Shown: one piece after another, positions 1 to 64,000 of the stretch | Numbering within the stretch: the stretch's first letter is position 1 | Layout of the letters: each line of letters begins with the position of its first letter | Origin: Candidatus Omnitrophota bacterium | GTDB lineage: Bacteria; Omnitrophota; Gorgyraeia; Zapsychrales; Zapsychraceae | NCBI GenBank assembly: GCA_016931055.1 | Contig: JAFGFL010000091.1 | Coordinates: 42,108-106,107 of the forward strand | DNA length: 64,000 bases | Direction of reading: 5' to 3' | Translations under genes and position numbers: made by a program | Notes under the pieces: generated by a model | Seen by the model: the letters and a program-made list of their open reading frames with translations, nothing else | What the model was told of the DNA's origin: nothing | Database searches by the model: none

Positions 1-420
1 ATGCGCAAATCCGTCAAATATACCCTGAAAACCATCAATTCGATCAGTCTTATTAAGGACCGGCTAAAAGAACTTTTGTTCTCATTGTATCGAAATGGGA
101 CCAGGAATTTTTATATCATTGGCAAACATGACTTGAGCATGCTGGTTGAAATGGTCATCAAAGACATTCATTGGAATGATTGTTCTTTCAAGATTCTTGA
201 TGAAACTCCCAGGGACAAAGTAGATGGAATATTGCTGATATGCAATGAACATGTGAATGAAGAGGCGCTGGTTATCCATAATTATGTGCATCTCATTCAT
301 GAACTTGCGAGGGACTCTCACGCGATCCAAGTTACAGGCTGCGGTCTTTCTTTTGAGAAAAATTATAAAGCGACATGTGAAAGTGATGAAGGAATTGAAC
401 CTGTAAAAAAGGCTGGTTAA
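1..420 (+). CDS. hypothetical protein; the window starts at its first codon, so its true start may lie upstream
   Basis: Open frame from nt 1 to the stop at 418-420; I recognise no motif. Confidence 0.3.
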   Translation: MRKSVKYTLKTINSISLIKDRLKELLFSLYRNGTRNFYIIGKHDLSMLVEMVIKDIHWNDCSFKILDETPRDKVDGILLICNEHVNEEALVIHNYVHLIHELARDSHAIQVTGCGLSFEKNYKATCESDEGIEPVKKAG

Positions 421-423
421 GTC

Positions 424-1188
424 ATGAAAAGTCTTAAAAAGAGAATTAATGGTGGTGAATTAACTATCGGATCATGGATCACGATCAGTTCACCCGAGAA
501 TGTTGAAGTGATGGGGCAGTTTGGATTTGACTGGCTTACGGTTGATATGGAACATTCTATGATTACGTTGCCGCAGGCGCAACAGTTGGTCCGAACCATC
601 AAGTCGATGAATATTCCGGCTTTAGTGCGGGTGGAGGAAAATAATGCGAATAATATAAAAAGGGTAATGGATCTAGGAGCGGATGGGATTATTGTTCCGA
701 TGGTGCTATCGAAAGAAGGCGCGCAGAGAGCTGTTGAAGCGGTGAAATATCCACCGCAAGGAATCAGAGGAGTCGGTTTGACCCGGGCGCAAGGATATGG
801 TTTCAAATTTGATTCTTACAAGGAATGGGTTAAGCGAGAAAGTATTGTCATTGCCATTATCGAACACTATAAGGCGGTGGACCATCTGGAAGAGATTTTG
901 TCTGTTGATGGCATAGACGCGACAATGATCGGTCCCTATGACCTTTCCGGATCAATGGGTTATCCGGGGGAATATAAGCGCAAGAATGTTGCTGATCAAA
1001 TTGCGCGTTATCTTAAGGTTAGTAAAGCGTTGAATAAACCAGCTGGTTTCCATGTTGTTCCTCCGGTAGCAAAACAGGTGGACGAAAAAATCAGAAGAGG
1101 ATTTAAATTTCTTGCCTTTGGAACAGACGCGCTCTTTTTAGGAACGAAGATCAAGGAACAATTGCGAATGGTCAAGAAATTGAAATGA
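424..1188 (+). CDS. HpcH/HpaI-family class II (pyruvate) aldolase
   Basis: About 250 aa; overall resemblance to the 2-keto-3-deoxy-acid aldolase family (the DxxH.. divalent-metal aldolase TIM-barrel pattern, LGADGIIVPMV, IGPYDLS); the start sits directly after the upstream stop. Confidence 0.7.
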   Translation: MKSLKKRINGGELTIGSWITISSPENVEVMGQFGFDWLTVDMEHSMITLPQAQQLVRTIKSMNIPALVRVEENNANNIKRVMDLGADGIIVPMVLSKEGAQRAVEAVKYPPQGIRGVGLTRAQGYGFKFDSYKEWVKRESIVIAIIEHYKAVDHLEEILSVDGIDATMIGPYDLSGSMGYPGEYKRKNVADQIARYLKVSKALNKPAGFHVVPPVAKQVDEKIRRGFKFLAFGTDALFLGTKIKEQLRMVKKLK

Positions 1189-1192
1189 TTTG

Positions 1193-2026
1193 ATGCGGAC
1201 GGAAACCAAAATAAAGATATTCAATAAATTGTCGGGCCTTTTAACGGATTCATTAACGTCAGCGGCAAGAGAACAGTCTTTGCTTAATTTGCGGAGAAAA
1301 CTAGAGGCTATCGTGCCCGATATCAAGGAACAATATACGGCTTTCAAGGTGGACAATGAGTATCTTCGGGCGAAGGTAAGGAATATGCATGCTTTTCAGA
1401 TATCGCTTGTCCAGCCGGTTGTCAGCCAATTTGAAAGCCCGACTATTGTCGATATCGGGGATTCTGCCGGGACACATATCCAGTATTTAAAGGGACTTTT
1501 TTCTGATAGTTGTTCATTAAAATGTTTAAGCGTGAATCTGGAAAAGGAAGCGGTTGAGAAAGTCAGGCAAAAAGGGATTGAAGCTATTCAGGCGAGAGCG
1601 GAAAATTTGGTCCAATATGATGTTCAAGCTGATATTTTTCTTTGTTTTGAAATGCTGGAGCATTTAATGGATCCTTGCCGGTTTCTGTATGAATTGTCGA
1701 TGAAAACGAAAGCGAGGTTTTTAATTCTAACGGTTCCGTATGTGAAAAAAAGCCGGATTGGCCTGTATCAAATCCGAAATAATAGAAATGAGGATTTTGG
1801 TGCGGAAACGACGCATATTTTTGAACTATCCCCTGAGGATTGGAAATTGCTTTTCCGATTCACGGGATGGCGGGTTGACCATGAAGTTGTTTACCGGCAG
1901 TATCCTCGAAAAAACTGGCTGCGCCTGACCAGTTACTATTGGCGAAAATATGATTTTGAAGGATTTTTTGGGGTGCGTTTAATTCCGGACCATTCGTGGT
2001 CCTCAAGATATCAGGATTGGTCATAG
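1193..2026 (+). CDS. class I SAM-dependent methyltransferase-like protein
   Basis: Motif I-like VDIGDSAGTH; motif II/III-like DIFLCFEMLEHL; the ATG at 1193 follows a TTG at 1190. Confidence 0.45.
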   Translation: MRTETKIKIFNKLSGLLTDSLTSAAREQSLLNLRRKLEAIVPDIKEQYTAFKVDNEYLRAKVRNMHAFQISLVQPVVSQFESPTIVDIGDSAGTHIQYLKGLFSDSCSLKCLSVNLEKEAVEKVRQKGIEAIQARAENLVQYDVQADIFLCFEMLEHLMDPCRFLYELSMKTKARFLILTVPYVKKSRIGLYQIRNNRNEDFGAETTHIFELSPEDWKLLFRFTGWRVDHEVVYRQYPRKNWLRLTSYYWRKYDFEGFFGVRLIPDHSWSSRYQDWS

Positions 2027-2027
2027 G

Positions 2028-2837
2028 ATGAAAAGAATGAAAATAACTGCCATTATCCCTGTCCGCATGCAAGCCACACGGTTTTCTGGTAAACCGCTAG
2101 CTTTAATTTTGGGATTACCTATGGTGGAACATGTTCGCCGCCGGGTTTCTTTATGCCGGGAATTAAGTAATGTTATTGTTGCCACTTGTGATCAAGAGAT
2201 CAAAGAGGTTGTTGAGAAAGCAGGAGGAAAGGTCATCATGACGGCTGACACCCATCAGCGTTGCACGGATCGCATTGCCGAAGCGGCAAGGAACATTGAT
2301 GCGGACATAATCATCAATGTTCAAGGCGATGAACCGCTTGTTATACCGGAAATGATGAACGCGGTTATAGAGCCGTTTTTGTCGGATTTAAAAGTGCCTT
2401 GTGTCAACATGATTGCTCCGATTCTGGAAAAAGAAGAATTTGAGGATCCTAATGCTCCGAAGGTTGTCCGGAATCTGAAAGGCGATATCCTTTATATTTC
2501 AAGAGAACCGATTCCTTCCAAAAAGAAAGCGGCTCATGAAAATTATCCAAAATGGAAGCAGTTGGGATTGATTGCGTTTCGCAGTGATTTTCTTCAGACA
2601 TTTGCACGGCTTAAACCGACGCTATTGGAAGAGGTGGAATCCGTTGATATGATGCGGGCCATTGAACATGGATTTAGAGTGCGCACGGTCGTGACAGAGG
2701 CGAAAATGATCGGGGTTGATGTTCCCGCTGATGTTGGAAAAGTCGAACAGGTTTTAAGAACAGACCCATTATTTGAGAGATATATGTCTCGGTCAGTTAA
2801 TGCTGGACAAACAAACGATGAACGGATGGTCATATGA
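2028..2837 (+). CDS. kdsB: 3-deoxy-manno-octulosonate cytidylyltransferase (CMP-Kdo synthetase)-like
   Basis: IIPVRMQATRFSGKPL, VIVATCD, GGKVIMT..HQRCTDRIAEA, NVQGDEPLV, PNAPKVV, ILYISREPIP, GVDVPADV; these are colinear with the E. coli KdsB motifs IIPARYASTRLPGKPL / NVQGDEPMIP / GVDTPEDL. Confidence 0.8.
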   Translation: MKRMKITAIIPVRMQATRFSGKPLALILGLPMVEHVRRRVSLCRELSNVIVATCDQEIKEVVEKAGGKVIMTADTHQRCTDRIAEAARNIDADIIINVQGDEPLVIPEMMNAVIEPFLSDLKVPCVNMIAPILEKEEFEDPNAPKVVRNLKGDILYISREPIPSKKKAAHENYPKWKQLGLIAFRSDFLQTFARLKPTLLEEVESVDMMRAIEHGFRVRTVVTEAKMIGVDVPADVGKVEQVLRTDPLFERYMSRSVNAGQTNDERMVI

Positions 2838-3889
2838 ATAGATTGAGAGTGGGCATCGCGGGTTTTGGGGTTGTCGGAAATCGCCGGAGGGAAGTGATTG
2901 ATCAAAATCCGTATTTCCAGACAGTGGCGGCGTGTGATCAAAAGTTTATTCAAAATATGCCTAAATCGAAGGACCTGAAGTTTTTCACAAACTACAAAGA
3001 TTTATTGAAGGTGCCTCTGGATGTTTTGTTTGTGTGTCTGCCGAATTATTTGGCGGCGGAGGTAACAATCGCCGGATTAGAACGAGGGGTGCATGTCTTT
3101 TGCGAAAAACCACCGGGTCGGATGGTCGAAGACATTGAGCGGGTCATCGAAGCGGAAAAGAAACATCCGCAGTTGAAATTAAAATATGGCTTTAACCATC
3201 GGTACCATGATTCCGTTCAGGAAGCCTTAAGGATTGTCCATTCCGGGGAGTTGGGTGAGATCATCAATATGCGGGGCGTTTACGGAAAAAGCAAGATTAT
3301 TCCTTTCTCCGGTGGGTGGCGGGCGGAGCGGCGGTATTCCGGCGGAGGGATCCTTCTGGATCAGGGCATCCACATGGTCGATCTGATGCGGTTGTTTTGC
3401 GGGGAATTTGAGGAGGTCAAAAGCTTTGTCTCAAACAGTTATTGGAACCATGATGTGGAGGATAACGCTTACGCAATCATGCGCGATCGCAAAGGGCGCA
3501 TCGCGATGCTCCATTCAACAGCGACTCAATGGCAGCACCAATTTTCGCTGGAAATCGCCCTGACGCAAGGGTCTCTTTGTTTGAAAGGAATCCTCTCCGG
3601 GTCTAAAAGTTATGGCCAGGAGCAGCTCATCAAGGCAAGGCGCAGCGAGGCGGATACCGGGATCGAAGGCGAAGAAGTGGTCAATTACTTAAATGATGAT
3701 TCCTGGCGCAGAGAAGTTAATGAATTTGCCGATGCGGTCATCAATAATGTTCCAGTCCCATCGGGGACAAGTAGGGACGCACTGTTAACGATGCAGTTAG
3801 TGTACAAGATTTATTTCGCCGATGAAGGATGGCGCGAACAATTCCAGATTCAAGATCCCGTTAGAATTCCGGCCGGACAGGATCGTTAA
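2834..3889 (+). CDS. Gfo/Idh/MocA-family NAD(P)-dependent sugar oxidoreductase
   Basis: N-terminal Rossmann segment LRVGIAGFGVVG; EKPP motif FCEKPPG; roughly 350 aa; 4-bp start/stop overlap. Confidence 0.75.
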   Translation: MNRLRVGIAGFGVVGNRRREVIDQNPYFQTVAACDQKFIQNMPKSKDLKFFTNYKDLLKVPLDVLFVCLPNYLAAEVTIAGLERGVHVFCEKPPGRMVEDIERVIEAEKKHPQLKLKYGFNHRYHDSVQEALRIVHSGELGEIINMRGVYGKSKIIPFSGGWRAERRYSGGGILLDQGIHMVDLMRLFCGEFEEVKSFVSNSYWNHDVEDNAYAIMRDRKGRIAMLHSTATQWQHQFSLEIALTQGSLCLKGILSGSKSYGQEQLIKARRSEADTGIEGEEVVNYLNDDSWRREVNEFADAVINNVPVPSGTSRDALLTMQLVYKIYFADEGWREQFQIQDPVRIPAGQDR

Positions 3890-3903
3890 AACGGAGGAAA
3901 GCG

Positions 3904-4524
3904 ATGAATATCCTAGAGGAGATTTTTGCACAAAGCAATATCCGGACAGATTACTTTAGAAGTTATTGCGACTATTTAAAAAGACTTATCTCTCAAATCG
4001 ACATGGAATCGGTCGAGAGGGTCGTAGAGTGCTTTTCAAAAGCCAGACAGGAGAACAAGACGATTTACTTTGCCGGCAACGGAGGGAGCGCCGCGACCGC
4101 TTCCCATTTTGCCCAGGACATGAACGAGATCGGTCGAAAAATTCGCGGGAAAGGGTTTAGGACGCAAAGTATTAACGACAGTGTGGCTGCGCTGACGGCG
4201 ATCAGCAACGATTACAGTTATGACAATGTGTTTGCCATGCAGATTCAGTACAACTTTGATGAAGGCGATGTTTTGGTTGTTATCTCGGCTAGCGGGAACA
4301 GCCCAAATGTGATCAATGCCGTCAAACTAGCGAAAGAAAAGGGTGGAACAACAATTGGGTTGGTTGGGTTTGATGGAGGACGACTGGCACAGATCTGTGA
4401 CCATGTTGTTCATATTAAAAGTAAAAAGGGCGAATATGGCCCGGTGGAAGATATCCATCTGGTTCTCGATCACCTGATTGTTTCCTACTTGACGATGGAA
4501 TTAGCTAAAGAGAACAATCCATGA
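3904..4524 (+). CDS. gmhA: SIS-domain sugar-phosphate isomerase, GmhA-like (sedoheptulose-7-phosphate isomerase)
   Basis: FAGNGGSAATASHFAQD, ISASGNSPNVINAVKLAKEKG and GFDGG are colinear with the E. coli GmhA motifs CGNGGS..HFAEE, STSGNSANVI and GKDGG; 206 aa with no CBS pair, so not KdsD. Confidence 0.7.
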   Translation: MNILEEIFAQSNIRTDYFRSYCDYLKRLISQIDMESVERVVECFSKARQENKTIYFAGNGGSAATASHFAQDMNEIGRKIRGKGFRTQSINDSVAALTAISNDYSYDNVFAMQIQYNFDEGDVLVVISASGNSPNVINAVKLAKEKGGTTIGLVGFDGGRLAQICDHVVHIKSKKGEYGPVEDIHLVLDHLIVSYLTMELAKENNP

Positions 4525-5435
4525 AGAGAAAAGTCCTTGTTTCAACATCGACATTTGCCGATTCTGACGATGCTCCGTTAAAGAAGCTTAAGAAGTCCGG
4601 ATTTGAGGTCATGCTGAATCCTTATAAACGCAAGCTTTCCAAAGAAGAGTTGATGCAATTATTGCCGGGAGTTAGCGGCCTAATAGCCGGTTTAGAGACC
4701 CTTGATCATGAAGTGATGTCCCGGTCGCAACTGAAAGTTATATCGCGTTGCGGTTCGGGGACGTCAAATGTGGATAAGGAAACAGCCGGTAAACTTGGGA
4801 TCCGGGTGTGTAACACGCCTGATGGCCCAACGGATGCTGTTGCTGAGCTGACGATCGCATGCCTTCTGAACTTGCTGCGCAAGGTGTCGATAATGGATCA
4901 GGCCCTTCACCAGGGACGGTGGGAAAAACAGACGGGACTTCAATTGGAAGGCAAAACGGTTGTAATCATCGGATTAGGCAGGATAGGACGCCGAGTGGCG
5001 CAATTGTTAATCCCGTTCGGAGCGAGGATCATCGGTGTTGACCCGTTTGTCAATAAAGCCGATGCTTCAATTAAGATTTTGTCACTTCAAGAGGCTTTAC
5101 CGTTGGCCGATATCATAACGTTTCATTGCAGCGGTGAAAAATGTTTATTATCTGATAACGAATTTGGTTTGGTGAAAAAGGGCGTGTTTTTGCTGAATGC
5201 GGCGAGAGGAACATTAGTTGACGAGAAGGCATTAATTGAGGCTTTAGACACAAGCCGCGTAGCAGGTGTTTGGTTGGATACATTCGGGCAAGAACCATAT
5301 TCGGGGAAATTGATCCGGTATTCTCAGGTGCTATTGACACCGCATGTCGGTTCATACACGAAAGAATGCCGCCAGCAGATGGAAATGCAGGCGGTTAATA
5401 ATTTAATTGAGGCTTTAGCCAAATATGAATATTGA
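4521..5435 (+). CDS. D-isomer-specific 2-hydroxyacid dehydrogenase family protein
   Basis: NAD-binding GKTVVIIGLGRIGRRVA; downstream catalytic-domain pattern (LLNAARG..VDE, TPHVGS); 4-bp overlap with the upstream gene. Confidence 0.75.
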   Translation: MKRKVLVSTSTFADSDDAPLKKLKKSGFEVMLNPYKRKLSKEELMQLLPGVSGLIAGLETLDHEVMSRSQLKVISRCGSGTSNVDKETAGKLGIRVCNTPDGPTDAVAELTIACLLNLLRKVSIMDQALHQGRWEKQTGLQLEGKTVVIIGLGRIGRRVAQLLIPFGARIIGVDPFVNKADASIKILSLQEALPLADIITFHCSGEKCLLSDNEFGLVKKGVFLLNAARGTLVDEKALIEALDTSRVAGVWLDTFGQEPYSGKLIRYSQVLLTPHVGSYTKECRQQMEMQAVNNLIEALAKYEY

Positions 5436-6174
5436 ATTCCAAAACAAGATTGTTCTTGTCACGGGATCGACAAGGGGTATCGGCAGACAGATTGCGGAAG
5501 ATTTTGGAAAGTCAGGCGCCCAATTGATCCTGACTGGAACGCAACAGCGCCAGATTGATCAACTTAACGCGAGGGCAAAGAAACTCAGATTGAAACGAAG
5601 ATATTATTGTGTTGATTTCTCTTCCCGGGAAAGTTTACGAACGTTTCTCAAAGAAATTGAACAATATAAGCGCATTGATGTTTGTGTCAATAATGCCGGT
5701 ATCAACCGGTTAAATGAGGTGGATAGGACGAAAGAAGAGGATTGGGATGACATGATCGAAGTGAATTTACGGGCACCGTTTATGTTGATCCGCCAAATTG
5801 GCAAACAAATGAAAAAGCAGCGTTATGGGCGCATCATTAATATTTCCTCTATTTTTGGCATCGTAAGTCGTGAGAAACGATCAATCTATACGACAACGAA
5901 ATCCGGTCTGCATGGATTGACGGTTGCCGCGGCGCTTGAATTGGCCAAGTATAATGTTCTGGTGAACACGGTTTCCCCCGGATTTACACGGACAGATTTG
6001 ACCAACAAGAACCTGAGTAAAGAAGACCAAAAAGAAATTGCACGACAAGTACCCATGCAAAGATTCGGAAACACTCAGGATATTTCAAAAGTTGTTCTCT
6101 TTTGCGCGAGCGTATTAAACACCTATATGACAGGGCAGAATATTATTGTGGATGGAGGGTTTATCTGTGCCTAA
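5425..6174 (+). CDS. classical short-chain dehydrogenase/reductase (SDR)
   Basis: VLVTGSTRGIGRQIA (TGxxxGIG), NNAG, YTTTKSG (YxxxK). Confidence 0.75.
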   Translation: MNIEFQNKIVLVTGSTRGIGRQIAEDFGKSGAQLILTGTQQRQIDQLNARAKKLRLKRRYYCVDFSSRESLRTFLKEIEQYKRIDVCVNNAGINRLNEVDRTKEEDWDDMIEVNLRAPFMLIRQIGKQMKKQRYGRIINISSIFGIVSREKRSIYTTTKSGLHGLTVAAALELAKYNVLVNTVSPGFTRTDLTNKNLSKEDQKEIARQVPMQRFGNTQDISKVVLFCASVLNTYMTGQNIIVDGGFICA

Positions 6175-7243
6175 TTCATTTAGTGTCCGTTCCCTATTCC
6201 GTGAATATTCTGTCGAGTTTATCGACAATTTGAAACAAAGAATCCGGTCTTTGGTGGACAAAGGTCATTTCTTCGTTATTGACGCCGGGGTTTACGATCT
6301 CTATCAGGATTGTTTTAAGACGGTTGTTTCAAAAGACGCTCTATTTATCGAAGAAGCGATAGAAAAAGCGAAGACATTTGAAAATAGTTATTCTCTGATC
6401 AAGCGTTTAATGGCGTCTGGTGTCCGAAAGAATACGACCTTGGTGGCTGTTGGCGGCGGCGTTATCCAGGACCTGACGGCGTTCGTCAGTTCTATCCTGT
6501 TCAGGGGGATCGAGTGGATGTTCTTTCCGACGACCCTCTTGGCCCAGGCGGACAGCTGTATCGGGAGCAAGACATCGATCAATATGGAGGGTTATAAAAA
6601 CATTTTGGGGAATTTTTATCCGCCATCAAAGATTTTCATTGACCTGAAATTCCTAGAATCTTTAAATGATGGGGATATCAAATCCGGTATTGGGGAGATG
6701 ATGCATTTTTATTTTGTGGCTGGAAGTCCATATGCGGAGAAAATCGCGACACATTATCAAGAGTTGTTTGCCGGCCGAGAATGGTTCGGTGAATATATTG
6801 ATGCCAGCTTGGCCATAAAGAAAGATGTTATCGAGCGGGATGAATTTGATAAAGGCGAACGTAACCTGTTTAATTATGGCCATACATTTGGTCACGCGAT
6901 TGAAACGATCACGGATTATAAAGTGCCGCATGGTCAGGCGGTGACGTTAGGGATGGATATCGCGAATTATATATCTCTTCAGAGGGGGATGATTGATCTG
7001 GAGATATTTGGCCGGATGCGCCAGATTTTGATGAACAATTTGCCGAAATTGGAAATTTCCGATGAGCAAATGGATCGATATATGGATGCTTTGTCAAAAG
7101 ACAAAAAAAATACGAACCAGGGCCTGACATGTATTTTAACGGAGGGCCCGGGGCGGATGAAGAGGGTCTGTATTCCGATGGATGAACCATTACGCAACAT
7201 GATCGGTTCGTGTGTTAACCATTACGCGGTAAATAGGTCTTAA
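6167..7243 (+). CDS. 3-dehydroquinate-synthase-family sugar-phosphate cyclase (DHQS-like; EEVS/DOIS-like)
   Basis: LVAVGGGVIQDLTAFVSS, FFPTTLLAQADSCIGSKTSIN and NYGHTFGHAIE match the conserved DHQS nucleotide and metal-site motifs. A GTG at 6167 with GGAGGG 8 nt upstream is the likely start; the track ORF begins at an ATG at 6146. Confidence 0.7.
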   Translation: MPNSFSVRSLFREYSVEFIDNLKQRIRSLVDKGHFFVIDAGVYDLYQDCFKTVVSKDALFIEEAIEKAKTFENSYSLIKRLMASGVRKNTTLVAVGGGVIQDLTAFVSSILFRGIEWMFFPTTLLAQADSCIGSKTSINMEGYKNILGNFYPPSKIFIDLKFLESLNDGDIKSGIGEMMHFYFVAGSPYAEKIATHYQELFAGREWFGEYIDASLAIKKDVIERDEFDKGERNLFNYGHTFGHAIETITDYKVPHGQAVTLGMDIANYISLQRGMIDLEIFGRMRQILMNNLPKLEISDEQMDRYMDALSKDKKNTNQGLTCILTEGPGRMKRVCIPMDEPLRNMIGSCVNHYAVNRS

Positions 7244-7244
7244 T

Positions 7245-9212
7245 ATGGCGACGGGATTCAAAAACGCAAAAACATTATGGGCTTGTTGGATGAAGCCTGC
7301 TGATCTGCCGGAAGAAGCGGTTGTTCTCAGTTTTCTTAAACCGAGCGTTGAAGAAGAAATGAGAAAACAAGGGAAAACGGCTGAATTGATTTTCGCGCGG
7401 CAGAAAGCGGCGGATGTTAAACAAAAGGCATTGGACATGTATGTTGAAATGGTCGCTCAGCTCGGGACGGTTTCTTTAAAAGATGGAAAAACATTGCGAA
7501 AGGCGTTAGAGGACGGGGAAGGAATCAGCTCGTGGTGGTTCCATCCGGTTTCAAGGAAGTATTGCGAAGGCGAGCCGACATTTAATCATATTATCCAGAT
7601 ATTGGCAATTAGTCAGGTGGCTGAGGATCATGGGTGTTCCCATATCATTGTTTACGGTGGGCCCTATGAAATTGCAGATGCATTGGGTAAACGATTTTTT
7701 GTATCGGCACAAAAATGCCGAAACCAAAATTCGTGGATGTTTGATTATATTTTGCCGCTCATGCGACGGTTTAAATTTCTTATCGTTTCGATCTATGAAC
7801 TTATTGTTCTTAAATCGTGTGTGACAAATTCAAAGCCAGCGCAAATGGATGTCCTTTTTTCTGGTTTCTGGGACTGGAGCGTCTGGGAAGATGGATCATC
7901 AAAAAAGTTGGTGGATAGGTATTTCCAGGCTGTTCCCGAGAAAGTGAAGAAAGCGGGCATGGAGGTGGGTTGGCTGGCGTGGGTTCAGCACACAACGGAT
8001 CCAAATAAAACACGTCGGTCGATTCAGCAAGCGATAAAACCGCTTCGCCGGCATCCGGAAATCATTATTGTCCAATGTTTCCTGACGATTGTCGATATTC
8101 TCAAGGCCGTTATTGATTTAAGGCCGTTCTTGATCTTTTGGCGTTACAGAAATGTTTCAGGATTAAAAGGCGTTCTTTGCCAGGAGGGGCTTGATTTCTC
8201 TCCGCTGTTTCGAGGGGCTTTGTTTGCTGGTTTTCTGGACTCAACCATTCCTCGCCATGCCTTGATCATGTTGGCTCATCAAAAAGCGGCTTCGCACCAT
8301 CGTCCCAAGAGTGTCCTGAGTTTCCTTGATTTCTTTTTGCATGCGCGGGCCGTTAATGCCGGAATAAAGAAAGGATGCCCCTCATGCGTCTTGGTTGATG
8401 TGCAGCATGCGAGTTATTCACGGGAGAAAACATTTGGGATTTTTCAGCCGAATATTGAAGTTCACGGAAACCCTGATGGATGCATGATCCCCCATCCTGA
8501 TTACATTTGCGCGATGGGTGAACTTGGAAGGGAAATTTTCATTGAAGGCGGGGCAGATCCGGAGCGAGTCTTGATGACGGGGTCTTCCCGTTATGATGGC
8601 GCGACACGAGTTGACGCGGGAGAGAAGCCAAAAACGGGTATTTCAGGGAAACGGATACTGATCGTAACGACTTTACAGAAAATGGGATCCGAATTCGAAA
8701 TGGTTGACACGGTTCATGAGGCCTTCAGGCAATTTCCGGATGTTTCATTGTCTTTACGTTCTCATCCTTTCTTCAGAATGCAAGATAGTCCTGAATTTCA
8801 GCCTTACAAAGACAGAATACAATGCACTTCCGGAACTTCCCTGGATGATGATTTGAACAAGGCGGATATCGTCTTATTCTCTTATTCAACTGTTGCGGAA
8901 GAAGCATTTATTCGAGGGATTCCCGTTTGGCAATGGATTACAGCGGGGTATAACGCGTCCGTGTTCCGGGATATCGGGATGGTGCCAACATTTTTTTCTG
9001 TTGAAAGTCTGGTTCGTGTATATCGTCGATTTCTGGAAAGTCCTGATAAGTATGTGCCTTCGGTTGAACAGAGAAAGCTGGTTAAGCGAAAATGTTTTTT
9101 TGATGACAATGGAAGCGGCAGACTTCCTTCAGATAATATTGCAGAACTGCTGGCAACCATTTGCGGGAAGAAACATGAATTATCCGAATCTAGAGAATAT
9201 GCGGGGATTTAA
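7245..9212 (+). CDS. large uncharacterised protein with a GT-B-like C-terminal region; candidate surface-carbohydrate glycosyltransferase
   Basis: 655 aa; C-terminal GKRILIVTTLQ...LRSHPFF...ADIVLFSYSTVAEEAFIRGIPV resembles the retaining GT-B / TagF-KpsC-like C-domain arrangement; I recognise no precise family. Confidence 0.3.
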   Translation: MATGFKNAKTLWACWMKPADLPEEAVVLSFLKPSVEEEMRKQGKTAELIFARQKAADVKQKALDMYVEMVAQLGTVSLKDGKTLRKALEDGEGISSWWFHPVSRKYCEGEPTFNHIIQILAISQVAEDHGCSHIIVYGGPYEIADALGKRFFVSAQKCRNQNSWMFDYILPLMRRFKFLIVSIYELIVLKSCVTNSKPAQMDVLFSGFWDWSVWEDGSSKKLVDRYFQAVPEKVKKAGMEVGWLAWVQHTTDPNKTRRSIQQAIKPLRRHPEIIIVQCFLTIVDILKAVIDLRPFLIFWRYRNVSGLKGVLCQEGLDFSPLFRGALFAGFLDSTIPRHALIMLAHQKAASHHRPKSVLSFLDFFLHARAVNAGIKKGCPSCVLVDVQHASYSREKTFGIFQPNIEVHGNPDGCMIPHPDYICAMGELGREIFIEGGADPERVLMTGSSRYDGATRVDAGEKPKTGISGKRILIVTTLQKMGSEFEMVDTVHEAFRQFPDVSLSLRSHPFFRMQDSPEFQPYKDRIQCTSGTSLDDDLNKADIVLFSYSTVAEEAFIRGIPVWQWITAGYNASVFRDIGMVPTFFSVESLVRVYRRFLESPDKYVPSVEQRKLVKRKCFFDDNGSGRLPSDNIAELLATICGKKHELSESREYAGI

Positions 9213-9214
9213 TA

Positions 9215-10213
9215 ATGGCACAGACTAAAGTGCTTGTCACAGGTGGGGCGGGATTTATCGGCAGTCATCTGGTTGATCGATTATTGGCCGGTGGATATTC
9301 GGTCACCGTTATTGATAATTTTTCCACCGGAAGGGCGCTGAATCTATCTCACTGCCAAAAAGACATCACGTTGATCGAGGCGGATATAACTGATTTTGGC
9401 AAGATTTCACCTCTCTTTAAAGGAATCGATTGCGTTTTTCATTTAGCGGCGCTGGCTGATATTGTGCCATCGATTGTTAATCCAAGAGCGTATTACTTAA
9501 CCAATGTTTTAGGAACGATGAATGTGTTGGAAGCGTCACGGCTGGCCGGCGTGAGAAAACTGGTCTACACGGCGTCATCCTCTTGTTACGGTATCCCGCC
9601 TGAAGGGTTTTATCCTACCCTTGAGACAGCGCCGATCAATCCCCAATATCCTTACGCGCTGACAAAGTATTTAGGGGAGGAAACGGCTTTACATTGGGGA
9701 CAGGTGTATGGCCTTCCGGCCATATCGTTGCGTTTGTTTAATGTGTATGGGCCGCGGTCAAGAACATCCGGGACTTATGGGGCTGTCTTTGGCGTGTTTC
9801 TGGCGCAGAAGTTGAAAGGGAAGCCGCTGACGGTCGTTGGGGACGGGAATCAGGTGAGGGATTTTGTTTATGTGACGGACGTCGCTGAGGCCTTTTTTTC
9901 GGCAGGTTTTTCGGATGTCCAAAGCGGGATTTTCAATGTAGGAACGGGGAATCCGCAAAGTGTTAATAAACTGGTCTCTCTTTTAGGAGGCGCGAAAGTC
10001 CATATTCCCAAGCGTCCTGGGGAACCGGATATGACATGGGCGAATATCCAAAGGATTAAATCCGAACTTGGGTGGGAGCCAAGGGTTTCGTTTGAAGAGG
10101 GTGTCGCCAAAATACTGGAACATATCGATTACTGGAGAGAGGCTCCGGTCTGGACACCGGAAAAAATTGAGGAAGCAACTAAAGACTGGTTTAGATATCT
10201 TGTAAGGAACTGA
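9215..10213 (+). CDS. NAD-dependent nucleotide-sugar epimerase/dehydratase (extended SDR)
   Basis: VLVTGGAGFIGSHLVDRLL; catalytic YALTKYLGE (YxxxK); about 330 aa. Confidence 0.8.
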   Translation: MAQTKVLVTGGAGFIGSHLVDRLLAGGYSVTVIDNFSTGRALNLSHCQKDITLIEADITDFGKISPLFKGIDCVFHLAALADIVPSIVNPRAYYLTNVLGTMNVLEASRLAGVRKLVYTASSSCYGIPPEGFYPTLETAPINPQYPYALTKYLGEETALHWGQVYGLPAISLRLFNVYGPRSRTSGTYGAVFGVFLAQKLKGKPLTVVGDGNQVRDFVYVTDVAEAFFSAGFSDVQSGIFNVGTGNPQSVNKLVSLLGGAKVHIPKRPGEPDMTWANIQRIKSELGWEPRVSFEEGVAKILEHIDYWREAPVWTPEKIEEATKDWFRYLVRN

Positions 10214-10215
10214 TC

Positions 10216-11748
10216 ATGAATTCGAAAATCGCGAAGAAAATACAAACACCCGGGGTCTTGACCAAAATAGTCGCGGACCTTAAGAAAAAAGGGAAAAAAA
10301 TCGTTCAATGCCACGGTGTATTTGACATTGTTCATCTGGGCCATATTCGCCATTTTAATTTGGCAAAGAAAGAAGGAGATGTTCTGTTGGTGACATTGAC
10401 AAGGGACAAAGATGTTAAACGGGGTCCCGGGCGCCCGATCTTTAATGAAAACATGAGGGCGGAAACATTGGCTTCATTGGACGTGACGGATTATGTGAGC
10501 ATTATTGACGCGCCGACGGCGACTGATTTTATCAGGAAAGTCAAGCCGGATGTGTATGTCAAGGGGATGGAGTATAAACAGAAAGAGAAAGATTTAACGG
10601 GCAAGATTTATGAAGAAGAAGAGGCTATTCAATCGGTCGGCGGGCGCATCGCATTCACGGACGATATCACGTTTAGTTCATCAAACATTATTAACAGCTA
10701 TCTGGATACTTTTCCGCCAAGAACCGTGAAATATCTTAAGGCCATTTCCAAAAGGTATTCCATTGACCATATTATCGATTCAGTCAATGCGCTGCAAAAA
10801 CTGAAGGTCATTGTGATCGGAGACGCGATCGTTGATGAATATCATTATTGTACGACAATGGGAAAATCTTCGAAGGCTGAAATAGTGGTCAATAAGTATG
10901 AATCGGAGGAAATGTTCGCGGGGGGCGCTTTAGCCACGGCTAATAATGTGGGGAGTGTTTGCGGAGGCGTTGATCTGGTCACGATTTTGGGGAACAATCC
11001 TTCTCATGAGGACTTTGTCCGTCGGAGACTTAATTCAAACGTTAAACCTGCTTTCTTTTACCGGCCGGGAACAGGAACAACGGTGAAACGTCGGTTTGTC
11101 AGCAGTGTGTTTAACAGGAAGTTGTTTGAAATTTGTTATATGAATGACAGTGATATTTCACGGGAAGAGGAAGCCGAGATTGTTCAGAAGCTGAAGGAAA
11201 TGATCCATAGATATGATCTGGTCGTGGTCTCGGATTTTGGGCACGGGTTATTAACCCGGCGTATCATTGATCTGATTTGCAAGAAAGCCAAATATCTGGC
11301 CATCAATGTTCAGACAAACAGCGCGAATGCCGGATTTAATTTGGTTACCAAATATCCCAGGGCCAATTGTGTTTGTATCGATGAGATGGAACTGCGTTTT
11401 GCCGCCCATGACAAATTCGGTGATGTCCGGACGCTTTCCAAAAAGATATATAACCAGATTGGTTGCGATCATATCATTGCGACGAGAGGGAACTATGGTT
11501 CGATCTGTTATTCAAAAGAACATGGCTATCATGAGACCCCCGCCTTTTCAAGCAACGTGGTGGATGCCATTGGCGCGGGTGACGCGTTTTTTGCCTATAT
11601 TGCGCCCTGTTTTGCCTCGGGCATGCCGCAGGATATGGTTTCGTTTGTCGGCAACGCGGTCGGTTCGTTGGCTGTGCAGATCGTCTGCAACCGGGAACCG
11701 GTGAATTTGGTGGACTTGACAAAGTTTATGACACGATTACTTAAATAA
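10216..11748 (+). CDS. hldE: bifunctional heptose 1-phosphate nucleotidyltransferase / heptose 7-phosphate kinase (HldE/RfaE-like, domain order reversed)
   Basis: N-terminal cytidylyltransferase-like domain CHGVFDIVHLGHIRH (HxGH) with RGPGRPIFNENMR; C-terminal PfkB kinase domain with VIVIGDAIVDEY and VVDAIGAGDAFFA. Confidence 0.75.
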   Translation: MNSKIAKKIQTPGVLTKIVADLKKKGKKIVQCHGVFDIVHLGHIRHFNLAKKEGDVLLVTLTRDKDVKRGPGRPIFNENMRAETLASLDVTDYVSIIDAPTATDFIRKVKPDVYVKGMEYKQKEKDLTGKIYEEEEAIQSVGGRIAFTDDITFSSSNIINSYLDTFPPRTVKYLKAISKRYSIDHIIDSVNALQKLKVIVIGDAIVDEYHYCTTMGKSSKAEIVVNKYESEEMFAGGALATANNVGSVCGGVDLVTILGNNPSHEDFVRRRLNSNVKPAFFYRPGTGTTVKRRFVSSVFNRKLFEICYMNDSDISREEEAEIVQKLKEMIHRYDLVVVSDFGHGLLTRRIIDLICKKAKYLAINVQTNSANAGFNLVTKYPRANCVCIDEMELRFAAHDKFGDVRTLSKKIYNQIGCDHIIATRGNYGSICYSKEHGYHETPAFSSNVVDAIGAGDAFFAYIAPCFASGMPQDMVSFVGNAVGSLAVQIVCNREPVNLVDLTKFMTRLLK

Positions 11749-11758
11749 GGGAGGAAGT

Positions 11759-12775
11759 TTGATGAATCAGTTGAAAACGGTTTTGGTGACGGGCGGAGCA
11801 GGATATGTCGGCGCAGTTCTTGTTCCTAAATTATTAGATCAGGGATACCGGATCAAAGTGCTTGACCTTTATACATATGGAGAAGATGTTTTTGACGGCG
11901 TAAAAGATAAATCCAAATTAGAAGAGATCAAGGGGGATATTTGTGATCAATCCTTGCTGAAGAAGTCACTCCAGGGGTGGGACGCGGTTATCCATTTGGC
12001 CTGTATTTCCAATGATCCGTCTTTTGAACTTGACCCTGAGTTGAGCCGAAGGGTGAATTATGAGTGTTTTGAACCGTTGGTGAAGATCAGTAAGGAAGTT
12101 GGTGTCAAAAGATTCATTTATGCTTCTACCTGCAGCGTTTACGGGGTCAGCGACGCCGAGAACGTGACTGAAGACCATCCGCTACTGCCCATTACGGATT
12201 ATAACAAGTACAAGGGATTATGTGAACCCATATTGGCGAGGTATCAATCACCGGGATTTACTACCGTTACGATCCGGCCAGCGACGATTTGCGGATATTC
12301 CCCGCGGCAAAGATTTGATCTGACGGTCAATATTTTGACGAACCATGCGTACAACAAAAATCACATAACGGTATACGGGGGAAAACAGGAACGTCCGAAT
12401 ATCCATATTGATGACATTACTGATCTCTACGTCATGCTTTTGAAGCTTCCGGATGAACAAATCGCGGGAAAAATATACAATGCGGGTTATCAAAACCGGA
12501 CAGTATCAGATATCGCAGAAATAGTCGCGAATGTGATGGCTGAAGAATTCCCGGCAAGGGATCGAGCGACCATATCGACAACGCCGTCTGACGACAATCG
12601 ATCCTATCGGATTTCATCGGAAAAAATCAAAAAAGAACTGGGATTTGTCCCTCAGCATACCATTGAGGATAGTGTGAGGGATCTGATCAGGGCTTTCGAA
12701 GCAGGCAAATTCAAGGATCCCCTTAATAATATCCGTTATTACAATATCAAAATGCTGAAGGCGGTGAAGGTATGA
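11759..12775 (+). CDS. NAD-dependent nucleotide-sugar epimerase/dehydratase (extended SDR)
   Basis: VLVTGGAGYVGAVLVPKLL; YNKYKGLCE (YxxxK); RBS GGGAGGAAG upstream. Confidence 0.8.
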   Translation: MMNQLKTVLVTGGAGYVGAVLVPKLLDQGYRIKVLDLYTYGEDVFDGVKDKSKLEEIKGDICDQSLLKKSLQGWDAVIHLACISNDPSFELDPELSRRVNYECFEPLVKISKEVGVKRFIYASTCSVYGVSDAENVTEDHPLLPITDYNKYKGLCEPILARYQSPGFTTVTIRPATICGYSPRQRFDLTVNILTNHAYNKNHITVYGGKQERPNIHIDDITDLYVMLLKLPDEQIAGKIYNAGYQNRTVSDIAEIVANVMAEEFPARDRATISTTPSDDNRSYRISSEKIKKELGFVPQHTIEDSVRDLIRAFEAGKFKDPLNNIRYYNIKMLKAVKV

Positions 12776-13902
12776 CGTCCTGCGTGATGAGTGTTCCTTA
12801 TGTCGATCTGGCGCAGCAGCACGCGGCCATCAAAAATGAGTTGATGGATGCGATGGGGCATGTCCTTGACGGCGGTAAGTTTGTGCTTGGATCGGAAGTT
12901 CATGAGTTTGAAGAAAAGTTTGCCCAATTATGCGGTGTCCGTTTCGCGTTGGGACTCAATTCCGGGACAGACGCTCTTATCCTTGCGCTTAAGTCGTTGA
13001 ATATCGGAGCGGGAGATGAAGTCATCGCCGTTGCGAATTCATTTGTTTCTTCGGTCAGTTGCATCATGGCGGTGGGGGCGCGCCCTGTTTTTGTCGATGT
13101 CAACGCGGAATCCAATATGGATCCGCGGCTGATCGAACAGGCGATCACGCCCAAGACGAAGGCGGTTCTTCCCGTTCACTGGACGGGTCGGCCCGCGGAT
13201 ATGACGGCGATCATGTCTATCGCCAAGAAGCATCATTTGGCTGTCATTGAGGACTGCGCTCAGGCGGTTTGCGCTGAGCATCAAGGCCAGAAAGTTGGAT
13301 CATTTGGTCATGCCGGATGTTTCAGTCTTCATCCGCTAAAGACATTGAATGCTTGCGGCGATGGAGGCGTGTTGACGACAAATGATCCAGACATTTATGA
13401 GAAAGTGCGGATCCTCAGAGACAACGGGTTCCGGACGCGTGAAGAGTGCGTCATGTGGAGCAATAATTCCAGGCTGGATACCATCCAGGCCGCTATTTTG
13501 ATGGTTAAATTCAAGTATCTTGACGGCTGGACCGAGAAGCGAAGAGAAAACGCGCGATTCTATCAGGATCATCTTTCCGATTTGTCCGAGGTCCAGACGC
13601 CGGTTGATGAAGCCGGCACCAGGGCTGTTTATCATACTTTTGTCATTCAAGCGGATGTTCGGGACCGTTTGAAAGCTTATCTGGAAGAAAAAAGTGTTGG
13701 CACAAAAATCCATTATCCTGTTCCGCTTCATCTGCAGCCGTTTGCCAGAGGTTTAGGATACAAACGAAACAGTCTTCCGGTCACGGAGAAACAAGCGGGG
13801 CGGATTCTGAGTCTGCCGGTTTATCCTGAATTGGGAAAAGACGGGTTGAGTTATGTGGCCCAATGTATTCATGAATTTTATCGTATGAAAGGAAAGAAAT
13901 GA
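12772..13902 (+). CDS. DegT/DnrJ/EryC1/StrS-family PLP-dependent sugar aminotransferase
   Basis: NSGTDALILAL, GDEVI, FSLHPLKTLNACGDGG (PLP lysine); about 375 aa. Confidence 0.85.
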   Translation: MTSCVMSVPYVDLAQQHAAIKNELMDAMGHVLDGGKFVLGSEVHEFEEKFAQLCGVRFALGLNSGTDALILALKSLNIGAGDEVIAVANSFVSSVSCIMAVGARPVFVDVNAESNMDPRLIEQAITPKTKAVLPVHWTGRPADMTAIMSIAKKHHLAVIEDCAQAVCAEHQGQKVGSFGHAGCFSLHPLKTLNACGDGGVLTTNDPDIYEKVRILRDNGFRTREECVMWSNNSRLDTIQAAILMVKFKYLDGWTEKRRENARFYQDHLSDLSEVQTPVDEAGTRAVYHTFVIQADVRDRLKAYLEEKSVGTKIHYPVPLHLQPFARGLGYKRNSLPVTEKQAGRILSLPVYPELGKDGLSYVAQCIHEFYRMKGKK

Positions 13903-15047
13903 AGGTCCCTTATTCTTATTTAGACCGTCAGTTCGCGGATATTGACGCTTACTTGGAAGACATCAGGGCGCTTGTTGAAAGCGGGGATTTTACGTTGGGC
14001 AAGCCTGTTGATGAATTTGAAAAAAGCTTTGCCCGGTTGTGCGGTTTGCCGTACGCGATCGGGGTTGGATCAGGAACGGATGCACTGATCTTGTCTTTAA
14101 AAATTTTGGGAATAGGCCCCGGAGATGAGGTGATTACGACACCAAATACCTTTATCTCGACAGTTGGCGCTATCGTTATGGTGGGCGCGCGTCCGGTTTT
14201 TGTTGATAATAATGAAGAATATACGATTGATGCCGCGAAGATTGAGAAGGTGATCACCAAAAAGACAAAAGCGATCCTTCCGGTCCATCTGACGGGTTGC
14301 CCGGCCGATATGCCGACGATCATGAAAATCGCCCATCGGCACAAAGTATTGGTTGTTGAAGACGCGGCTCAGGCCATTCTTGCCTCGATCGATGGGAAAC
14401 ACATGGGTTCTTGGGGGGAAACAGCTTGCTTCAGTCTGCATCCGCTGAAGAATTTGAATGTCTGGGGCGATGGGGGCGTCATTGTGACCCGCTCGGCGCA
14501 GTTGTGCCGGAAGCTGAAACTTTTCCGGGACCACGGCATGGTGACGCGTGATGAAATTGAGATGTTCAGTCACAACAGCCGTCTGGATTCCATTCAGGCG
14601 GTTGTAGGCAACCGTTTGATTGGCGAAGTGCATTCCATCACGGATAAACGCATCGCTAACGCGCGGCGATTTGATGATGCTTTTAAAGGTTTGGACGATT
14701 ATATCAAGGTCCCGCCGAGAAGGGTGAATGTCAAACGGGTTTATCATACTTATGTGCTTCGGGTTAAGGATCGGGATAAATTATTGGCGCATTTGATTGA
14801 GAAGGGGATCAGGGCGAAAATTCATTATCCCATTCCTGTTCATTTGCAGAAAGCGGCCAAATATCTGGGATATAAACGGGGCGATTTTCCTGTTTGTGAA
14901 CAGGACGCGAGAACGATTTTGACCTTACCGGTCCATCAGCATCTAACGTCCGGCGAAATGGAATACATGATTGATTGCGTGAAAGGCTTTTATGCGGGAC
15001 GGAAAATCAAAGGAGTCAAGAAGCATGCGGCATGTTGTCGGGGTTGA
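13899..15047 (+). CDS. DegT/DnrJ/EryC1/StrS-family PLP-dependent sugar aminotransferase (tandem paralog)
   Basis: GSGTDALILSL, GDEVITTPNTF, FSLHPLKNLNVWGDGG; 4-bp overlap with the upstream DegT. Confidence 0.85.
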   Translation: MKVPYSYLDRQFADIDAYLEDIRALVESGDFTLGKPVDEFEKSFARLCGLPYAIGVGSGTDALILSLKILGIGPGDEVITTPNTFISTVGAIVMVGARPVFVDNNEEYTIDAAKIEKVITKKTKAILPVHLTGCPADMPTIMKIAHRHKVLVVEDAAQAILASIDGKHMGSWGETACFSLHPLKNLNVWGDGGVIVTRSAQLCRKLKLFRDHGMVTRDEIEMFSHNSRLDSIQAVVGNRLIGEVHSITDKRIANARRFDDAFKGLDDYIKVPPRRVNVKRVYHTYVLRVKDRDKLLAHLIEKGIRAKIHYPIPVHLQKAAKYLGYKRGDFPVCEQDARTILTLPVHQHLTSGEMEYMIDCVKGFYAGRKIKGVKKHAACCRG

Positions 15048-15654
15048 TTTTGATAATACCATCGTGAATTATGACAAGGTGATGTATCAAACGGCTGTCC
15101 GGTTCGGTTGGGTTGATGATTCAGTGAGGAAAAACAAGAAAGATGTTCGTGACCGGATCAGATTGTTGCCGCAGGGTGAAATAAAGTGGCGAAAATTGCA
15201 GGCTACTGTTTACGGGCAGGCCATGAGGGGCGCGATCATGAACATAGGGGTGAAGGAGTTCTTTCGGTCTTGTCGGATGAAAAGGATACCGACGTATATT
15301 ATCAGCCATAAGACCAAGTACGCGGCCGAAGATGAACAGAAAATTGATCTCAGGAAGGTGGCGTTGGATTGGATGGAGGAACAGGGGTTCTTTGGCCAAA
15401 AAGAAATGGGGCTTGCCCGAGATCAAGTGTATTTTGAATCGACACGGCAAAAAAAGATCGAACGGATCCGGAAAATGGGATGCACTTGTTTTGTTGATGA
15501 TCTTCAGGAGACTTTTTTGGAACCGTCGTTTCCAGGAGGCGTGGAAAAAATATTATTTTCGAAAAATGCCGCCAGCTGTTTGCCGAAAGAAATAAAAATA
15601 ATCGGTAGTTGGAAGGAAATCAGTGACTATCTCTTTAACACAAACAACGCATAA
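15025..15654 (+). CDS. HAD-superfamily hydrolase (putative sugar-phosphate phosphatase, GmhB/KdsC-like role)
   Basis: VGVDFDNTIV (DxDxT motif I); FVDD near the C-terminus; AAAGGAG RBS 8 nt upstream of the ATG at 15025. Confidence 0.5.
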   Translation: MRHVVGVDFDNTIVNYDKVMYQTAVRFGWVDDSVRKNKKDVRDRIRLLPQGEIKWRKLQATVYGQAMRGAIMNIGVKEFFRSCRMKRIPTYIISHKTKYAAEDEQKIDLRKVALDWMEEQGFFGQKEMGLARDQVYFESTRQKKIERIRKMGCTCFVDDLQETFLEPSFPGGVEKILFSKNAASCLPKEIKIIGSWKEISDYLFNTNNA

Positions 15655-16705
15655 AACGCCTGAAGAGGTATGCGCGATCACGTCAAAGATCTTGTTGAAC
15701 CCGATTGTACGGGCTGAACAGCTGGGGGGCGGGGCCAATAGCAGGGTTTTTCGATTGATCTCACATGAAAAAGCGTCCTATATCGTGAAGTTTTACTTTT
15801 CCCAAGGACTTGATACGCGGGATCGCATGGGCGTTGAATTCTCCGGTTTGTCGTTCTTAAGGCAATACGGGATAACCTGTGTTCCGCGGCCGATCACTTT
15901 TTCTCGAGAAGAACAGTGCGCCATTTATGAATTTATGGAAGGGAAAAAGATCCGGTCGGGGGAGATCACGCAAAAGGATATGGATGAAGCGGTTGATTTC
16001 TTGAGAGACCTAAAAGAACTGGGAAAACTTGATCAGAGCCGTGATCTTTCATCCGCGTCCGAATCTTGTTTTTCCATCCGATCAGTGGTTGAAAATATCC
16101 AGTTGAGAATGGAGAGATTGCATCAAGTCAATGGAAAAACGGAAGAGGACCGGCAAATGCGGATTTTCCTGGCGGATGAGTTCAGGCCGTTTTTGGATAC
16201 TGTTCAGGGATGGTGCCGGGAAAATGCGGCGAAGGCCCATATCTCATTTGATGAAGAAATTGGCCTGGAAGAGAGGACTTTGAGCCCATCGGATTTCGGA
16301 TTTCATAATGCTCTGCGGACAAACGAAGGACGCATCACGTTTCTTGATTTTGAATATTTTGGATGGGACGACCCGGCGAAAATGATTTCTGACTTTTTAT
16401 TTCATCCGGCGATGGAGATGAGCGGTCTATTGAAAAAATATTTTGTCCGCCGGATGGAAGAGGCTTTCCATGACAATGCAAAATTAATGAAGAGGGTCGT
16501 GTTGGTTTATCCGTTGTTCGGCTTGAAGTGGTGCCTCATTTTCTTAAATGAGTTTATTCCGGATGAGTTGGTCAAGCGTCACCATGCGTCTCTTGACACG
16601 TTAGACAGGCAAAAACTGCAGAGAAAACAATTGGATAAAGCCAAAACAATGCTTCAGAAGATAAAAGAAACTTACAAAATATTTCCATACAGGGATTTTA
16701 AATAG
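15623..16705 (+). CDS. aminoglycoside-phosphotransferase / choline-kinase-fold kinase (putative anomeric sugar kinase)
   Basis: GGGANSRVFRL...YIVKFY (nucleotide-binding lysine region); FGFHNALRTNEGRITFLDFEYFGWDDPAKMISDF (catalytic HxDxxxxN / DFE motifs); GTG start with GGAAGGA RBS. Confidence 0.55.
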   Translation: MTISLTQTTHKTPEEVCAITSKILLNPIVRAEQLGGGANSRVFRLISHEKASYIVKFYFSQGLDTRDRMGVEFSGLSFLRQYGITCVPRPITFSREEQCAIYEFMEGKKIRSGEITQKDMDEAVDFLRDLKELGKLDQSRDLSSASESCFSIRSVVENIQLRMERLHQVNGKTEEDRQMRIFLADEFRPFLDTVQGWCRENAAKAHISFDEEIGLEERTLSPSDFGFHNALRTNEGRITFLDFEYFGWDDPAKMISDFLFHPAMEMSGLLKKYFVRRMEEAFHDNAKLMKRVVLVYPLFGLKWCLIFLNEFIPDELVKRHHASLDTLDRQKLQRKQLDKAKTMLQKIKETYKIFPYRDFK

Positions 16706-16707
16706 AT

Positions 16708-17520
16708 ATGAATAATTCAGTTTTGGATGAACGATCGCGTTTTTTAAGGAGAAGAATTGTTGATGTGCTCAAAGAGGCCAAGCGGGGGCATGTGGGGGCC
16801 GCGCTGTCTTTGGTCGAAATATTCCGGGTCCTTTACGATGATGTCTTGCGATATGATCCGAAGAATCCCCGATGGAAGGACCGGGACCGATGTATTTTGA
16901 GTAAGGGGCACGGGTGTCTCGCGCTTTACGCGATTTTGGCGGATAAGGGATTTTTTCCTAGAGAAGAATTGGCCAAATTTTGTCAACCGGACGGGATTCT
17001 CGGAGGGCATCCTGAGATCAAGGTGCCTGGGGTTGAGACATCGTCAGGAAGCTTGGGGCACGGGCTTTCCATCGGGTTGGGTATGGCGCTCAATGCCCGT
17101 TATGAAAAAGCCGATTACCGTGTTTTTGTCGTTATGGGCGACGGGGAATGCAATGAAGGCTCCGTTTGGGAAGCGGCTTTGTCGGCAGGAAAACATAAGC
17201 TGAGTAACCTGACGGCGATCATTGATTACAATAAAATGCAGTCGTACGCGACGACCGCGGAGGTGCAGAATCTTGAACCGTTTGCGGACAAATGGAGGGC
17301 ATTTAATTTTGCCGTCCGGGAAGTCGATGGCCATGATGTTTCGGTGTTGCGCCAGGCATTGAAGAACATTCCGATTGAAAACGGCAAACCGTCAGTCATT
17401 ATTTGCCATACCGTTAAGGGGAAAGGTTTTTCCGGTACGGAATGTAATTTGAAGTGGCACCACAAGAACAAGATCAGCGATGAAGAAATTGATCAGATGT
17501 ATGGGGAGTTGGCTCGATAA
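16708..17520 (+). CDS. transketolase, N-terminal (TPP-binding) subunit of a split transketolase
   Basis: SKGHGCLALYAIL, SSGSLGHGLSIGLGMA, VVMGDGECNEGSVWEA (GDG..xxN TPP motif). Confidence 0.85.
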   Translation: MNNSVLDERSRFLRRRIVDVLKEAKRGHVGAALSLVEIFRVLYDDVLRYDPKNPRWKDRDRCILSKGHGCLALYAILADKGFFPREELAKFCQPDGILGGHPEIKVPGVETSSGSLGHGLSIGLGMALNARYEKADYRVFVVMGDGECNEGSVWEAALSAGKHKLSNLTAIIDYNKMQSYATTAEVQNLEPFADKWRAFNFAVREVDGHDVSVLRQALKNIPIENGKPSVIICHTVKGKGFSGTECNLKWHHKNKISDEEIDQMYGELAR

Positions 17521-18473
17521 TGCGTAAGACTTGTCTAGAAATAGTTTATGAACTTGCCAAAAAGGATAAGCGTGTTTTCTTTATAGGTTCCGACCTTGGT
17601 GAAGGAACTTTGGATAAATATAAGAAAGAAATGCCGGACCGGTTTTTCATGGAAGGGATTAGCGAAGCCAATATTATCGGGATGGCGGCGGGACTGGCCA
17701 TGGAAGGGAAAATACCCTATATAAACACGATCGCGACATTTCTCACCCGGCGCTGTTTTGAGCAGGTGGTCGTTGATCTTGGACTCCATAATCTAAATGT
17801 CCGTCTCTTGGGAAATGGGGGAGGGCTTGTTTACGCGCCTTTAGGGCCGACGCATGAAGCGACGGATGATATCGCGATTATGCGAACAATCCCCCACATG
17901 ACCGTTGTGGCTCCAGCTGATGCTGATGAAATGCGGCGTGTCGTGAACCAAACGATTGATTATCAGGGACCGGTGTATATCCGTATTGCCAAAGGATTTG
18001 ATCCGATTGTAACAAGGGAAGAAGTTCCTTTTAAGATCGGCAAAGCTATTCTCATGAAGGAGGGCGCGGATGCGTTGGTGATAACGACAGGTATAACTTT
18101 GAAGATCGGATTAGATGCGGCAGCGCAATTGAAGAAAGAAGGATTACATATTTCAGTCCTTCATGTGCCGACAGTAAAACCGTTGGATGAGGAACAAATC
18201 CTGGCTAGTGCCAAAAAAGTCCCGGTGATTGTGACCATCGAGGAACATACCGTTATCGGGGGCCTGGGAAGCGCCGTGGCGGAAACAATAGCCGAAGCGG
18301 ATATGTTGTCGTTCAAACGTTTCCGCAGGATTGGGATTCCCGATGTTTTTCCAGACCAATATGGGTCGCAAGCGAGTTTGATGGAGTATTTTGGTATTAC
18401 GGCGGAAAAAACTGCTTTGTTAATCGGAGAGTTGGTTCAGATGAAGGGCAAGGGAGTTGAGATCGTCCAGTAA
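17520..18473 (+). CDS. transketolase, C-terminal (pyrimidine-binding) subunit
   Basis: FFMEGISEANIIGMAAGLAMEGKIPY; C-terminal transketolase_C region; start overlaps the upstream stop (ATAATG). Confidence 0.85.
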   Translation: MRKTCLEIVYELAKKDKRVFFIGSDLGEGTLDKYKKEMPDRFFMEGISEANIIGMAAGLAMEGKIPYINTIATFLTRRCFEQVVVDLGLHNLNVRLLGNGGGLVYAPLGPTHEATDDIAIMRTIPHMTVVAPADADEMRRVVNQTIDYQGPVYIRIAKGFDPIVTREEVPFKIGKAILMKEGADALVITTGITLKIGLDAAAQLKKEGLHISVLHVPTVKPLDEEQILASAKKVPVIVTIEEHTVIGGLGSAVAETIAEADMLSFKRFRRIGIPDVFPDQYGSQASLMEYFGITAEKTALLIGELVQMKGKGVEIVQ

Positions 18474-18481
18474 GTTCGGTC

Positions 18482-19486
18482 GTGAATGAGGGCAAAAGGA
18501 TGTCGAAAAGAGTTTTGGTGACAGGGGCAACAGGTTTCATCGGGTCGCACATCGCGAGGCGACTGGTTCATGAGGGTGAAGAGGTCCATATTTGGACCCG
18601 TCGGGAGTCGGATAAGTGGCGGTTAACCGATATTTTGGGCAAGGTTCGGGAACACCATGTCAATATAGCGGATAGCCGGGAAGTTAAGGATGCCATTGCC
18701 GCCATTAAACCGAATGTCATTCATCATTGTGCCACCTATGGCGCGTGTCCTGGTCAGCATGATGTTATCCGTAGCGCAGAGGTTAATGTAATGGGGACGA
18801 TTAATCTGGTGGAAGCGTTGATGAACGTGGGAGGATACGATTGCCTTGTGAACATGGGGAGTTCGGCGGAATACGGGATAAAGAACAAACGGATAAAGGA
18901 AGATGATCCAAGGGAGGTCAATACGGCTTACGGGGCCACCAAAGCCGGGGCGGCCATGTTTTGTGAAGCGATGGCGAGGTCAAAAGGGCAACCCATCCTG
19001 AATTTAAAATTAACATCACCGTATGGACCCTATGACGAAGCAAGCCGGCTTATTCCTTCCGTTATCACTAAATGCCTTGCGGGTGAGGATCCAAAATTAT
19101 CAAAGGGAAATGAAAGCAGGAGTTTTTATTTCATTGACGATCTGATGGGCCTGATTGTGAAAATACCTCACACGTCGTGGGTGCCTGGAGAGACGATCCT
19201 TGCCGGGCCAGATCAGCAGTATTCGGTCCGCGACATCGCGACCCGCATAATTCGCCTAACAAAGGCCGATGTTACTCCGCTTTTCGGAGCATTGCCTTCC
19301 CGTGATTTTGACACGGATTATTGGGCCATCGACACGGGTAAAGCCAAAAGGATATTCGGCTGGGAAACGACGACGAGCATCGATGAGGGACTGTCACGCA
19401 CCATCAAGTGGTACCGGGATTATGCAAATAAGATGGAACAAGTTACATGGAAAGCACGTGTTGAAGCTGGAAAGGAAAGTAGATAA
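18482..19486 (+). CDS. NAD-dependent epimerase/dehydratase (extended SDR)
   Basis: VLVTGATGFIGSHIARRLV; YGATKAGAAMF (YxxxK). Confidence 0.75.
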   Translation: MNEGKRMSKRVLVTGATGFIGSHIARRLVHEGEEVHIWTRRESDKWRLTDILGKVREHHVNIADSREVKDAIAAIKPNVIHHCATYGACPGQHDVIRSAEVNVMGTINLVEALMNVGGYDCLVNMGSSAEYGIKNKRIKEDDPREVNTAYGATKAGAAMFCEAMARSKGQPILNLKLTSPYGPYDEASRLIPSVITKCLAGEDPKLSKGNESRSFYFIDDLMGLIVKIPHTSWVPGETILAGPDQQYSVRDIATRIIRLTKADVTPLFGALPSRDFDTDYWAIDTGKAKRIFGWETTTSIDEGLSRTIKWYRDYANKMEQVTWKARVEAGKESR

Positions 19487-20604
19487 TGACCGCTGTGTCA
19501 CGAAAAACTGCGATAAGAAAATCAAATAAAAGAAATAACATCGTTCAGTATCCACTGAAATTCCGGGCGGCCGTGTTGGAACGCCATAACGAACCGCTCG
19601 TGATCGATGAAGTCACCTTTAACGGGCCTCTCGAAGCTGGTCAGGTCCTCGTGCGGATCCATTATAGCGGTGTCTGTGGCAAGCAAATCGAAGAGATCAA
19701 GGGGAGCGGAGAACCCGATCCTTTTTTACCCCATATGCTGGGGCACGAAGGCAGCGGGATCGTTATGGATGTTGGGCCAGGCGTGCGGAAAGTCAAACCG
19801 GGAGATCATGTTGTTCTTCATTGGATGAAAGGAAGCGGTATTGATGCGGTTACGCCTCTATATAATCGCAAGGGTGTGAGGGTCAACGCGGGATGGATCA
19901 CAACATTTAATGAGTACGGGGTGATATCCGAAAACCGGATGACGGTTATCCCTGAAGGATCAGATTTGAGTGTCGCTTGTCTTCTCGGGTGTGCTGTGAC
20001 AACGGGTGTTGGCGCTGTTTTTCACCAAGCAAAGGTTTGCCCAGGCGAAGCAGCTGCCGTCTTTGGATGCGGAGGCGTAGGGTTAAATTGTATCCAAGGG
20101 GCGGCCATGGTCCATGCGCATCCGATTATTGCGGTAGATACAAATCCCAAAAATCTGAAGTTAGCCAAGACTTTGGGGGCGACTCATTTTATTAATGCTC
20201 ATGATGAAGATGTCCTTGCCAGAGTCAAGGAAATAACGAACGGGATGAACGCGCGATATGTTTTTATTGTCACGGCAGCGCCTTCGGCCATTGAGCAGGG
20301 GATCGAGGCCAGTTCCATCCCGGGAAGCGTCTATTTTGTTTCCGTTCCTCCTTTTGGGACAAAAATTTCAGTTGACGCATTGTCTATTCATCGGCGGCGG
20401 CAATTATTTGGTTCATTCGGAGGGGGATCGTTTCCGGATCGGGATGTCCCTGCCTGCCTGGCGCTTTATGAACGCGGTCTTTTAAAACTGAATGAACTGG
20501 TGTCGATCGGTGTATCCTTGGATGATATCAACAAAGGGATCGAAGAGCTTTTGATGGAAAAAGGAGGACGATGCATTGTGAGGATGGCCAATGACAAACG
20601 TTAA
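19486..20604 (+). CDS. Zn-dependent medium-chain alcohol dehydrogenase family protein
   Basis: HYSGVCGKQIEE, GHEGSGIV (zinc-ligand motif), GCGGVGLN Rossmann. Confidence 0.75.
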   Translation: MTAVSRKTAIRKSNKRNNIVQYPLKFRAAVLERHNEPLVIDEVTFNGPLEAGQVLVRIHYSGVCGKQIEEIKGSGEPDPFLPHMLGHEGSGIVMDVGPGVRKVKPGDHVVLHWMKGSGIDAVTPLYNRKGVRVNAGWITTFNEYGVISENRMTVIPEGSDLSVACLLGCAVTTGVGAVFHQAKVCPGEAAAVFGCGGVGLNCIQGAAMVHAHPIIAVDTNPKNLKLAKTLGATHFINAHDEDVLARVKEITNGMNARYVFIVTAAPSAIEQGIEASSIPGSVYFVSVPPFGTKISVDALSIHRRRQLFGSFGGGSFPDRDVPACLALYERGLLKLNELVSIGVSLDDINKGIEELLMEKGGRCIVRMANDKR

Positions 20605-21316
20605 GTTCTCCAGCTTTGATTATTCAACAGTTCAAGGCGTACCGGAAATTGCCTTGCGTGTTGAGCTGTTGTCTCAGCGGCTCCAATTGCTTTCGAAAAA
20701 TGAACAACCGATGATATTGGAAATCGGCGTCGGAACGGGCGATGTGACGTTAATGTTGGCCAAACAATTTAAACATGTGACATGTGTCGACATGGAGGAG
20801 GATAATTGCCAGGCTGTTTCAGATAGGCTTAAACCGTCGGGGTTGAATCATGTCGAGTTTGTCTGTTCAACGATCGAAGCGGCATCATTACCGAAGAAGT
20901 CGTATCAACACATTATTATGCAGAATATTCTTGAACATCTGAAAGACCCTGTTGAAGTCTTAAAAGTTGTCAAAAACTATTTGAAACCGGATGGACGTAT
21001 CCACCTCTCTGTCCCCTTGGCGAATTCTTTGCATCGGTGGCTGGGAGTTGAATTGGGGATGATTCCTTCAACAGAAACGTTGGCGGAATCGGATATCCAA
21101 TACGGGCATTACCGTGTTTATGTTCCTCAATTGCTTCGGGACCATATACAGTCTGCCGGATACACGGTCGCTTTTGAGAAATTATTTTATTTAAAGCCGT
21201 TAACAACGGCTGTTTTAACGCCGTTATCTAGAGAAATTCATGAAGCGCTGTTCCGGTTGGGTGAGCGATTCCACGAATTTGCTTCATATATCTATCTGGA
21301 GGCGATGGGCCGGTGA
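20591..21316 (+). CDS. class I SAM-dependent methyltransferase
   Basis: ILEIGVGTGDVT (motif I), CVDMEE, IIMQNILEHL, LKPDGRI. Confidence 0.75.
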   Translation: MTNVKFSSFDYSTVQGVPEIALRVELLSQRLQLLSKNEQPMILEIGVGTGDVTLMLAKQFKHVTCVDMEEDNCQAVSDRLKPSGLNHVEFVCSTIEAASLPKKSYQHIIMQNILEHLKDPVEVLKVVKNYLKPDGRIHLSVPLANSLHRWLGVELGMIPSTETLAESDIQYGHYRVYVPQLLRDHIQSAGYTVAFEKLFYLKPLTTAVLTPLSREIHEALFRLGERFHEFASYIYLEAMGR

Positions 21317-22623
21317 ACACTTTGATCAAGACATTCAGGAAGAAGAGCAAGTCATTCATGATTGAGTTTGGCTCGGGCGATTTGAGAAGGAAATCTGAAC
21401 TTTTGTGGAAAACGTCCAAGTTTTTTTTGTGGCACCTCTTTTTGATCCCGTTATCGATTATAATCATGCCTGGCATCATTGTTTTTACTTTGTTGTTTGA
21501 TTCTTTGATCAGGGTTCGGATCGGGAAGCTGGAGGATGATCGCATTGGTCATTTGGCCCATAATACGGATATCTACCTTCGTCGAATGAAGATGGGAAAA
21601 AAGGTCTGGCGGGAATGGCACTTGATGGTGTGCGATAAAACGGCTAATCGGCAATTGCTTTCCATGATCAAAAGGAGGCTATGTGTTTTGGAACACCCTA
21701 TTTTTCTGAAATTCTACAAAGCGGCTCGCGGATGGTCTTACCCTTCAAGGATATGGGCTGATATGCCATGTGATTATGGCGCGTTTGAAGAATATCGGAT
21801 AGTCAAGCCGCCACTAAGTTTCACGGAAGAGGAGAATGCCAGGGGGCAGAATCAGTTATTACGCATGGGAATTCCTGTTGAGAAATCGTTTGTATGCATG
21901 AATGCTCGGGACAATAGGTATTTAAAGGAACAATGGGTTGGCGGGAAGAAAAATGATTGGCAGGATCAGGATTTTCGCAATTCCAATATTGACACATTTT
22001 TGCCCGGGGCAGAATATCTGGCGTCTCAAGGGATCTATGTGTTGCGGATGGGTCACACGGTCGCGGATCCGCTTATGACAACCAATGAGCGGATTATAGA
22101 TTACGCGACACGCTGGCGTTCTGATTTCATGGATGTCTTTCTTACCGGACACGGCAAATTCTTTTTGGGAGATACTGCGGGGCTCCATTGTGTTGCTTTG
22201 GCGTTTGGTGTTCCCGTTGCGGCGGCGAATTGGATCCCGATTCGATACACGCCTCCGGGAAAACAGGATTTGTTTATACCGAAAAAGCTGTGGGATATCT
22301 CAAGAAAAAGGTTTCTTACCTTTAAAGAAATCATAGAGGGGGTAATTGACCGATGGGAACACGCGGAGCAATATATCCGTTCAGGCATTGAGCCGGTCAG
22401 TAATACCCCTGAAGAGATATTGGAATTAGTCAAAGAGATGAATGAGAGAATTGATGGGGTTTGGACGCCTGATGAGGAGGATGAAGAATTGCAGATGAGA
22501 TATCGGGCGTTATTTCCACCCAGTCATTATTCGTACGGATTTCACGCGCGCGTTGGAGCGGATTTCTTAAGGAAGAATCAGGATTTGCTGGCAGGGAAAC
22601 GACGGGATGTTGTTTCTGTTTGA
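21313..22623 (+). CDS. membrane-anchored hypothetical protein; candidate novel glycosyltransferase
   Basis: Hydrophobic helix FFLWHLFLIPLSIIIMPGIIVFTLL near the N-terminus; 436 aa; C-terminal GHGKFFLGDTAGLHCVALAFGVPVAAANW is loosely GT-B-like; family not recognised. Confidence 0.3.
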   Translation: MNTLIKTFRKKSKSFMIEFGSGDLRRKSELLWKTSKFFLWHLFLIPLSIIIMPGIIVFTLLFDSLIRVRIGKLEDDRIGHLAHNTDIYLRRMKMGKKVWREWHLMVCDKTANRQLLSMIKRRLCVLEHPIFLKFYKAARGWSYPSRIWADMPCDYGAFEEYRIVKPPLSFTEEENARGQNQLLRMGIPVEKSFVCMNARDNRYLKEQWVGGKKNDWQDQDFRNSNIDTFLPGAEYLASQGIYVLRMGHTVADPLMTTNERIIDYATRWRSDFMDVFLTGHGKFFLGDTAGLHCVALAFGVPVAAANWIPIRYTPPGKQDLFIPKKLWDISRKRFLTFKEIIEGVIDRWEHAEQYIRSGIEPVSNTPEEILELVKEMNERIDGVWTPDEEDEELQMRYRALFPPSHYSYGFHARVGADFLRKNQDLLAGKRRDVVSV

Positions 22624-24410
22624 CTCAAAGGAAAACAATGAACGCTTTCAAATTTATTCATGATATTTTTGCCAAGTTCCCGGCTTTAATCATCCAGAGT
22701 ATTGTTCTTCAGGTCATGGTGAGCATTTTAGGCGCGTGCTCTCTGGTTGTTGTAAGCCCTTTGGTTGATGTGTTAACAAACGCCGGTGCCGGTCAGGTCA
22801 GCTCATTAACGCGGAAAGTTTTTGATGTTTTTGCGTTTATCGGAGTTTTTCCGTCATTAAAGGGTTGGTTGCTGATATTCTTTGGTTTTGTTTTCTTGAC
22901 CAGCGTTCTTCAAATAATCGCGTGGCGGTCCATTATGCAGGTTAAGTATACAATGCTTCAAGACTTGATGCGGAACACGTTTGAAGATTTCTTCAAGGCG
23001 CAATGGTATTTCTTCAGCAGCGGGAAACAAGGGACATTAATCAATACCTTCTCCCGGGAACTGACGGTCATTGGAGACGCTTTCAGTTCAGTCGCGCGTT
23101 CTTTTGTCGGGATCATTCAAATGATTATTTTCTTGTTTGTGCCGGTATATATTTCATGGCAGGTCACGTTAATCAGTTTTGGGGTGGCGACTGTCTTCGT
23201 CATTCCGTTCTTCCTTCTGGGAAAACACAATTATAGGCTGGGATTGATGAACACATCAACAGCCAACGAATTTATGGGGATCATCCACGAAAATCTCAGC
23301 TTGACCAAAATCATGCTTGGGTTTGGAAACCAATTCAAAGGGGTGGAGAGTTTAGACCGGGCATTTGGAAAACACAAGAAAGCGGCCGTTGATTCTCTGG
23401 TTATTTCGGAGGCGTGCATATTGTTGTACCGGCCATTTGCCGTTTTTGTCATTATGGCGGCGCTTTTTTCGGCTCAAAAATTCAATGTGCCTCTTTCGGA
23501 GATAATGGTGTTGATCCTTGCGCTGTTTCAAGCGGCCTTGGCCGTCAACAGGCTTGTTCAGGAAAAGAATAAGCTGGAGAACTTCTTGCCCAGTTATGAG
23601 CAGATCGAATCTCTGCGGGCGCGAGCCAGAACGATGAAGCAGGCTTCTGGGAAGATTGAATTCGCCGGTTTCAAGAAGGAATTAAGGGTCGAGAAGGTAT
23701 CATTTGCTTATCCCCAGCATCCGGACGTCTTGCGCGATATTAATATTTCCATTCCGAAGGGGCAAATGATCGCTTTTGTCGGAAAATCAGGGGCGGGTAA
23801 ATCAACATTGATTGATATTATCATGGGATTTTATGAACCGATAAAGGGAAGTGTTTCTTTCGACGGCATGCCTTTACAGGAATTTAATGTCGATTCTTAC
23901 CGAAGGCACGTCGGATATGTTCCCCAAGAGAGCGTTCTGTTCAATGCCAGTATCCGGGACAACTTGTTATGGGCCAAACCGGACGCAACGGACGAAGAGT
24001 TGAGGAATGCGTGTCGGTTGGCTTTTGCGGATGAGTTCATTGATAACCTTGCCGAGAAATACAACACGCTGGTGGGAGACCGAGGGGTCCGCTTGTCGGG
24101 TGGCCAAGTGCAGCGCATTGCTTTGGCTAGGGCGTTATTACGCCGTCCGGACCTTCTCATTCTTGATGAGGCTACAAGCGCGCTGGATACTCATTCCGAA
24201 CGGGTGATCCAGAAAGCCCTGGAAAACATCTTGCATTCGACAACGGTTATTGTTGTTGCTCATCGGCTTTCAACAATTAAGAAAGCGGATTGTATCTATG
24301 TGTTGGACAGCGGCTGCATTATCGAACAAGGGACCTATTCAGTCCTTGTCGAAGACAATAACGCTTATTTCAATTCGATGGTCAAGCTCCAAGAACTCGG
24401 GGTTTCTTGA
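22620..24410 (+). CDS. ABC exporter, fused transmembrane and ATPase domains (MsbA/PglK-type)
   Basis: N-terminal half hydrophobic with about 6 TM segments; Walker A GKSGAGKST, signature LSGGQVQRIALARAL, Walker B LILDEATSALD, H-loop VAHRL. Confidence 0.85.
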   Translation: MTQRKTMNAFKFIHDIFAKFPALIIQSIVLQVMVSILGACSLVVVSPLVDVLTNAGAGQVSSLTRKVFDVFAFIGVFPSLKGWLLIFFGFVFLTSVLQIIAWRSIMQVKYTMLQDLMRNTFEDFFKAQWYFFSSGKQGTLINTFSRELTVIGDAFSSVARSFVGIIQMIIFLFVPVYISWQVTLISFGVATVFVIPFFLLGKHNYRLGLMNTSTANEFMGIIHENLSLTKIMLGFGNQFKGVESLDRAFGKHKKAAVDSLVISEACILLYRPFAVFVIMAALFSAQKFNVPLSEIMVLILALFQAALAVNRLVQEKNKLENFLPSYEQIESLRARARTMKQASGKIEFAGFKKELRVEKVSFAYPQHPDVLRDINISIPKGQMIAFVGKSGAGKSTLIDIIMGFYEPIKGSVSFDGMPLQEFNVDSYRRHVGYVPQESVLFNASIRDNLLWAKPDATDEELRNACRLAFADEFIDNLAEKYNTLVGDRGVRLSGGQVQRIALARALLRRPDLLILDEATSALDTHSERVIQKALENILHSTTVIVVAHRLSTIKKADCIYVLDSGCIIEQGTYSVLVEDNNAYFNSMVKLQELGVS

Positions 24411-25873
24411 TGAAGAAGATGCGAATTATTCCCAGACTAGATGTCAAAGGCCCCAATGTGGTTAAGGGAATCCAGTTGGAGGGTTTAAGGGTGGTCGGTA
24501 AACCTTCCGATCTTGCTCGGAAATATTATAACGAAGGGGCCGATGAGTTGATCTACATTGATATTGTGGCGAGTCTCTATGGACGAAACAATCTCGCGCA
24601 TATCATTGAGGAAACGATCAAAAAGGATGTTTTTATCCCCATTACGGTTGGAGGCGGTATTCGTAGCGTTGAGGATATTGACAAAATATTGCGGTCCGGT
24701 GCTGACAAAGTCGCGATTAACACCGCGGCAGTCAGGAATCCTGAACTCTTAAAGGAGGCCGTGCGCGTGTTTGGTTCTTCGACCATTGTTCTTTCGGTTG
24801 AGGCGAAGAAGATTTCCGATGGAAAGTGGGAGGCTTATGTTGATAACGGAAGAGAGCGAACGGGATTAGACGTTATTGATTGGATAAAGAAAGCGGTAGG
24901 ATTGGGTGTCGGTGAAATTCTCGTTACGTCGGTTGACCGGGATGGTACGCGCTTAGGATTTGATGGCCAATTGATTGATGCGGTTACGTCTGTGGTTTCT
25001 GTCCCTGTCATTGCGTCCGGAGGGGCGGGGGAAATAGGTCATGTGGCTCAGTGTATGGAAAACAAGAAATTGGATGGGATAGCGATTGCCAGTATGTTTC
25101 ATTATGGCGAGTGTACTGTTGGCGAATTGAAGGAAAAACTTTCCCAAGAGCATAGTGATCGAATCAAACGACCTAGCCACAGGGATAGGTTTTCGGAAGA
25201 TAAAGTCGATGCGAATGTATCTATTGTTGATTATCGATTGGGGAATCTATGTAGCGTGACTAATGCGTTTCGGCAGATTGGGGCGAATCCACGGTTGATT
25301 GATACTCCGCAACAGGTCTTGGATTCGCGTTATCTAGTTCTTCCCGGTGTAGGATCGTTTGAAGAGGGAATGAAACATTTGAGAAAAAACAATCTTGATC
25401 AGGCTATTGCGGAATATGTGAACGCGGGCAAACCCTTGCTAGGCATATGTCTCGGAATGCAGTTACTGATGACTAAGAGCAGTGAGTTCGGAGAATATTC
25501 AGGACTTGATCTGATTGAAGGGGAAGTGCTCAAATTTGAAGAAAATATCAGCATAGGACAAGAAGGTTACAAGATTCCTCATGTTGGTTGGAATTCCGTA
25601 TTTTGCAACCAAGATTGGAATGGAACAATCTTGGAGCCTCTGGAAGACGATATGGGGGCCTATTTTGTCCATTCGTATTATGTTCAGCCTAGAAACCGCG
25701 AGAATATCCTTGCGGTAACAGATTATTTTGGCCATCAATTCTGCTCTGTTATAAGAAAAGGGAATGTTTATGGATGTCAGTTTCATCCGGAAAAAAGCGG
25801 TCAAGAGGGGCTTGCGATATTAAGGGCATTTGTAAAGATTCGTCAAAAAGAAGGAGTGCTTAATGTGCGGTGA
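24407..25873 (+). CDS. fused imidazole-glycerol-phosphate-synthase-like cyclase (HisF-like) and glutamine amidotransferase (HisH-like); WbuZ-WbuY type
   Basis: N-terminal half IIPRLDVKG..VVKG, ITVGGGIRS, VAINTAAV (HisF barrel). C-terminal half VLPGVGSFEE, ICLGMQLL (class I GATase Cys), GCQFHPEKS (His). Order is HisF then HisH in one 488-aa protein. Confidence 0.8.
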   Translation: MMKKMRIIPRLDVKGPNVVKGIQLEGLRVVGKPSDLARKYYNEGADELIYIDIVASLYGRNNLAHIIEETIKKDVFIPITVGGGIRSVEDIDKILRSGADKVAINTAAVRNPELLKEAVRVFGSSTIVLSVEAKKISDGKWEAYVDNGRERTGLDVIDWIKKAVGLGVGEILVTSVDRDGTRLGFDGQLIDAVTSVVSVPVIASGGAGEIGHVAQCMENKKLDGIAIASMFHYGECTVGELKEKLSQEHSDRIKRPSHRDRFSEDKVDANVSIVDYRLGNLCSVTNAFRQIGANPRLIDTPQQVLDSRYLVLPGVGSFEEGMKHLRKNNLDQAIAEYVNAGKPLLGICLGMQLLMTKSSEFGEYSGLDLIEGEVLKFEENISIGQEGYKIPHVGWNSVFCNQDWNGTILEPLEDDMGAYFVHSYYVQPRNRENILAVTDYFGHQFCSVIRKGNVYGCQFHPEKSGQEGLAILRAFVKIRQKEGVLNVR

Positions 25874-27092
25874 AGCGCTTGAAACGCAGACTGAAACAAA
25901 GTATGGATTACCCAAAGAGGTTATCTATTGTAAACGATGTGTTATTTCAAATCAGAGGCCGCAATCAACGGTTGAGTTTAAGAACACTTCGGTCGAAAAG
26001 AAAAAGACGATCGCATTTGGAGAAGACGGGATCTGTGATGCCTGCCGATACGCTGAATACAAGGAAACAAAAATTGACTGGACCAAACGGAAAAAAGAGT
26101 TGGAGGCCCTGTGCGATCGTTATCGACGGGATGACGGGTATTGGGATTGCGTGATCCCCGCGAGCGGCGGGAAAGACAGTTCTTTCACGGCGCATACCTT
26201 AAAGTACAGATTTGGGATGCATCCGTTGACGGTCACATGGGCGCCCCATGAGTATACGGAAAGGGGATGGCAGAATTTGCAAGGGATGATCCATTCGGGT
26301 TTGGATAATGTCCTCATCAATGTCAACGGGAAAGTCCATCGTTACCTGACCAAATTAGCGTTCCTGAATTTAGGACATCCGTTTCAGCCGTTTATCATCG
26401 GGCAAAAGTTTGTGGGGCCCAAAACGGCGTTGCTTCGGGATATTCCCCTTATTTTCTATGGAGAAAACCAAGCTGAATACGGTAATGCGATTGGTGAAAA
26501 TGAAAGACCGACGATGGATCCAAAGTTCTTTTCAGCTGAAAAAAGCGATTACGTTGATGTCCATCTGGGTGGCGTTTCCGGCGCGGATCTTCTTAAAGAC
26601 CACGGGCTGACAAAAAATGACCTCGAGATGTATATGCCTCCTTTAAGGAAGGACATCGACGCCAAAGGAGTCCAGGTCCATTATCTGGGGTATTATTTGA
26701 AATGGGACCCGCAAGAGTGTTTTTATTATGCGGCCAAACACACGGGATTTCAGCCTAATTCCGAAAGGACGGAAGGAAGCTATTCAAAATACAGCAGTAT
26801 TGACGATAAAATTGATGTGCTGCATTATTTTACAACGATGGCCAAATTCGGGATTGGGCGGGCGACGTATGATGCGGTTCAGGAGATCCGAAATGGAAAG
26901 ATCACCCGGGAAGAAGGGGTTGCTCTGGTTCGGAAATACGACATGGAATTTCCACAAAAATATTTCCGGGATTGCCTGAAATATCTTGATATCACTGAAG
27001 AGGTATTTTGGGAAACAATTGAAAAGTTCCGCTCTTTACACTTATGGGAAAAGAAAGACGGCCAGTGGGTGTTGAAATATCAGGTTTTTTAA
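25863..27092 (+). CDS. N-acetyl-sugar amidotransferase (WbuX / PseA / LPS-biosynthesis PP-loop family)
   Basis: N-terminal Cys cluster CKRCVISNQRP..CDAC; PP-loop VIPASGGKDSS; AAGGAG RBS 8 nt upstream. Confidence 0.75.
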   Translation: MCGEALETQTETKYGLPKEVIYCKRCVISNQRPQSTVEFKNTSVEKKKTIAFGEDGICDACRYAEYKETKIDWTKRKKELEALCDRYRRDDGYWDCVIPASGGKDSSFTAHTLKYRFGMHPLTVTWAPHEYTERGWQNLQGMIHSGLDNVLINVNGKVHRYLTKLAFLNLGHPFQPFIIGQKFVGPKTALLRDIPLIFYGENQAEYGNAIGENERPTMDPKFFSAEKSDYVDVHLGGVSGADLLKDHGLTKNDLEMYMPPLRKDIDAKGVQVHYLGYYLKWDPQECFYYAAKHTGFQPNSERTEGSYSKYSSIDDKIDVLHYFTTMAKFGIGRATYDAVQEIRNGKITREEGVALVRKYDMEFPQKYFRDCLKYLDITEEVFWETIEKFRSLHLWEKKDGQWVLKYQVF

Positions 27093-27108
27093 ACACGTGG
27101 AGAGGTCA

Positions 27109-28155
27109 ATGGACAATGTGATTGATATTGCAGGGCGCTTGATCGGGAAGGATTATCTTCCGTTTGTGATTGCGGAAATTGGTATTAATCATGAGGGAGA
27201 CATGGACAAGGCCATCCGGATGGTGGATGATGCCAAAGCGGCCGGTTGTGAATGTGTCAAGTTCCAATGCCATGTGATTGAGGATGAAATGGTCCCCGCG
27301 GCAAAATCTGTTATTCCCGGGAATACGACTGAGAATATCTGGGACATCATGGCCAGATGCGCATTGACGGAAAAAGAAGATATCCGGCTGAAGAAATATG
27401 TTGAGTCGAAGAATATGATCTATCTTTCGACGCCGTTTTCCCGCGCGGCTTCCATAAGGTTGGAGAAGATGGGTGTCGCGGCCTATAAGATTGGGTCGGG
27501 GGAGTGTAACAATTATCCGCTAATTGAACACATTGCTTCCTATGGGAAACCGGTGATCCTAAGCACGGGAATGAATGACGTGTCTTCTATTAAGCCTGCG
27601 GTCGGGATTCTTAGGAAATCAAGAATTCCTTACGCCTTGATGCATTGCACATCCATATATCCGACGCCTTACAGTAAAGTACGGTTGGGGGCGTTAACTA
27701 TTCTTCAGAAAACTTTTTCGGATGCTGTCGTTGGATTAAGTGACCATTCTATGGGCATTTATACATGTCTGGCTTCGGTGGTTTTAGGAGCAAGCATTCT
27801 GGAAAAACATTTCACTTCGGATATAAGCTGGCCAGGGCCCGATGTGCCTATATCCATGGATCCGACGGATTTGAGAAACTTGGTGGAAGGGGCACGCGCT
27901 ATTCATCAGGCTTTAGGCGGGAACAAAGCGATCCTTCCGGAAGAGAAACCTGCGATTGATTTTGCGTACGCGACGGTTGTTTCCATTCGCAATATTGTCA
28001 AAGGTGAATCTTTGACGCGCGAGAATATCTGGGTCAAACGGCCCGGAACGGGACGGTTATTGGCGAAGGATTTTAGTCGTTTGTTAGGCAAGAAGGTAAA
28101 ACGCAATATTGCTGCCAATCAGCATATTCAACCGGAGGATGTCATTGGACTTTGA
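27109..28155 (+). CDS. nonulosonic acid synthase, NeuB/PseI/LegI family (copy 1)
   Basis: FVIAEIGINHEGD, CVKFQ, C-terminal SAF domain (VVSIRNIVKGESLTRENIWVKRPGTG); the ATG at 27109 lies inside the track ORF that starts at a GTG at 27097. Confidence 0.8.
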   Translation: MDNVIDIAGRLIGKDYLPFVIAEIGINHEGDMDKAIRMVDDAKAAGCECVKFQCHVIEDEMVPAAKSVIPGNTTENIWDIMARCALTEKEDIRLKKYVESKNMIYLSTPFSRAASIRLEKMGVAAYKIGSGECNNYPLIEHIASYGKPVILSTGMNDVSSIKPAVGILRKSRIPYALMHCTSIYPTPYSKVRLGALTILQKTFSDAVVGLSDHSMGIYTCLASVVLGASILEKHFTSDISWPGPDVPISMDPTDLRNLVEGARAIHQALGGNKAILPEEKPAIDFAYATVVSIRNIVKGESLTRENIWVKRPGTGRLLAKDFSRLLGKKVKRNIAANQHIQPEDVIGL

Positions 28156-29122
28156 TCTGCGACAGTACAGGGCGCTTGTGACCGGGGCTTCGGGGGTTTT
28201 AGGATTGCGTTTAAGTGAGCAATTGCTTAACGCCGGAGCCGAAGTCGTTGGATTCGATCTGGATGGAATGAGTAAACCGCTGCGGACTTTGTCAGGAACT
28301 CATGAAAAGGCGAAAATGATCAGTGGAAATATGTTGGATATGGCCTCGGTGTACGAAGCTGTCAGGATATTGAATCGGCAATCAGGCCGAAAGAGGGCCG
28401 TGTTTCATCTCTCTGCGATGAGTGACGCGAACCAATGCGACGCCGATCCCGAAGAAGCTTTTCGGCAAAATGTTGAGGCGACCGTGAATCTTATGCAGGT
28501 ATGTTCTCAGGAAGGTGTTCAGCGGGTCATATTTCCATCGACGGCTTATGTCTATGGTTCACTGTACAACGAGCTGATCAAGGAGGAGTATGCGATTCAT
28601 CCGGAAAGCGTTTATCCTTTGACAAAACTTTTAGCTGAACAAACGATCCAAGGATACGGAAATATGAACGTGATGAGCTGTGATATTGTCCGGATCAGCA
28701 ATATCTACGGGTCTGGTTCTAAATCAAATACGATCTTAGGGACCATTATGTTCCAAGCTGAGAAGAAAGGCGCGATCTTTCTGCAAAATCTTAAACCGGT
28801 TAGAGATTTTATCTATATTGATGATGTCGTTGACGGATTGAGCAGAATTCTTTTGGCCGGCGATGAGCCAGGGAGCCGTGTATATAATTTGTCAACAGGC
28901 AAAGGAACCTCTGTTGGCGAGTTGGCGCGGGTGTTTTGTCAGTTGAAAGGTCTGTCACCCGAGATGGTGAAATGCAGTGGCTCATCAGGGAAGGAATCAA
29001 GACTGGTTCTTTCCAACGATCTCCTTGAGCGGCGAATTGGTTGGAAGCCGCGATATTCAGTGCTTGAAGGCATACAAAAGACGATCAATGAGTGGGCGGG
29101 GAGGAAATATGCCGAAGCGTAA
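28139..29122 (+). CDS. NAD-dependent epimerase/dehydratase family protein
   Basis: RALVTGASGVLGLRLSEQLL; YPLTKLLAE (YxxxK); start ambiguous (ATG 28139 or TTG 28145 after GGAGG). Confidence 0.6.
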   Translation: MSLDFDLRQYRALVTGASGVLGLRLSEQLLNAGAEVVGFDLDGMSKPLRTLSGTHEKAKMISGNMLDMASVYEAVRILNRQSGRKRAVFHLSAMSDANQCDADPEEAFRQNVEATVNLMQVCSQEGVQRVIFPSTAYVYGSLYNELIKEEYAIHPESVYPLTKLLAEQTIQGYGNMNVMSCDIVRISNIYGSGSKSNTILGTIMFQAEKKGAIFLQNLKPVRDFIYIDDVVDGLSRILLAGDEPGSRVYNLSTGKGTSVGELARVFCQLKGLSPEMVKCSGSSGKESRLVLSNDLLERRIGWKPRYSVLEGIQKTINEWAGRKYAEA

Positions 29123-30296
29123 AATCGCGATATTCACGGGAAACCGCGCTGAGTATGGGCTCCAGTATCCGATCATCAAAGCGGTCGATGTTCATCCAAA
29201 GCTCGAATATTATCTGCTGGTCTCAGGAGCGCATTTGCAGGAGGATTTCGGGTATACCGTCCGGGAAATAGAAGCCAATGGTTTTAAAGTTTATCGTGAA
29301 GTGAAATTGACGATGGGCCGTGATGACCTTTTCGGGACGGTCCAGGCCATCGGTTCGGGAATTCTGAGTTTAAGCGTTATTCTCGATGAATTGAAACCGG
29401 ATATTCTGGTTGTCTACGCGGATCGTTTTGAAGGTTTTGCTGCTGTTATTACCGGAACGCAGATGGGAATACCGACGGCCCACATTGAAGGCGGGGATGT
29501 GACTGAAGGCGGGGCCCTTGATGATTCGGTGCGCCACGCGATGACCAAATTGTCGCATTTGCATTTCACGACGAATAGTGATGCGACAGGGAGAATCAAG
29601 AAACTCGGCGAAGAGCCATGGCGAGTGCACACCGTCGGGTTTCCAGCCATTGATCTGATCTCGGAGAAGAATTACGCTAAACCAGAGGAGCTGGTGGTCA
29701 AATACGGCATCGATTTGGCGCGGCCCGTTGTCTTGTATACGCAACATTCCATCGCGACTGAATTTTCGGACGCGGGTGCCCAAATTGAACCGGCATTGCA
29801 AGCCTTGACAAGGCTGGCGAAGGAAGGGGTCCAGGTTATCATGACTTTTCCCAATAACGACGCGGGAAGCGGGCTCATAATCGATAAGCTCAAGCAGGCT
29901 GGAGCTGAAGCGAAACAAAATATTCAATTGCACGCCAGCTTGGGCCGGTACAACTATCATGGGTTTTTGGCTCATTGCGGAAATGGGGGCAAGGGGGTTT
30001 GTGTTGGGAACTCCTCAAGCGGGATCAAGGAAACGCCTGCGTTCGGATGTCCTACCGTGAACATCGGTGATCGGCAAAGTGGAAGGCTCCGAGCGGAAAA
30101 CGTGCTTGACGTCGGTCACGATGCACAAGCGATTTATCGGGCGATCAGAAAATGCATCGATAACAAACAATTCCGTCAACGGTGCGCCACCTGCAAAAAC
30201 CCTTATGGCACAGGGGATGCGGGTAAAAAGATCGCGGATGTTTTGGCCACAGTGCCCCTTGATCTGAAGCTTTTGCAAAAAAAGATTACTTATTGA
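29109..30296 (+). CDS. UDP-N-acetylglucosamine 2-epimerase (hydrolysing), NeuC/LegG-like (copy 1)
   Basis: KIAIFTGNRAEYG, DILVVYADRFE, HIEGGDVTEGGALDDSVRHAMTKLSHLHF; ATG at 29109 with GGGAGGAAAT RBS. The track ORF from 28977 is a spurious 5' extension through the preceding gene. Confidence 0.75.
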   Translation: MPKRKIAIFTGNRAEYGLQYPIIKAVDVHPKLEYYLLVSGAHLQEDFGYTVREIEANGFKVYREVKLTMGRDDLFGTVQAIGSGILSLSVILDELKPDILVVYADRFEGFAAVITGTQMGIPTAHIEGGDVTEGGALDDSVRHAMTKLSHLHFTTNSDATGRIKKLGEEPWRVHTVGFPAIDLISEKNYAKPEELVVKYGIDLARPVVLYTQHSIATEFSDAGAQIEPALQALTRLAKEGVQVIMTFPNNDAGSGLIIDKLKQAGAEAKQNIQLHASLGRYNYHGFLAHCGNGGKGVCVGNSSSGIKETPAFGCPTVNIGDRQSGRLRAENVLDVGHDAQAIYRAIRKCIDNKQFRQRCATCKNPYGTGDAGKKIADVLATVPLDLKLLQKKITY

Positions 30297-30350
30297 GTGT
30301 TATGACACGAACCTAAGTGGGTTTGGTCGTTTATGAGATAGGAGGAAGGG

Positions 30351-30524
30351 ATGGAGGATAATCTGCTAAAAGGGAATTTTGAAGTGAAGAAGCCGATTAA
30401 GCTGGGAGATCAGGAGAAAGAAAAATCTGTCGGCGAAGAACTCAAAAAGAGGGCTTTGGGCACCTTAGGCGGGAGCATGGTTTATATGGAACGGAAGCAT
30501 TTTACCTGGGATGGGGATGAATGA
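30351..30524 (+). CDS. small hypothetical protein (57 aa), translationally coupled to the downstream Maf-like gene
   Basis: Strong SD GGAGGAAGGG immediately before the ATG at 30351; sequence MEDNLLKGNFEVKKPIKLGDQEKEKSVGEELKKRALGTLGGSMVYMERKHFTWDGDE; its TGA stop overlaps the next ATG (ATGA); below the ORF-track length cutoff. Confidence 0.35.
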   Translation: MEDNLLKGNFEVKKPIKLGDQEKEKSVGEELKKRALGTLGGSMVYMERKHFTWDGDE

Positions 30525-31552
30525 TCAATTCAAGCCAAACATTATTCTTTGATCGTATTGTTGACCAGATTTCTGAAATCGGGCTGGATTTTCATGTTAA
30601 TAACATCTTTCAGCATGCCGAGAAGAATTCGGCAGATGTTAAACGGTCCATCAAACAGCTGCCCGCGCTTAAAGGAAATAAAGCGCGCACAGGCATCGTT
30701 ATCAGCGCCGGGCCGAGTCTCCGCAAAAAGAATTCGATCCAAAGAATATTTGACTCCGATTATCAAGGGTCGATTATCGCTATTGATGCTGCTTACATTG
30801 CCTGTCTGAAGGCGGGCCTTATTCCGGATTATGTGGTGACGATGGATCCCAATCCAACCAGAATGGTCCGGTGGTTCGGTGATCATGATTTTGAAAAGAA
30901 TACGGGAAATGATGATTACTATACACGGCAAGACCTGGATGTGGATTTCCGCCGTAATAGTCAGGAACAGAACAGGCGGCATATTGAGCTTGTTAATCAG
31001 CATGGACCTCTCAGTAAGGCTATTATTGCGACATCGGCCCCCAGGAATGTTGTCACCAGGATAAAGGAGGCTCGCCTGGACATGTATTGGTGGAATCCGC
31101 TTATGGATGATCCTACTAGGCAGGGAAGCCTGACGCGCAGACTCTATGAGATGAACGGACTTCCGTGCATCAACACCGGGGGAAATGTGGGGACGACGGC
31201 CTGGATTTTTGCCAATTCGGTCCTGAAACTCCCGCGCGTCGCGATTGTCGGGATGGACCTTGGTTACTATATGGACACGCCGATTGAAATGACGCAGACG
31301 TATTATGAATTGATCCACCATTTGGGGGGACGGGAAAATATCAAGGGATGTTTCAAGGAATATGAATTTCCCCTTGACCAGCAGAAGTATTATACCGATC
31401 CGACTTATTTTTGGTACCGCAAGAATTTGCTGGAGATGCTGGAAAGAGCGCCAGGAAAGACAGTCAATTGCACTGAAGGAGGAACGTTATTCGGTCCGCA
31501 TATCGAATGCGTCCGTCTCGACCGGTTTTTGGAAGAATCTGCTCATGGCTAA
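30521..31552 (+). CDS. Maf-family / DUF115 (MptE-like fold) protein; putative nonulosonic-acid glycosyltransferase
   Basis: GIVISAGPSLRKK...IIAIDAAYIACLKAGLIPDYVVTMDPNP matches the conserved core of motility-associated-factor glycosyltransferases; 343 aa, shorter than Campylobacter Maf proteins. Confidence 0.5.
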   Translation: MINSSQTLFFDRIVDQISEIGLDFHVNNIFQHAEKNSADVKRSIKQLPALKGNKARTGIVISAGPSLRKKNSIQRIFDSDYQGSIIAIDAAYIACLKAGLIPDYVVTMDPNPTRMVRWFGDHDFEKNTGNDDYYTRQDLDVDFRRNSQEQNRRHIELVNQHGPLSKAIIATSAPRNVVTRIKEARLDMYWWNPLMDDPTRQGSLTRRLYEMNGLPCINTGGNVGTTAWIFANSVLKLPRVAIVGMDLGYYMDTPIEMTQTYYELIHHLGGRENIKGCFKEYEFPLDQQKYYTDPTYFWYRKNLLEMLERAPGKTVNCTEGGTLFGPHIECVRLDRFLEESAHG

Positions 31553-33143
31553 AATATTAATAATCAATCCGGTTATTCGCGAAGATGATGAACCCAAGCA
31601 CATCCCTTACGGGCTTGCTTTGTTAGCCAGTATCGCGATGGGACAAGGGCATCTTGTCCAGGTTTATGATGAGAACGCGTGGAGAAAAGGCGATGAGGTG
31701 ATCGCAAAAGTCTGTCAGGCTGATTGTTGGGACGCGATCGCCACCGGTGGATTAACGACGACTTACCGGTCGATTAAAAAGATATTGAACATATGCAAAG
31801 CAAATGCGCCGGAGGCCTTTGTGATCGCGGGTGGGGGGTTCTTCACGAGCATGCCTCATGAAATGATGCGATGGATCCCGGAAATCGATTTGGGGGTGAT
31901 CGGAGAAGCTTTTGTCACCTGGCCGGAGGTTTTAGGAAAAATCGACTCGAAGGATTTTGATTTTTCCCGTACGTTGGGAGTGTGTTATCGGGAGGGTAAT
32001 GAAACAGTACTAACGGGAGTCCGTCCCAATATCAAGGACTTGGACAGGCTGCCGTATCCCGCGTGGGATTTGTTTCCATTGGATATTTATTTCAGAAATT
32101 CCGCATTGTCTTTAAGCGAGGTGGCTTTCCGTTCCAAGAGACGCATGGACATTATGGGAAGTTTAGGGTGCGGCATGGTTTGCAAGTTTTGCTGGCATTT
32201 GGGGACGACGGGCGACATGATCGTTGACGAAAATGATGAAGGGAAAAAGGATGTGCGTTTTACTTACGGGCGTAATATCCGTTATTTTAGCCCCCGCTAT
32301 ATCGTGGAAATGGTGAAAACCCTGGTGCGTAAATATGGGGTTGATTTTGTTTATTTTATCGATGAGAATTTTATGACGATGGATATGGCGAGCGGACGGA
32401 CTTGGTTGAAGGAACTTTGTGAATGTTGGATCAAAGAAGGGTTACAGCCTATGTCGAGGCGCCAGGGATTGCCGGATGAAGAAAATGAGGGAGGGGTGTT
32501 TTGGTCCGGGACGAGCCATGCGGGCCTCGCGTACAGGGATATCCTGGATTTAATGTATCGGGCGGGTTGCGCTTCTTTGGTTTACGGGACCGAGTCGTTC
32601 GATCCGGAAATCCTTAAGAACCTCGGAAAAGGGGTCAATCAGCGACAGAATATCGATGCGCTTAAGACATGCATGGATTCAGGAATTGTTCCCATTCCGA
32701 ATATTATGATCGGTTTCCCTGAGGAAACATTTAAGAGTATCCGCACGACGATTGAATGGATGATTAAGTTAGGCATCCATAGCAAGCCCCATTTTGCCAC
32801 TCCCTATCCAGGATCGGAGTGGTACTACACCTATAAAGACAGTATTATCGAGCAATATAACGGTGATCTGGAGGCTTTTATTAAAGAACTTGGTGATGCG
32901 ATGAAGCTGACGGCCGTCATATCACATAATTTTTCTCCGTTGCAACTTCTTGGTTTGCAGCAAATTGTCATGCAGCGTGACCTGCGGTTGCTGGACCTGG
33001 CGGAGAAGCACTGGGGAGAGGCAGGTACTTTGACCAAGACAATCGCGGAACCCAGGAATTCATTTAACATCATCAAAAGAAAAATCCAGGCTCCTATAGA
33101 GGGGCAAAAAGAAAGAAATAACCCAAATCATGTTAATCGCTGA
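31545..33143 (+). CDS. cobalamin(B12)-binding-domain radical SAM enzyme (class B) #1
   Basis: N-terminal B12-binding fold KILIINPV...IPYGLALLASIAMGQGHLVQVYDEN; radical SAM cluster CGMVCKFC (CxxxCxxC). True ATG at 31545 (ATGGCTAA overlap with the upstream stop); the track ORF from 31362 is an artefactual extension overlapping the Maf-like gene. Confidence 0.75.
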   Translation: MAKILIINPVIREDDEPKHIPYGLALLASIAMGQGHLVQVYDENAWRKGDEVIAKVCQADCWDAIATGGLTTTYRSIKKILNICKANAPEAFVIAGGGFFTSMPHEMMRWIPEIDLGVIGEAFVTWPEVLGKIDSKDFDFSRTLGVCYREGNETVLTGVRPNIKDLDRLPYPAWDLFPLDIYFRNSALSLSEVAFRSKRRMDIMGSLGCGMVCKFCWHLGTTGDMIVDENDEGKKDVRFTYGRNIRYFSPRYIVEMVKTLVRKYGVDFVYFIDENFMTMDMASGRTWLKELCECWIKEGLQPMSRRQGLPDEENEGGVFWSGTSHAGLAYRDILDLMYRAGCASLVYGTESFDPEILKNLGKGVNQRQNIDALKTCMDSGIVPIPNIMIGFPEETFKSIRTTIEWMIKLGIHSKPHFATPYPGSEWYYTYKDSIIEQYNGDLEAFIKELGDAMKLTAVISHNFSPLQLLGLQQIVMQRDLRLLDLAEKHWGEAGTLTKTIAEPRNSFNIIKRKIQAPIEGQKERNNPNHVNR

Positions 33144-34950
33144 GCAATCTGACCAAGATCAACAACAGCATCCGTCAATCAACAAAGCAGTGAAAACCCT
33201 GTTTATTACCTTGCCCCAAAGAGATACGCCCGGGACATATCCGCCTTATGGCGCGTTAACGGTCATGAGCTATCTGAAGCGAGCGGGTTTTTCTAATGTC
33301 ACTCTTTACAATATCGATCTTATGCGGCCGACGATGAAGGAGGCTATAAATTATATCGCCGATTTTAATCCGGAAGTTTTATGTATTAGCGCCCCTGTTT
33401 CAACAGCTTACGGGAATTGCAAACAGGTGACTCTTGAGATCAAGAAGTGGTTGCCGCAAACGAAAATTGTTCTGGGAGGGAATTTGGCGGCGAGTGCGGA
33501 GATTATTCTCAGAAAGACGGGGGTGGATATCTGTGTTTTAGGTGAAGGGGAGATTGCCTGCGCTCAGCTTCTTGAAAAATTGTCACAACATTGTCCGATC
33601 AACGAGTTGAAGGCCATTAAAGGGTTGGGATTTCTTGATGAGAAAGGCGTGTTTATCAACACGGGCTACGCACAGCAGCTCCTGATGGATCAGGTCTATG
33701 ATATTGATTGGGATGTGTGGGATGACTTTTCTTTAAAGAAGTGTTTCCGTCAATTAAAGGAAATAGATCCCAAGTCTACTTACTACAAATATTACACGGG
33801 GATCGGCGGCCAGATCAGCAGTGACAAACGGGAAACCAGGATAGCTATCCTTCCTTGCTCAAAGGGGTGCGTCGCGCGCTGTACGTTTTGTCATCGGTGG
33901 CAAAAAGGCATTCGTTTTATCCCTCCAGAGATCATGATCCAGAGGATTAAATTACTTATGGACAGTTATCAAGTCGGAGTTGTCAACATATCTGATGAGT
34001 GTTTTGGCGCTGATGTTAAATGGTTGCATGAATTCTGCGCTTTGATCAAACCCTTGGGGTTGATTTGGGTTGTGGGCGGGATGAGGGTCAAACAGATCAC
34101 CTCTGAGATCGTTTCAATGATGAAAGACGCCGGTTGCCGTTCCATTGTTTACGGAATGGAGACCGGCAGCAAAAGGATGATTGAGGTAATGGAAAAACGG
34201 GCATCTATTGAAGATAACGAACGGGCTTTTCGGTTGACCCTGGAGGCAGGTTTGCAGACAATCCCCCAATTGATCATCGGCATGCCCGGTGAAAATCCGG
34301 AGACGATCAAGGAATCCGCCGATTTTATTTCTAGGAATATGATTTTGGATAAACACCAAAATCCTCGTGAAGTCAGCATTAACTATGCTCAGGCTTTGCC
34401 TGGGACCCCTCTTTATGAATTCGCCCGGCAGAAGGGGTTGATCGGGAAAGGTTTGGATGAGGAAGAGCGGTATCTTTTGCATATTTCTGACCGGAATGCG
34501 TGTGATGATGAAACGACGCTCAATTTTACCGATTATCCATATCTGACGCTGGTTTCCTGGAGGAACATTATTCTGGCCACGATGAAGTATCGATATGCGA
34601 AAGCGTTCGGCATTTCCCATTATAACAAGGTTATGTTTCCTGATGGCCGGCCCGGTCTCTGGTGTTTGCTTAAGAGCCGGAATTTCGGTCTGCTTCTCGA
34701 CCGTTTTCCCCGGTTGACTTTCAGGTTAAGACATTGGATGGAGTTCTTCAAATTTATTGATATTTGGAAGAAACGAGGGCTGAAGATCGCGGGTGGTTTT
34801 CTGGTTGAATTTTTTGTTGTTCATTTAAGGCGGTGCCGGAAAAAACATTCGGATTTCGAATATAAATCATTACGGAAGATCATCGGACAAGACGCCTCTT
34901 ATCCTTGCGAGGAAAGCGATCCGATGGCTTCCCTGCGAAAAGGCAGGTAG
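33130..34950 (+). CDS. cobalamin(B12)-binding-domain radical SAM enzyme (class B) #2
   Basis: B12-fold N-terminus (LFITLPQ..YPPYGALTVMSYLKRAGF..); CVARCTFC (CxxxCxxC); 606 aa; overlaps the upstream gene by 14 bp. Confidence 0.75.
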   Translation: MLIAEQSDQDQQQHPSINKAVKTLFITLPQRDTPGTYPPYGALTVMSYLKRAGFSNVTLYNIDLMRPTMKEAINYIADFNPEVLCISAPVSTAYGNCKQVTLEIKKWLPQTKIVLGGNLAASAEIILRKTGVDICVLGEGEIACAQLLEKLSQHCPINELKAIKGLGFLDEKGVFINTGYAQQLLMDQVYDIDWDVWDDFSLKKCFRQLKEIDPKSTYYKYYTGIGGQISSDKRETRIAILPCSKGCVARCTFCHRWQKGIRFIPPEIMIQRIKLLMDSYQVGVVNISDECFGADVKWLHEFCALIKPLGLIWVVGGMRVKQITSEIVSMMKDAGCRSIVYGMETGSKRMIEVMEKRASIEDNERAFRLTLEAGLQTIPQLIIGMPGENPETIKESADFISRNMILDKHQNPREVSINYAQALPGTPLYEFARQKGLIGKGLDEEERYLLHISDRNACDDETTLNFTDYPYLTLVSWRNIILATMKYRYAKAFGISHYNKVMFPDGRPGLWCLLKSRNFGLLLDRFPRLTFRLRHWMEFFKFIDIWKKRGLKIAGGFLVEFFVVHLRRCRKKHSDFEYKSLRKIIGQDASYPCEESDPMASLRKGR

Positions 34951-34959
34951 AAAGCGGTT

Positions 34960-35682
34960 ATGTTCAAGTCAAAGAAGATTTTGTCGTTTATCGGGGCACG
35001 GGCGGGATCAAAAGGCCTCAAGAACAAGAATATTATTGATTTAGCGGGAAAGCCGCTTGTCGGCTGGACCATCGACGCTTCTCTCGGGTCAAAATATATT
35101 GACCGGACTATAGTTTCAACGGATGGGGAGGAAATTGCCCGTTTCGCAAAAGCATCAGGCGCCGATGTTCCTTTTTTACGTCCTAAAGAATTGGCGGATG
35201 ATGAATCATTGCTTGATGGGGCGATTCAACATGGTGTTCAATGGCTGAGAGAACATGAACAAACGGTTTACGATTATCTTCTTCTTTTGCAGCCGACATC
35301 TCCTTTGAGGACGTCAGCCCATATCGATGCGGCGATAGAATATTTTTTTGAGCATGTGCGGTCTGACCGGGACATGTTGATATCGGTGACTCCTGCGCCG
35401 ATGAAAACGGGCTGGCTTATGCATCAAAATGCTGCTGGTTATGTCCAGTTCAGCCTGGATTTCACCCGGGGTAAACATCGCAGGCAGGAAATGCCTCAGA
35501 TGTATTTTCCGAATGGTTTCATCTATTTTGGCCCTGTGGGGATTATGGAGCGCATTGGCTCGGTTACGGAGATGATGATTCCGTATGTTACAAGTAAGGA
35601 TATATCGGTGGATGTTGATTCACTGGATGACTTGAAGGAAGCAGAGGCATTGATCCAAGGAAGAAGGAGAGCGAATCAGTGA
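34960..35682 (+). CDS. CMP-nonulosonate synthetase (acylneuraminate cytidylyltransferase NeuA/LegF/PseF family)
   Basis: ILSFIGARAGSKGLKNKN (IPARxGSKGIPxKN-type motif), LQPTSPLR. Confidence 0.8.
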   Translation: MFKSKKILSFIGARAGSKGLKNKNIIDLAGKPLVGWTIDASLGSKYIDRTIVSTDGEEIARFAKASGADVPFLRPKELADDESLLDGAIQHGVQWLREHEQTVYDYLLLLQPTSPLRTSAHIDAAIEYFFEHVRSDRDMLISVTPAPMKTGWLMHQNAAGYVQFSLDFTRGKHRRQEMPQMYFPNGFIYFGPVGIMERIGSVTEMMIPYVTSKDISVDVDSLDDLKEAEALIQGRRRANQ

Positions 35683-37568
35683 AAAGAGAAAACATTCTGC
35701 TTGTAGAGACTGGTTCGATGCCGTTCTGGAGAACTTTTGGATATGATGATGTTTATGCTCTTTACGGCAACTCCACCAAAGGCAAGAAACTTCCCTGCGA
35801 TTTCATGAAAATGGAAGAAGGGCTTTTATCTAATTATAAAGCCGGTCAAATCATTGATTGGGTTTATGGACTTTTCGTTGATACACCTGAGAACCAATTC
35901 TTGGCTGAAATCATGGCGGATGAACAGGGCGGCCGGATTCTTAAAAAAGCGCTGTTGTGGGAATTGGGAAGAATTTGTCATTCGATGATTTTAGCGGAGA
36001 AATTCAGGAAAGATTATGGGTTTAATCAAGTCATCGATTTCATCCCGCGGCCTTTTTTCTATGCGCTTTTTTGTTTAATTCAAAAAAAAGAAGGCGTGCT
36101 TCCGGAGGGCATCCGTATTCCTCAATGGTATCTTCGGAAAATGAAGAGACGTGAAACCATGAAGAGTTGGATCTACGCCGTGGGTTTAGCGCTTTATCCG
36201 GTGTTAATCGGTGTCACGATGTCAGGGAAGCCGCGGACGAGAAAAGAATATTCATACGCGGTCCATATGTGGGACAGCTGGATCAGTACTTACGGGCCCA
36301 AAAGCGAATATCGCATGCAGTTTCTTGAAGGTTCCCGAAGTGTCAGCAAGGACAACGCCCTTTATTTCATTGATCAAAAGGCAGGCAAAGAGAATATTCG
36401 ACAAATTCAAACGAGTGGTTATGAATGCTGTTATTTCAAAAACATGGTCAGATCATTCAACGGTAGGACGTACTGGAAAGATATTTATCCTCAGGTAAGA
36501 AAACATATAAAGGCTCTGTTATCCTCTGTGGGACAGAATGGTTTATTTGCTGAGACATGTTTCAAGGCGGTCGTTTCATATATCCATTGGAAAATATTTT
36601 TCCATTTTTACGGAATAAAAGTGTTTCTTTATGTCCAGGACCCCTGCGATATTGCGGGGACCTTGCTCCAAAAGCGGCATAAGGCGCGAAACGTCTTTAT
36701 TTATTACTCGACGCAATACGATTGTGTTGAACGGGAAAACATGAACACTTTTACGGAAACGTACTACGGGCATATGATGGCGACGGCCATGATTTCAAGC
36801 CGCATGTCCAACGATTATTTTAGGAGAAACAACGAGCTGATTGGAGATTACAGGGAATGCGGGCTGATCTGGTCTGACATTGTGTTTGCGATGAAGAATG
36901 ATCTTCAATGGCAAGCCAGGGTAAAAAAAGAGATCGGATTGCCTTCCGGGAGAATTGTCCTAGGGGTTTTCACTCCGGGGATTGGACGCGCCGGTTGTCT
37001 GACGGAAGACGAAGGGTTCAGAATGATTGATGACATTTATCGTCTGATCGAATCGAATGAACAGTATTGCGTGGTTCTCAGGTATCGGCAGGTTGGCCTG
37101 TGGACCGAAAATGGCGCTTTGCGAAAGAAATTGGAACAACTGATTGACCATGAACGGGTTTTTGATGCGCATCGATTGGCGCCGAAATATCAGGCATATC
37201 AACTGATGGGTTGTTGTGATCTGGTGATAGGGGGGTTTGCCTCCAGCGTGCCGATGGAATCCGTCGCTGGTGGGATAAGGACTGTATGTTATGTGCCGGA
37301 ACGGTTAAAAAAGAATGTTTTTGTAATCAATTCGTTCCCGAAGTTTTGCCCGAAGGATTTCAAACAATTGAATGAGTATGTGCACTTTTGGCTTGATGAA
37401 TGTGATGACAGGGCATTTGCTGATTTCCAGGATGCTTATGTGAAGCCTCATGTTGACAGTTATTGTGATGGGCAAGCGACGAAAAGGCTGGGCGCGTTGC
37501 TTGCGGAAATTGAAAAAGAGGCCAGGGGAAGTGTTTTGCCGATGGAGATGGAAACTGTTTCCGTGTGA
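35679..37568 (+). CDS. large uncharacterised protein; candidate novel glycosyltransferase
   Basis: 629 aa with no recognised motif; C-terminal GRIVLGVFTPG...VLRYRQ...CDLVIGGFASSVPMESVAGGIRTV is arranged like a GT-B C-domain; 4-bp overlap with the CMP-synthetase gene. Confidence 0.3.
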   Translation: MKRENILLVETGSMPFWRTFGYDDVYALYGNSTKGKKLPCDFMKMEEGLLSNYKAGQIIDWVYGLFVDTPENQFLAEIMADEQGGRILKKALLWELGRICHSMILAEKFRKDYGFNQVIDFIPRPFFYALFCLIQKKEGVLPEGIRIPQWYLRKMKRRETMKSWIYAVGLALYPVLIGVTMSGKPRTRKEYSYAVHMWDSWISTYGPKSEYRMQFLEGSRSVSKDNALYFIDQKAGKENIRQIQTSGYECCYFKNMVRSFNGRTYWKDIYPQVRKHIKALLSSVGQNGLFAETCFKAVVSYIHWKIFFHFYGIKVFLYVQDPCDIAGTLLQKRHKARNVFIYYSTQYDCVERENMNTFTETYYGHMMATAMISSRMSNDYFRRNNELIGDYRECGLIWSDIVFAMKNDLQWQARVKKEIGLPSGRIVLGVFTPGIGRAGCLTEDEGFRMIDDIYRLIESNEQYCVVLRYRQVGLWTENGALRKKLEQLIDHERVFDAHRLAPKYQAYQLMGCCDLVIGGFASSVPMESVAGGIRTVCYVPERLKKNVFVINSFPKFCPKDFKQLNEYVHFWLDECDDRAFADFQDAYVKPHVDSYCDGQATKRLGALLAEIEKEARGSVLPMEMETVSV

Positions 37569-37618
37569 AATGAGCGATGCTAACAAGAAAAACAGCCCTT
37601 AGGGGAGAATTGAATCAT

Positions 37619-38278
37619 ATGCCGAAAGACAAAATTGTTATCATCGGAGCGGGAGGATTTGGGAGGGAAGTCTGCCGTTGGGTCATGGATATGTACCAGG
37701 GACGCAAAGATGTTGTTGAGGGGTTTTATGACGACAATCCAAGAACCCTTGAAAAATTTCCTGATTTGGAGCTTTCGGTCATAGGAAATACGGCTTTTTC
37801 TGAGGCGCGTCAGGATGTTCTATTTGTGTGTTCGATCGGAAACGTTGAGAACCGGGAAAGACTGTTCATGAAAATCAAGAAATTGGGCGGCAGATTTCTC
37901 ACGGTCATTCATCCTTCGGCGATCATGTCTCCCAACTGTCGAATAGGTGAAGGCGCTATTATCGGGCCTGGGGTTGTGATCAGTGAAAGAGCGGATATCG
38001 GGAAAAACGCGGTCTTGAATATTGGAGTGATTTGCGGGCATGATGTCATTGTGGGAGCGCATTCAAACATTTGTCCCGGAGTCAATATTAACGGTGAGGT
38101 TGAGATCAAGCCGAGGGTGTTTATCGGCTCTTCGGCTGTTATTACACCCAGGGCGGTTATCCCTGAGGATTGTGATGTTTCGGCGGGGAGCGTGGTGTAT
38201 AAAAAGTCTGATTTAAAATCAGGAATGTGTTTGCACGGGAACCCGGCAAAACTATTTCCCAAAATGAGGAAGCACTAA
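37619..38278 (+). CDS. NeuD/PglD-family sugar N-/O-acyltransferase (left-handed beta-helix)
   Basis: KIVIIGAGGFGREV N-terminal Rossmann-like motif typical of NeuD/PglD; C-terminal hexapeptide repeats (IGEGAIIGPGVVISERADIGKNAVLNIGVICGHDVIVG); ATG at 37619 after AGGGGAG. Confidence 0.7.
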   Translation: MPKDKIVIIGAGGFGREVCRWVMDMYQGRKDVVEGFYDDNPRTLEKFPDLELSVIGNTAFSEARQDVLFVCSIGNVENRERLFMKIKKLGGRFLTVIHPSAIMSPNCRIGEGAIIGPGVVISERADIGKNAVLNIGVICGHDVIVGAHSNICPGVNINGEVEIKPRVFIGSSAVITPRAVIPEDCDVSAGSVVYKKSDLKSGMCLHGNPAKLFPKMRKH

Positions 38279-38284
38279 CGACTG

Positions 38285-38551
38285 ATGAAGGAAAGGGAAG
38301 CTGAAAGCATGAATGATCAAAATGAGAAAATAAGGAAAATATTCGCCGATGTTCTCGGCATTCCGGTTGAAAAAATTGATGATGACCTTCAATATAATTC
38401 TATCCCTGAATGGGATTCCATCGCGCATATGGCGCTGATCACGGCGCTTGACAAATCCTTCGATATAATGATTGAAACGGAGGATATCATTGACATGAGC
38501 AGTTTCGGAAAAGCCAAAGAAATCCTTCAGAAATATGAGGTTGTCCTATGA
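38285..38551 (+). CDS. acyl carrier protein
   Basis: 77-88 aa; IPEWDSIAHMALI carries the DS(I/L) phosphopantetheine-attachment serine; an alternative ATG at 38309 has a better RBS (AAGGAAAGGGAAG). Confidence 0.7.
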   Translation: MKEREAESMNDQNEKIRKIFADVLGIPVEKIDDDLQYNSIPEWDSIAHMALITALDKSFDIMIETEDIIDMSSFGKAKEILQKYEVVL

Positions 38552-39294
38552 AGACGATGGAAGGAAAGATTGTTTGGGTGACCGGCGCTTCAAGAGGTAT
38601 CGGGCGGGCCACTGCCTTAATGTTTGCCAAGGAAGGCGCCACTCTGATTCTCAATGCGCGGGAAGAAGGCCATTTGAAGGAAATTGACGCTCAAGTCAAA
38701 GAAGTTTCAGGGAATGCGCCGGTCCTTCTGGGTTACGATGTTTCTGATCCCGTGAAAGTCAAAGACAGCTTTCACCTGATCCATAAGAAGTTCAAGAAAC
38801 TGGATGTGATGGTGAACAATGCCGGAATCCTGGAGGATTCGTTGTTAGGGATGCTTAGCCCTGAATTGGTGACAAAGATATTCTCGACCAACGTGTTCTC
38901 GGTTATTTATCATATGCAATATGCTTCACGATTGATGGCGAAGGATGGAACGGGAAGCATTATCAATGTGAGTTCCATCATCGGCCGTTTGGGCAATGAG
39001 GGACAGGTGGCTTACGGCGCGAGCAAAGCCGCTGTCATCGGGGCGACATTGTCGGCGGCGAAGGAACTCGCGCCGGCGGGCATCAGGGTGAACGCGATTG
39101 CTCCCGGATTTATTGATACGGACATGGTGAAACAGCTGTCGCGTGAGAAATATGATCAACGTTTAGCGAGCATTAAAATGAAAAGGCTGGGGAGTCCGGA
39201 GGAAGTCGGAAAAGTGATCTTCTTTCTGGCTTCTGACGCGGCTTCCTATGTCACGGGTCAAGTGATCGGGATTGATGGGGGCATGCTGGTATGA
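38548..39294 (+). CDS. 3-oxoacyl-ACP-reductase-like SDR (FabG-like)
   Basis: VWVTGASRGIGRATA, NNAG, YGASKAAVIG (YxxxK), PGFIDTDM. Confidence 0.8.
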   Translation: MKTMEGKIVWVTGASRGIGRATALMFAKEGATLILNAREEGHLKEIDAQVKEVSGNAPVLLGYDVSDPVKVKDSFHLIHKKFKKLDVMVNNAGILEDSLLGMLSPELVTKIFSTNVFSVIYHMQYASRLMAKDGTGSIINVSSIIGRLGNEGQVAYGASKAAVIGATLSAAKELAPAGIRVNAIAPGFIDTDMVKQLSREKYDQRLASIKMKRLGSPEEVGKVIFFLASDAASYVTGQVIGIDGGMLV

Positions 39295-40697
39295 ATTTCT
39301 GGGATTTATCACATTCGGGAAAGAGCATTGTTGTCAATAACAGTGAAACCCGGAAGAACTATAGTTATTTGGAATTCCAAGATCGGGTGGATGCTTTCAA
39401 GGCGGAAATGGCGGCACAAAACACCAAAGGGAAAACGTTGGGATTCATCTTTTGCAGGAATTCGCCTGCCGCTTTGGCTGGATATCTGGCGGCTTTGCAG
39501 GGAAAACAAGCCGTTTGCCTGTTAAGCGTTCAATTAGCGGATTTTCTGAGGGATGAATTGATCCGGATTTACCAGCCTGATTGGATATGGGCTCCGTCGG
39601 AAATGGGGGCTTTACCAAATAATTATGATGGAAAGAGGGAATGGGAGGGGTATAGATTGTCTTGTATCTCGCGGGAATCTAAGGGGACGGAAATTCATCC
39701 GGATCTAGCTGTTCTTCTTTCGACATCCGGAACGACCGGAACTCCCAAAATGGTGCGTTTATCCTACCGGAATCTTCAGGCAAACGCCGAATCCATCGCG
39801 GAATATTTGAGGCTGACGTCCAATGAATGCCCGGTGACGACCTTGCCCATGCATTATTCCTACGGACTGTCTGTTGTGAACAGTCATTTACAGGTGGGGG
39901 CGACCTTATTGCTGAATAACCATGACATGATGACAAGGTCGTTCTGGAATTTATTCAAGGAAGAGAACCCTACCTCTTTCGCCGGAGTGCCTTATACCTT
40001 TCAAATGCTTCATCGATTGAAGTTTGAACAAATGCAGCTTCCGTCGTTAAGGACAATAACCCAAGCAGGAGGGCATCTGGATGTTCAATATCAGGAATAT
40101 TTTCAGAAAGCGTGCGGCCGGATGAATGTCAGGTTCTTTGTGATGTACGGCCAGACAGAGGCGACCGCGCGGATCAGTTATATTCCTGTCGAGAAACTTT
40201 CTGATTGTTTGGGTTCTATCGGGATTTCGATACCCGACGGGCGGATGGAAGCAGACCCGGAAACGCAGGAATTAATATACCATGGACCAAACGTCATGAT
40301 GGGATACGCCGAAAGCCGCAAAGACCTGAACAAAGGGGATGAATTAAACGGTCGGCTAAGAACGGGGGACATTGTCAGGCAGGATGAAAGAGGTCATTTC
40401 TATATTCAAGGGCGGTTGAAACGGTTTATCAAACCATTTGGATTGCGCGTGAACTTGGATGACCTGGAGTCGATGATCAAGAAACGATTCCAGAAAGCTT
40501 GTTATTGCACAGGGGATGATTCTCATTTGCTCATTGCCGTTCCGCATGAGAATTTAACCCAGGAAGTCAAAAACCTGATGGTGGATACGTACGGAATGAA
40601 ATTGTCCACATTGAGAGTTTCCACTCTGACGGATATTCCCCGTCTGGAAACGGGTAAAGTCAATTATGCGGCACTGAAGGACGCTCTGCTTAAATGA
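39291..40697 (+). CDS. AMP-dependent synthetase/ligase (acyl-ACP/CoA ligase, adenylate-forming)
   Basis: LLSTSGTTGTPKMV (AMP-binding P-loop), YGQTEA, GD.V..DE.G.F...GR C-terminal motif. Confidence 0.8.
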   Translation: MNFWDLSHSGKSIVVNNSETRKNYSYLEFQDRVDAFKAEMAAQNTKGKTLGFIFCRNSPAALAGYLAALQGKQAVCLLSVQLADFLRDELIRIYQPDWIWAPSEMGALPNNYDGKREWEGYRLSCISRESKGTEIHPDLAVLLSTSGTTGTPKMVRLSYRNLQANAESIAEYLRLTSNECPVTTLPMHYSYGLSVVNSHLQVGATLLLNNHDMMTRSFWNLFKEENPTSFAGVPYTFQMLHRLKFEQMQLPSLRTITQAGGHLDVQYQEYFQKACGRMNVRFFVMYGQTEATARISYIPVEKLSDCLGSIGISIPDGRMEADPETQELIYHGPNVMMGYAESRKDLNKGDELNGRLRTGDIVRQDERGHFYIQGRLKRFIKPFGLRVNLDDLESMIKKRFQKACYCTGDDSHLLIAVPHENLTQEVKNLMVDTYGMKLSTLRVSTLTDIPRLETGKVNYAALKDALLK

Positions 40698-41779
40698 ATC
40701 TGGAACGCTTTTTTCAAGAGGAACCATTCGCTTGGGGTGCTGATGAGAAAAACGGCATCTTATCGGACGCGCTGTGGAAATTAACGGAAAAACACAGGAA
40801 GGCCTGTGAGATGTACCGGCGGATCCTGGAAGCGCTGCCGAACGGCACATTCAATTCTAAACGGATCGATCAGGTGCCGACGCTTCCGATCGGGCTTTTT
40901 AAACGGTATGACTTAAAAAGTGTTTCTCCTAAAGCTGTTGTCCGGGTCCTGACATCGAGCGGAACGACTTCGCAGACAGTGTCCCGTATTTTTCTGGACA
41001 AAGAAACATCTGTTCTTCAGACCAAAGCGTTGACGTGTATTATGCGGTCATTTATCGGACCCAAGCGGTTGCCGATGATCTTGGTGGACAGTCAAAATGT
41101 CCTGGAGAGGAAGGATTCCATGAACGCCCGCGGGGCCGGCCTGGTTGGTTTGAGCCTGTTTGGCCGGGATCACTTTTACATGCTGGACGAATCCATGCGT
41201 GTCCGTTGGGAAGAACTGGGAGCTTTCCTTAAGGAACATGCTGGTGAGAAAATCCTTATTTTTGGATTTACATCGATGATTTGGCAATATTTTCTGGAAG
41301 AAGCAAGGGCGGGAAAACGTGATATCTCTGTGCGAAATGGCCTATTGGTCCATGGCGGCGGTTGGAAGAAATTACAGTCACTGGGGATATCAAACGATGA
41401 ATTTAAGAAAGCGATCAGAAACCAGTTCCAGATTGAGCAGATTCACAATTTTTACGGGATGGCGGAACAGGTGGGTTCCATATTCATGGAATGTGAACGC
41501 GGCTATCTCCACGTTCCGAATTGTTCCGATATAATCATTCGGGATGGGCGTTCTCTGGAAGCGCTGAGGAACCGGAAAAAAGGGATCATTCAGGTGTTGA
41601 GCGTTTTGCCCCAAAGCTATCCGGGGCACAGTTTGCTGACGGAGGATGAAGGGATGATTGAGGGAGAAGATGATTGTCGTTGCGGACGCAAGGGAAAGTA
41701 TTTCCAGGTTCTTGGCCGTTTACCTCAAGTCGAATTACGCGGATGCAGTGATGTTTACGCTTATGGAGAAAGTCACTAA
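40694..41779 (+). CDS. LuxE-like acyl-protein synthetase family protein
   Basis: About 360 aa; VLTSSGTTSQTVSRIF resembles the LuxE SSGTTG acyl-adenylate motif; sits next to the ligase and a LuxC-like gene. Confidence 0.5.
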   Translation: MNLERFFQEEPFAWGADEKNGILSDALWKLTEKHRKACEMYRRILEALPNGTFNSKRIDQVPTLPIGLFKRYDLKSVSPKAVVRVLTSSGTTSQTVSRIFLDKETSVLQTKALTCIMRSFIGPKRLPMILVDSQNVLERKDSMNARGAGLVGLSLFGRDHFYMLDESMRVRWEELGAFLKEHAGEKILIFGFTSMIWQYFLEEARAGKRDISVRNGLLVHGGGWKKLQSLGISNDEFKKAIRNQFQIEQIHNFYGMAEQVGSIFMECERGYLHVPNCSDIIIRDGRSLEALRNRKKGIIQVLSVLPQSYPGHSLLTEDEGMIEGEDDCRCGRKGKYFQVLGRLPQVELRGCSDVYAYGESH

Positions 41780-43005
41780 TGGAAGTATTATCGCCTGCAA
41801 ATGTCAAAGCGATGGATTACCAGGAGATTTTGGAAAGCATTCTAAAACGGGAGCCGTTTAAACCGTTTGATCCCGTCCTGATGGCGTTTGCCAAAGATGT
41901 TTCGGATGCCGTATTGAGCGACCGTCATTTTCGCGGTTACCCTGACATGATGGCGGCGGCTCACTGGATGCGGGCAAGTCATATAAAGGAGGTTCGCGAG
42001 AGATATGAATCCAGGCGGCAGGGACGGATTTGGCTGCCGAGAGGGACGGTCGTGCATTTTGCTCCGGCGAATGTGGATACTGTTTTTATTTACTCATGGA
42101 TTATTTCTTTTCTTCTGGGCAACAAAAACATCATCCGGCTTTCTCAGGGGAGAGGTCAGCAAGTGAACGCGTTTCTTCAGGCGGTCAATGGATTGCTCGA
42201 GAATAAGCGATACCAGCCGGTGAGCGACCGGAATATGTTTATCTGTTATGGGCATGAGGAGACGGTAACGGGAAGCCTTTGCGCTCAGTGCGATGTGCGT
42301 GTTATTTGGGGGGGGGATGAAACGGTTCGTTTGATCCGGCAGGTACCGCTGCCGCCTTACGCGACGGAAATCGTTTTTGCGGACAAGTTTTCTTTGGCGG
42401 CCATAAAAAGTAAGGCTGTCACAATATCGACGGAGAATGATTTGAACGATCTCGCTGGAAAATTCTATAATGATGCCTTCTGGTTCAATCAGAACGCCTG
42501 TTCATCACCGAGAATGGTTGTATGGATCGGTTCCAAGAGTGATAATGAGAGAGCGAAGAAGCTGTTTTGGGACGCGCTAAAGAAAGTAATTGAAAGAAAT
42601 GGCCTCAAGGAGGATGTGGCGGTCGGGTTGAACAGGATGTTGACGGGATACAGTTTTGCCGCTGAAGGATTAGCGGATCGATTGTCCTCTCAGGGGACGG
42701 AGAGGCCGTACCGTTTGCATATTAATGATTTAAGCGACCGGGTTAGGACGCAGCATGCTGGCGGCGGTGTATTCCTTGAAATGGAACTGTCCTCATTGTC
42801 CCTGCTAACCAGGCATGTGACTCGCAAGGATCAAACGTTATCTGTTTATGGATTTGACAAAGATGAATTGTCCGAATTCTCATCAGGTTTATTAAACGGA
42901 GGCGTGAACCGGGTCGTTCAGGTTGGGCAAGCGCTTGAGTTTGATTTGATTTGGGACGGATTTGATTTGTTTACTTATCTTTCGCGTGAAATCACGGTGA
43001 AATAA
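41779..43005 (+). CDS. LuxC-like acyl-CoA/acyl-protein reductase family protein
   Basis: About 408 aa, overall aldehyde-dehydrogenase-like; HFAPANVDTVFIYSWIISFLLGNKNIIRLSQ, VIWGGDETV; genomic context with LuxE-like/ACP/ligase as in the V. cholerae O1 rfbKLMNO genes. Confidence 0.45.
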   Translation: MEVLSPANVKAMDYQEILESILKREPFKPFDPVLMAFAKDVSDAVLSDRHFRGYPDMMAAAHWMRASHIKEVRERYESRRQGRIWLPRGTVVHFAPANVDTVFIYSWIISFLLGNKNIIRLSQGRGQQVNAFLQAVNGLLENKRYQPVSDRNMFICYGHEETVTGSLCAQCDVRVIWGGDETVRLIRQVPLPPYATEIVFADKFSLAAIKSKAVTISTENDLNDLAGKFYNDAFWFNQNACSSPRMVVWIGSKSDNERAKKLFWDALKKVIERNGLKEDVAVGLNRMLTGYSFAAEGLADRLSSQGTERPYRLHINDLSDRVRTQHAGGGVFLEMELSSLSLLTRHVTRKDQTLSVYGFDKDELSEFSSGLLNGGVNRVVQVGQALEFDLIWDGFDLFTYLSREITVK

Positions 43006-43017
43006 TGCAAGGGACCT

Positions 43018-44037
43018 ATGCCTAATAAGAAAAATACTCATGTTATGATCATCGCCGAGGCGGGTGTTAACCACAATGGAAACTTGGAGACGGCGTTGCG
43101 GCTGGTTGATGAGGCGGCATGTGCGGGTGCCGATGCCGTTAAATTCCAGACTTTTATTGCCGAAGCGGGTGTCAGCAAGTTCGCGCCGAAAGCCGAATAT
43201 CAGAAGAGAACCATGGGGAATGAGGAATCGCAACTGGAAATGGTCAAGAAGCTTGAACTGGATGAAAACGCGCACAGGAAATTGATGCAACGCTGCAAAC
43301 AGAAAGATATCCTTTTTCTTTCGACACCTTTTGACAGGGGAAGTATTGAATTGCTTGATCAGCTTGGACTGGAGATGATCAAAATTCCTTCCGGTGAGAT
43401 CACGAATCTTCCATATCTGCGAAAGGTCGGGGCCTTGAAGAAAAAGCTCATTCTTTCGACCGGCATGTCAACCCTCAAGGAAATCCGGGTGGCGCTCCGG
43501 ATACTGGAATCCTCAGGGACGCCAAGGAGCCGGATAACAGTTCTTCATTGCAATACCGAGTATCCAACTCCCTACGAGGACGTGAATCTTTTGGCCATGT
43601 TGACGATCAGAGACAAGTTGGGTGTTAAGGTCGGTTATTCCGATCATACTCTAGGCGTTGAAGTTCCTATTGCGGCGGCCGCTTTGGGCGCGTCGGTTAT
43701 TGAAAAACATTTTACTCTTGACCGGACGATGCCCGGACCCGATCATATAGCTTCCATTGAACCAGATGAACTGAGGCAAATGGTTTTGGCCGTGAGAAAT
43801 ATTGAGAAAGTCCTGGGGGATGGTACTAAAAAGGCTTCGCCTTCTGAACAAAAGAATATTCCTATCGCTCGTAAAAGTATTGTGGCTGATAAAGACATTG
43901 CCAAAGGGGAAATCTATTCCGAGAGTAATATTACAATCAAAAGGCCAGGAACGGGGATCACTCCTATGCAATGGGACCATGTGTTGGGCATTCCATCCAA
44001 AAGAAACTTTTGTAAAGATGAATTGATTGAATTATAG
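43018..44037 (+). CDS. nonulosonic acid synthase, NeuB/PseI/LegI family (copy 2)
   Basis: VMIIAEAGVNHNG, AVKFQTF, LSTPFD, C-terminal SAF domain (SIVADKDIAKGEIYSESNITIKRPGTG). Confidence 0.8.
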   Translation: MPNKKNTHVMIIAEAGVNHNGNLETALRLVDEAACAGADAVKFQTFIAEAGVSKFAPKAEYQKRTMGNEESQLEMVKKLELDENAHRKLMQRCKQKDILFLSTPFDRGSIELLDQLGLEMIKIPSGEITNLPYLRKVGALKKKLILSTGMSTLKEIRVALRILESSGTPRSRITVLHCNTEYPTPYEDVNLLAMLTIRDKLGVKVGYSDHTLGVEVPIAAAALGASVIEKHFTLDRTMPGPDHIASIEPDELRQMVLAVRNIEKVLGDGTKKASPSEQKNIPIARKSIVADKDIAKGEIYSESNITIKRPGTGITPMQWDHVLGIPSKRNFCKDELIEL

Positions 44038-44103
44038 ATCAAACAATGAAATCAATGAGAACAGGATTAATGACTAATGTATGTCAATGGGAAAGGGCTT
44101 TAA

Positions 44104-45741
44104 ATGAGTAAACCAAATATGCTATTCATTTCACCACCGGATATACCTATCGAAGAAATTAGGAATACGAATACACCGACGGCACAGTGGGCAACGAACA
44201 TTTCCATGAAGATGGGGATCTTATCGCTTGCGGCCTATACTTTAAAGCATGTGGATGCACAAATCCGGATTATTGATCTTGGTCTCGAGATTTCAAATAA
44301 TGAGGATAGTTTTAAAACGATGATATGGGAGGAGTTTTTACGTCTGACCATGTCGAAAGTGTTTGATTCAGAACTTCCTGAGATTGTCGGGATATCGGCT
44401 CTTTATAACTCCAATGCAGGATATATGGAACTTATTGCTTCAACCGCAAAAGTTTTATGGCCGGGAGTCTTGGTTATTGCGGGGGGTATTTTACCGACCA
44501 ATTATTATCGTTATGTTCTTGATGAGGCCCCGAGTATCGATGCCATCGTAATCAAAGAAGGAGAGAAGCCTCTTGTTGGGCTTCTTACAGCCGGTGATAA
44601 GAAAGAATACCTTGCTGGGGCAAAGGGATGGATGACAAGAGAAAGGCTTCATGAAGAGCCAACCATGGACTTAATCAATGATCTCGATGAAATCCCGTTC
44701 TTTAGATATGACCTGATTGATTTCGATGCTTATCAGAAATTGAATCGTTACCATGGTGAGCGCTCGTCTGATTCAATTGCTGTATCGGTGATGACAACAC
44801 GGGGATGTCCCTATGGATGTTGTTTCTGCGCATCACATACGGTCCATGGAAAGAAAATAAGACGACATAGTTCTGAACGTGTTTTGAATGACATCCATAA
44901 ACTAAAGGAATTATACAAAGTGAATATCATTTTGATTGAAGACGATCTTTTTTTTATTCAGAAAGAGTATGCGCTTGAGGTGTTAAAGGGCATTTCAAAA
45001 ATGAATTTGACCATTGAATTTCCAAACGGGATTTCCATCCAACATATGGATGAAGAAATGGTGGATGCTTTAAAAACAGCCGGCCTTAAAATGGCAACAC
45101 TAGCTGTGGAATCAGGGAGTGAGCGTGTGCTCAATGAAATCATTCATAAACCATATAAGAAACTATCAAGAGTGAAATATGTTGTTTCTCTTTTGCGAGA
45201 ACGGGGAATATATGTTCGGGCTGGTTTTATAATTGGTTTTCCGGGAGAAACGATGGAAGAGATTCTTGAAACTAAGCGGTTCATGAAAGAAACAGGCTTT
45301 AATTGGGTGCAGATATTTATTGCTACACCGTTAGTCGGATCTGAACTTTATGATATCTGTAAGAAGAACGAGCTGCTGATATCTGACAGTCTCGAGAAAT
45401 TCCATTTTGGGCAATCTAACATAAGATTATCACATTCAACTTCCGAAGAATTTGTTAACCTTCGATATTTGATGAATTTGGAAGTCAATTTTGTTGATAA
45501 TTATGATTTAAGGAATGGTAGCCCGCAAGTTGCACTGATTGGATTTCTCGATGTAATCAATCGGGTCCCCAATCACGCGTTTGCTTACTATTTTGCCTCT
45601 CAATGTTATGAAAAGATGGGAAAGGAAGATCTATGCCGTGAGTATCAAGCAAAGTATAGAGAGATTGTTCTTGCTTCAAGCGAATGGATGGGATACACAA
45701 AACACTTTAATCTTCCAATTGGGGAAATGGCTGAATTATGA
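44104..45741 (+). CDS. cobalamin(B12)-binding-domain radical SAM enzyme (class B) #3
   Basis: B12-fold N-terminus (MLFISPPD...GILSLAAYTLKH); CPYGCCFC (CxxxCxxC); 545 aa. Confidence 0.75.
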   Translation: MSKPNMLFISPPDIPIEEIRNTNTPTAQWATNISMKMGILSLAAYTLKHVDAQIRIIDLGLEISNNEDSFKTMIWEEFLRLTMSKVFDSELPEIVGISALYNSNAGYMELIASTAKVLWPGVLVIAGGILPTNYYRYVLDEAPSIDAIVIKEGEKPLVGLLTAGDKKEYLAGAKGWMTRERLHEEPTMDLINDLDEIPFFRYDLIDFDAYQKLNRYHGERSSDSIAVSVMTTRGCPYGCCFCASHTVHGKKIRRHSSERVLNDIHKLKELYKVNIILIEDDLFFIQKEYALEVLKGISKMNLTIEFPNGISIQHMDEEMVDALKTAGLKMATLAVESGSERVLNEIIHKPYKKLSRVKYVVSLLRERGIYVRAGFIIGFPGETMEEILETKRFMKETGFNWVQIFIATPLVGSELYDICKKNELLISDSLEKFHFGQSNIRLSHSTSEEFVNLRYLMNLEVNFVDNYDLRNGSPQVALIGFLDVINRVPNHAFAYYFASQCYEKMGKEDLCREYQAKYREIVLASSEWMGYTKHFNLPIGEMAEL

Positions 45742-46901
45742 AAAAAATATGTATTATTACTGGATCACGGGCGGAATACGGGATTCTCAGGCCTTTGATC
45801 GAAGAAATTAAGAATGACGGCAGTCTTGAACTGCAATTGCTGGTTACAGGGATGCACCTATCGACGGAATTCAATCTCACTTTTCAGGAGATAGAGAAGG
45901 ACGGATTTCCGATCAGCGAAAAAATTGAGACGCTGCTGAGTTCTGATACACCTGTCGGCATCTCAAAATCGATGGGATTGACTATCATCAGCTTCAGCGA
46001 AGCCTACGAGCGACTGAAGCCTGACCTCATTGTTGTCCTTGGGGACCGATTTGAGATTTTCAGCGCTCTTGTTCCGGCTCTGATTTGCGGGATCCCGGTG
46101 GCGCACATTGCCGGCGGCGAAATAACGCAAGGGGCTTTTGATGACGCCTTGCGTCATTCCATCACTAAAATGAGCCAGATCCATTTTACGGCGACCGAGG
46201 AATACAGAAAAAGGGTCATTCAATTGGGCGAACATCCTTCTACGGTCTTTAATGTCGGAGCCCCGGGGATCGATGCCATCCAAAAGACGCGATTCTTGAC
46301 CAGAGAAGGATTGAAGAAGGAACTGGGGATTGGCTTTAACAAGCGAAATCTGCTTATTGTATTTCATCCGGCGACCTTGGAGAAGAAAACGGCGTCCAAA
46401 GACCAATTCAGGGAGATACTTTCTGTTTGTGACGAACTCAAAGACACGAATATGTTTTTTGTTAAATCAAACGCGGATACCCATGGCCGGATCATCAACG
46501 CGATGATTGATGAATATGTCGCGGTCAATTCCGAGACAACATGGGCATTTACATCGTTAGGGCACGAAAAATACTTGTCTCTTCTGCGGCAGGTGGACGG
46601 CATGATAGGAAATTCTTCAAGCGGTATTGTTGAAGCGCCCAGTTTGAAGGTGGGCACGATCAATATCGGAGACCGGCAGAAGGGAAGAGTCCGGGCCCAA
46701 AGCGTCATCGACTGTGAGGCGACAAAAGGGGCGATAAGGAAGGGGATTAAGACGTTGTATTCAGCGGCCTATCAAAGAAAACTAAGAAATGTTCTCAATC
46801 CCTATGGGAAAGGGAACGCGGCAAAATCGATCAAGGGAATCATTAAATCATATCAGTTGAACAATATTGTTAAAAAGAAGTTTTATGACATCAAGGGATA
46901 A
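45738..46901 (+). CDS. UDP-N-acetylglucosamine 2-epimerase (hydrolysing), NeuC/LegG-like (copy 2)
   Basis: KICIITGSRAEYG, DLIVVLGDRFE, HIAGGEITQGAFDDALRHSITKMSQIHF; colinear with copy 1. Confidence 0.8.
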   Translation: MKKICIITGSRAEYGILRPLIEEIKNDGSLELQLLVTGMHLSTEFNLTFQEIEKDGFPISEKIETLLSSDTPVGISKSMGLTIISFSEAYERLKPDLIVVLGDRFEIFSALVPALICGIPVAHIAGGEITQGAFDDALRHSITKMSQIHFTATEEYRKRVIQLGEHPSTVFNVGAPGIDAIQKTRFLTREGLKKELGIGFNKRNLLIVFHPATLEKKTASKDQFREILSVCDELKDTNMFFVKSNADTHGRIINAMIDEYVAVNSETTWAFTSLGHEKYLSLLRQVDGMIGNSSSGIVEAPSLKVGTINIGDRQKGRVRAQSVIDCEATKGAIRKGIKTLYSAAYQRKLRNVLNPYGKGNAAKSIKGIIKSYQLNNIVKKKFYDIKG

Positions 46902-46904
46902 AAT

Positions 46905-48137
46905 ATGACTGTTAAAGGGAAACGAAATTTGGGAAAAAGAAATCTTCGGCCCGCCGTGTTGGGAGGAAAGCCCGCTTTTAATGAATTGATCAGTATCACG
47001 AAACCGACTATAACGTCCATCGGATGGCTGCGAAACAGGTATGGCGCTGTCTTGAAAAGCGGTGTTATAACCAACGCCGGAAATGTCAGGGAATTCGAGA
47101 AACGGATTGAAGAATACTGTGGCGTCAAGAATGCGGTGGCGGTCAGCAGCTGTACAAGCGGACTCATGCTGGTGTTAAAGACGATGAACCTAAAAGGAGA
47201 GGTTATTCTTCCCAGTTTCACGTTTCATTCGACGGCCCATGCGGTTGCTTGGGCGGGATTAAAACCTGTTTTTGTTGATTGTGATAATCGCACGTTTAAT
47301 ATTGATTCTGGGGAAGTTGAACGGGTGATCAATTCTCAAACCAGCGCGGTCATTGGTGTTCATTTGTTTGGAAATCCGTGCAATGTAAAGGAACTTGAAC
47401 GCATCGCAAAAAGGAACAAGCTGGCCTTGTTGTTTGATTCGGCCCACGGTTTTGGGGCTCAGTATAAAGGCCATCCTTTAGGATCGTCAGGGGATGCCGA
47501 AGTCTTCAGCTTAAGCCCGACAAAACTCCTTACAGCAGGAGAAGGAGGAATTGTCACGACGAATGACGATACACTGGCCAGAAATATCCGTGTGGGGAGA
47601 AATTATGGAGATGCCGGGACCTATAGTTGCGAATTTTCTGGTTTAAACGCGCGGATGAGCGAATTGCATGCGCTTTTAGGTATTTCAAGTCTTGAGAACC
47701 TTGAGAGGAATGTCCAATGGCGGAACAAGCTTGTTCGACTATACAAATCGTTATTATCATCGATCCCGGGTATTCGTTTTCAGGAAATCAGAGAAGGGGA
47801 CAGGAGTTCTTTCAAGGACTTTTCAATTGTGATCAATGAAAAAGAGTTTGGATTGAACAGGGACGTTTGCGGGGCATGTCTTGAGAAAGAAAATATCGGA
47901 GTAAAAAAATATTTTTACCCTGCCGTTCATACCCAGAAGGCTTTTGCCCGGTATTATAACAAGAGTTACCAACGGACTTTAAGAACAACAGTGGCCGTTT
48001 CGGAGAATATTCTGAGTTTGCCGCTTTATTCACATATGAAGGAAACTCATGTACGTAAAATTTGCGCTTGTATCGAAGGGATTAATCGGAACAAGCTTCA
48101 AATACAATCCTTATGGGAAAAGAATAAGTGGCTATAA
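46905..48137 (+). CDS. DegT/DnrJ/EryC1-family PLP-dependent aminotransferase (LegC/PseC-like)
   Basis: VSSCTSGLMLVL, FSLSPTKLLTAGEGG (PLP lysine), about 410 aa. Confidence 0.8.
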   Translation: MTVKGKRNLGKRNLRPAVLGGKPAFNELISITKPTITSIGWLRNRYGAVLKSGVITNAGNVREFEKRIEEYCGVKNAVAVSSCTSGLMLVLKTMNLKGEVILPSFTFHSTAHAVAWAGLKPVFVDCDNRTFNIDSGEVERVINSQTSAVIGVHLFGNPCNVKELERIAKRNKLALLFDSAHGFGAQYKGHPLGSSGDAEVFSLSPTKLLTAGEGGIVTTNDDTLARNIRVGRNYGDAGTYSCEFSGLNARMSELHALLGISSLENLERNVQWRNKLVRLYKSLLSSIPGIRFQEIREGDRSSFKDFSIVINEKEFGLNRDVCGACLEKENIGVKKYFYPAVHTQKAFARYYNKSYQRTLRTTVAVSENILSLPLYSHMKETHVRKICACIEGINRNKLQIQSLWEKNKWL

Positions 48138-49315
48138 TCAAAGAGGTGATTTTTATTGCTAATTTCCCATGGACCCAACGGGACAACGAGCGTTTTGGCG
48201 TTGATATTTTGCAGAAGCAAGGGGCTTTCAAGATTTCGGTTTTAGATGTTACTCGGGCGTTTTTGCCGTATCTACCAGAAGAAAAATTGTCTGAACCTTC
48301 TTTCTCAACCGAAGTTCGAAGGCTGAATAGTGCGGAAGAGATTCCGAGAGCTATGGCGGGGATTGATCCTAAAACAGCTTTTGTGTTTGTTTTGCTGGGA
48401 GAAGATCCGAAACGACGATTGATTTACCGACTGTTGTCTAAACATCAAATACGTTACGGAGTCATAACGACCAATTTATTTCCGGTCCCTCCTGTCACGA
48501 TGGATAATGTGTTGTCGAAACTGGGAAGTCCGAGCCGTGCTTACGCGTTTCTCAGCGCAAAGGTAAGAAAAATGTGTTTTCTTTTGACTAATCGTATCAT
48601 GCCGTTAAGAAGCGTTGATTTGTGGGTCACGACGAATAAAGACGATATTTCCCGATATTCCTTTCCCAGGGATAATAAGACAGAGTTCCTTCTTGGACAC
48701 GCGTTTGATTATGATTTGTTCCTGAACAGGAAAGCAAATGAAACGGATTCAACAGAAAGAACATGTGTTTTTATCGATCAATATCTGGCTTTTCATCCTG
48801 ATTTTGCCCGGTTTAATATCAAATCATATGTGTGTGCCGACCAATACTATCCGTCGATATGCCGGTTCTTTGAATATTTGGAAAAGAACTTAAACTGCGG
48901 TATTAAGATTGCGGCGCACCCTCGATCTGATTATTCAATTTATGGTGACTGCTTTAAAGGGAGGCCTATCGTTAAGGGAAGAACCCATGACCTGATGGCG
49001 GAGGCATCTTACGTTGTCGCGCATAACTCGACGGCTTTGAATTTCGCGGTGCTTTACAGAAAACCGGTTCTTTTTGTGACAACCAATGAATTAAAAGTTA
49101 CTCCTTCTCACGCGTTTGTCGAAGCGATGGCGGCATGGTTGGGAAAAGTCCCCATTAACATTGATGAATCGCTGGACAAAATCAATTTGAATTTAGAGTT
49201 GGTAGTGAATGAGGAAAAATACTGCGCTTATGAAGAAAGATTTATAAAAATGCCGGGGACGTCCCAAAAACCTTTATGGGAAATCATCACCCGAAGGCTT
49301 AAACAATATGTGTAG
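48128..49315 (+). CDS. uncharacterised protein; GT-B-like C-terminal domain (TagF/sialyltransferase-like arrangement); candidate nonulosonate transferase
   Basis: KIAAHPRSDY...DLMAEASYVVAHNSTALNFAVLYRKPVLFV resembles the C-terminal nucleotide-sugar-binding half of retaining GT-B enzymes; family not recognised. Confidence 0.3.
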   Translation: MAIIKEVIFIANFPWTQRDNERFGVDILQKQGAFKISVLDVTRAFLPYLPEEKLSEPSFSTEVRRLNSAEEIPRAMAGIDPKTAFVFVLLGEDPKRRLIYRLLSKHQIRYGVITTNLFPVPPVTMDNVLSKLGSPSRAYAFLSAKVRKMCFLLTNRIMPLRSVDLWVTTNKDDISRYSFPRDNKTEFLLGHAFDYDLFLNRKANETDSTERTCVFIDQYLAFHPDFARFNIKSYVCADQYYPSICRFFEYLEKNLNCGIKIAAHPRSDYSIYGDCFKGRPIVKGRTHDLMAEASYVVAHNSTALNFAVLYRKPVLFVTTNELKVTPSHAFVEAMAAWLGKVPINIDESLDKINLNLELVVNEEKYCAYEERFIKMPGTSQKPLWEIITRRLKQYV

Positions 49316-49324
49316 GAACGGACA

Positions 49325-50752
49325 ATGGATATGAAAAAGAACGAAATCAGAAATGTGGAAAAATTGCTCGTCAGTAAGGCCGAGACAATCAAGACGACGA
49401 TGCGTATCATTGACGCGGGGGCCGTGAAGACGGCGCTGGTGGTCGATGAGAAAAAGAGGCTTTGCGGAGTTATAACGGATGGAGATATCAGAAGAGGAAT
49501 ATTGCAGGGAGTGTCTATTGATGAAAATGTCACGAAGATCATGAATGCAAATCCGGTCTTTGAATATGAACATTCCTTCTCGAAAGAAAGAATACTCGAA
49601 GAGATAAAAAAACGGGGATTAACGGGGGTACCATTACTGGATAAAAATAACGTTGTTAAAGAATTTGTCATGGCATCGGAAGGGGCAAATCCCCATCATT
49701 TCAACACCCATCCGTTGATCAGCAAGCATTTAAAATGTATTCTGGTGATCGGCGGGGCCGGATATATCGGTTCAATCTTGACGCGGAAGCTGCTGAAGAA
49801 AGGATACAAAGTCAATGTGTTGGACATGCTGTTATATGGGGAAGATTCTTTGCGCGAATGTCTAGTTGATCCTGGTTTGAAGCTTATCAGGGGAGACACG
49901 CGGCACATTGAAGATATTACGGAGGCCATGCGGGGGGTTGATGCCGTTGTCCATCTGGCGGAATTGGTCGGCGATCCCGCTTGCGCCCTGAAACCGATAA
50001 CAACGCAGGAAATCAATTATTTTGCCACAGAGACAATTGCTTCGGTCTGCAAACATTTTCAAATAAACAGGCTGGTGTACGTCTCATCGTGCAGTGTTTA
50101 CGGCGCTTCCCGAAAAAATGAGTTGTTGACGGAAGAGGCCGAACTGAATCCGGTCTCGTTGTACGCGAAAATGAAGATGGCTTCCGAGAAGGCCTTGATG
50201 GAAATGAAAGATTCCAATTTTCTGCCCACGATTTTGAGATTGGGAACGGTGTTTGGGTTTTCACATCGGCCGAGATTTGATCTGGTTGTCAATGTCTTGA
50301 CAGCCAGGGCGCTCAAGGAGGGGGAAATTACGATCATGGGAGGGAAGCAATGGCGGCCTAACGTTTATGTCAGGGATGTGGCGGATACGATTATTTCGGT
50401 GTTGGAGGCGCCTTTAGAGAAAGTGGGAGGAGAGATTTTCAATGTGGGATCGAGCCATAACAATCACATGATCGCCGAGATTGGGGAAATGGTTCAAGAG
50501 GCCGTCCCGACCGCGCGGATGATAGTAAACAGTCAAAGCGATGATTTGCGTGATTACAGGATAAATTTTGATAAATTACGGAATGTCCTGAATATTGAAC
50601 TTGATAAGAGCGTGAAGTTTGGCATTGAGGAAGTAAAAGCGGCTTTAACAACATGTCCCGGCATTGATTACAAGGAAAAGAAATACAGCAACATAAAAGT
50701 GTGGAAAGAAATGAATATGATGAACCAGGAAGAAGCCTGTTTTAAGGAGTAG
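49325..50752 (+). CDS. CBS-domain pair fused to an NAD-dependent epimerase/dehydratase (extended SDR)
   Basis: N-terminal CBS pair (about 130 aa: IIDAGAVKTALVVDEKKRLCGVITDGDIRR..., VPLLDKNNVVKEF). C-terminal CILVIGGAGYIGSILTRKLL with YAKMKMASE (YxxxK). Confidence 0.7.
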   Translation: MDMKKNEIRNVEKLLVSKAETIKTTMRIIDAGAVKTALVVDEKKRLCGVITDGDIRRGILQGVSIDENVTKIMNANPVFEYEHSFSKERILEEIKKRGLTGVPLLDKNNVVKEFVMASEGANPHHFNTHPLISKHLKCILVIGGAGYIGSILTRKLLKKGYKVNVLDMLLYGEDSLRECLVDPGLKLIRGDTRHIEDITEAMRGVDAVVHLAELVGDPACALKPITTQEINYFATETIASVCKHFQINRLVYVSSCSVYGASRKNELLTEEAELNPVSLYAKMKMASEKALMEMKDSNFLPTILRLGTVFGFSHRPRFDLVVNVLTARALKEGEITIMGGKQWRPNVYVRDVADTIISVLEAPLEKVGGEIFNVGSSHNNHMIAEIGEMVQEAVPTARMIVNSQSDDLRDYRINFDKLRNVLNIELDKSVKFGIEEVKAALTTCPGIDYKEKKYSNIKVWKEMNMMNQEEACFKE

Positions 50753-50801
50753 AACAAAAGTTCATCGTCAAATGTTGTATGGAAAAAGCGGGGGTTAGTC
50801 T

Positions 50802-51575
50802 ATGAAAGTCGTTATTCTGTGCGGTGGGCTGGGAATGCGTTTAAGGGAAGAAACCGAAGTCAAACCGAAACCGATGGTGGAAATCGGCGGCATGCCGATT
50901 CTCTGGCATATTATGAAAACATACGCCTATTACGGTTTCAATGAGTTTGTCCTTTGTCTGGGATATAAAGGAGAAGCCATAAAGAAATATTTCTATAATT
51001 ATGAGATCATGGCAAACGATTTTACGGTGGAGCTTGGAACAAAAAAGATCGAAATCTATTCCAAACATTCCGAGAACGGATGGAAGGTGACACTTGTTGA
51101 CACGGGATTAAACGTGATGACGGGGGCCCGGCTTAAGAAAGTGGAACGGTTCATCGATTCCGACACCTTCATGCTTACCTACGGTGACGGCGTGATCGAC
51201 CTGGACATCAACAAATTATTGGCATTTCACAAGTCTCATGGAAAAATCGGAACAGTCACGGGGGTTTTTCCGCTTTTGACCTATGGGGAACTTTCCATTC
51301 GGGGAGACAGGGTTTTGTCCTTTGAGGAGAAACCCGCGAATGATAAGCATTCGATCAGTGGCGGGTATTTTGTATTCAATAAGAGAATATTTGATTATCT
51401 GAGCGAAAAAGACAGTTGCGTGCTGGAAAGAGAAGCTCTTAAGAAACTGGTCGATGAAGAACAATTGAAGGTTTTTGTTCATAATGGTTTTTGGCAGTGT
51501 ATGGATACCTATCGGGATTATGTTTATCTTCAGGAGATATGGAAGAAAAGTGAGGCGTTGTGGAAAAAATGGTAA
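50802..51575 (+). CDS. rfbF: glucose-1-phosphate cytidylyltransferase
   Basis: MKVVILCGGLGMRLREET..KPKPMVEIGGMPILWHIM and LCLGYKG are colinear with RfbF/DdhA. Confidence 0.8.
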   Translation: MKVVILCGGLGMRLREETEVKPKPMVEIGGMPILWHIMKTYAYYGFNEFVLCLGYKGEAIKKYFYNYEIMANDFTVELGTKKIEIYSKHSENGWKVTLVDTGLNVMTGARLKKVERFIDSDTFMLTYGDGVIDLDINKLLAFHKSHGKIGTVTGVFPLLTYGELSIRGDRVLSFEEKPANDKHSISGGYFVFNKRIFDYLSEKDSCVLEREALKKLVDEEQLKVFVHNGFWQCMDTYRDYVYLQEIWKKSEALWKKW

Positions 51576-52693
51576 GAGATGTTCAACTGTTCCGGGATGT
51601 ATATCGAGGAAAACGTGTCTTGGTGACGGGGCATACGGGATTCAAAGGTTCATGGCTGGCCCTTTGGCTTCTTGAACTAGGCGCTGAAGTCGCGGGATTT
51701 TCGAAATGCCTGCCTTCTGATCCGTGTCATTTTGACGCGACCGGTTTGAAAAAGAAACTCACTGATTATCGGGGGGATATCAGGAACCTGGGCGCGCTTG
51801 AGAAAGTCTTCAAGAAATTCCGTCCCCAAATCGTTTTTCATCTGGCCGCGCAACCTATTGTGCGTGAATCATATGATTTCCCAAAACTCACATTTGACAC
51901 GAATCTGGGCGGGACGGTCAATATTTTGGAATGCGTCAAAACATTTCCCAAAGTGGAAGCGGCGGTCATTATTACAAGCGACAAATGTTATGAAAATGTG
52001 GGATGGGATCAGGGATACCGTGAGACAGACCGTTTAGGCGGTGAGGACCCTTATAGTGCTTCCAAGGCCTGCGCGGAAATCGCGAGCAGAGCTTATATCC
52101 TGTCATATTTCAGTCAATCTGAAGGACCTCGGGTGACAACAACACGCGCCGGAAATGTCATTGGCGGGGGGGATTGGGCGCAGGACAGGATTATTCCTGA
52201 TTGTGTCCGGGCCTGGAGCCAGGGGAAAATACCGATTATCCGCAAGCCTGACGCGACGCGACCATGGCAGCATGTTTTGGAACCGTTAAGCGGATATCTC
52301 TGGCTGGGGTCCTGTTTGCTCAAAGATCCCAAGTTGGTTGGAGAGCCCTTTAATTTCGGGCCGAAGTGTAATGAGGTCAAATCGGTCCGAGAATTGGTTG
52401 ATTTATTTTTACGGTATTGGGGGGAGGGGGCCTGGAACCATGAGCCAACGGAAGGGGGCAAGAAAGAGGCGGCGTTACTGCAATTGTCTTGCGATAAGGC
52501 TTTAAAACTGATTTCTTGGCGTCCTGTTTTGTCTTTTAATGAGACAGTTGAAATGACGGCCCAGTGGTACAAAAAGTATTATAAGGGCCGCGGTGATTAT
52601 TATGATTTTGCCTGCCGGCAAATTGACCAATACATACAAAAGGCGGTTGCGGTTGGCCAGCCGTGGGTATCAAGGGCCGGGGACAAGAAATGA
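51560..52693 (+). CDS. rfbG: CDP-glucose 4,6-dehydratase
   Basis: GKRVLVTGHTGFKGSWL (RfbG-specific N-terminus), YSASKACAE (YxxxK), about 375 aa. Confidence 0.8.
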   Translation: MEKMVRDVQLFRDVYRGKRVLVTGHTGFKGSWLALWLLELGAEVAGFSKCLPSDPCHFDATGLKKKLTDYRGDIRNLGALEKVFKKFRPQIVFHLAAQPIVRESYDFPKLTFDTNLGGTVNILECVKTFPKVEAAVIITSDKCYENVGWDQGYRETDRLGGEDPYSASKACAEIASRAYILSYFSQSEGPRVTTTRAGNVIGGGDWAQDRIIPDCVRAWSQGKIPIIRKPDATRPWQHVLEPLSGYLWLGSCLLKDPKLVGEPFNFGPKCNEVKSVRELVDLFLRYWGEGAWNHEPTEGGKKEAALLQLSCDKALKLISWRPVLSFNETVEMTAQWYKKYYKGRGDYYDFACRQIDQYIQKAVAVGQPWVSRAGDKK

Positions 52694-53130
52694 TTGACGG
52701 CGTATTGATTAAACCATTGAAAGTCATCACAAACGAAAAGGGCGATGTGAGGCAGATGGTCCGTTGTGATGACCCGTTTTTCAAAAACTTTGGTGAAATC
52801 TATTTCTCTTTTATAGAACCTGGTTTCGTGAAAGGTTGGAAAAAGCATCTTCGTCAGACCCAGCATTATGCTGTTCCGATCGGGAAGATAAAGCTTGTTT
52901 TATACGATGCCCGAACGAAGTCGCCCACGAAAGGTCAAGTCCAGGAAATTATTGTCGGCGCCCGAAATTACCAGTTGGTGCGAATTCCTCCGCGCGTATG
53001 GTATGCGTTTCAGGCTGTCGGAAGGACCAAAGCTTTGATAGCCAACTGTGCGGACAGGCCGCATGAGCCGAAAGAGTCTATCAATATAGAGATCTCGGAC
53101 CAATCGATACCCTATACTTGGAAGGTGTAA
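52690..53130 (+). CDS. RmlC-like cupin NDP-4-keto-6-deoxyhexose 3,5-epimerase
   Basis: About 145 aa; cupin-like with GDVRQMV, KGWKKHLRQTQHYAVPIGKIKLVLYD, RIPPRVWYAFQAVG. ATG at 52690 (ATGA overlap with the rfbG stop); the track start at 52663 is a 5' extension. Confidence 0.65.
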   Translation: MIDGVLIKPLKVITNEKGDVRQMVRCDDPFFKNFGEIYFSFIEPGFVKGWKKHLRQTQHYAVPIGKIKLVLYDARTKSPTKGQVQEIIVGARNYQLVRIPPRVWYAFQAVGRTKALIANCADRPHEPKESINIEISDQSIPYTWKV

Positions 53131-53133
53131 TCA

Positions 53134-54096
53134 ATGAATATTTTAATCACAGGCGGGTTGGGATATATCGGAGGACGTCTGGCTGCGTATATTAAGGAAA
53201 CAACTAAAAACAAAGTTGTCCTTTCAACGCGCAATAAAGAGAAGAAATTGCCTGCCTGGGCCGCGGATTTTCGTGTCCTTCGAATGGATGTTCTCGATAG
53301 GAATTCCATTGAGCAGTGCCTGAACGAGTCTCAGCCGGATGTCGTTATTCATTTGGGTGCCAGCAATATCAATGAATGTAATGAAAATTCTCAAATGGCG
53401 ATTGATGTGAACGTGAAGGGGACCTATCGGCTTTTGGAAGCGGCCCATCAAGTCGGGGTGAAACGGTTTGTATATTTATCGACTTTTCATGTTTACGGAG
53501 ATCTTAAGGGCCGAATCACCGAGAAGACGATCCCGAAACCCGCCAGTATGTATGCTGTCACGAAACGATGCGGTGAAGATTTTGTTTCTTGTTTTCGCTT
53601 GCGCCATCACATGCAAACGCTGATCTTAAGACTTTCCAACGTGTATGGATGCCCCATGGATAAGGATGTCAATGTATGGCCGCTGGCGTTTAATTCTTTC
53701 TGCCGGCAGTGTGTGGAGAACGGGAAAATACTCATCAAGTCCAATCAATACAGGGATTTCATCGCCATGAGCGATGTCGTCAGGGCGGTTTGTTATCTCC
53801 TCTTTGATGTTCCTGACCAATGGCAAGAGGGTGTATTTAACTTAGGGGGAGATCAAAGCATGTCTGTTCTGAAGGCCGCTCGGCAAGTGGCCAGTATTTA
53901 TGGGGAATACAGCGGTAAGCGTTTGGTCCCTGTTGAACGGCCGTTAGAAGATCCGGGTCAAATGATGATGAACCCGTTTCGTTATTCCATTGACAAACTC
54001 AAGCACGCTGGCTTCCAAGTGGAAGGAAAGATGAAGGAAGAAGTTATAAAGACAATAATGATGTGTGAAGCGCTTAAGAAGGAAAGACCTGTATGA
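53134..54096 (+). CDS. NAD(P)-dependent epimerase/reductase (extended SDR); likely NDP-4-keto-6-deoxyhexose reductase
   Basis: MNILITGGLGYIGGRLAAYI; YAVTKRCGE (YxxxK). Confidence 0.65.
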   Translation: MNILITGGLGYIGGRLAAYIKETTKNKVVLSTRNKEKKLPAWAADFRVLRMDVLDRNSIEQCLNESQPDVVIHLGASNINECNENSQMAIDVNVKGTYRLLEAAHQVGVKRFVYLSTFHVYGDLKGRITEKTIPKPASMYAVTKRCGEDFVSCFRLRHHMQTLILRLSNVYGCPMDKDVNVWPLAFNSFCRQCVENGKILIKSNQYRDFIAMSDVVRAVCYLLFDVPDQWQEGVFNLGGDQSMSVLKAARQVASIYGEYSGKRLVPVERPLEDPGQMMMNPFRYSIDKLKHAGFQVEGKMKEEVIKTIMMCEALKKERPV

Positions 54097-55052
54097 ATCA
54101 GCCGTTAGTTTCGGTTGTGATGCCGACTTATAATCAAGCGCCATTTATCGAAGAAGCCATCAAATCTGTTTTGTCGCAGACTTACCGCCATATCGAATTG
54201 ATCATCATTGACAATTTTTCGACGGATAATACAAGACAAATCGTGGAATCTTTTGTGGACCCACGGGTAAGGTATCAGCCATTTGCCAATCAGGGGATCA
54301 TTGCCGCTTCACGGAATCTCGGAATAAAACAGGCCAAGGGAGAATATGTCGCTTTTATCGACTCGGATGACGTGTGGTTTGAAAATAAACTCAGATTGCA
54401 GATAGACGCGTTTAATGAAGATCCCGAGATAGGGTTGGTGTCTTGCCTTTTTGTTGTTAAGGGAGCGGGGGGAGATGGAAAGATCCTTGGCCCAAAGGAG
54501 AGGGGAATCCGCGGGCATTTATATGACCAGTTATTAAACTCAAATTTCATCGTAGGCTCATCGGTGGTTGTGAAGGGATCTGTTTTTGGGGAATTGGGCT
54601 ATTTCGACGAGTCATCTGAATTGCGGTGTGTGGAAGATTTTGATTTGTGGCTGAGGATCGCGCGGAGTAAAAAGGTGGTTTTCATACCCGAAATTCAGGG
54701 TATCTATCGACTCCATGCCTTAAATGCGAATGTCGAAGAGAGCCGGCTCGAGAAAGCATTGAGGGTCATTGACAAGCATTATGCGCACGGTTGGACGACG
54801 AAACAAAGGGCTGACCGGGCCAAGGCGAATTTTTATTTTAGAGAAGGCTGGTTTCTTATTGGACGCGACAACAAACGGGCGCGGTCTTATTTCAAGCGGG
54901 CCTTGGGTTTGGGGTCCAGAAGCGCGCGGCTCATTTTGTTGAGCATGTTTGGATTAACGCTTTCCGTCTTGCCATGGCTTTACCGGTTTATTCGGCGAAG
55001 AAATTTAGATAGAAAAATTAATCATAAAATACTGAATCCGCAGAATCTATAA
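54093..55052 (+). CDS. family 2 (GT-A) glycosyltransferase
   Basis: VSVVMPTYNQAPFIEEAIKSVLSQTY, IDSDD (DXD), about 320 aa. Confidence 0.8.
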   Translation: MNQPLVSVVMPTYNQAPFIEEAIKSVLSQTYRHIELIIIDNFSTDNTRQIVESFVDPRVRYQPFANQGIIAASRNLGIKQAKGEYVAFIDSDDVWFENKLRLQIDAFNEDPEIGLVSCLFVVKGAGGDGKILGPKERGIRGHLYDQLLNSNFIVGSSVVVKGSVFGELGYFDESSELRCVEDFDLWLRIARSKKVVFIPEIQGIYRLHALNANVEESRLEKALRVIDKHYAHGWTTKQRADRAKANFYFREGWFLIGRDNKRARSYFKRALGLGSRSARLILLSMFGLTLSVLPWLYRFIRRRNLDRKINHKILNPQNL

Positions 55053-55053
55053 G

Positions 55054-56712
55054 ATGGATCACTCACAAAAGCGAAATAAATTGGATGAAACCTTAAGCTT
55101 CACGGGAATGACCGCTATTGCTATTTTCTCATTCTTTTACGTATTACTCCATAATACTTTCGCGGAAATCAACATTCAGTTGTCTTTTCTTGATTTTCCT
55201 GTTTTTGTTGGTGAAATTTTGATGTTCATTGGCACGGGAATATTTTTGTCTAAAGTCTGGATTCACTGGCGGAAACCGGCCCGTTGGCATTATGTTCTGG
55301 CTTTATATTTTGTTTTTGTCGTCGGGAAAGCTTTGCATGGATATTTTTCGTGGAATGCTCTGTCCTTCCGTAACGCGGCGTTGATGTATTATCCCGTTTT
55401 TGCCATTTTCACGTACTGTTTTTATTCGCGCAATTATTTCAACACGGAAAGAAAAACGATCATTCTGTTGCTGATGATTTTGTTATTGGCGAATGGTGTT
55501 TTTCACCACTATTGGGTTGTGACTTGTTTTATTCTGGCAAACATCCTTATCAGGACGTATTCCAACAAGGTCATAAGAATATTCTTGTTTATAGTTTTGT
55601 GGGTGGTCACGCCATATAAACTAATGTTTTTTACTTCCAGGATGATGCTCATCAGTCATTGTGTCACGTTTCTTTTTCTGTTTACTACCTTAGGTATTGT
55701 GATGAATGGTAAGCTGAGGATCAAACTGTTGATTCTCTTCGTTGGGACATTATGGGTGGCTTGGGGGATATTCAACTTCTCTAATCTCAACAGGGCAAAA
55801 TCAATCGTTCGGATTGGAAAAATGATTGAGGTGTTCCGCGCCTTTGATGAACGGGTTCAAAAAGAAAAGGATGGTTATGTTCTGGAACAACGGGATCCGG
55901 CCAAGGTTTTTAATCCGGAAAGAGTAAACAATAATCTTTATGTGAGATTAGCGGAAATAAAGAAAGATGAAAATGTTGAGCTCTTGCAGCAGGAATTTCC
56001 CTTACCTGCGATAAAAACTGTTTCGGATATGTCTTCCGCCACAGCATCGGAAGACAAAGAGAAACGTTCTTATGATTCAACAAAAGAATGGTTTGACAAG
56101 GAAGTCAGCAGGTTAATGGGAGAATATGCTTCGGGTGAATCAATCCATGGAGGAACGGTGGGGGAACGAAAGGATGTTTCAAAGGCGCGGCTGATTGACA
56201 GGGAAACTTCCGGGAAACTCAAAGACAAGGTCAAAGAAAGAAGTGATTATAACCCTCAGTTGGGGATCAACAATGCTGTTTTCCGGCTTCTCATTTGGCG
56301 AGACATGATCGTTGAATTGGCCAGGGAGAAACCCCTGTTTGGTTTCAATTTCGGGAAACCGCTGAGATCGGTCAGTCTGGAAATCCTGAATTGGGGAACG
56401 TGTGACTGGCAAAGGGATGGGTGGATTGCCGCGCATAATTCATATTTGCACATTATTTATCGGGCTGGCATGGTAGGTGTTATATTTATCTTCTCCTTGT
56501 TCTGGATATTAGGAAGAATGATCATTGAATTCGTCCGGATGAGATCGATCACGGGGATATTGATGTGTGGTATTCTTATTGAGTGGTTGGTGGCTGCTAA
56601 CTTTTTATTGATATTGGAATTGCCTTATACGGCGATACCAGTATGGAGTTTGTATGGGATCACGTTGGCGTATTTTCAGGAAAAGAGTCGAACGCAAAGG
56701 AGCGGAATATGA
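55054..56712 (+). CDS. Wzy_C / O-antigen-ligase-family polytopic membrane protein (polymerase, ligase or O-oligosaccharyltransferase-like)
   Basis: About 10 predicted TM helices in the N-terminal half; a roughly 200-aa hydrophilic loop; AAHNSYLHIIYRAGMVGVIF matches the Wzy_C (WaaL/PglL) signature. Confidence 0.55.
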   Translation: MDHSQKRNKLDETLSFTGMTAIAIFSFFYVLLHNTFAEINIQLSFLDFPVFVGEILMFIGTGIFLSKVWIHWRKPARWHYVLALYFVFVVGKALHGYFSWNALSFRNAALMYYPVFAIFTYCFYSRNYFNTERKTIILLLMILLLANGVFHHYWVVTCFILANILIRTYSNKVIRIFLFIVLWVVTPYKLMFFTSRMMLISHCVTFLFLFTTLGIVMNGKLRIKLLILFVGTLWVAWGIFNFSNLNRAKSIVRIGKMIEVFRAFDERVQKEKDGYVLEQRDPAKVFNPERVNNNLYVRLAEIKKDENVELLQQEFPLPAIKTVSDMSSATASEDKEKRSYDSTKEWFDKEVSRLMGEYASGESIHGGTVGERKDVSKARLIDRETSGKLKDKVKERSDYNPQLGINNAVFRLLIWRDMIVELAREKPLFGFNFGKPLRSVSLEILNWGTCDWQRDGWIAAHNSYLHIIYRAGMVGVIFIFSLFWILGRMIIEFVRMRSITGILMCGILIEWLVAANFLLILELPYTAIPVWSLYGITLAYFQEKSRTQRSGI

Positions 56713-57701
56713 AGTGGAACGGAAAGAACGTATTGGTCACTGGGGCTGATGGATTTATCGGAAGCCATCTGGTTGAACGTTTGGTAAAAATGGGCGCGGA
56801 GGTCCGGGCTTTTGTTTTTTATAACTCTTTTAACAGTTGGGGATGGCTGGACGGCTTTAAAGAAACAACACTCAAACAAGTCGATATCTTCTCGGGTGAT
56901 ATCAGAGATCCCAACGGCGTTTTGGAGGCGATGAAGGATATCGATATTGTTTTTCATTTGGCCGCTCTGATTGGGATCCCTTTTAGTTATCATTCGCCGG
57001 ACAGCTATGTGGACACGAATATCAAGGGAACATTAAATGTTTTGCAGGCGGCCAGAAAATGGAGCGTGAAGAAGGTTGTCCATACCTCAACCAGCGAGAT
57101 TTACGGGACGGCGCAATACGCGCCGATTGATGAAAGTCATCCTGTCAATCCCCAGTCGCCTTACGCGGCGACAAAAGCGGCGGCGGACAGTCTCGCGTTA
57201 TCGTTTTACCGTTCGTTTGATCTTCCGGTAACTATCTTAAGGCCATTTAATACCTTTGGGCCGCGTCAGTCGGCGCGAGCGATTATCCCGACAATCATTT
57301 CCCAAATTTATTCCGGAAAGAAATCCCTGATATTGGGAAATTTAAAAGCCACGCGGGATTTTAACTTTGTGGGGAACACAGTCGATGCTTTCCTGAAAGT
57401 GGCTGAATCAAAGAAATCGGTGGGAGAGATTTTTAATACGGGGAGCGGAAAGGAAGTGTCTATTGGAGAGATGGCCGATCTCATCATGAAAATCACTCAT
57501 AGAAAGGTTGAGATCAAGACTTCGAAAGACCGCTTGCGTCCGGAAAAAAGCGAAGTGGGACGGCTCATTTGTAATGCCCAAAAGATTCAGTCGGTTTGCG
57601 GTTGGAACCCGGAGACAAGCCTGGAAGAAGGTCTGACGTTGACCTGTCGGTGGATAAAAGAAAACATGAACCATTTTAAAACGGATATTTATAATGTCTA
57701 A
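56709..57701 (+). CDS. NDP-sugar 4,6-dehydratase-like extended SDR
   Basis: NVLVTGADGFIGSHLVERLV, YAATKAAADSL (YxxxK), ILRPFNTFGPRQ (RmlB-like); ATG at 56709 with AAGGAG RBS. The track ORF from 56643 is a 5' extension. Confidence 0.7.
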   Translation: MKWNGKNVLVTGADGFIGSHLVERLVKMGAEVRAFVFYNSFNSWGWLDGFKETTLKQVDIFSGDIRDPNGVLEAMKDIDIVFHLAALIGIPFSYHSPDSYVDTNIKGTLNVLQAARKWSVKKVVHTSTSEIYGTAQYAPIDESHPVNPQSPYAATKAAADSLALSFYRSFDLPVTILRPFNTFGPRQSARAIIPTIISQIYSGKKSLILGNLKATRDFNFVGNTVDAFLKVAESKKSVGEIFNTGSGKEVSIGEMADLIMKITHRKVEIKTSKDRLRPEKSEVGRLICNAQKIQSVCGWNPETSLEEGLTLTCRWIKENMNHFKTDIYNV

Positions 57702-58413
57702 AATTCAAGCGGTGATTCTTGCCGGCGGGAAAGGCTCGCGGTTAAGGCCTTACACGACGGTTCTTCCAAAACCTCTGATGCCCCTGGGGGAGTTTCCCAT
57801 CGCGGAGGTTATTGTCCGTCAACTGAAAAGTTTCGGGCTGGCCAATATTGTCATTTCGACGGGACATCTTGCCGAATTGATCGAGGCGTATTTTGGGAAC
57901 GGGAAACGGTGGGGAGTGAATATTCGTTATGTCAGGGAAGACCGGGCTCTGGGAACAGCGGGCGCCCTGAAGCTTATCAAGAATCTGGAAAGTGATTTCC
58001 TGGCCATTAATGGAGATGTTTTGACGGATGTTGATTATGGCGCTTTATTGAAATTTCACAAAAGCAAAGGCGGGATAGCGACAATCACAGTCAAGGAAAG
58101 AGTGGTCATAACGGATTTTGGCGTTATTGAAGTGGGCAAGAACAGCGAGATGGCCGACTATATTGAGAAGCCCCAACTCAAATCGTTTATGAGTATCGGT
58201 GCCTATATTCTTAACAAACGCTGTAAGGCCTATATTAAGGAAGATGAATGCGTCGGAATGCCTGAATTGATGTTAAGAATGAAGCAATCGGGAGAGAAAG
58301 TATTTTGTTGCCCTACCCAGGCCATGTGGCTGGATCTTGGCCGGTTTGATGATTTTAATGCGGCCCAGGAACTTTTTGAAAAGAACAAGAAGAAGTTCAT
58401 TAACGGTTTCTGA
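57694..58413 (+). CDS. sugar-1-phosphate nucleotidyltransferase
   Basis: AVILAGGKGSRLRPYTTVLPKPLMPL (GGxGxRL), GTAGAL; about 240 aa. Confidence 0.75.
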   Translation: MSKIQAVILAGGKGSRLRPYTTVLPKPLMPLGEFPIAEVIVRQLKSFGLANIVISTGHLAELIEAYFGNGKRWGVNIRYVREDRALGTAGALKLIKNLESDFLAINGDVLTDVDYGALLKFHKSKGGIATITVKERVVITDFGVIEVGKNSEMADYIEKPQLKSFMSIGAYILNKRCKAYIKEDECVGMPELMLRMKQSGEKVFCCPTQAMWLDLGRFDDFNAAQELFEKNKKKFINGF

Positions 58414-58415
58414 TA

Positions 58416-59348
58416 ATGAAAAAAAAAGCGCTTATTCTGGGGGTGGAAGGGTTTCTTGGCAAGGCCATGTGGAAACATTTGCAGCGGAGCAAAACACGCT
58501 GGGAAGTTTTTGGTCTTGATCATGCCGTGAGTCGGACAAGCAAGAATATCTTTGCCTGTGATATTCAACAACAGCGAAAATTGCTTGATGTCCTGGGATC
58601 GATCAAACCAGAGATTGTTTTTCATTTTGCCGGTGGCCGGTTTGTGGAAAAGAAACAGCTTATGGAAGCCAATATTTCAACAACGCGTTGTTTGTTTGAA
58701 GTGATAGCAAAAATCAGAAAATATCGGCCAAGGGTCATTATTCCTGGTACGGCGGCGGAATATGGGAAAATGCCGCCTCGAAGACGAAAGATGAATGAAT
58801 CGGACACGCCCCGTCCTTTAACGAATTATGGAGAGGCTAAATACAAACAAACCTGTTTGGCATTGGATTATGCGCGTGATGGGCATGATGTTGTTGTCGC
58901 AAGGATTTTTAATATTTCCGGAGAAGAGACTCCTTCGGGTTTGGCCATTGGCCGGTTTGCCGAACAGATTGTCCAAATAGAGAGTGGACGCTCCTGCGCA
59001 GTGATCCACTCAAAGAATCTGGATGGGCGAAGGGATTTCCTGGATATTGAAGATGTCTGTCGCGCATTATTATCCCTTGCTCGACATGGAATGGCCGGCC
59101 AAGTCTATAATGTTTGTTCGGGGCGAGCATATCGGATAAGAGAATTATTGCATGGGCTATTGGCTTTATCAAAAATTAAAGGTGTCCGGATTGAGGAAGA
59201 TGAAGGGGATTTCTCGATGAGTTGCGATGTCATCGGTTCTAATGTCAAAATCAAGTTCCTATGTGATTGGCGCCCAAAGGTCAGTATGCGAAAGAGTTTA
59301 AGAAACACGATGAATAGTTATCGTTCTTTGATCAGAGAGAATGGATAG
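58416..59348 (+). CDS. NAD(P)-dependent epimerase/reductase family protein (atypical extended SDR)
   Basis: KALILGVEGFLGKAMWKHL glycine-rich N-terminus; YGEAKYKQT (YxxxK). Confidence 0.6.
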   Translation: MKKKALILGVEGFLGKAMWKHLQRSKTRWEVFGLDHAVSRTSKNIFACDIQQQRKLLDVLGSIKPEIVFHFAGGRFVEKKQLMEANISTTRCLFEVIAKIRKYRPRVIIPGTAAEYGKMPPRRRKMNESDTPRPLTNYGEAKYKQTCLALDYARDGHDVVVARIFNISGEETPSGLAIGRFAEQIVQIESGRSCAVIHSKNLDGRRDFLDIEDVCRALLSLARHGMAGQVYNVCSGRAYRIRELLHGLLALSKIKGVRIEEDEGDFSMSCDVIGSNVKIKFLCDWRPKVSMRKSLRNTMNSYRSLIRENG

Positions 59349-60542
59349 ATGCGGATACTCATTGTTCACAATAGATATAAGGACCCGGGCGGTGAGGACG
59401 CGGTTGTCCGTTCAGAGCGCGCGCTTTTGGAAAACTTTGGGGAAGAGGTGTTTCTCTACGAGAGGGATAACGCTGAGTTTGATTCCCGCTCAATATTAAG
59501 GAAAGTCAGCTGTCTTCGGACGTTTAGTTGGTCGGATAAAACGTACAAGGAAATAACGGATGTGATCAGGGAATTCCGGCCTGATATCGCTCATTTTCAT
59601 AATATTTTTTACGCGATCAGTCCTTCAGCCTATCAGGCCTGTAAAGATGAGAATGTTCCGGTTGTCCAGAGCCTTCATAATTTCCGTCTTTTTTGCGCGA
59701 ACGGGCTTTTTTTCCGGGATAACAAGGTATGCGAAGATTGTGTCCGCAAATCTTGGAGAGAAGGGATTGTTCACCGATGTTTCAGAAAGTCTGCTTTTAT
59801 GACAGCGCTTATCATCGGAATGATCTCGAAACATTGGAAGGAGGGAACCTGGAGTGAACTGGTTGACCGGTATATAACGGCTTCATCGTTTGGCCGGATG
59901 AAAATGATAGAAGCCGGAATCCCGGAGGGAAAAATTACGGTCAAACCGAATTTTGTTTATCCTGACCCGGGTTTTTCAGATGAGAAAAAAGAATTTGCTC
60001 TCTATGTGGGGAGATTAAGGGAGGAAAAAGGCGTTGATACGCTTGTTCAAAGCTGGGAAAAGCTTCCGGATGTTCCGTTAAGAATAATCGGCGACGGGCC
60101 GATGTTGAATCGTCTTAGGGCTTTGGTGGACAAGAGGAAAATTAGCAATGTTGAATTTCTTGGGCATGTTTCACAGGGCCAGTATGAGGTCAACATGAGA
60201 AAAGCGAGATTTCTTGTGGTTCCCTCCATATGCTATGAAAATTTTCCCAGGATAGTCGCTGAGGCCTTCGCGTTCGGGATCCCTGTTATTGCCAGCCGGT
60301 TAGGCAGTCTGGCGGAAATCATTGAAGATGGGAAGACCGGCCTGCTGTTTACTCCGGGAGATGCGAGCGACCTCGGCAAAAAAGTCCGCTGGATGATGGC
60401 CCATGACGATGGTTTGGCCCAGATGGGGAAAGAGACTCGCCAGATGTTTGAGGAGAAATATACCGATCGAAAGAACTATCGATCTTTGATGGAAATTTAT
60501 GGGAAAACGCTGGGGCAGCCATGCGCCTGTTCAGGGGCTTGA
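59349..60542 (+). CDS. family 4 (GT-B) glycosyltransferase
   Basis: GRLREEKGVDTL; ENFPRIVAEAFAFGIPVIAS (EX7E motif); TGLLFTPGD. Confidence 0.8.
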   Translation: MRILIVHNRYKDPGGEDAVVRSERALLENFGEEVFLYERDNAEFDSRSILRKVSCLRTFSWSDKTYKEITDVIREFRPDIAHFHNIFYAISPSAYQACKDENVPVVQSLHNFRLFCANGLFFRDNKVCEDCVRKSWREGIVHRCFRKSAFMTALIIGMISKHWKEGTWSELVDRYITASSFGRMKMIEAGIPEGKITVKPNFVYPDPGFSDEKKEFALYVGRLREEKGVDTLVQSWEKLPDVPLRIIGDGPMLNRLRALVDKRKISNVEFLGHVSQGQYEVNMRKARFLVVPSICYENFPRIVAEAFAFGIPVIASRLGSLAEIIEDGKTGLLFTPGDASDLGKKVRWMMAHDDGLAQMGKETRQMFEEKYTDRKNYRSLMEIYGKTLGQPCACSGA

Positions 60543-60543
60543 T

Positions 60544-62034
60544 ATGAACAACACAAATGTTTTAAAAGAAAGTGACGGGACCCGGATGAAAAAGTTTTTT
60601 AATTCCCATTTTGGCGTGTTGATGGTGTTTCTTTTATGTTTTTCCTATTGGAGTTATCTGTTGTTTAATTCGCGGATGGAAATAAAGCACGATGCCATCG
60701 GATATGAACAGCTTGGAACCATGATTTATAAAGAAGGATGGGGCGAGTTCTTCAAGACAGGGCCCCATCGCGAACCTTTATATCCTTTGATCATTGCTGT
60801 CTCGATGCGTATTGCGAATATAGCCCGGGTTCCGTATCAAGATGTCCAGAGGGTTATTCAAATTATGATCTTATTCATGACTCAACTCTTTATGGTCGCG
60901 ATATTGAGCAAGAGTAAAATTTCAAAGTGGATCATTCTGGCGGTGATTTACTATTTCGGCTTTTCGCCGGCTGTTGTTAATTCTGTTTTTAGCCTGTTTT
61001 CGGAGATTGCCGTTTATCCATTTGTCCTGGGTATTGTTTATTTCGGGTATCTTTCTTGGAGAGATATTCACTGTTCAAACGATGAGAAGGTTGTTTTATG
61101 GGCCGTCATGACATCATTAGCATTTGCAGGAGCTTCATTCGGAAAAGGGATATTCCAATATGTTTTTGCGTTCTTTCTCGTTCCGTTTTTTTGTGCGATG
61201 TTACGGTCATTGATCCTAAGGGACTGGAGAGTATCGCGTAAAGCATTTGTCTATATTGTCATCACCGTTTGTATTGTCGGCACAACGGTTATTTCCTATA
61301 GATCCTTGAATGAAAAATATAATGGGTCCTTTGAATTCACGAATAGATATGATTTTCTTCTCTTTGGCAATGCGGCCAAAAGGGTCGAGAAAATGGATAA
61401 GGATTTGTTTTTAGCGCACATTCTTTCGGTTCCCGGCGGCGGCGTTTGCCGTGCCGTTTTTCCGGAAGAAGCATGCCGGTATAGTGAATTCCATTATGCT
61501 GATCAATACAGGGCGATGATGTTGCCCAAACTTCTGGAAGGAACACGGCAAGAAGACGTATCGAAGAAAACCATTTCTCTTGCTTTTGAAATGATCTTTA
61601 GAAATCCGGTCCAATATGCTGTCTTAACTGCGCTGGAGAGTTTAAAAATGGGATTTTGGGAATCGACGCAAATGGGATATGTCCTTTATCCTCAGCCGTT
61701 AAACCGATTTTTTAGTTCTGCGGTAGTCAAAAACGGGGTTCGGTTTCTTTTGGCGATACTGACGTATTTCTCTTTATTTTATTGTGGATACCATGTCTAT
61801 CGGCGCAGGTCACGGTTATTTTGCTCTGATACCATTGCAGATGTCAGAGTCCAAATGGAATTCATCATTTTAATTATCGTTGTTTTATTTACCGGTTTAT
61901 ATTCGGCCTATTCCATACTGACCCGGTTTGCATTGCCTATAACGGTTCTTTATATGTGCTGTATTGCTTTTACAATGCAGAATATTCTTGAATACTATCG
62001 GTGTGGTTCTCAAAGAGGGGATTCGAAACAGTAG
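60544..62034 (+). CDS. polytopic integral membrane protein; putative GT-C-type glycosyltransferase or polymerase
   Basis: At least 10 hydrophobic segments throughout (FGVLMVFLLCF, LIIAVSM, LFMVAILS, WIILAVIYYFGF, VYPFVLGIVYFGY ...); ATG at 60544 with no overlap into the preceding gene. Confidence 0.4.
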   Translation: MNNTNVLKESDGTRMKKFFNSHFGVLMVFLLCFSYWSYLLFNSRMEIKHDAIGYEQLGTMIYKEGWGEFFKTGPHREPLYPLIIAVSMRIANIARVPYQDVQRVIQIMILFMTQLFMVAILSKSKISKWIILAVIYYFGFSPAVVNSVFSLFSEIAVYPFVLGIVYFGYLSWRDIHCSNDEKVVLWAVMTSLAFAGASFGKGIFQYVFAFFLVPFFCAMLRSLILRDWRVSRKAFVYIVITVCIVGTTVISYRSLNEKYNGSFEFTNRYDFLLFGNAAKRVEKMDKDLFLAHILSVPGGGVCRAVFPEEACRYSEFHYADQYRAMMLPKLLEGTRQEDVSKKTISLAFEMIFRNPVQYAVLTALESLKMGFWESTQMGYVLYPQPLNRFFSSAVVKNGVRFLLAILTYFSLFYCGYHVYRRRSRLFCSDTIADVRVQMEFIILIIVVLFTGLYSAYSILTRFALPITVLYMCCIAFTMQNILEYYRCGSQRGDSKQ

Positions 62035-62053
62035 GCTTTTTGTTGAATAGAGA

Positions 62054-63217
62054 ATGCCAATGGATACATACGATCAAAAACAACCTTTAAGGGTATTGGT
62101 GCTGCACAACACATTATCGCCTTATCGCATTGTTCTATTTAAAGCGCTAGCTGAGAGCGAGAAATATATTTTTAAGTTTCTTTTTTATGTGAAGCAACAT
62201 AATGATCATAAATGGGAATTTCCAGAAAATCTGGGGTTTGATTACTCAATTATGGACACCTTTGATATAAAAACGCCGGGCGGAACGTTGTATTTTATTA
62301 AAGACCTCAGTTTATTTAGGGGGACATATGACCTGGTGGTTATCAGCGATCACATTAATATACCGGAAACATTATTGCAGATATACGCGAAGATAAAAGG
62401 AATTCCTATCTTAAGGTGGACGGAAGCGACGAAGTTGATGTTGAAAAATGTTGGAAGAATAAAAAGAGGTTTCAAAGCGTTACTTAACAAGACATCCGAC
62501 GCGATGCTTGTTCCCGGGGCAGAGTCAAGAGAATATGTGCAATCGACAACAAAGAAACCAATATATACTTGTAACAATGTTGTTGATAACGAATTGTTCG
62601 CTCAGGCGAGGAATGTCTCTAGGGATGTTGTTATAAGAAAAAAAGAACAATTTGGTTTACAGGGTGTTGTTATTTCGTTTTTTGGGCAGTTTGTCAAAAG
62701 AAAAGGGGTGGAGATTTTGATTAAGGCCCTGGACTTCGTTCAATCACAAGAAGAATTCAGCTTGTTGTTGGTGGGGGATGGTATTTTAAAGAACAAGATA
62801 TTTGCCGAATTAAACAGGAATAAGCGGTATAAATTCTTTATGGCTGGATATGTTGACCAAAATATGCTGCCGACGTATTACGCGATTTCTGATATTGTTG
62901 TCTTACCTTCCTATTTGGATGTCTGGGGAATGGTTGTCAATGAATCCATCGCGGCTGGTGTGCCCGTTATTTGTTCTGACGGCGCAGGAGCCTCCAGGGA
63001 CTTAATTCATCCCGGCGAATCGGGCCTGATTTTTCCAAAGGAAGATGTTGGGGCTTTAGCTTCGGCGATTGAGACAATGCTTTCGAGTGTAGAATTGCGT
63101 AGAAATATGGTGGTTAAAGCGGATAAGATCTTGGAAAATTATACCGTCGAAAAGGCTAAAGATCAATTTCTTAAGGCAATCAATAGCACATATCGCACAA
63201 TTAAAGCGCAAAAATAA
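62054..63217 (+). CDS. family 4-like (GT-B) glycosyltransferase
   Basis: ISFFGQFVKRKGVEILIKAL; VVLPSYLDVWGMVVNESIAAGVPVICSD (GT4 C-domain acceptor/donor loop); about 387 aa. Confidence 0.65.
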   Translation: MPMDTYDQKQPLRVLVLHNTLSPYRIVLFKALAESEKYIFKFLFYVKQHNDHKWEFPENLGFDYSIMDTFDIKTPGGTLYFIKDLSLFRGTYDLVVISDHINIPETLLQIYAKIKGIPILRWTEATKLMLKNVGRIKRGFKALLNKTSDAMLVPGAESREYVQSTTKKPIYTCNNVVDNELFAQARNVSRDVVIRKKEQFGLQGVVISFFGQFVKRKGVEILIKALDFVQSQEEFSLLLVGDGILKNKIFAELNRNKRYKFFMAGYVDQNMLPTYYAISDIVVLPSYLDVWGMVVNESIAAGVPVICSDGAGASRDLIHPGESGLIFPKEDVGALASAIETMLSSVELRRNMVVKADKILENYTVEKAKDQFLKAINSTYRTIKAQK

Positions 63218-63274
63218 TACGGTTTATGCTTAAAAGCCGGGGCAGCTTCATTACTTAGAGAAAATATTCATACG

Positions 63275-64000
63275 ATGCAATCTCGAAGGATAATTGAATT
63301 TATTCAGAAATATGGACGGGAACTGACAGTATTTTCCATATGTGTTTACGCGATGTATCTGCGCCTGGTGAAATTGGCACACCATACGTTATGGGAAGAT
63401 GAAAAATGGCAATTGGATTGTATGCAGGGCTCTTTTCGAGCGATGTTAACAATGCTCCCGAAAAGGGAAGTCTTCCCCTATTTATCTGGAGATTACTATT
63501 TGATATTTCCGTTCTTTAAAATATTCTCTTATAACAAATGGGGCCTGGCCATTCCACATATCCTTGCCACCATCCTAGGGTTGATATTCTTATATCTCCT
63601 AAGTAAGCAATACTTTAAGACGTTCCTGGGTTATATTGTTACTTTCTCCATTGTCTGCTTAAACGCGACTTTAATTAATCATGCTACTGAAATAAGGGTG
63701 TATGCTGTATTGCCGACCTTAGCTTTAATGGCCCTTTATTTTTCACAAAAGATTGTTGATCAGAATGTTCGCATGGACATCAGAATAAAATGTGCGATCG
63801 GAATTTTTTTTGTTGTCGTGATATGGTTTCATGCCTATGGAATTGCTGTCTTTTTCTTGCCGTTGGCCTATTCAGTCATAAACACATTAATGGATAGAAA
63901 GAAAAGTGAGCAATCCTTAGTGATTTTAAAAGATATACTTAAGTTTGTAGCGGTCATCCTGTGTATTGCGATGCCTCTGTGGCTTTATAGCTTTCTTGGA
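63275..64000 (+). CDS. GT-C glycosyltransferase, ArnT/PMT-like (GT39/GT83 type), 3'-truncated by the window edge
   Basis: ORF absent from the track but open from the ATG at 63275 to the window end. Hydrophobic N-terminus TVFSICVYAMYLRLV; LWEDEKWQ matches the periplasmic DE motif of ArnT/PMT enzymes; several further TM segments. Confidence 0.5.
   Translation, partial: MQSRRIIEFIQKYGRELTVFSICVYAMYLRLVKLAHHTLWEDEKWQLDCMQGSFRAMLTMLPKREVFPYLSGDYYLIFPFFKIFSYNKWGLAIPHILATILGLIFLYLLSKQYFKTFLGYIVTFSIVCLNATLINHATEIRVYAVLPTLALMALYFSQKIVDQNVRMDIRIKCAIGIFFVVVIWFHAYGIAVFFLPLAYSVINTLMDRKKSEQSLVILKDILKFVAVILCIAMPLWLYSFLG

Follow-up and report, generated by a model that had tools for sequence, protein, structure and literature searches.

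The window analyzed here, a 64,000-nucleotide stretch of DNA from a Candidatus Omnitrophota bacterium, carries one instance of a gene cassette that is horizontally mobile, widespread across the phylogeny, and uncharacterized by experiment, and that is very probably dedicated to the synthesis of a CMP-activated ulosonic acid and is independent of LPS Kdo synthesis. Its product is most likely a CMP-activated seven-carbon acidic sugar of the 2-ulosonic (Kdo/sialic-acid-like) class, intended for a surface glycan, and the cassette probably also encodes the transfer of this sugar. The explanation that fits best as a whole, i.e., a mobile, uncharacterized CMP-acid-sugar cassette employing a C7 oxidation/DHQS-like route, is put forward tentatively, as a reading that falls a little short of being evenly balanced. 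No published description of the cassette was found in a literature search.

Within the window, the eight ORFs at 424-7243 are all intact, localized on the + strand, and packed closely or overlapping (Table 1), and the end/start pairs of neighboring ORFs include 1188/1190, 2026/2028, 2837/2834, 4524/4521, 5435/5425, 6174/6146, and 7243/7245. The original prediction regarded them as an operon, and every one of its family calls was confirmed by profile or structure matches. The cassette copy itself spans 424-9212, i.e., it extends beyond the originally predicted end (7243) and includes the following 655-aa gene. An ORF located upstream (1-420) stops 3 bases short of the aldolase gene, which indicates that the start of the operon lies outside the window. 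The predicted lack of KdsA and KdsD was also borne out, as neither a member of the KdsA/DAHP-synthase family (PF00793) nor a SIS+CBS KdsD was present among all + strand ORFs of the window with a length of 150 aa or more. Two NeuB-family synthases encoded elsewhere in the window (27097-28155 and 43018-44037) constitute separate modules, with a separate NeuA-like cytidylyltransferase gene (34960-35682) nearby.

Table 1. Genes of the cassette copy identified in the window (predicted product, coordinates, strand, and supporting match).
HpcH/HpaI-type class II (metal-dependent) pyruvate aldolase	424..1188	+	PF03328, E 3.7e-32
SAM-dependent methyltransferase, accessory tailoring gene	1190..2026	+	Methyltransf_11, weak match
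KdsB-family CTP:ulosonate cytidylyltransferase	2028..2837	+	PF02348, E 3e-40
Gfo/Idh/MocA NAD(P)-dependent sugar oxidoreductase	2834..3889	+	PF01408, PF22725, PF02894
GmhA-like SIS phosphosugar isomerase	3904..4524	+	SIS_2 and SIS domains
D-2-hydroxyacid dehydrogenase, SerA/PHGDH type	4521..5435	+	PF02826, PF00389
Classical SDR	5425..6174	+	adh_short, E 5e-52
DHQS-like NAD+/metal enzyme, cassette signature gene	6146..7243	+	TIGR04425
655-aa GT-B-fold protein, 'surface carbohydrate biosynthesis' type	7245..9212	+	TIGR04326

The same eight genes in the same order were found in Candidatus Scalindua (Planctomycetota), and a Patescibacterium shares the genes and their order with the exception of the methyltransferase, which shows that the genes are grouped far beyond chance. 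The Pfam-annotated surroundings of the cassette in Scalindua and Patescibacteria contained no PF00793 gene. The signature gene has relatives in at least 583 GTDB species representatives, with Leptospira, Bacteroidota, Chloroflexota, and archaea among them. Comparative genomics based on a census of 49 loci showed a core set consisting of the DHQS-like gene (TIGR04425) with an SDR gene directly 5' of it (49/49), a Gfo/Idh/MocA oxidoreductase (GFO; 49), a SerA-like 2-hydroxyacid dehydrogenase (2HADH; 48), and a KdsB/NeuA-family cytidylyltransferase (48), usually accompanied by the GmhA-like isomerase (42). The HpcH aldolase is a genuine but non-universal member, found in about two-thirds of the loci (33/49), where absence means that none lies within 8-10 kb of the locus, a distance which glycan loci can far exceed. 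Two loci contain compact six-gene cassettes (SDR, DHQS-like, 2HADH, KdsB, GFO, and SIS) with no C-C-forming enzyme, and in the aldolase-less loci whose neighboring ORFs were scanned or classified no substitute for the aldolase (NeuB, KdsA, or another aldolase) was identified, which implies that the carbon skeleton must be supplied ready-made by central metabolism. The cassette members, the HpcH aldolase among them, co-evolve, as the pairwise identities of each are correlated with the identities of the DHQS-like gene (r 0.45-0.63). In the IMG/VR 'type 1' loci the SIS, SDR, DHQS-like, and cytidylyltransferase genes are present and those for GFO and 2HADH are absent; thus, the SIS gene is not always a fellow traveler of the latter two.

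The genes surrounding the cassette loci encode GT29-like sialyltransferases, MptE/Maf-like, DUF386 (YhcH family) and BNR sialidase-like proteins, and the GT-B protein, a set that is consistent with a sialic-acid-like donor. Recurrent accessory genes, which encode aminotransferases (DegT- or HisC-like) and acetyltransferases (hexapeptide or GNAT), mirror deoxy-amino-sugar tailoring sets. The cytidylyltransferase exceeds the cut-off of NF009905 (303 vs. 255 bits), and its nearest structure is KpsU (1gq9, E 4.7e-45). A PF02348 gene is localized at most 10 kb away in 48 of the 49 loci, including those of Patescibacteria, Chloroflexota, Actinomycetota, and archaea, groups that are not known to have LPS; the enzyme is therefore a dedicated cassette member and not the KdsB of LPS synthesis. 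In this respect the originally predicted KdsB-like activation of an unusual, non-LPS acid holds, although the ten-carbon product suggested for it is unlikely. The GT-B protein is a candidate transferase for the CMP-sugar. Genes for a synthase and for an activating enzyme are often adjacent, as are those for the HpcH aldolase and the cytidylyltransferase in most of the loci that contain both.

The DHQS-like protein, which has a counterpart of 100% identity in a Candidatus Omnitrophica MAG, scored 441 bits with TIGR04425 (cut-off 400) and missed the aroB equivalog (264 vs. 305); its GenBank call (358 aa) agrees with a start near 6167. Residues K225, R239, N243, H250, and K320/K321 are common to this protein and AroB, while at these positions M, K/S/E, D, P, and a non-Lys residue are found in annotated SH7P cyclases, and G and E in DOIS. 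The protein is thus AroB-type wherever SH7P cyclases and DOIS depart from AroB. Two residues are family-specific, i.e., H187 (His kept in 76/79) and D235 (Asp kept in 79/79), which in AroB, SH7P cyclases, and DOIS are Lys and Glu, respectively. In a DHQS-type elimination the phosphate-bearing carbon has to be a substituent of the ring carbon beside the oxidized hydroxyl, and in a pyranose 2-ulosonate this substituent is C7. The AroB-type substrate residues and the known DHQS mechanism point to a 7-phospho-hept-2-ulosonate, and we consider a C7 7-phospho-ulosonate the rather probable substrate. The SDR is an obligate partner of this enzyme: its gene is immediately 5' of the DHQS-like gene and usually overlaps it in all 49 genome loci, and it was found nearby, mostly immediately upstream, in 39 of the 40 IMG/VR contigs with enough flanking sequence.

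The SIS protein scored below the gmhA cut-off (TIGR00441, 114 vs. 209 bits) and has no CBS domains, hence it is not KdsD. Aligned to GmhA of B. pseudomallei, it retains the phosphate loop S-x-S-G-x-S, with Asp at the Glu position and Glu at the Gln position; D72, E182, G131, and S133 do not vary among 64 cassette homologs, 63 of which also retain S128 and S130. The GmhA likeness and the conserved loop allow us to predict a phosphosugar binder. The 2HADH matched PGDH (TIGR01327, E 1.2e-61) below the cut-off, its nearest structures are 3-phosphoglycerate dehydrogenases (E about 1e-50), and its Arg/Glu/His triad (R229, E258, H275) is invariant in 71 sequences, so it is predicted to be an active, SerA-like enzyme. 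The structures nearest to GFO are inositol 2-dehydrogenase, DgpA, glucose-fructose oxidoreductase, and aldose-aldose oxidoreductase; these nearest relatives oxidize ring hydroxyls as often as C1. The roles we infer are aldose-1 dehydrogenase for GFO and C2 oxidation of a phospho-aldonate for 2HADH. The near-universal presence of 2HADH suggests that the C2 keto group originates by oxidation, as aldol addition would bring the keto group ready-made, and chemistry alpha to the carboxylate is sensible only if oxidation generates this group. The methyltransferase (Methyltransf_11, 28.5 bits vs. cut-off 21.2) is of a type which recurs in only one of the 49 loci, that of Scalindua (56% identity); a different methyltransferase gene (Methyltransf_23) is present in 25 loci.

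In the route preferred here, the GmhA-like isomerase would convert sedoheptulose 7-phosphate into an aldoheptose 7-phosphate, GFO would oxidize its C1 to give 7-phospho-heptonate, and 2HADH would oxidize C2, yielding hept-2-ulosonate 7-phosphate, i.e., the 3-hydroxy analog of DAHP. The DHQS-like enzyme might then eliminate the C7 phosphate (beta-elimination) upon a transient, DHQS-type oxidation of C5, and the coupled SDR would reduce the resulting keto group to form a 7-deoxy-heptulosonic acid; in loci with aminotransferase and acetyltransferase genes, amino or acetamido variants may be formed instead. After tailoring by the methyltransferase, the sugar would be converted into its CMP derivative by the KdsB-like enzyme and installed by the GT-B protein. 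The oxidation of sedoheptulose 7-phosphate is a possible but still somewhat doubtful beginning of the pathway, and a non-carbocyclic 7-deoxy product is proposed with the same reserve.

The original prediction made the aldolase the pathway-defining step. An identity as citrate lyase beta or malyl-CoA lyase was rejected for this protein, which falls in the sugar-acid pyruvate-aldolase branch, with the sugar-acid aldolase YfaU as its nearest solved structure (2vws, E 2.4e-39); it remains under every equivalog cut-off for HpaI, GarL, and RhmA (about 144-174 vs. 368-441 bits). Its catalytic residues (H44, R69, E147, D173) are invariant across 40 cassette homologs, and the active site is predicted to be intact. 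On an aldolase-first route, HpcH would join pyruvate (or, with decarboxylation, oxaloacetate) and a tetrose 4-phosphate, e.g., erythrose 4-phosphate, to DAHP or its stereoisomer, from which the DHQS-like enzyme and SDR would make a 3,7-dideoxy-heptulosonic acid for activation by the KdsB-like enzyme; loci without the aldolase would use DAHP of the shikimate pathway, and GFO, 2HADH, and SIS would serve tailoring or supply. Besides the kinship with 2-keto-3-deoxy sugar-acid aldolases, this route is favored by the AroB-like character of the DHQS-like protein at positions separating AroB from SH7P cyclases and DOIS, the direct adjacency of the aldolase and cytidylyltransferase genes in 27 of the 41 loci having both, the apparent co-evolution of the aldolase with the cassette (r 0.58), and the presence of the aldolase in the Patescibacterial copy, a lineage which usually lacks the shikimate pathway. 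Moreover, HpcH-like genes are repeatedly found beside divergent DHQS-like genes in IMG/VR contigs, and giant-virus MAG contigs encode fusions of the DHQS-like domain with a distant HpcH-like one, which hints at a direct link between the two enzymes. However, the route leaves three near-universal enzymes jobless, 2HADH being redundant if the 2-keto acid comes ready-made; 16 of the 49 loci have no aldolase gene at a distance of up to 8-10 kb, with no replacement in the loci examined; and no column of the DHQS-like alignment tracks whether the aldolase is present (best uncorrected p 0.015 over 365 columns). We therefore regard the aldolase-first route as unlikely. The prediction of an aldolase-based route to a Kdo-like acid is retained insofar as the acid differs from LPS Kdo, though the route does not demonstrably depend on the aldolase. 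Alongside the oxidative route, the aldolase could edit the C3/C4 stereochemistry by retro-aldol and aldol reactions, swap hydroxypyruvate for pyruvate, or feed in a DAHP-like acid in parallel. According to a preprint on Leptospira, an HpcH-type aldolase is encoded elsewhere in the rfb-adjacent region, which illustrates that one may lie beyond the 8-10 kb covered.

A carbocyclic product is less probable still. Here, the full DHQS reaction would give a dehydroquinate-like carbocycle, reduced by the SDR to a quinate-like polyhydroxy-cyclohexane carboxylic acid (a 'carba-ulosonic acid'), the tertiary hydroxyl of which would be cytidylylated. The NCBIfam name of the family whose cut-off the protein exceeds is 'putative sugar phosphate phospholyase (cyclizing)', the DHQS metal ligands and all substrate-binding motif residues are kept, and the gene is invariably paired with one for a ketoreductase; furthermore, the enol-pyranose formed after the elimination cyclizes readily and spontaneously, so a carbocycle may be hard to avoid, which speaks against the 7-deoxy scheme. 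On chemical grounds, however, no oxocarbenium ion can arise from a carbocyclic tertiary alcohol esterified with CMP, which would therefore be a poor glycosyl donor, while the genes accompanying the cassette encode cytidylyltransferases of the KdsB/NeuA type, transferases resembling GT29 and Maf, DUF386, and the GT-B protein. In addition, both family-specific substitutions (H187 and D235) affect positions conserved in every cyclizing class compared, suggesting that a step common to those classes is altered.

The joint presence of the GmhA-like isomerase, the pyruvate aldolase, and the KdsB-like enzyme in a window without KdsA had suggested a heptose-derived C10 or Kdo8P-like C8 acid, made from heptose 7-phosphate or arabinose 5-phosphate and pyruvate as a deculosonate or octulosonate phosphate, then trimmed and activated; this proposal is very improbable, as a phosphate on C8 or C10 would be beyond the reach of DHQS-type elimination, given the established mechanism and the AroB-type residues kept, and the aldolase is non-universal. 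Hardly credible is an ordinary housekeeping KdsB for LPS-core Kdo amid unrelated glycan or metabolic genes, for although the enzyme passes the kdsB equivalog cut-off (TIGR00466, 165.2 vs. 155.2 bits), a cytidylyltransferase accompanies the DHQS-like/SDR pair in 48 of the 49 loci, from many phyla and including groups not known to have LPS, the gene order is common to different phyla, and the cassette genes overlap one another.

Compared with known systems, the DHQS-like enzyme shares with AroB and the sugar phosphate cyclase superfamily (EEVS, DDGS, DOIS) the fold, Pfam domains, metal ligands, and AroB-type phosphate- and carboxylate-side residues, but it falls below the aroB equivalog cut-off into an NCBIfam family of its own, has His and Asp for the Lys and Glu conserved in AroB, SH7P cyclases, and DOIS, and has its gene beside that of a cytidylyltransferase in glycan loci and in no case among aro or cyclitol natural-product genes. 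The aldolase resembles the class II 2-keto-3-deoxy-acid aldolases HpaI, GarL, and YfaU (RhmA) in family and catalytic residues, yet its scores remain far under the equivalog cut-offs of all three, and it belongs to a biosynthetic glycan locus instead of a catabolic operon. The proposed GFO and 2HADH steps would match, by analogy only, the conversion of an aldose phosphate via a phospho-aldonate to a 2-keto-phospho-aldonate by Epd and PdxB in pyridoxal phosphate synthesis, where the second oxidation is also carried out by a D-2-hydroxyacid dehydrogenase; the substrates differ (heptose 7-phosphate proposed here vs. erythrose 4-phosphate), as do the first enzymes (Gfo/Idh/MocA vs. GAPDH-like).

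The CMP-Kdo pathway (KdsD, KdsA, KdsC, KdsB) likewise begins with a SIS-fold phosphosugar isomerase, removes the phosphate of a phospho-ulosonate before activation, and ends with a KdsB-family cytidylyltransferase, that of the cassette passing the NCBIfam KdsB cut-offs. Unlike this pathway, the cassette contains neither KdsA nor KdsC, its isomerase is GmhA-like without CBS domains, the phosphate is probably lost by DHQS-type elimination (leaving a deoxy carbon) rather than hydrolysis, the acid probably has seven carbons instead of eight, and the cassette occurs also in lineages without LPS. The nonulosonic acid pathways (NeuB/NeuA; legionaminic and pseudaminic acid) differ from the cassette in their NeuB-type PEP-dependent synthase and in deoxygenating an NDP-hexose by an SDR 4,6-dehydratase, while in the cassette a free phospho-acid would be deoxygenated by the DHQS-like enzyme. 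They have in common with it a CMP-activated 2-ulosonic acid for surface glycans, associated GT29-like and Maf-like transferases, aminotransferases, and N-acetyltransferases, and a dehydratase-like step followed by reduction or amination; in the proposed scheme, the DHQS-like/SDR pair would be the counterpart of the 4,6-dehydratase/4-reductase pair of 6-deoxyhexose synthesis.

The region at positions 424-9212 of the window is a conserved cassette and not a chance neighbourhood. Its first part (424-7243) comprises eight intact ORFs on the plus strand, and neighbours among them abut or overlap by 4-29 bases; given this tight packing, the genes are very likely co-transcribed and translationally coupled. 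A check against Pfam and NCBIfam profiles confirmed every gene family named in the original prediction (see the table). The same gene order, i.e., aldolase, methyltransferase, cytidylyltransferase, Gfo/Idh/MocA oxidoreductase (GFO), GmhA-like SIS isomerase, D-2-hydroxyacid dehydrogenase (2HADH), SDR and dehydroquinate-synthase-like (DHQS-like) enzyme, followed by a protein of about 660 aa lacking a Pfam domain, was found in Candidatus Scalindua (Planctomycetota; locus L001), and the order of the window minus the methyltransferase in a Patescibacterium (L003). A 139-aa ORF (1-420), for which no Pfam or NCBIfam match and no homologue among the related loci was found, ends 3 bases before the aldolase start, and the operon start therefore lies upstream of the window.

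Coordinates of the genes discussed, with their occurrence among the 49 loci of the census
Feature	Position	Strand	Basis	Loci with the gene
HpcH/HpaI aldolase	424-1188	+	Pfam/NCBIfam	33/49
SAM methyltransferase	1190-2026	+	Pfam, weak score	1/49 (window's type)
KdsB-family cytidylyltransferase	2028-2837	+	above curated KdsB cut-offs	48/49 (PF02348)
Gfo/Idh/MocA oxidoreductase	2834-3889	+	Pfam/NCBIfam	49/49
GmhA-like SIS protein, 206 aa	3904-4524	+	Pfam/NCBIfam	42/49
D-2-hydroxyacid dehydrogenase	4521-5435	+	Pfam/NCBIfam	48/49
Classical SDR	5425-6174	+	Pfam/NCBIfam	49/49, directly upstream of the DHQS-like gene in all
Dehydroquinate-synthase-like protein	6146-7243	+	TIGR04425 above cut-off	
655-aa GT-B-fold protein	7245-9212	+	predicted structure	13/49
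Split transketolase, N-terminal part	16708-17520	+		
Split transketolase, C-terminal part	17520-18473	+		
HisF/HisH-like fusion	24407-25873	+		
NeuB	27097-28155	+		
NDP-sugar epimerase/dehydratase	28109-29122	+		
NeuC-like 2-epimerase	28977-30296	+		
MptE/Maf-like protein	30521-31552	+		
B12-binding radical SAM enzymes (two)	31362-33143, 33130-34950	+		
NeuA-like cytidylyltransferase	34960-35682	+		
AMP-binding/LuxE/LuxC acyl-activation and reduction trio	39291-43005	+		
NeuB (second module)	43018-44037	+		
Third B12 radical SAM enzyme	44104-45741	+		
NeuC-like epimerase (second module)	45738-46901	+		
DegT	46905-48137	+		
CBS-epimerase fusion	49325-50752	+		

Scanning of a collection with one genome per GTDB species gave no match when a single DHQS-like sequence served as the query, and succeeded with family-specific motifs derived via alignment, which revealed at least 583 confirmed relatives of this protein. 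Their hosts include bacteria (Leptospira, Mucilaginibacter, Pedobacter, Dyadobacter, Prevotellaceae, Omnitrophota, Planctomycetota, Desulfobacterota-type lineages, Patescibacteria, Chloroflexota, Actinomycetota and Legionellales) and archaea (Thermoplasmatales and Nitrososphaeria); the protein of the window is 100% identical to one encoded on a 119-kb contig of a Candidatus Omnitrophica MAG. The census was based on an iterative profile search and covered 49 non-redundant loci with at least 8 kb of flank on each side, a gene being counted as absent when it was absent within 8-10 kb around the locus. The pairwise identities of all members, including the aldolase, correlate with those of the DHQS-like gene (r 0.45-0.63), and the cassette genes therefore travel and evolve together. 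Amongst recurrent accessories there were Methyltransf_23 methyltransferases (25 loci), PF04199 'cyclases' (21), hexapeptide acetyltransferases (19), DegT aminotransferases (17), DUF386/YhcH proteins (16) and MptE/Maf-like proteins (14), while a GT29-like sialyltransferase, pairs of a HisC-like aminotransferase with a GNAT protein, and a BNR sialidase-like protein occur in single loci. In locus L073 (Candidatus Magnetomicrobium), the cassette locus encodes a sialidase-like BNR_2 protein (4692-5741), together with additional cytidylyltransferase genes and one for a class III aminotransferase. A full-text literature search found no functional study of the cassette; a Leptospira preprint lists its gene annotations without functional analysis, and the families TIGR04425 and TIGR04326 are known to curators but labelled hypothetical.

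The cytidylyltransferase exceeds the cut-offs of both NF009905 (303 bits against 255) and TIGR00466 (165.2 against 155.2), and its closest solved structure is KpsU (1gq9). The predicted lack of KdsA and KdsD in the window was borne out, as neither PF00793 nor KdsD was found among plus-strand ORFs of at least 150 aa, and the sole SIS protein is GmhA-like and has no CBS domain, so it is not KdsD. PF00793 is also missing from the Pfam-annotated neighbourhoods of L001 and L003. A NeuB-family PEP-dependent synthase was found neither within 424-9212 nor in the annotated neighbour ORFs of the related loci; both neuB genes of the window, as well as the NeuA-like gene, belong to separate modules. Taken together, these features point towards a sugar similar to sialic acid or Kdo that is activated with CMP and intended for a glycan of the cell surface, and we regard it as very probable that the cassette is dedicated to a CMP-ulosonate. 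For the 655-aa protein, structure prediction (pLDDT 92.4) yielded a GT-B fold, and no close structural relative was found; it is the obvious candidate transferase. Its reading as a specific Kdo- or sialyl-transferase homologue was rejected, the evidence being a generic GT-B fold only.

The DHQS-like protein scores 441.3 bits (cut-off 400) over residues 14-356 against TIGR04425, a hypothetical equivalog in the NCBI classification that is entitled 'AroB-related putative sugar phosphate phospholyase (cyclizing)', and it falls below the aroB equivalog cut-off (TIGR01357, 264.2 against 305 bits). It was aligned with annotated aroB genes, three annotated sedoheptulose 7-phosphate (SH7P) cyclases and one synthase of 2-deoxy-scyllo-inosose (DOIS), all taken from plasmid records, and with five solved DHQS structures. 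The AroB fingerprint, which we take to be R130, D146, K152, N162, E194, K197, K250, E260, R264, N268, H271, H275, H287 and K356 in the Aspergillus nidulans numbering, is matched at 12 of 14 positions when compared with annotated and solved AroB proteins. The two departures are His187 in place of the Lys of E-x-x-K, present in 76 of 79 family members, and Asp235 in place of the Glu that precedes the conserved Arg by four residues, present in all 79; every class compared has Lys and Glu there. Judging from these residues, a step common to all cyclising enzymes is probably altered in the family. At the presumed AroB positions K250, R264, N268, H275 and K356, the SH7P cyclases carry M, K/S/E, D, P and a residue other than Lys, and DOIS carries G at the R264 and E at the N268 position, whereas the window protein and its family retain the AroB residue at all five. 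The signature enzyme of the cassette is nearest to AroB, yet is not AroB, and lacking the class-specific residues of SH7P cyclases (EEVS/DDGS type) and DOIS, it is neither of these. The five AroB residues, together with the known DHQS mechanism, argue for a DAHP-shaped substrate, i.e., a pyranose hept-2-ulosonate with a C1 carboxylate and a C7 phosphate, and a C7 phospho-ulosonate is, in our judgement, the probable substrate.

The aldolase (PF03328, 111.8 bits, cut-off 25) has as its closest solved relative YfaU, a 2-keto-3-deoxy sugar-acid aldolase, and not the citrate lyases or malyl-CoA lyases with which an affinity had been considered. Its residues H44 and R69 (catalytic) and E147 and D173 (metal-binding) align with those of YfaU, and none of the four varies among 40 cassette homologues, while all scores against the HpaI/GarL/RhmA equivalogs remain below the cut-offs (173.7/368.8, 159.2/393, 155.3/406.75 and 144.3/441 bits). 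The aldolase does belong to the cassette, and part of the evidence ties it closely to the core. The original prediction is supported in part: the enzyme is a genuine, co-evolving member, but 16 of the 49 loci have no copy of it within 8-10 kb. In the aldolase-less loci, no NeuB, KdsA or other aldolase was found among the annotated neighbour ORFs, and the ORFs considered as a substitute C-C bond-forming enzyme turned out to be aminotransferases, GNAT/hexapeptide acetyltransferases, methyltransferases, glycosyltransferases and a BNR protein. Compact cassettes of six genes (SDR, DHQS-like, 2HADH, cytidylyltransferase, GFO and SIS) also exist. The absence within 8-10 kb may mislead, as the gene list of the Leptospira preprint includes an HpcH-type aldolase at another site of the region next to rfb.

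Where no C-C bond-forming enzyme is present, the entire carbon skeleton must come from central metabolism, and both the GmhA-like isomerase and the DHQS-like enzyme indicate a C7 sugar phosphate, from which each core enzyme can perform a reaction typical of its family. The isomerase scores 114.3 bits against gmhA (TIGR00441, cut-off 209.45); when aligned with GmhA it keeps the phosphate loop and both His residues, and has Asp for Glu and Glu for Gln, both invariant in the cassette family. These two replaced metal/catalytic positions are conservative changes, and the phosphate-binding loop is conserved in 64 homologues; the isomerase would therefore act on a phosphosugar, before phosphate elimination, and action after phosphate removal was discarded as an option. 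The 2HADH most resembles 3-phosphoglycerate dehydrogenases and shows no variation in its catalytic triad. The relatives of the GFO are inositol dehydrogenases, C-glycoside 3-oxidases, glucose-fructose oxidoreductase and aldose-aldose oxidoreductase. In the route that we propose, every step of which we infer, SIS would isomerise sedoheptulose-7-P to an aldoheptose-7-P, GFO would oxidise C1 to give a 7-phospho-heptonate, and 2HADH would oxidise C2 to give a hept-2-ulosonate-7-P, two oxidations that may be seen as a parallel to those of Epd and PdxB on erythrose-4-P. The DHQS-like enzyme would then transiently oxidise C5 and eliminate the phosphate, and the SDR would reduce the keto group, leaving a 7-deoxy-heptulosonic acid to be tailored (methylated, in the copy of the window), activated with CMP and transferred. 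The near-universal 2HADH would be of use only if oxidation creates the C2 keto group, because an aldol or PEP condensation supplies this group ready-made. The genes for aminotransferases and acetyltransferases that accompany other loci agree with how 4-keto-6-deoxy-hexose intermediates are diversified. We put the chances of this oxidative route from sedoheptulose-7-P a little below even.

A still more tentative reading is that the cassette makes undescribed C7 'mini sialic acids', built from SH7P without C-C bond formation, on the surfaces of hundreds of species, both bacterial and archaeal. These would be CMP-activated 7-deoxy-hept-2-ulosonic acids, together with amino, acetamido and O-methyl forms derived from them, and the repurposed dehydroquinate-synthase homologue would eliminate phosphate without cyclisation, in functional analogy to a 4,6-dehydratase. 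Carriers would include pathogenic Leptospira, gut Bacteroidota and Patescibacteria, and possibly viruses.

The serious rival, unlikely as we consider it, places the aldolase first: pyruvate and a tetrose-4-phosphate would be condensed to a DAHP-like acid, with DAHP of the shikimate pathway used where the aldolase is absent. In 27 of 41 loci the genes for the aldolase and the cytidylyltransferase are immediate neighbours, which agrees with this route, as do the HpcH-like genes and domains on contigs classed as viral. Sixty-two IMG/VR contigs classed as viral (L084-L145) carry SDR and DHQS-like pairs; one type (e.g., L084) encodes, in this order, a GT29-like protein, a cytidylyltransferase-cupin fusion, SDR, DHQS-like protein, class III aminotransferase, SIS and two MptE-like proteins, and has no GFO, 2HADH or HpcH gene, while in the other (e.g., L108) a divergent HpcH gene lies just downstream in convergent orientation, so that divergent HpcH-like genes accompany divergent DHQS-like ones. 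Furthermore, three giant-virus MAG contigs (L136, L139 and L141) encode a fusion of an HpcH-like TIM barrel with a DHQS-like domain (612 aa, 4057-5895 of L136). In the L136 fusion, the HpcH-like domain is distant and has Lys at the catalytic Arg position; the DHQS-like domain (40% identity to the window protein) keeps the DSCIGSK motif and the equivalent of Asp235, and has Lys, not His, at the E-x-x-K position; the gene adjoins those for a three-domain TPP enzyme and an SDR. Among INPHARED phage records the family was not found, only canonical aroB matches of about 30% identity, which suggests that some IMG/VR contigs may be host fragments. Against an aldolase-first route, GFO, 2HADH and SIS would be left without necessary roles, and no alignment column of the DHQS-like protein, whose active site had been considered in this respect, co-varies with aldolase presence. 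A correlation between cytidylyltransferase subtype and aldolase presence was also considered, but the loci showed no pattern.

A carbocyclic, quinate-like product, which when linked to CMP would be a 'carba-ulosonic' and still stranger variant of the reading above, would match the family name (cyclizing) and the readiness of the DHQS intermediate to form a ring, yet it agrees poorly with the genes for glycosyl transfer that surround the cassette, and we think it improbable; a non-carbocyclic product we hold to be plausible, at somewhat less than even chances. The C10 or C8 acid of the original prediction is very doubtful, as it conflicts with the geometry required by a DHQS-type elimination. 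Least probable of all is a housekeeping KdsB for LPS, with which the phylogenetic distribution of the cassette conflicts: Patescibacteria, Chloroflexota, Actinomycetota, Thermoplasmatales and Nitrososphaeria are, to our knowledge, devoid of LPS, and because many carrier lineages lack it, the cassette appears unrelated to LPS-core Kdo.

Over all its 64 kb, the window forms one very large glycan biosynthesis locus with a common orientation: each long ORF is on the plus strand, and GC skew is positive throughout the 2-kb bins (0.12-0.23). A 510-aa HldE-like bifunctional protein with reversed domains (N-terminal cytidylyltransferase-like, C-terminal PfkB kinase; 10216-11748) had no homologue in the related loci by tblastn; the SIS protein of the cassette, being the only one in the window, might also feed a nucleotide-heptose branch with it. 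At 15623-21316, the gene for an APH-like kinase precedes those for a split transketolase, an NDP-sugar epimerase, a Zn-dependent alcohol dehydrogenase and a methyltransferase. Contig L084, classed as viral, also encodes a split transketolase (3-1053), a few kb upstream of its DHQS-like cassette, and this co-occurrence could bear on heptulose phosphate supply. The separate nonulosonic-acid module at 24407-35682 contains B12 radical SAM genes that suggest C-methylation or other unusual tailoring, and the second NeuB module (37577-50752), also with a PglD-like acetyltransferase and an SDR, contains Lux-type genes, a hint that the sugar may carry an N-acyl substituent or one derived from an aldehyde.

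Both new chemistry and a new class of sugar may lie in the cassette. If the oxidative route holds, it would add a third principle to those by which acidic surface sugars activated with CMP are made, assign a function to the curated functionless family TIGR04425 and its partner TIGR04326, and account for 'KdsB'-annotated genes in organisms without LPS. A new sugar would also be predicted for the Leptospira O-antigen region and for Bacteroidota capsule loci, which matters for serotyping and vaccines. Like the canonical CMP-Kdo pathway, the cassette holds a KdsB-family cytidylyltransferase passing curated cut-offs, but it is devoid of KdsA, KdsD and KdsC and, as far as we know, occurs also outside LPS-producing (diderm) organisms; from the NeuB-type nonulosonic acid pathway it differs in having no NeuB inside the unit. 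It would, as both of these do, yield a 2-ulosonic acid that is activated with CMP and serves a surface glycan; whereas the KdsA and NeuB routes depend on PEP, the cassette would rely on the oxidation of a heptose phosphate and a DHQS-type phosphate elimination.

Follow-up and report, generated by a model that had tools for sequence, protein, structure and literature searches.

Gene content of the locus

The window, as we call the whole 64-kb stretch of DNA analysed here, carries an operon at 424-9212 that runs from an aldolase to a GT-B-like protein and is made up of the following genes:

424-1188, + strand: HpcH/HpaI class II pyruvate aldolase, candidate C3-condensing enzyme in a KdsA-like role (PF03328, 3.7e-32)
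1190-2026, + strand: SAM-dependent methyltransferase, accessory tailoring (weak Pfam matches to Methyltransf_11 and Methyltransf_23)
2028-2837, + strand: KdsB-like CMP-(ulosonic acid) cytidylyltransferase (PF02348, 3.1e-40; NCBIfam NF009905, 303 bits, cutoff 255)
2834-3889, + strand: Gfo/Idh/MocA oxidoreductase (three Pfam Gfo/Idh/MocA domains)
3904-4524, + strand: SIS-domain sugar-phosphate isomerase, GmhA-like, in a KdsD-like role (PF13580, PF01380)
4521-5435, + strand: D-2-hydroxyacid dehydrogenase (HADH), phosphoglycerate-dehydrogenase-like (PF02826, PF00389)
5425-6174, + strand: classical SDR ketoreductase (PF13561, PF00106)
6167-7243, + strand: predicted NAD+/metal-dependent sugar-phosphate phospho-lyase of the DHQS superfamily, TIGR04425 (family models, residues, tree, fold and the phosphatase swap)
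7245-9212, + strand: TIGR04326-like 'surface carbohydrate biosynthesis protein', which may be the glycosyltransferase that uses the CMP-activated product (TIGR04326, 63 bits, below cutoff)

Among solved structures, the nearest to the aldolase is the 2-keto-3-deoxy sugar aldolase YfaU, and the nearest to the KdsB-like protein is the E. coli capsule CMP-Kdo synthetase (1gq9, 157 bits); the Gfo protein is closest to inositol 2-dehydrogenase and glucose-fructose oxidoreductase, and the HADH to D-3-phosphoglycerate dehydrogenases (176 bits). For the SIS protein the nearest solved structures are all phosphoheptose isomerases, and the gmhA model scores it at 114 bits, under the cutoff of 209. A homologue of the methyltransferase was seen only in the Scalindua loci L001 and L002 (57% identity), and cassettes elsewhere have different methyltransferases. 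The protein at 7245-9212 gave zero matches in Pfam; its AF2 model (pLDDT 91.6) resembles, at low TM, GT-B-type enzymes that include UDP-GlcNAc 2-epimerases, TagF/TarL and glycosyltransferases, and it has 71 homologue clusters and invariant residues at H507-P508 and E552-E553. Its Scalindua counterpart is a remote homologue, and the idea that it might be a paralogue of the 629-aa ORF at 35679-37568 was considered and rejected.

The gene at the centre of this study, 6167-7243, is an uninterrupted frame of 358 aa with a GTG start. Because a GGAGG lies upstream and the frame shares its first 8 nt with the end of the SDR gene, stop codon included, this GTG is likely the true start, and the same 8-nt overlap is the commonest layout of the two genes in related loci (18/58). 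The product is 100% identical to a 358-aa NCBI protein of a Candidatus Omnitrophica MAG. The initial annotation had read this protein as carrying the DHQS signatures, and this was borne out, as the three motifs that it quoted (GGGVIQDL, PTTLLAQADSCIGSKTSIN and NYGHTFGHAIE) are all found in the translation along with both Pfam DHQS domains (PF01761, 6.7e-34; PF24621, 3.6e-32). The AlphaFold (AF2) model (pLDDT 91.6) matches M. tuberculosis AroB (3qbe) in Foldseek with a TM of 0.86, so that domains, model and structural search together give the two-domain DHQS fold. It is the only DHQS-type gene in the 64-kb window, where no second member of the superfamily was found, and no shikimate-pathway genes are among the annotated ORFs of the window.

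A DHQS relative distinct from the housekeeping enzyme

The position of the gene in a glycan locus could be accidental, with the product simply the housekeeping 3-dehydroquinate synthase (AroB), a view to which both its retained DHQS active-site residues and its closest solved relatives, which are true DHQS enzymes, lend some support. The family models and the tree speak against it. The protein scores 441 bits on TIGR04425, passing the cutoff of 400, but only 264 bits on the AroB model TIGR01357, failing the equivalog cutoff of 305. TIGR04425 is a curated model of the 'hypothetical equivalog' type, named 'AroB-related putative sugar phosphate phospholyase (cyclizing)', and several close homologues bear this family name in NCBI. 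In the phylogeny that the initial annotation had called for, the protein did not group with bona fide AroB: together with its relatives it forms a clade of its own in 198/200 neighbour-joining bootstraps, apart from EVS, EEVS, DDGS and DOIS and with all DHQS references outside, to which its identity is 24-28%. The two EVS references group together (188/200), likewise outside the TIGR04425-type clade. The tree did not recover our initial division into a type I and a type II clade, and gives good support only to the family as a whole. A tblastn search against plasmids returned ordinary aroB genes only, at about 30% identity. Moreover, many bacterial and archaeal lineages keep the gene coupled to an SDR gene in glycan cassettes, and a phosphatase can take its place (see below). 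We therefore regard the housekeeping reading as extremely improbable, and conclude that the gene is a genuine dehydroquinate synthase relative that is distinct from the housekeeping enzyme. To this extent the initial annotation was right, the evidence being the failed AroB model, the separate clade and the translational coupling to an SDR within a glycan cassette.

We then compared the active site at 13 DHQS positions in A. nidulans (An) numbering, with references taken from the PMC4426668 supplement. The window protein retains 12 of these, the exception being K197, which is replaced by H, as in the subclade to which the window protein belongs. The window protein and 108/108 family sequences have the metal ligands E194, H271 and H287 as well as D146, K152 and N162, and the same holds across the 108 for R130, K152, N162, N268, H275, K356, K250 and R264; from the A. 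nidulans structure we take R130, K152, N162, N268, H275 and K356 to bind phosphate and K250 and R264 to bind the carboxylate. Residues that set the family apart from DHQS are Q101, W117, C131, G176, L215 and F241.

This pattern bears on a further reading, offered by the initial annotation, in which the protein resembles the cyclases of validamycin/acarbose (EEVS-type) or 2-deoxystreptamine (DOIS-type) biosynthesis and acts on S7P or G6P, with a transketolase, DegT, APH and Zn-ADH enzymes completing the route to a C7-cyclitol or aminocyclitol. At An positions 250, 264, 268, 275 and 356 the window protein has K, R, N, H and K. EEVS has M, R/Q, D, P and V there, conflicting at M250, D268, P275 and V356; DDGS has M, D, A, P and L/S, conflicting at M250, D264, A268 and P275; and DOIS (BtrC) has G264, E268 and N356 where the window has R, N and K. 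None of the three matches the window protein, each disagreeing at 3-4 of the 13 scored positions, and the protein lies outside all of these clades. The S7P-using enzyme EVS departs from the DHQS pattern solely at K356 (R in EVS), so that residues alone do not separate EVS and leave room for an S7P substrate.

Conserved partners and the phosphatase swap

Every neighbour that the initial annotation listed does exist, including the GmhA-like SIS and Gfo/Idh/MocA genes of the operon and the following, all annotated in the window:

2028-2837 and 10216-11748: nucleotidyltransferases
12772-15047: two DegT genes
15623-16705: APH-like kinase
16708-18473: split transketolase
19486-20604: Zn-ADH

As an 'enzyme inventory', however, this list mixes separate sub-clusters, since just 0-2 of 85 related loci pair the transketolase, APH kinase, Zn-ADH or HldE-like gene with the DHQS-like gene; DegT co-occurrence in the same set is weak (29-30 loci, about 29% identity). 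The true partners are instead the SDR, Gfo, SIS, 2-hydroxyacid dehydrogenase and CMP-transferase genes. Although every gene cited for a cyclitol or aminocyclitol route lies in the window, these counts and the residue conflicts make an EEVS- or DOIS-type cyclase very unlikely, and the swap described below, next to a CMP-transferase, does not suit an aminocyclitol route.

The SDR gene lies directly upstream of the DHQS-like gene in 69/79 loci and is thus a near-constant partner. Among the 26 fully flanked type I loci, Gfo is found in 24, the HADH in 23, a CTP_transf_3 gene in 22, the SIS in 20 and the HpcH aldolase in 13. We had initially read the aldolase as a core gene and dropped this because only half of the type I loci carry it; it is present in most cassettes recovered by a Gfo seed. 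The Gfo protein is the best conserved of the cassette (59-74% identity across 80 metagenome loci). The cassette recurs across many bacterial and archaeal lineages, with carriers in SAR11, SAR86, anammox bacteria, candidate-phylum lineages, gut Lachnospiraceae and methanogens; cultured carriers include Draconibacterium mangrovi GM2-18 (locus L017) and Butyrivibrio sp. MB2005. The cassette loci also hold families of sialic-acid-type pathways (MptE-like, DUF386/YhcH and NeuB). Our literature searches on TIGR04425, or on DHQS-like genes in nonulosonic, O-antigen or capsule contexts, found nothing relevant and no experimental paper, and found no biochemical or glycan-structure data for any cassette-bearing organism.

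In orthologous cassettes an IMPase-like or HAD phosphatase occupies the slot of the DHQS-like gene, and both the SDR and the DHQS-like gene are missing from these phosphatase-type cassettes. Three such loci (L086, L087 and L089) have the order aldolase, CMP-transferase, Gfo, SIS, HADH, IMPase-like and the large TIGR04326-like gene, with upstream enzymes 43-74% identical to those of the window. Among the Gfo-seeded cassettes 23 have the IMPase-like gene, 15 have the SDR plus DHQS-like pair and 0 have both. The operon of the window lacks a dedicated ulosonate-phosphate phosphatase, and no phosphatase gene was found within 424-9212. This swap, in which the two are never found together, suggests that the SDR and DHQS-like pair fills a KdsC-like phosphate-removal step. 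In all examples examined the TIGR04326-like gene follows the phosphate-removing gene, with one methyltransferase gene between them in L086. The CMP-transferases of phosphatase-type cassettes are as close to that of the window as are those of DHQS-type cassettes, which suggests that the products are similar. The phosphatase found in orthologous cassettes where the window has the SDR and DHQS-like genes is the most informative fact at the locus, and was absent from the initial annotation. It favours phosphate removal in the making of a CMP-activated ulosonic-type acid over an aminocyclitol route. Taken together, what stands of that earlier interpretation is the distinction from housekeeping DHQS and, as a lesser possibility, a carbocyclic product, while the EEVS/DOIS comparison, the inventory and the term 'unprecedented' (see below) do not.

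Proposed pathway and product

We consider it probable that the DHQS-like enzyme is a lyase that takes off phosphate in the course of a CMP-ulosonic-acid pathway. The fuller proposal, that the TIGR04425-type protein and its coupled SDR together account for phosphate removal in a Kdo/KDN-like route to a CMP-activated acidic sugar, we hold with about even confidence. In such a route the SIS, Gfo/Idh/MocA, phosphoglycerate-dehydrogenase-like and HpcH aldolase proteins would first yield a 2-ulosonic acid with a terminal phosphate, although what Gfo, SIS and the 2-hydroxyacid dehydrogenase would do here is guesswork. The DHQS-like enzyme, with bound NAD+ and a divalent metal, would then oxidise the hydroxyl beta to the phosphate-bearing carbon, upon which phosphate would be eliminated, and the SDR would reduce the carbonyl that remains. 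The KdsB-like enzyme would form the CMP derivative, and the TIGR04326-like GT-B protein would transfer the sugar to a glycan. In the sister cassettes the IMPase-family phosphatase would carry out the second of these steps hydrolytically, and since phosphate there is removed by hydrolysis, the version in the window should yield a different sugar. Given that an ordinary phosphatase holds the slot in those cassettes, the DHQS-like enzyme most likely eliminates a sugar phosphate, giving an undescribed surface sugar. The product that we favour is an omega-deoxy ulosonic acid, a true 2-keto sugar without ring closure, and the chances that the product is such a non-cyclised omega-deoxy acid seem to us evenly balanced. 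What the analysis shows directly is the family membership, the retained catalytic residues, the conservation of the cassette and the exchange with a phosphatase, whereas substrate identity, step order and lack of ring closure are inferences.

Several points count against a non-cyclising outcome. To our knowledge all characterised members of the DHQS superfamily cyclise their substrate, and we know of no non-cyclising activity for the fold. In DHQS enzymology, ring closure is spontaneous once phosphate has been eliminated. Retention of 12-13 of the 13 DHQS positions would most simply mean a DAHP-like C7 substrate, and to avoid ring closure the enzyme needs a longer substrate (C9 or more) that is bound differently. 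These considerations give weight to a true cyclase, which would turn a DAHP-like C7 2-ulosonate 7-phosphate into a dehydroquinate-like carbocycle that the SDR then reduces to a quinate-like 'carba-ulosonic' acid of the glycan. Such a substrate might arise through the successive action of the SIS, Gfo and 2-hydroxyacid dehydrogenase, as a C1-carboxy analogue of sedoheptulose 7-phosphate. Cyclisation by every known family member and the retained active site, K250 and R264 included, are as such a cyclase would have them, the order GFO-SIS-HADH-SDR-DHQS is compatible with a linear route from S7P, and GmhA and phosphoglycerate dehydrogenase are the nearest solved relatives of the SIS and HADH. That half of the loci do without an aldolase (it is present in just 13/26 type I loci) also suits a cyclase, and is a point against the pathway that we propose. 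LPS does contain carbocyclic sugars, namely caryose and bradyrhizose (PMC9671505, PMC4743980), and a carbocycle in a surface glycan would thus not be 'unprecedented', as had been claimed. However, the CMP-transferase is nearly universal in the cassette (22/26), and the phosphatase-type cassettes, whose product is necessarily an ordinary ulosonic acid, draw on the CMP-transferase and GT-B families of this cassette as well. Since a carbocycle lacks a ring oxygen, transfer of a CMP-linked carba-acid would fall outside ordinary glycosyltransferase chemistry. On this evidence a true cyclase of this kind is possible but unlikely, and it is rather unlikely that the enzyme cyclises and that a carbocyclic quinate-like acidic pseudo-sugar, nucleotide-activated, is present in the surface glycans of many bacterial and archaeal lineages.

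A DHQS-fold enzyme that serves in place of a phosphatase would put the fold to a new use, and the cassettes would switch between two forms of a CMP-activated acidic surface sugar by exchanging one module. Loss of phosphate by elimination would mean that the sugar loses an oxygen or closes a ring, rather than being simply dephosphorylated. As no glycan with the cassette product has been described, at least one ulosonic-type or carbocyclic sugar seems to await discovery. If instead the enzyme cyclises, it would represent the enzyme type still missing for caryose, bradyrhizose and the like among carbocyclic LPS sugars. Many TIGR04425-type genes are labelled '3-dehydroquinate synthase' or 'iron-containing alcohol dehydrogenase' in databases; the first of these labels could make shikimate-pathway reconstructions from MAGs seem overly complete, and our analysis corrects it.

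Comparison with known systems

With AroB (EC 4.2.3.4) the DHQS-like protein shares the two-domain fold, the NAD-binding GGGxxxD motif, the metal ligands and 12/13 active-site positions, and the chemistry of oxidation and phosphate elimination is accordingly probably the same. It differs in its fixed SDR partner, its glycan context and its replaceability by a phosphatase. EEVS (ValA), DDGS, EVS, DOIS (BtrC) and aminoDHQS (RifG) belong to the same superfamily and are likewise non-shikimate paralogues in specialised pathways; however, cyclitol pathways pair them with kinases, aminotransferases and O-methyltransferases, whereas the DHQS-like gene is accompanied by a CMP-transferase and an SDR.

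The Kdo pathway consists of the KdsD isomerase, KdsA synthase, KdsC phosphatase and KdsB CMP-transferase, and the KDN-9-phosphate route of Bacteroides is comparable. The cassette would follow the same logic, in which a sugar phosphate is isomerised and condensed with a C3 unit, the resulting phosphorylated 2-keto-3-deoxy acid loses its phosphate, and the acid is activated with CMP and transferred; the window has isomerase, C3-condensing and CMP-transferase genes together (SIS, 3904-4524; HpcH, 424-1188; KdsB-like, 2028-2837). Where Kdo and KDN synthesis use a PEP-dependent synthase, the cassette has a pyruvate aldolase and two extra oxidoreductases, and where they use a phosphatase, the window has a predicted DHQS-like lyase and an SDR, by which the product should be ring-closed or without its terminal oxygen.

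The NDP-sugar 4,6-dehydratase and 4-ketoreductase pair RmlB/RmlD combines NAD+-dependent transient oxidation, beta-elimination and reduction by a separate SDR to give a terminal deoxy sugar. Any likeness would lie in the proposed mechanism only, as the fold is unrelated; in RmlB/RmlD water leaves from a nucleotide-sugar, whereas in the DHQS-like reaction phosphate would leave from a free acid phosphate. The carbocyclic monosaccharides caryose and bradyrhizose occur in O-antigens/LPS (PMC9671505, PMC4743980), and since the biosynthetic genes of both are not established, a glycan-locus cyclase is a candidate for the type of enzyme that makes them, although the cassette in the window ends in CMP activation, which is unsuited to a carbocycle.

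A DHQS-family protein outside the characterised cyclases

Translation of the gene at 6167-7243 gives a 358-residue protein that carries the dehydroquinate synthase (DHQS) motifs quoted in the initial annotation and matches both Pfam DHQS domains, and its AlphaFold model, built from 28 homologues (pLDDT 91.6), superimposes on M. tuberculosis AroB with a TM of 0.86. Its likely GTG start at 6167 comes after a GGAGG and shares 8 nt with the 3' end of the SDR gene before it, which is the most frequent arrangement among related loci. An NCBI protein from a 119-kb Candidatus Omnitrophica MAG contig is 100% identical. Databases already cover the gene through a curated family model: among NCBI family models the protein exceeds the cutoff of 400, with 441 bits, for TIGR04425 ('AroB-related putative sugar phosphate phospholyase (cyclizing)'), an experimentally uncharacterised family, and 264 bits with the AroB model, below its threshold of 305. 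A literature search found no paper on the function of TIGR04425 or on the cassette described below.

To compare active sites we aligned 108 family members with reference cyclases and scored 13 A. nidulans DHQS positions, whose roles we take to be those seen in the carbaphosphonate structure. The references (DHQS, aminoDHQS, EVS, EEVS, DDGS and DOIS) were those listed in the PMC4426668 supplement. Of the 13 positions, the window protein conserves R130, D146, K152, N162, E194, K250, R264, N268, H271, H275, H287 and K356, with K197 to His as the sole change, and the rest of the family retains all 13. The proposed likeness to EEVS- or DOIS-type enzymes was not borne out, since EEVS, DDGS and DOIS each differ at 3-4 of the 13. 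The residue pattern favours a DAHP-like acid phosphate as substrate without proving it, because EVS, which uses S7P, departs from it at K356 alone. In a neighbour-joining tree the SDR-linked DHQS-like proteins form a single clade in 198/200 bootstraps; the phylogeny that had been suggested places them outside every characterised group, and the grouping with bona fide AroB expected of a housekeeping enzyme is not seen, the AroB cutoff also being missed. Reference DHQS sequences share 24-28% identity with the protein, and the residues that distinguish the family are few (Q101, W117, C131, G176, L215 and F241). Judged from its sequence, the protein is not AroB, EEVS or DOIS.

The His at the K197 position (H180 of the window protein, codon at about 6704-6706) is found in the window's subclade, which comprises most type I proteins (see below) at >=42% identity; Lys stands there in all other family members and in all reference cyclases but RifG, which has Arg.

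A conserved cassette around the gene

The run at 424-7243 (HpcH aldolase, KdsB-like cytidylyltransferase, Gfo/Idh/MocA, SIS, 2-hydroxyacid dehydrogenase (HADH), SDR, DHQS-like) recurs in that order around close homologues on contigs of Scalindua, Chlorobium, Patescibacteria and JGI-metagenome origin. Scanning a single genome for each species yielded 80 further loci, spread across many lineages of bacteria and archaea, and SDR lies directly upstream of the DHQS-like gene in 69/79. Every neighbour listed in the initial annotation is found in the window; the part of its reading that rests on transketolase, APH kinase, Zn-ADH and HldE-like gene is not supported, these four accompanying the DHQS-like gene in just 0-2 of 85 loci.

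Clustering of neighbouring genes defined two architectures. Type I, which includes the window, has Gfo in 24, HADH in 23, CTP_transf_3 in 22, SIS in 20 and aldolase in 13 of 26 fully flanked loci, together with families characteristic of pathways of the sialic-acid type (MptE-like, DUF386/YhcH, NeuB). In type II (20 fully flanked loci) the SDR and DHQS-like pair comes with an acetolactate-synthase-like ThDP enzyme (all 20), with one of an HpcH-like, HMGL-like or NeuB-like C3-condensing enzyme (18/20) and with NDP-sugar genes; CMP-transferase is absent from these 20. Type II examples occur within the related loci L022-L078 (L053, 7418-13970; L075, 6686-11080). The ThDP enzyme has ~600 residues and is possibly YerE-like, the HMGL-like enzyme comes with an FGGY kinase, and the pair adjoins NDP-sugar 4,6-dehydratase and DegT genes; type II may serve to make long branched-chain sugars. 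Around 10001-10822 of L076, a Gammaproteobacteria MAG chromosome, two DHQS-family genes lie near each other on opposite strands.

Exchange with a phosphatase

After the DHQS-like gene comes 7245-9212, a member of a family of ~71 clusters labelled TIGR04326 ('surface carbohydrate biosynthesis protein') at JGI. Its model has a GT-B-like fold matching UDP-GlcNAc 2-epimerases, TagF/TarL and glycosyltransferases with low TM, and one H-P and one E-E pair are invariant in the family. By locating genes for its more distant homologues we found three loci in which aldolase, CMP-transferase, Gfo, SIS and HADH are followed by an IMPase-family phosphatase (PF00459) and then the homologue, SDR and DHQS-like gene both being missing from these three; in one of them, L086, a single methyltransferase gene stands between phosphatase and homologue. 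A fourth locus has HMGL-like aldolase, CMP-transferase, HAD phosphatase and then the homologue. The upstream enzymes of phosphatase-type cassettes (Gfo 67-74%, HADH 54-60% identical to the window's) are as near as those of other DHQS-type cassettes. To avoid bias towards DHQS, we counted the swap in 80 metagenome loci fetched with the window Gfo protein as seed (59-74% identity): among informative loci, 23 have an IMPase-like gene, 15 SDR plus DHQS-like gene, 2 neither and 0 both. The SDR and DHQS-like pair thus occupies the phosphate-removal slot of the cassette.

Other genes of the glycan locus

All long ORFs taken as genes in window 1-64000 lie on the + strand; at ~46% GC, 2-kb windows along the whole stretch all show strongly positive GC skew (0.12-0.23). 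The split transketolase lies beside the APH-like kinase (15623-18473), and the nucleotidyltransferase of this grouping is the HldE-like gene at 10216-11748, with reversed domain order. The otherwise unrelated cassette-bearing L086 has a split transketolase with GHMP kinase and NTP_transferase (17324-20821); transketolase, sugar kinase and nucleotidyltransferase seem to form a recurring unit of their own that makes a nucleotide-activated sugar. The following genes also occur:

24407, + strand, HisF/HisH fusion
27097 and 43018, + strand, two NeuB paralogues
28977 and 45738, + strand, two UDP-GlcNAc 2-epimerases
30521, + strand, MptE-like protein
34960, + strand, second CTP_transf_3 gene

Because of these genes, the locus, of at least 64 kb, may hold up to two further nonulosonic-acid pathways (24407-31552, 34960-48137). 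Amid them, an SDR, an AMP-binding enzyme, a LuxE-like acyl-protein synthetase and a LuxC-like acyl-CoA reductase (38548-43005) suggest synthesis of an acyl or aldehyde substituent for a sugar. Three B12-binding radical SAM enzymes (31362-34950 and 44104-45741), with comparable genes in related loci L087 and L088, may C-methylate or otherwise tailor sugars. Five ORFs of 395-629 residues have no Pfam match (21313-22623, 25863-27092, 35679-37568, 48128-49315, 55054-56712); the 629-residue one (35679-37568) comes after a CMP-transferase gene and proved unrelated to the GT-B-like protein on comparison.

Proposed pathway and product

DHQS chemistry is a transient NAD+-dependent oxidation followed by β-elimination of phosphate, and on this basis we propose that the DHQS-like enzyme would take off the phosphate as a lyase, leaving a carbonyl that the SDR would reduce, which would explain its near-constant partnership. 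The conserved active site suggests a C7 DAHP-shaped acid whose product would close spontaneously to a dehydroquinate-like carbocycle; however, we consider this outcome about half as likely as the one below, since on general chemical grounds a carbocycle could not act as glycosyl donor, yet the CMP-transferase is nearly universal in the cassette, and both versions of the cassette draw on the same families of CMP-transferase and GT-B protein, whose similarities do not divide between the two. For these two reasons we favour a substrate with its phosphate borne by a longer exocyclic chain, of C9 or more, which would yield an omega-deoxy ulosonic acid, and give this reading about an even chance of being correct. 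Nor would a surface-glycan carbocycle be unprecedented, as had been claimed: caryose and bradyrhizose are known carbocycles of LPS, the bradyrhizose genes being still not established (PMC9671505, PMC4743980). The omega-deoxy acid and the carbocycle are equal in mass. In its step logic the cassette matches the Kdo or KDN pathway: isomerase, C3 condensation, phosphate removal, CMP activation and transfer.

Follow-up and report, generated by a model that had tools for sequence, protein, structure and literature searches.

The window analyzed here, 64,000 nucleotides long, derives from an uncultured Candidatus Omnitrophota bacterium; its roughly 57 genes all run in one direction and make up a single surface-glycan cluster. 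Four of its open reading frames, T1 to T4, drew attention in an earlier sequence-only reading as candidates for new CMP-sugar transferase families, and all four are present on the plus strand. The features relevant here are:

424..7243, plus strand: module A (Pfam), with genes for an HpcH/HpaI aldolase, methyltransferase, CTP_transf_3 (2028-2837, plus strand), GFO oxidoreductase, SIS isomerase, 2-hydroxyacid dehydrogenase, SDR and a DHQS-like protein
7245..9212, plus strand: T1, 655 aa, predicted GT-B fold protein (AF2 model, Foldseek, alignment)
10216-11748: fusion of a PfkB kinase with a TagD-like cytidylyltransferase domain
21313..22623, plus strand: T2, 436 aa, membrane-anchored TIGR04372 putative glycosyltransferase (TIGR04372, NCBI name)
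22620..24410, plus strand: fused TMD-NBD ABC exporter directly 3′ of T2 (Pfam ABC_membrane and ABC_tran)
24407..35682, plus strand: module B (Pfam, NCBIfam), with HisF/GATase, WbuX amidotransferase, NeuB, epimerase/dehydratase, NeuC-like, Maf/MptE-like (30521-31552, plus strand, PF01973), two B12 radical SAM genes and CTP_transf_3 (34960-35682, plus strand, Pfam)
35679..37568, plus strand: T3, 629 aa, predicted GT-B fold protein closest to TagF (AF2 model, Foldseek)
37577..48137, plus strand: module C (Pfam), with PglD-like acetyltransferase, SDR, AMP-ligase, LuxE, LuxC, NeuB, B12 radical SAM, NeuC-like and DegT genes
48128..49315, plus strand: T4, 395 aa, candidate legionaminic-type nonulosonate transferase (homologs, motifs, contexts)

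T1 closes module A, T3 module B and T4 module C. Each module probably builds an acidic keto-sugar, A by way of a pyruvate aldolase and with a CMP-type cytidylyltransferase of its own, and B and C by NeuB/NeuC-type nonulosonate routes, C being a second such pathway with T4 as its last gene. As the window has three ulosonate synthases and two CTP_transf_3 genes, module C is without an activation gene of its own; the single CMP-type cytidylyltransferase of modules B and C (34960-35682) lies in B. This three-module layout, together with the proposal that T1, T3 and T4 are GT-B type transferases using the cytidine-nucleotide-activated sugar of their own module, is the best explanation of the cluster as a whole, with moderate confidence; the missing activation gene of module C counts against it.

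Homologs of all four proteins found elsewhere keep conserved neighbors, and so T1 to T4 are real genes. None has a Pfam-A match at E≤0.01, and by BLASTP none matches another of the four or any other protein of the window. In profile-profile comparison the HP and S-T stretches of T1 fall in register with those of T4 (hhalign E 0.012), and the C-terminal lobe of T1 can be aligned in full with that of T3 over 259 columns (E 0.046), though no link among the four families is statistically significant. The earlier view that the four carry no assignable motif fails for T2, whose residues 192-401 match TIGR04372 with 215 bits (cutoff 45), and T1 aligns with TIGR04326 over nearly its full length, at 62.7 bits against a cutoff of 250, which suggests a distant, sub-cutoff relationship. 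The T3 relatives, both close and distant, carry PF27878 (PFTS_polysacc), a match not recorded for T3 itself. Three of the four thus lie in or near families already listed in databases. A full-text literature search on the family names found no paper on TIGR04326, TIGR04372 or PF27878 and no characterized member. All four are probably sugar-adding enzymes, and T1, T3 and T4 may plausibly represent uncharacterized families of ulosonic-acid transferases. In every informative context sampled, from Omnitrophota, Planctomycetota and other uncultured (metagenome-assembled) lineages to a Methanoregula archaeon, these three families adjoin genes for a CMP-type cytidylyltransferase and/or NeuB; homologs set apart from ulosonic-acid pathways were not seen there.

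T1 is directly 3′ of the DHQS-like gene, as had been described, with the CTP_transf_3 gene 4.4 kb upstream. On the same strand, all five T1-family loci (the window, L004, L005, L014 and L017) have CTP_transf_3 no more than 5 kb upstream, and in all five the T1 gene is the last of a conserved cassette; one for pyruvate aldolase, CMP-type cytidylyltransferase, isomerase and dehydrogenase precedes the homologs in L005, L017 and, in part, L014. T1 is a candidate transferase for what the upstream aldolase cassette makes, once CMP-activated. Its AF2 model (pLDDT 92.2, pTM 0.92) is of GT-B fold, which bears out the earlier suggestion of a C-terminal donor-binding half, and it has some 250 residues beyond that fold as well as a helix of moderate hydrophobicity (176-194). 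An HP motif, H507-P508, stands behind the second strand of the C-terminal domain and is followed by S548-T549 and E552-E553. In a 42-sequence alignment R505-x-H507-P508 and E553 are invariant, as is Q387-H388 in the N-terminal half, and S548-T549 and E552 are kept in at least 90% of the sequences.

A GT-B fold, as modeled for T1, cannot by itself tell a transferase from an epimerase or hydrolase. The closest PDB matches of T1 by Foldseek are UDP-GlcNAc 2-epimerases, NeuC among them (E 5e-10), and TagF (E 1.3e-9), then TarL, the range extending to 2e-8. Because the epimerases stand about level with TagF, or slightly above it, we infer, rather than read from the fold, both transferase activity and a CMP-sugar donor. 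T1, and possibly T3, could be a non-transferase relative of the sugar-nucleotide 2-epimerases and hydrolases that modifies or hydrolyzes an activated sugar. The T1 segment S-T-V-A-E-E-A, which we take to resemble the epimerase nucleotide-binding segment, fits such a role, and Epimerase_2 is weakly matched by five of 42 T1 relatives (Glyphos_transf by two), though with Epimerase_2 scores far under the Pfam thresholds. Yet the cluster has two genuine Epimerase_2 proteins already, T1 comes last after the cytidylyltransferase, the position expected of an enzyme that uses up the activated sugar, one relative (P0163) has a GT2 domain fused to it, and residues 483-561 weakly match the model of the BFO_1060 glycosyltransferases (E 3e-4, 19.9 bits, cutoff 200), a family genetically implicated in NulO transfer. 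An epimerase or hydrolase is accordingly very improbable, and a transferase is preferred.

The T3 model (pLDDT 93.8, pTM 0.92) is likewise of GT-B fold with a C-terminal donor-binding half, and neither it nor the T1 model matched a methyltransferase or ordinary hydrolase fold. Against the proposal, the 50 best PDB matches of each model include no sialyltransferase or Kdo/Pse transferase structure (GT52, GT80, GT99, GT107). The best match of T3 is TagF (E 6e-10, TM 0.53), followed by TarL and many GT-B enzymes, those of GT4, GT5 and GT20 included. T3 contains a hydrophobic helix (165-183) as well as a long helical insertion, and instead of an HP motif it has Arg/Lys (R468/R470), then S522-S523 and E527. 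The prominence of TagF and TarL, best for T3 and near-best for T1, raises the possibility that one or both are TagF-like phosphotransferases which move a polyol- or sugar-phosphate from a CDP donor and so make phosphodiester links, not the glycosidic bonds of CMP-ulosonate transfer. The weak Glyphos_transf matches and the TagD-like domain at 10216-11748 are in keeping with that, and the invariant Q387-H388 of T1 could play the part of the TagF catalytic histidine. A PF04464 search, however, matched none of the four proteins, both TagF-type histidines are absent from the family-wide conserved positions of T3, and the conserved neighbors are CTP_transf_3 (KdsB/NeuA type) with NeuB or aldolase genes rather than TagD-type genes. 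Phosphotransfer is improbable on this evidence, and ulosonate transfer remains the favored reading for both.

The T3 start overlaps the stop of the CTP_transf_3 gene by 4 nt, and module B presumably supplies its CMP-nonulosonate. Among its relatives (398 representatives at E≤1e-3), NeuB occurs in five of five informative loci and CTP_transf_3 in four of the five, and two distant members are inside complete PseB/C/F/G/H/I (pseudaminic-acid) clusters. The order Maf, two radical SAM genes, CTP_transf_3, T3 is common to the window and another Omnitrophota MAG (L006). The Maf/MptE-like product encoded in the window reaches 60 bits against PF01973 (cutoff 34.6), a profile with no match in T1 to T4; it is, going by the profile, a recognizable candidate nonulosonate transferase, so that the cluster does not lack one as had been stated. 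ABC exporters similar to that at 22620..24410 flank one T3 homolog (L007) and one T4 homolog (L016).

T2 (MBN1870833.1, named TIGR04372 family glycosyltransferase by NCBI) is a member of a family already named though uncharacterized, as judged by its profile match. It is membrane anchored, as predicted earlier, by a single strong N-terminal hydrophobic helix (residues 42-60), and its frame overlaps by 4 nt both the methyltransferase gene upstream and the exporter gene downstream. The sole homolog found, on a Solidesulfovibrio carbinolicus plasmid, is 33% identical with a syntenic neighborhood, and does not keep the putative His of T2. There is no HP motif and no adjoining CMP-type cytidylyltransferase. 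The idea that each of the four directly follows an activation gene fails for T2, while the neighbors of T1, T3 and T4 are as had been described. Nor does T2 show a link to CMP-sugars, and for T3 the proposal of a new CMP-sugar transferase family has to accommodate the missing HP motif.

These same features leave room for certain of these proteins, T2 and T3 above all, to be ordinary GT-B glycosyltransferases acting on the UDP-, GDP- or dTDP-sugars for which the cluster encodes several pathways, with adjacency to ulosonate genes reflecting only a shared glycan operon. The Arg/Lys of T3 is positioned as in diphosphate-binding GT-B enzymes, and GT4, GT5 and GT20 are among its structural matches. 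Set against this are the translational coupling of T3 to the CMP-type cytidylyltransferase, the conserved adjacency of the two in L006, the occurrence of distant PF27878 members in self-contained Pse clusters with no other Pse transferase candidate evident, and the presence of conventional GT2 and GT4 genes for NDP-sugars. We consider NDP-sugar use unlikely, though a possibility of some substance, and prefer a CMP-ulosonate donor for T3.

T4 is directly 3′ of the NeuC-like and DegT genes, and the order NeuB-NeuC-DegT-T4 recurs in L006. Its 104 homologs (about 100 clusters) are all hypothetical proteins without annotation. D194, D217, A262-A263-H264-P265 and T286 are invariant in 56 sequences, and S301 nearly so (at least 90%). 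NeuB is within 8 kb in seven of seven loci, in legionaminic-type clusters, one of them archaeal, and three members stand directly after CTP_transf_3. One relative (P0090) passes PF07922 (GT52), scoring 28.6 bits (cutoff 26.1) across the 100 C-terminal positions of the profile, suggesting a distant link to GT52. The invariant HP of T1 and T4, typical of GT-B transferases using cytidine nucleotides, is consistent with what the sequence-only reading proposed; overall its observation is confirmed in part and its interpretation supported in part.

In the mechanism envisaged, T1, T3 and T4 would work at the membrane, adding the activated sugar to a glycan under construction that is probably lipid-linked. 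Nucleotide binding would fall to the C-terminal Rossmann lobe. The invariant His of HP after the second strand may, in T1 and T4, assist departure of the phosphate, with the downstream Ser-Thr and Glu-Glu holding phosphate and ribose, much as in TagF, Kdo transferases and the sialyltransferases of bacteria. This role of the histidine has been described in sialyl and Kdo transferases (PMC9587256). In T3, Arg/Lys takes the place of the His-Pro. Acceptor and membrane would be bound by the N-terminal lobe, which in T1 and T3 has grown by some 250 residues through insertions that are mostly helical and include one hydrophobic helix. T2 probably adds a different sugar or substituent, from the adjacent aminotransferase/kinase/transketolase block, before export through the neighboring ABC transporter; a GT-B type fold is presumed for T4 and may hold for T2.

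Of known systems, the TagF/TarL teichoic-acid polymerases (CDP-glycerol/CDP-ribitol phosphotransferases; PDB 3L7I-3L7M, 8VA1) share with T1 and T3 a GT-B-like two-lobe fold, extra N-terminal membrane-associating helices and, as predicted for these two, a cytidine-nucleotide donor. The HP-type histidine after strand 2 is shared with T1 and lacking in T3. TM-scores are about 0.5 with 12% identity, and TagF/TarL use CDP-polyols whereas gene context for T1 and T3 points to CMP-ulosonates. The Tannerella forsythia Pse/Leg transferases (Tanf_01245/TFUB4_00887, BFO_1060 family) are GT-B proteins of TagB-like type that have an HP motif; their genes adjoin a nonulosonate pathway, and genetic work shows that they are needed to add the terminal NulO, a Pse/Leg derivative (PMC5420450). 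The match to their model is in the C-terminal region of T1, which is about 200 residues longer and goes with an aldolase-type rather than a NeuB-type cassette. With the GT52 sialyltransferases (PF07922; Neisseria Lst/NST) the T4 family shares AAHP followed about 37 residues on by S-T, a spacing typical of HP-motif sialyltransferases; yet T4 and 55 of 56 sampled relatives are without a PF07922 match, sequence searches of the PDB with T4-family profiles brought up no GT52 structure, and the T4 context is legionaminic-type as against Neu5Ac for GT52. TIGR04372, of which T2 is a bona fide member, TIGR04326 and PF27878 are database families of uncharacterized surface-carbohydrate proteins. The Maf (MptE-like/DUF115) flagellin nonulosonate transferases, represented in the window by one short gene, presumably do the same work as T1, T3 and T4 and occur in clusters of this kind but belong to a fold family unrelated to the four. 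The retaining GT99 (WbbB), GT107 (KpsC/KpsS), GT118 (KpsS1, Pse) and GT140 (KrkA) enzymes are modified GT-B proteins with helical insertions that keep the HP histidine and use CMP-Kdo or CMP-Pse (PMC9587256, PMC12887879). Though absent from the top 50 structural matches of T1 and T3 and without sequence similarity, they are recent precedents for new glycosyltransferase families defined by ulosonic-acid transfer.

The window comes from a 119-kb contig of a metagenome-assembled Candidatus Omnitrophica/Omnitrophota genome, and annotation with Pfam and NCBIfam finds in it about 57 genes, all on the + strand and either closely spaced or slightly overlapping. Every 2-kb bin of window 1-64000 has a positive GC skew (+0.12 to +0.23). 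Four of the genes, here T1 to T4, were taken in a sequence-only reading for unassignable candidate CMP-sugar transferases, and T1, T3 and T4 lie at the ends of three presumed ulosonic-acid pathways, modules A, B and C.

424-7243, + strand: module A, with HpcH/HpaI aldolase, methyltransferase, CTP_transf_3, GFO, SIS, 2-hydroxyacid dehydrogenase, SDR and DHQS-like genes; then T1 (7245-9212, 655 aa)
9215-21316, + strand: NDP-sugar and modification block, with T2 (21313-22623, 436 aa) at its end and then an ABC exporter
24407-35682, + strand: module B, with HisF/GATase, WbuX, NeuB, dehydratase, NeuC-like, Maf/MptE-like, two B12 radical SAM and CTP_transf_3 genes; then T3 (35679-37568, 629 aa)
37577-48137, + strand: module C, with PglD-like, SDR, AMP-ligase, LuxE, LuxC, NeuB, radical SAM, NeuC-like and DegT genes; then T4 (48128-49315, 395 aa)
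Rest of the window, + strand: dTDP/GDP-sugar genes, one GT2, two GT4 and two polytopic membrane proteins without a family match

The four ORFs are present exactly at the positions first proposed for them. T3 is identical to JW847_09755 of NCBI and T1 to JW847_09630, except for a start 15 codons further upstream, while T2 and T4 are entered as MBN1870833.1 and MBN1870856.1. Homologous clusters number 104 for T4 and 72 for T1, and for T3 a word-indexed search gave 5 relatives versus 398 representatives by exhaustive profile search. The homolog search with T4 did not recover T4 itself, whose 90% cluster (P0331) is represented by a 56-residue fragment; self-matches can therefore drop out of that database. 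The idea that the four are chance or misannotated ORFs is ruled out by homologs, synteny and NCBI gene calls. None of them has a Pfam match at E<=0.01, and BLASTP among the window proteins shows them to be unlike each other and unlike every other window protein, with no paralogy. A tblastn search of T1, T3 and T4 against plasmids gave no match.

The GT-B fold, recognized here by two Rossmann-like alpha/beta lobes of which the C-terminal one binds nucleotide, had been proposed from the arrangement of the C-terminal half, and for T1 and T3 the proposal is borne out by confident AF2 models (T1, pLDDT 92.2 and pTM 0.92 from 42 sequences; T3, pLDDT 93.8 and pTM 0.92 from a 118-sequence alignment) and by Foldseek, whose listed PDB matches are GT-B-fold enzymes. 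The models of T1 and T3 have 176 and 243 PDB matches, respectively, at E<=1e-3, and the best 50 of each are enzymes of this fold. For T3 the top match is TagF (E 6e-10, TM 0.53 on target), followed by TarL and then by UDP-GlcNAc 2-epimerases, glycogen synthase, trehalose-phosphate synthase and PimB', and as modelled its fold is unambiguously GT-B. TagF-like phosphotransfer is nevertheless rather improbable as the activity of these proteins; none of T1 to T4 matches the TagF family Glyphos_transf (PF04464), the likeness being purely structural. For T1 the matches are UDP-GlcNAc 2-epimerases (E 5e-10, TM about 0.59), TagF (1.3e-9), TarL, NeuC and GT1 enzymes, so that the predicted fold is GT-B, with no subgroup singled out by the models. 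An epimerase- or hydrolase-like, non-transfer role for T1 would fit the rank of the 2-epimerases, and 5 of 42 T1 relatives have sub-threshold matches to Epimerase_2 (E>=0.028); neither T1 nor T3 matches the UDP-GlcNAc 2-epimerase family PF02350 itself, and such a role is considered very improbable. Compared with their structural matches, T1 and T3 each have about 250 additional residues, mostly helical; these include the one moderately hydrophobic helix that each protein has.

Cytidine-nucleotide GT-B transferases of the HP-motif class (the bacterial GT38, GT52, GT80 and GT100 sialyltransferases, the Kdo transferases and TagF) have a conserved His-Pro behind the second strand of the C-terminal lobe and a Ser/Thr pair some 35-45 residues further on. 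In inverting sialyltransferases the histidine donates a proton to the departing phosphate, and Kdo transferases retain it (PMC9587256). T1 has the motif: H507-P508 is invariant in 42 sequences and follows strand 501-505 of the model, S548-T549 after strand 4 is present in at least 90% of them, and the helix there starts V-A-E552-E553 (invariant or at least 90%). In the T1 sequence there is no obvious counterpart of the D/E-D/E-G catalytic-base motif of sialyltransferases. At the sequence level T4 also has the motif, with A-A-H264-P265 invariant among 56 sequences and, as part of an S301-T302 pair, a near-invariant S301; D194 (within D-Y-D), D217 and T286 are invariant in the same set. T3 is without the motif, R468-Y-R470 standing in its place (strand 463-469; family consensus K-x-K), and has S522-S523 and E527 after strand 4. 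T2 has no conserved HP motif either, its L-R-M-G-H248 having Ser for His in the sole homolog found.

The links to catalogued families are of varied strength. T1 matches TIGR04326 below its cutoff (62.7 bits against 250, E 2e-17), with T1 residues 65-589 aligned to profile positions 30-570 of 602, and some T1 relatives carry that name in JGI annotation; by sequence the T1 group is a sister group related to TIGR04326. Its C-terminal lobe also weakly matches TIGR04396 and, over residues 483-561 only, the BFO_1060 family (NF046086; 19.9 bits, E 3.4e-4, below the cutoff of 200). BFO_1060 proteins are TagB-like, HP-motif transferases of Pse/Leg derivatives that genetic work implicates in the O-glycosylation of Tannerella forsythia (PMC5420450). 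Further sub-threshold Pfam matches among the 42 T1 relatives are to Glyphos_transf (2, E about 0.04) and to the putative glycosyltransferase family DUF6716 (2). There are natural fusions within the T1 family: P0163 (976 aa) carries a GT2 glycosyltransferase domain as well, and P0167 (921 aa) a SAM methyltransferase domain. For T3 (P0105) no precomputed match to PFTS_polysacc (PF27878), one of the newer Pfam families, is listed; six of its relatives, P0106, P0107, P0109, P0250, P0300 and P0321, have one, and profile search ties T3 to PF27878-bearing proteins at E<1e-25. T4 itself does not match GT52 (PF07922), which is reached by 1 of 56 relatives (P0090, 28.6 bits, cutoff 26.1, over the last 100 model positions), and four of the 56 weakly touch TIGR04372. 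PDB sequence searches with the T4 and T1 profiles, P0090, T2 alone and a profile of a distant T4 subgroup gave nothing relevant, and no paper was found by family name on TIGR04326, TIGR04372 or PF27878. In profile-profile comparisons of the four families the motifs align in register, with E of 0.012-0.52 and probabilities below 4%, which is not significant, and the idea of a single detectable sequence family comprising T1 to T4 is therefore rejected. Cross-searches with the family HMMs, in which the sole match was a marginal one of A3 to a T4-family protein (E 9e-4), likewise exclude placing T1 and T3 in the same family. By the tests run none of T1 to T4 falls in the known ulosonic-acid transferase families tested.

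The strongest functional evidence is that of gene neighbourhoods. All five T1-family contexts, the window included, have the aldolase cassette of module A or part of it. At L005 and L017, two loci of homologs elsewhere, genes for HpcH aldolase, CTP_transf_3, GFO, SIS, 2-hydroxyacid dehydrogenase and phosphatase are upstream of the T1 homolog; L004 has an HMGL-like aldolase, CTP_transf_3 and HAD phosphatase and then the T1 homolog, and L014 retains CTP_transf_3 and the dehydrogenase near it. The cassette is located as follows.

Window, 424-7243: aldolase cassette
L005, 1134-8000: aldolase cassette
L017, 1641-8011: aldolase cassette
L012, 15493-17167: aldolase cassette

It recurs across unrelated lineages, always ahead of a T1-family gene, and one of its genes is either for a phosphatase or DHQS-like. 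By analogy the cassette would correspond to KdsD/KdsA/KdsC/KdsB with a pyruvate aldolase replacing the PEP-dependent synthase, and the route looks as though it may yield an undescribed CMP-activated 3-deoxy-ulosonic acid. No paper on it was found.

The order Maf, rSAM, rSAM, CTP_transf_3, T3 of module B is kept in another Omnitrophota MAG (L006), as is NeuB, NeuC, DegT, T4 of module C. In a Planctomycetia MAG an ABC exporter precedes the T3 homolog, with NeuB, NeuC and WbuX nearby, and two distant T3-family members are within complete PseB/C/F/G/I/H clusters. The T4 family is found in legionaminic-type clusters, both in a Methanoregula archaeon and in several lineages of uncultured bacteria, with NeuB, NeuC, PglD-like, DegT, PtmE-like and CTP_transf_3 genes; in three cases the T4-family gene directly follows the cytidylyltransferase.

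Modules B and C have further features of their own. In the sequence-only reading the cluster otherwise lacked any recognizable sialyl/Kdo-type transferase, which does not stand: the Maf/MptE-like product of 30521-31552 (343 aa; PF01973, 60 bits; weak PseD match) is, from its sequence, a recognizable candidate nonulosonate transferase. It is 67% identical to its counterpart in another Omnitrophota MAG; typical Maf proteins are about twice its length. Three genes for B12-binding radical SAM proteins (31362-34950 and 44104-45741) are within the two NeuB modules, with similar genes at L004, L014 and L017, and their products may C-methylate or otherwise modify nonulosonic acids. Between the PglD-like acetyltransferase and NeuB of module C are genes for an AMP-binding ligase, a LuxE acyl-protein synthetase and a LuxC acyl-CoA reductase (39291-43005), an acyl-activation and reduction set that is unusual for a nonulosonate pathway.

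T2 is a different case. It too had been thought to carry no assignable motif, and is a clear member of TIGR04372 (215.2 bits over residues 192-401, cutoff 45), the name NCBI gives MBN1870833.1. It has one strong N-terminal transmembrane helix (residues 42-60). Its sole homolog found, 33% identical, is encoded on a plasmid of Solidesulfovibrio carbinolicus, where the surrounding region is syntenic, and genome and metagenome scans gave no usable relative. Both T2 contexts hold DegT, HAD-like, APH-kinase and split transketolase genes and a Maf-like gene. This block, with the transketolase in N and C halves (window 12772-18473; L009 3967-8681), is 35-61% identical to and syntenic with that of plasmid pDCAR1 of S. 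carbinolicus, where it is flanked by pseB/pseC, a TIGR04372 gene, TPR proteins and a long Maf-like gene. A bifunctional protein encoded at 10216-11748 has an N-terminal cytidylyltransferase-like domain and a C-terminal PfkB kinase, the opposite of the HldE domain order. T2 has no CMP-type cytidylyltransferase beside it and T3 is without the HP motif, and it is for these two especially that ordinary NDP-sugar glycosyltransfer comes into consideration; with T3 directly behind a CTP_transf_3 gene, this alternative is judged unlikely.

The reading preferred is that T1, T3 and T4 are probably dedicated GT-B transferases that work on a lipid-linked glycan at the membrane, each for the cytidine-nucleotide-activated ulosonic acid of its own module, and T2 a TIGR04372 glycosyltransferase. 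Confidence rises for the broader role of GT-B transferase in assembling the glycan and falls for the particular CMP-sugar donors; it is from gene neighbourhood that we infer CMP-ulosonate transfer by T1, T3 and T4. The polytopic products of 55054-56712 and 60499-62034 (about 8 and 7 predicted helices; no Pfam/NCBIfam match) are presumably a Wzy-like polymerase or ligase and a flippase. A bolder reading, put somewhat short of even, makes T1, T3 and T4 the founders of three previously uncharacterised glycosyltransferase families, one each, dedicated to ulosonic acids. T1 would then transfer an undescribed CMP-activated 3-deoxy-ulosonic acid made by the pyruvate-aldolase (HpcH) cassette, an analogue of KdsD/A/C/B, T3 (PF27878) would transfer sugars of the pseudaminic/legionaminic type without the otherwise universal HP motif, and the T4 family would be legionaminic-type transferases common to bacteria and methanogenic archaea.

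For pseudaminic, legionaminic and other ulosonic acids of bacteria, few of the enzymes that join them to polysaccharides are known. Three sequence families are now repeatedly and tightly tied to ulosonic-acid pathways across phyla, and for two of these three there are confident GT-B models, with candidate catalytic residues pinpointed. They offer concrete candidates for glycoengineering and an aid to annotating the many genes called 'hypothetical' in glycan clusters from archaea and from the environment, and the T1-linked cassette may point to an undescribed activated sugar. The main value is in these well-defined, testable candidates, together with an aldolase-based pathway to an activated sugar that may be undescribed. 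In the searches made, none of the four families yielded a characterised member. Neither the fold nor the type of system is new, and three of the four targets are already catalogued as, or beside, uncharacterised database families. New CAZy families for ulosonic-acid transfer are still being added, GT118 in 2024 and GT140 in 2026 (PMC12887879).
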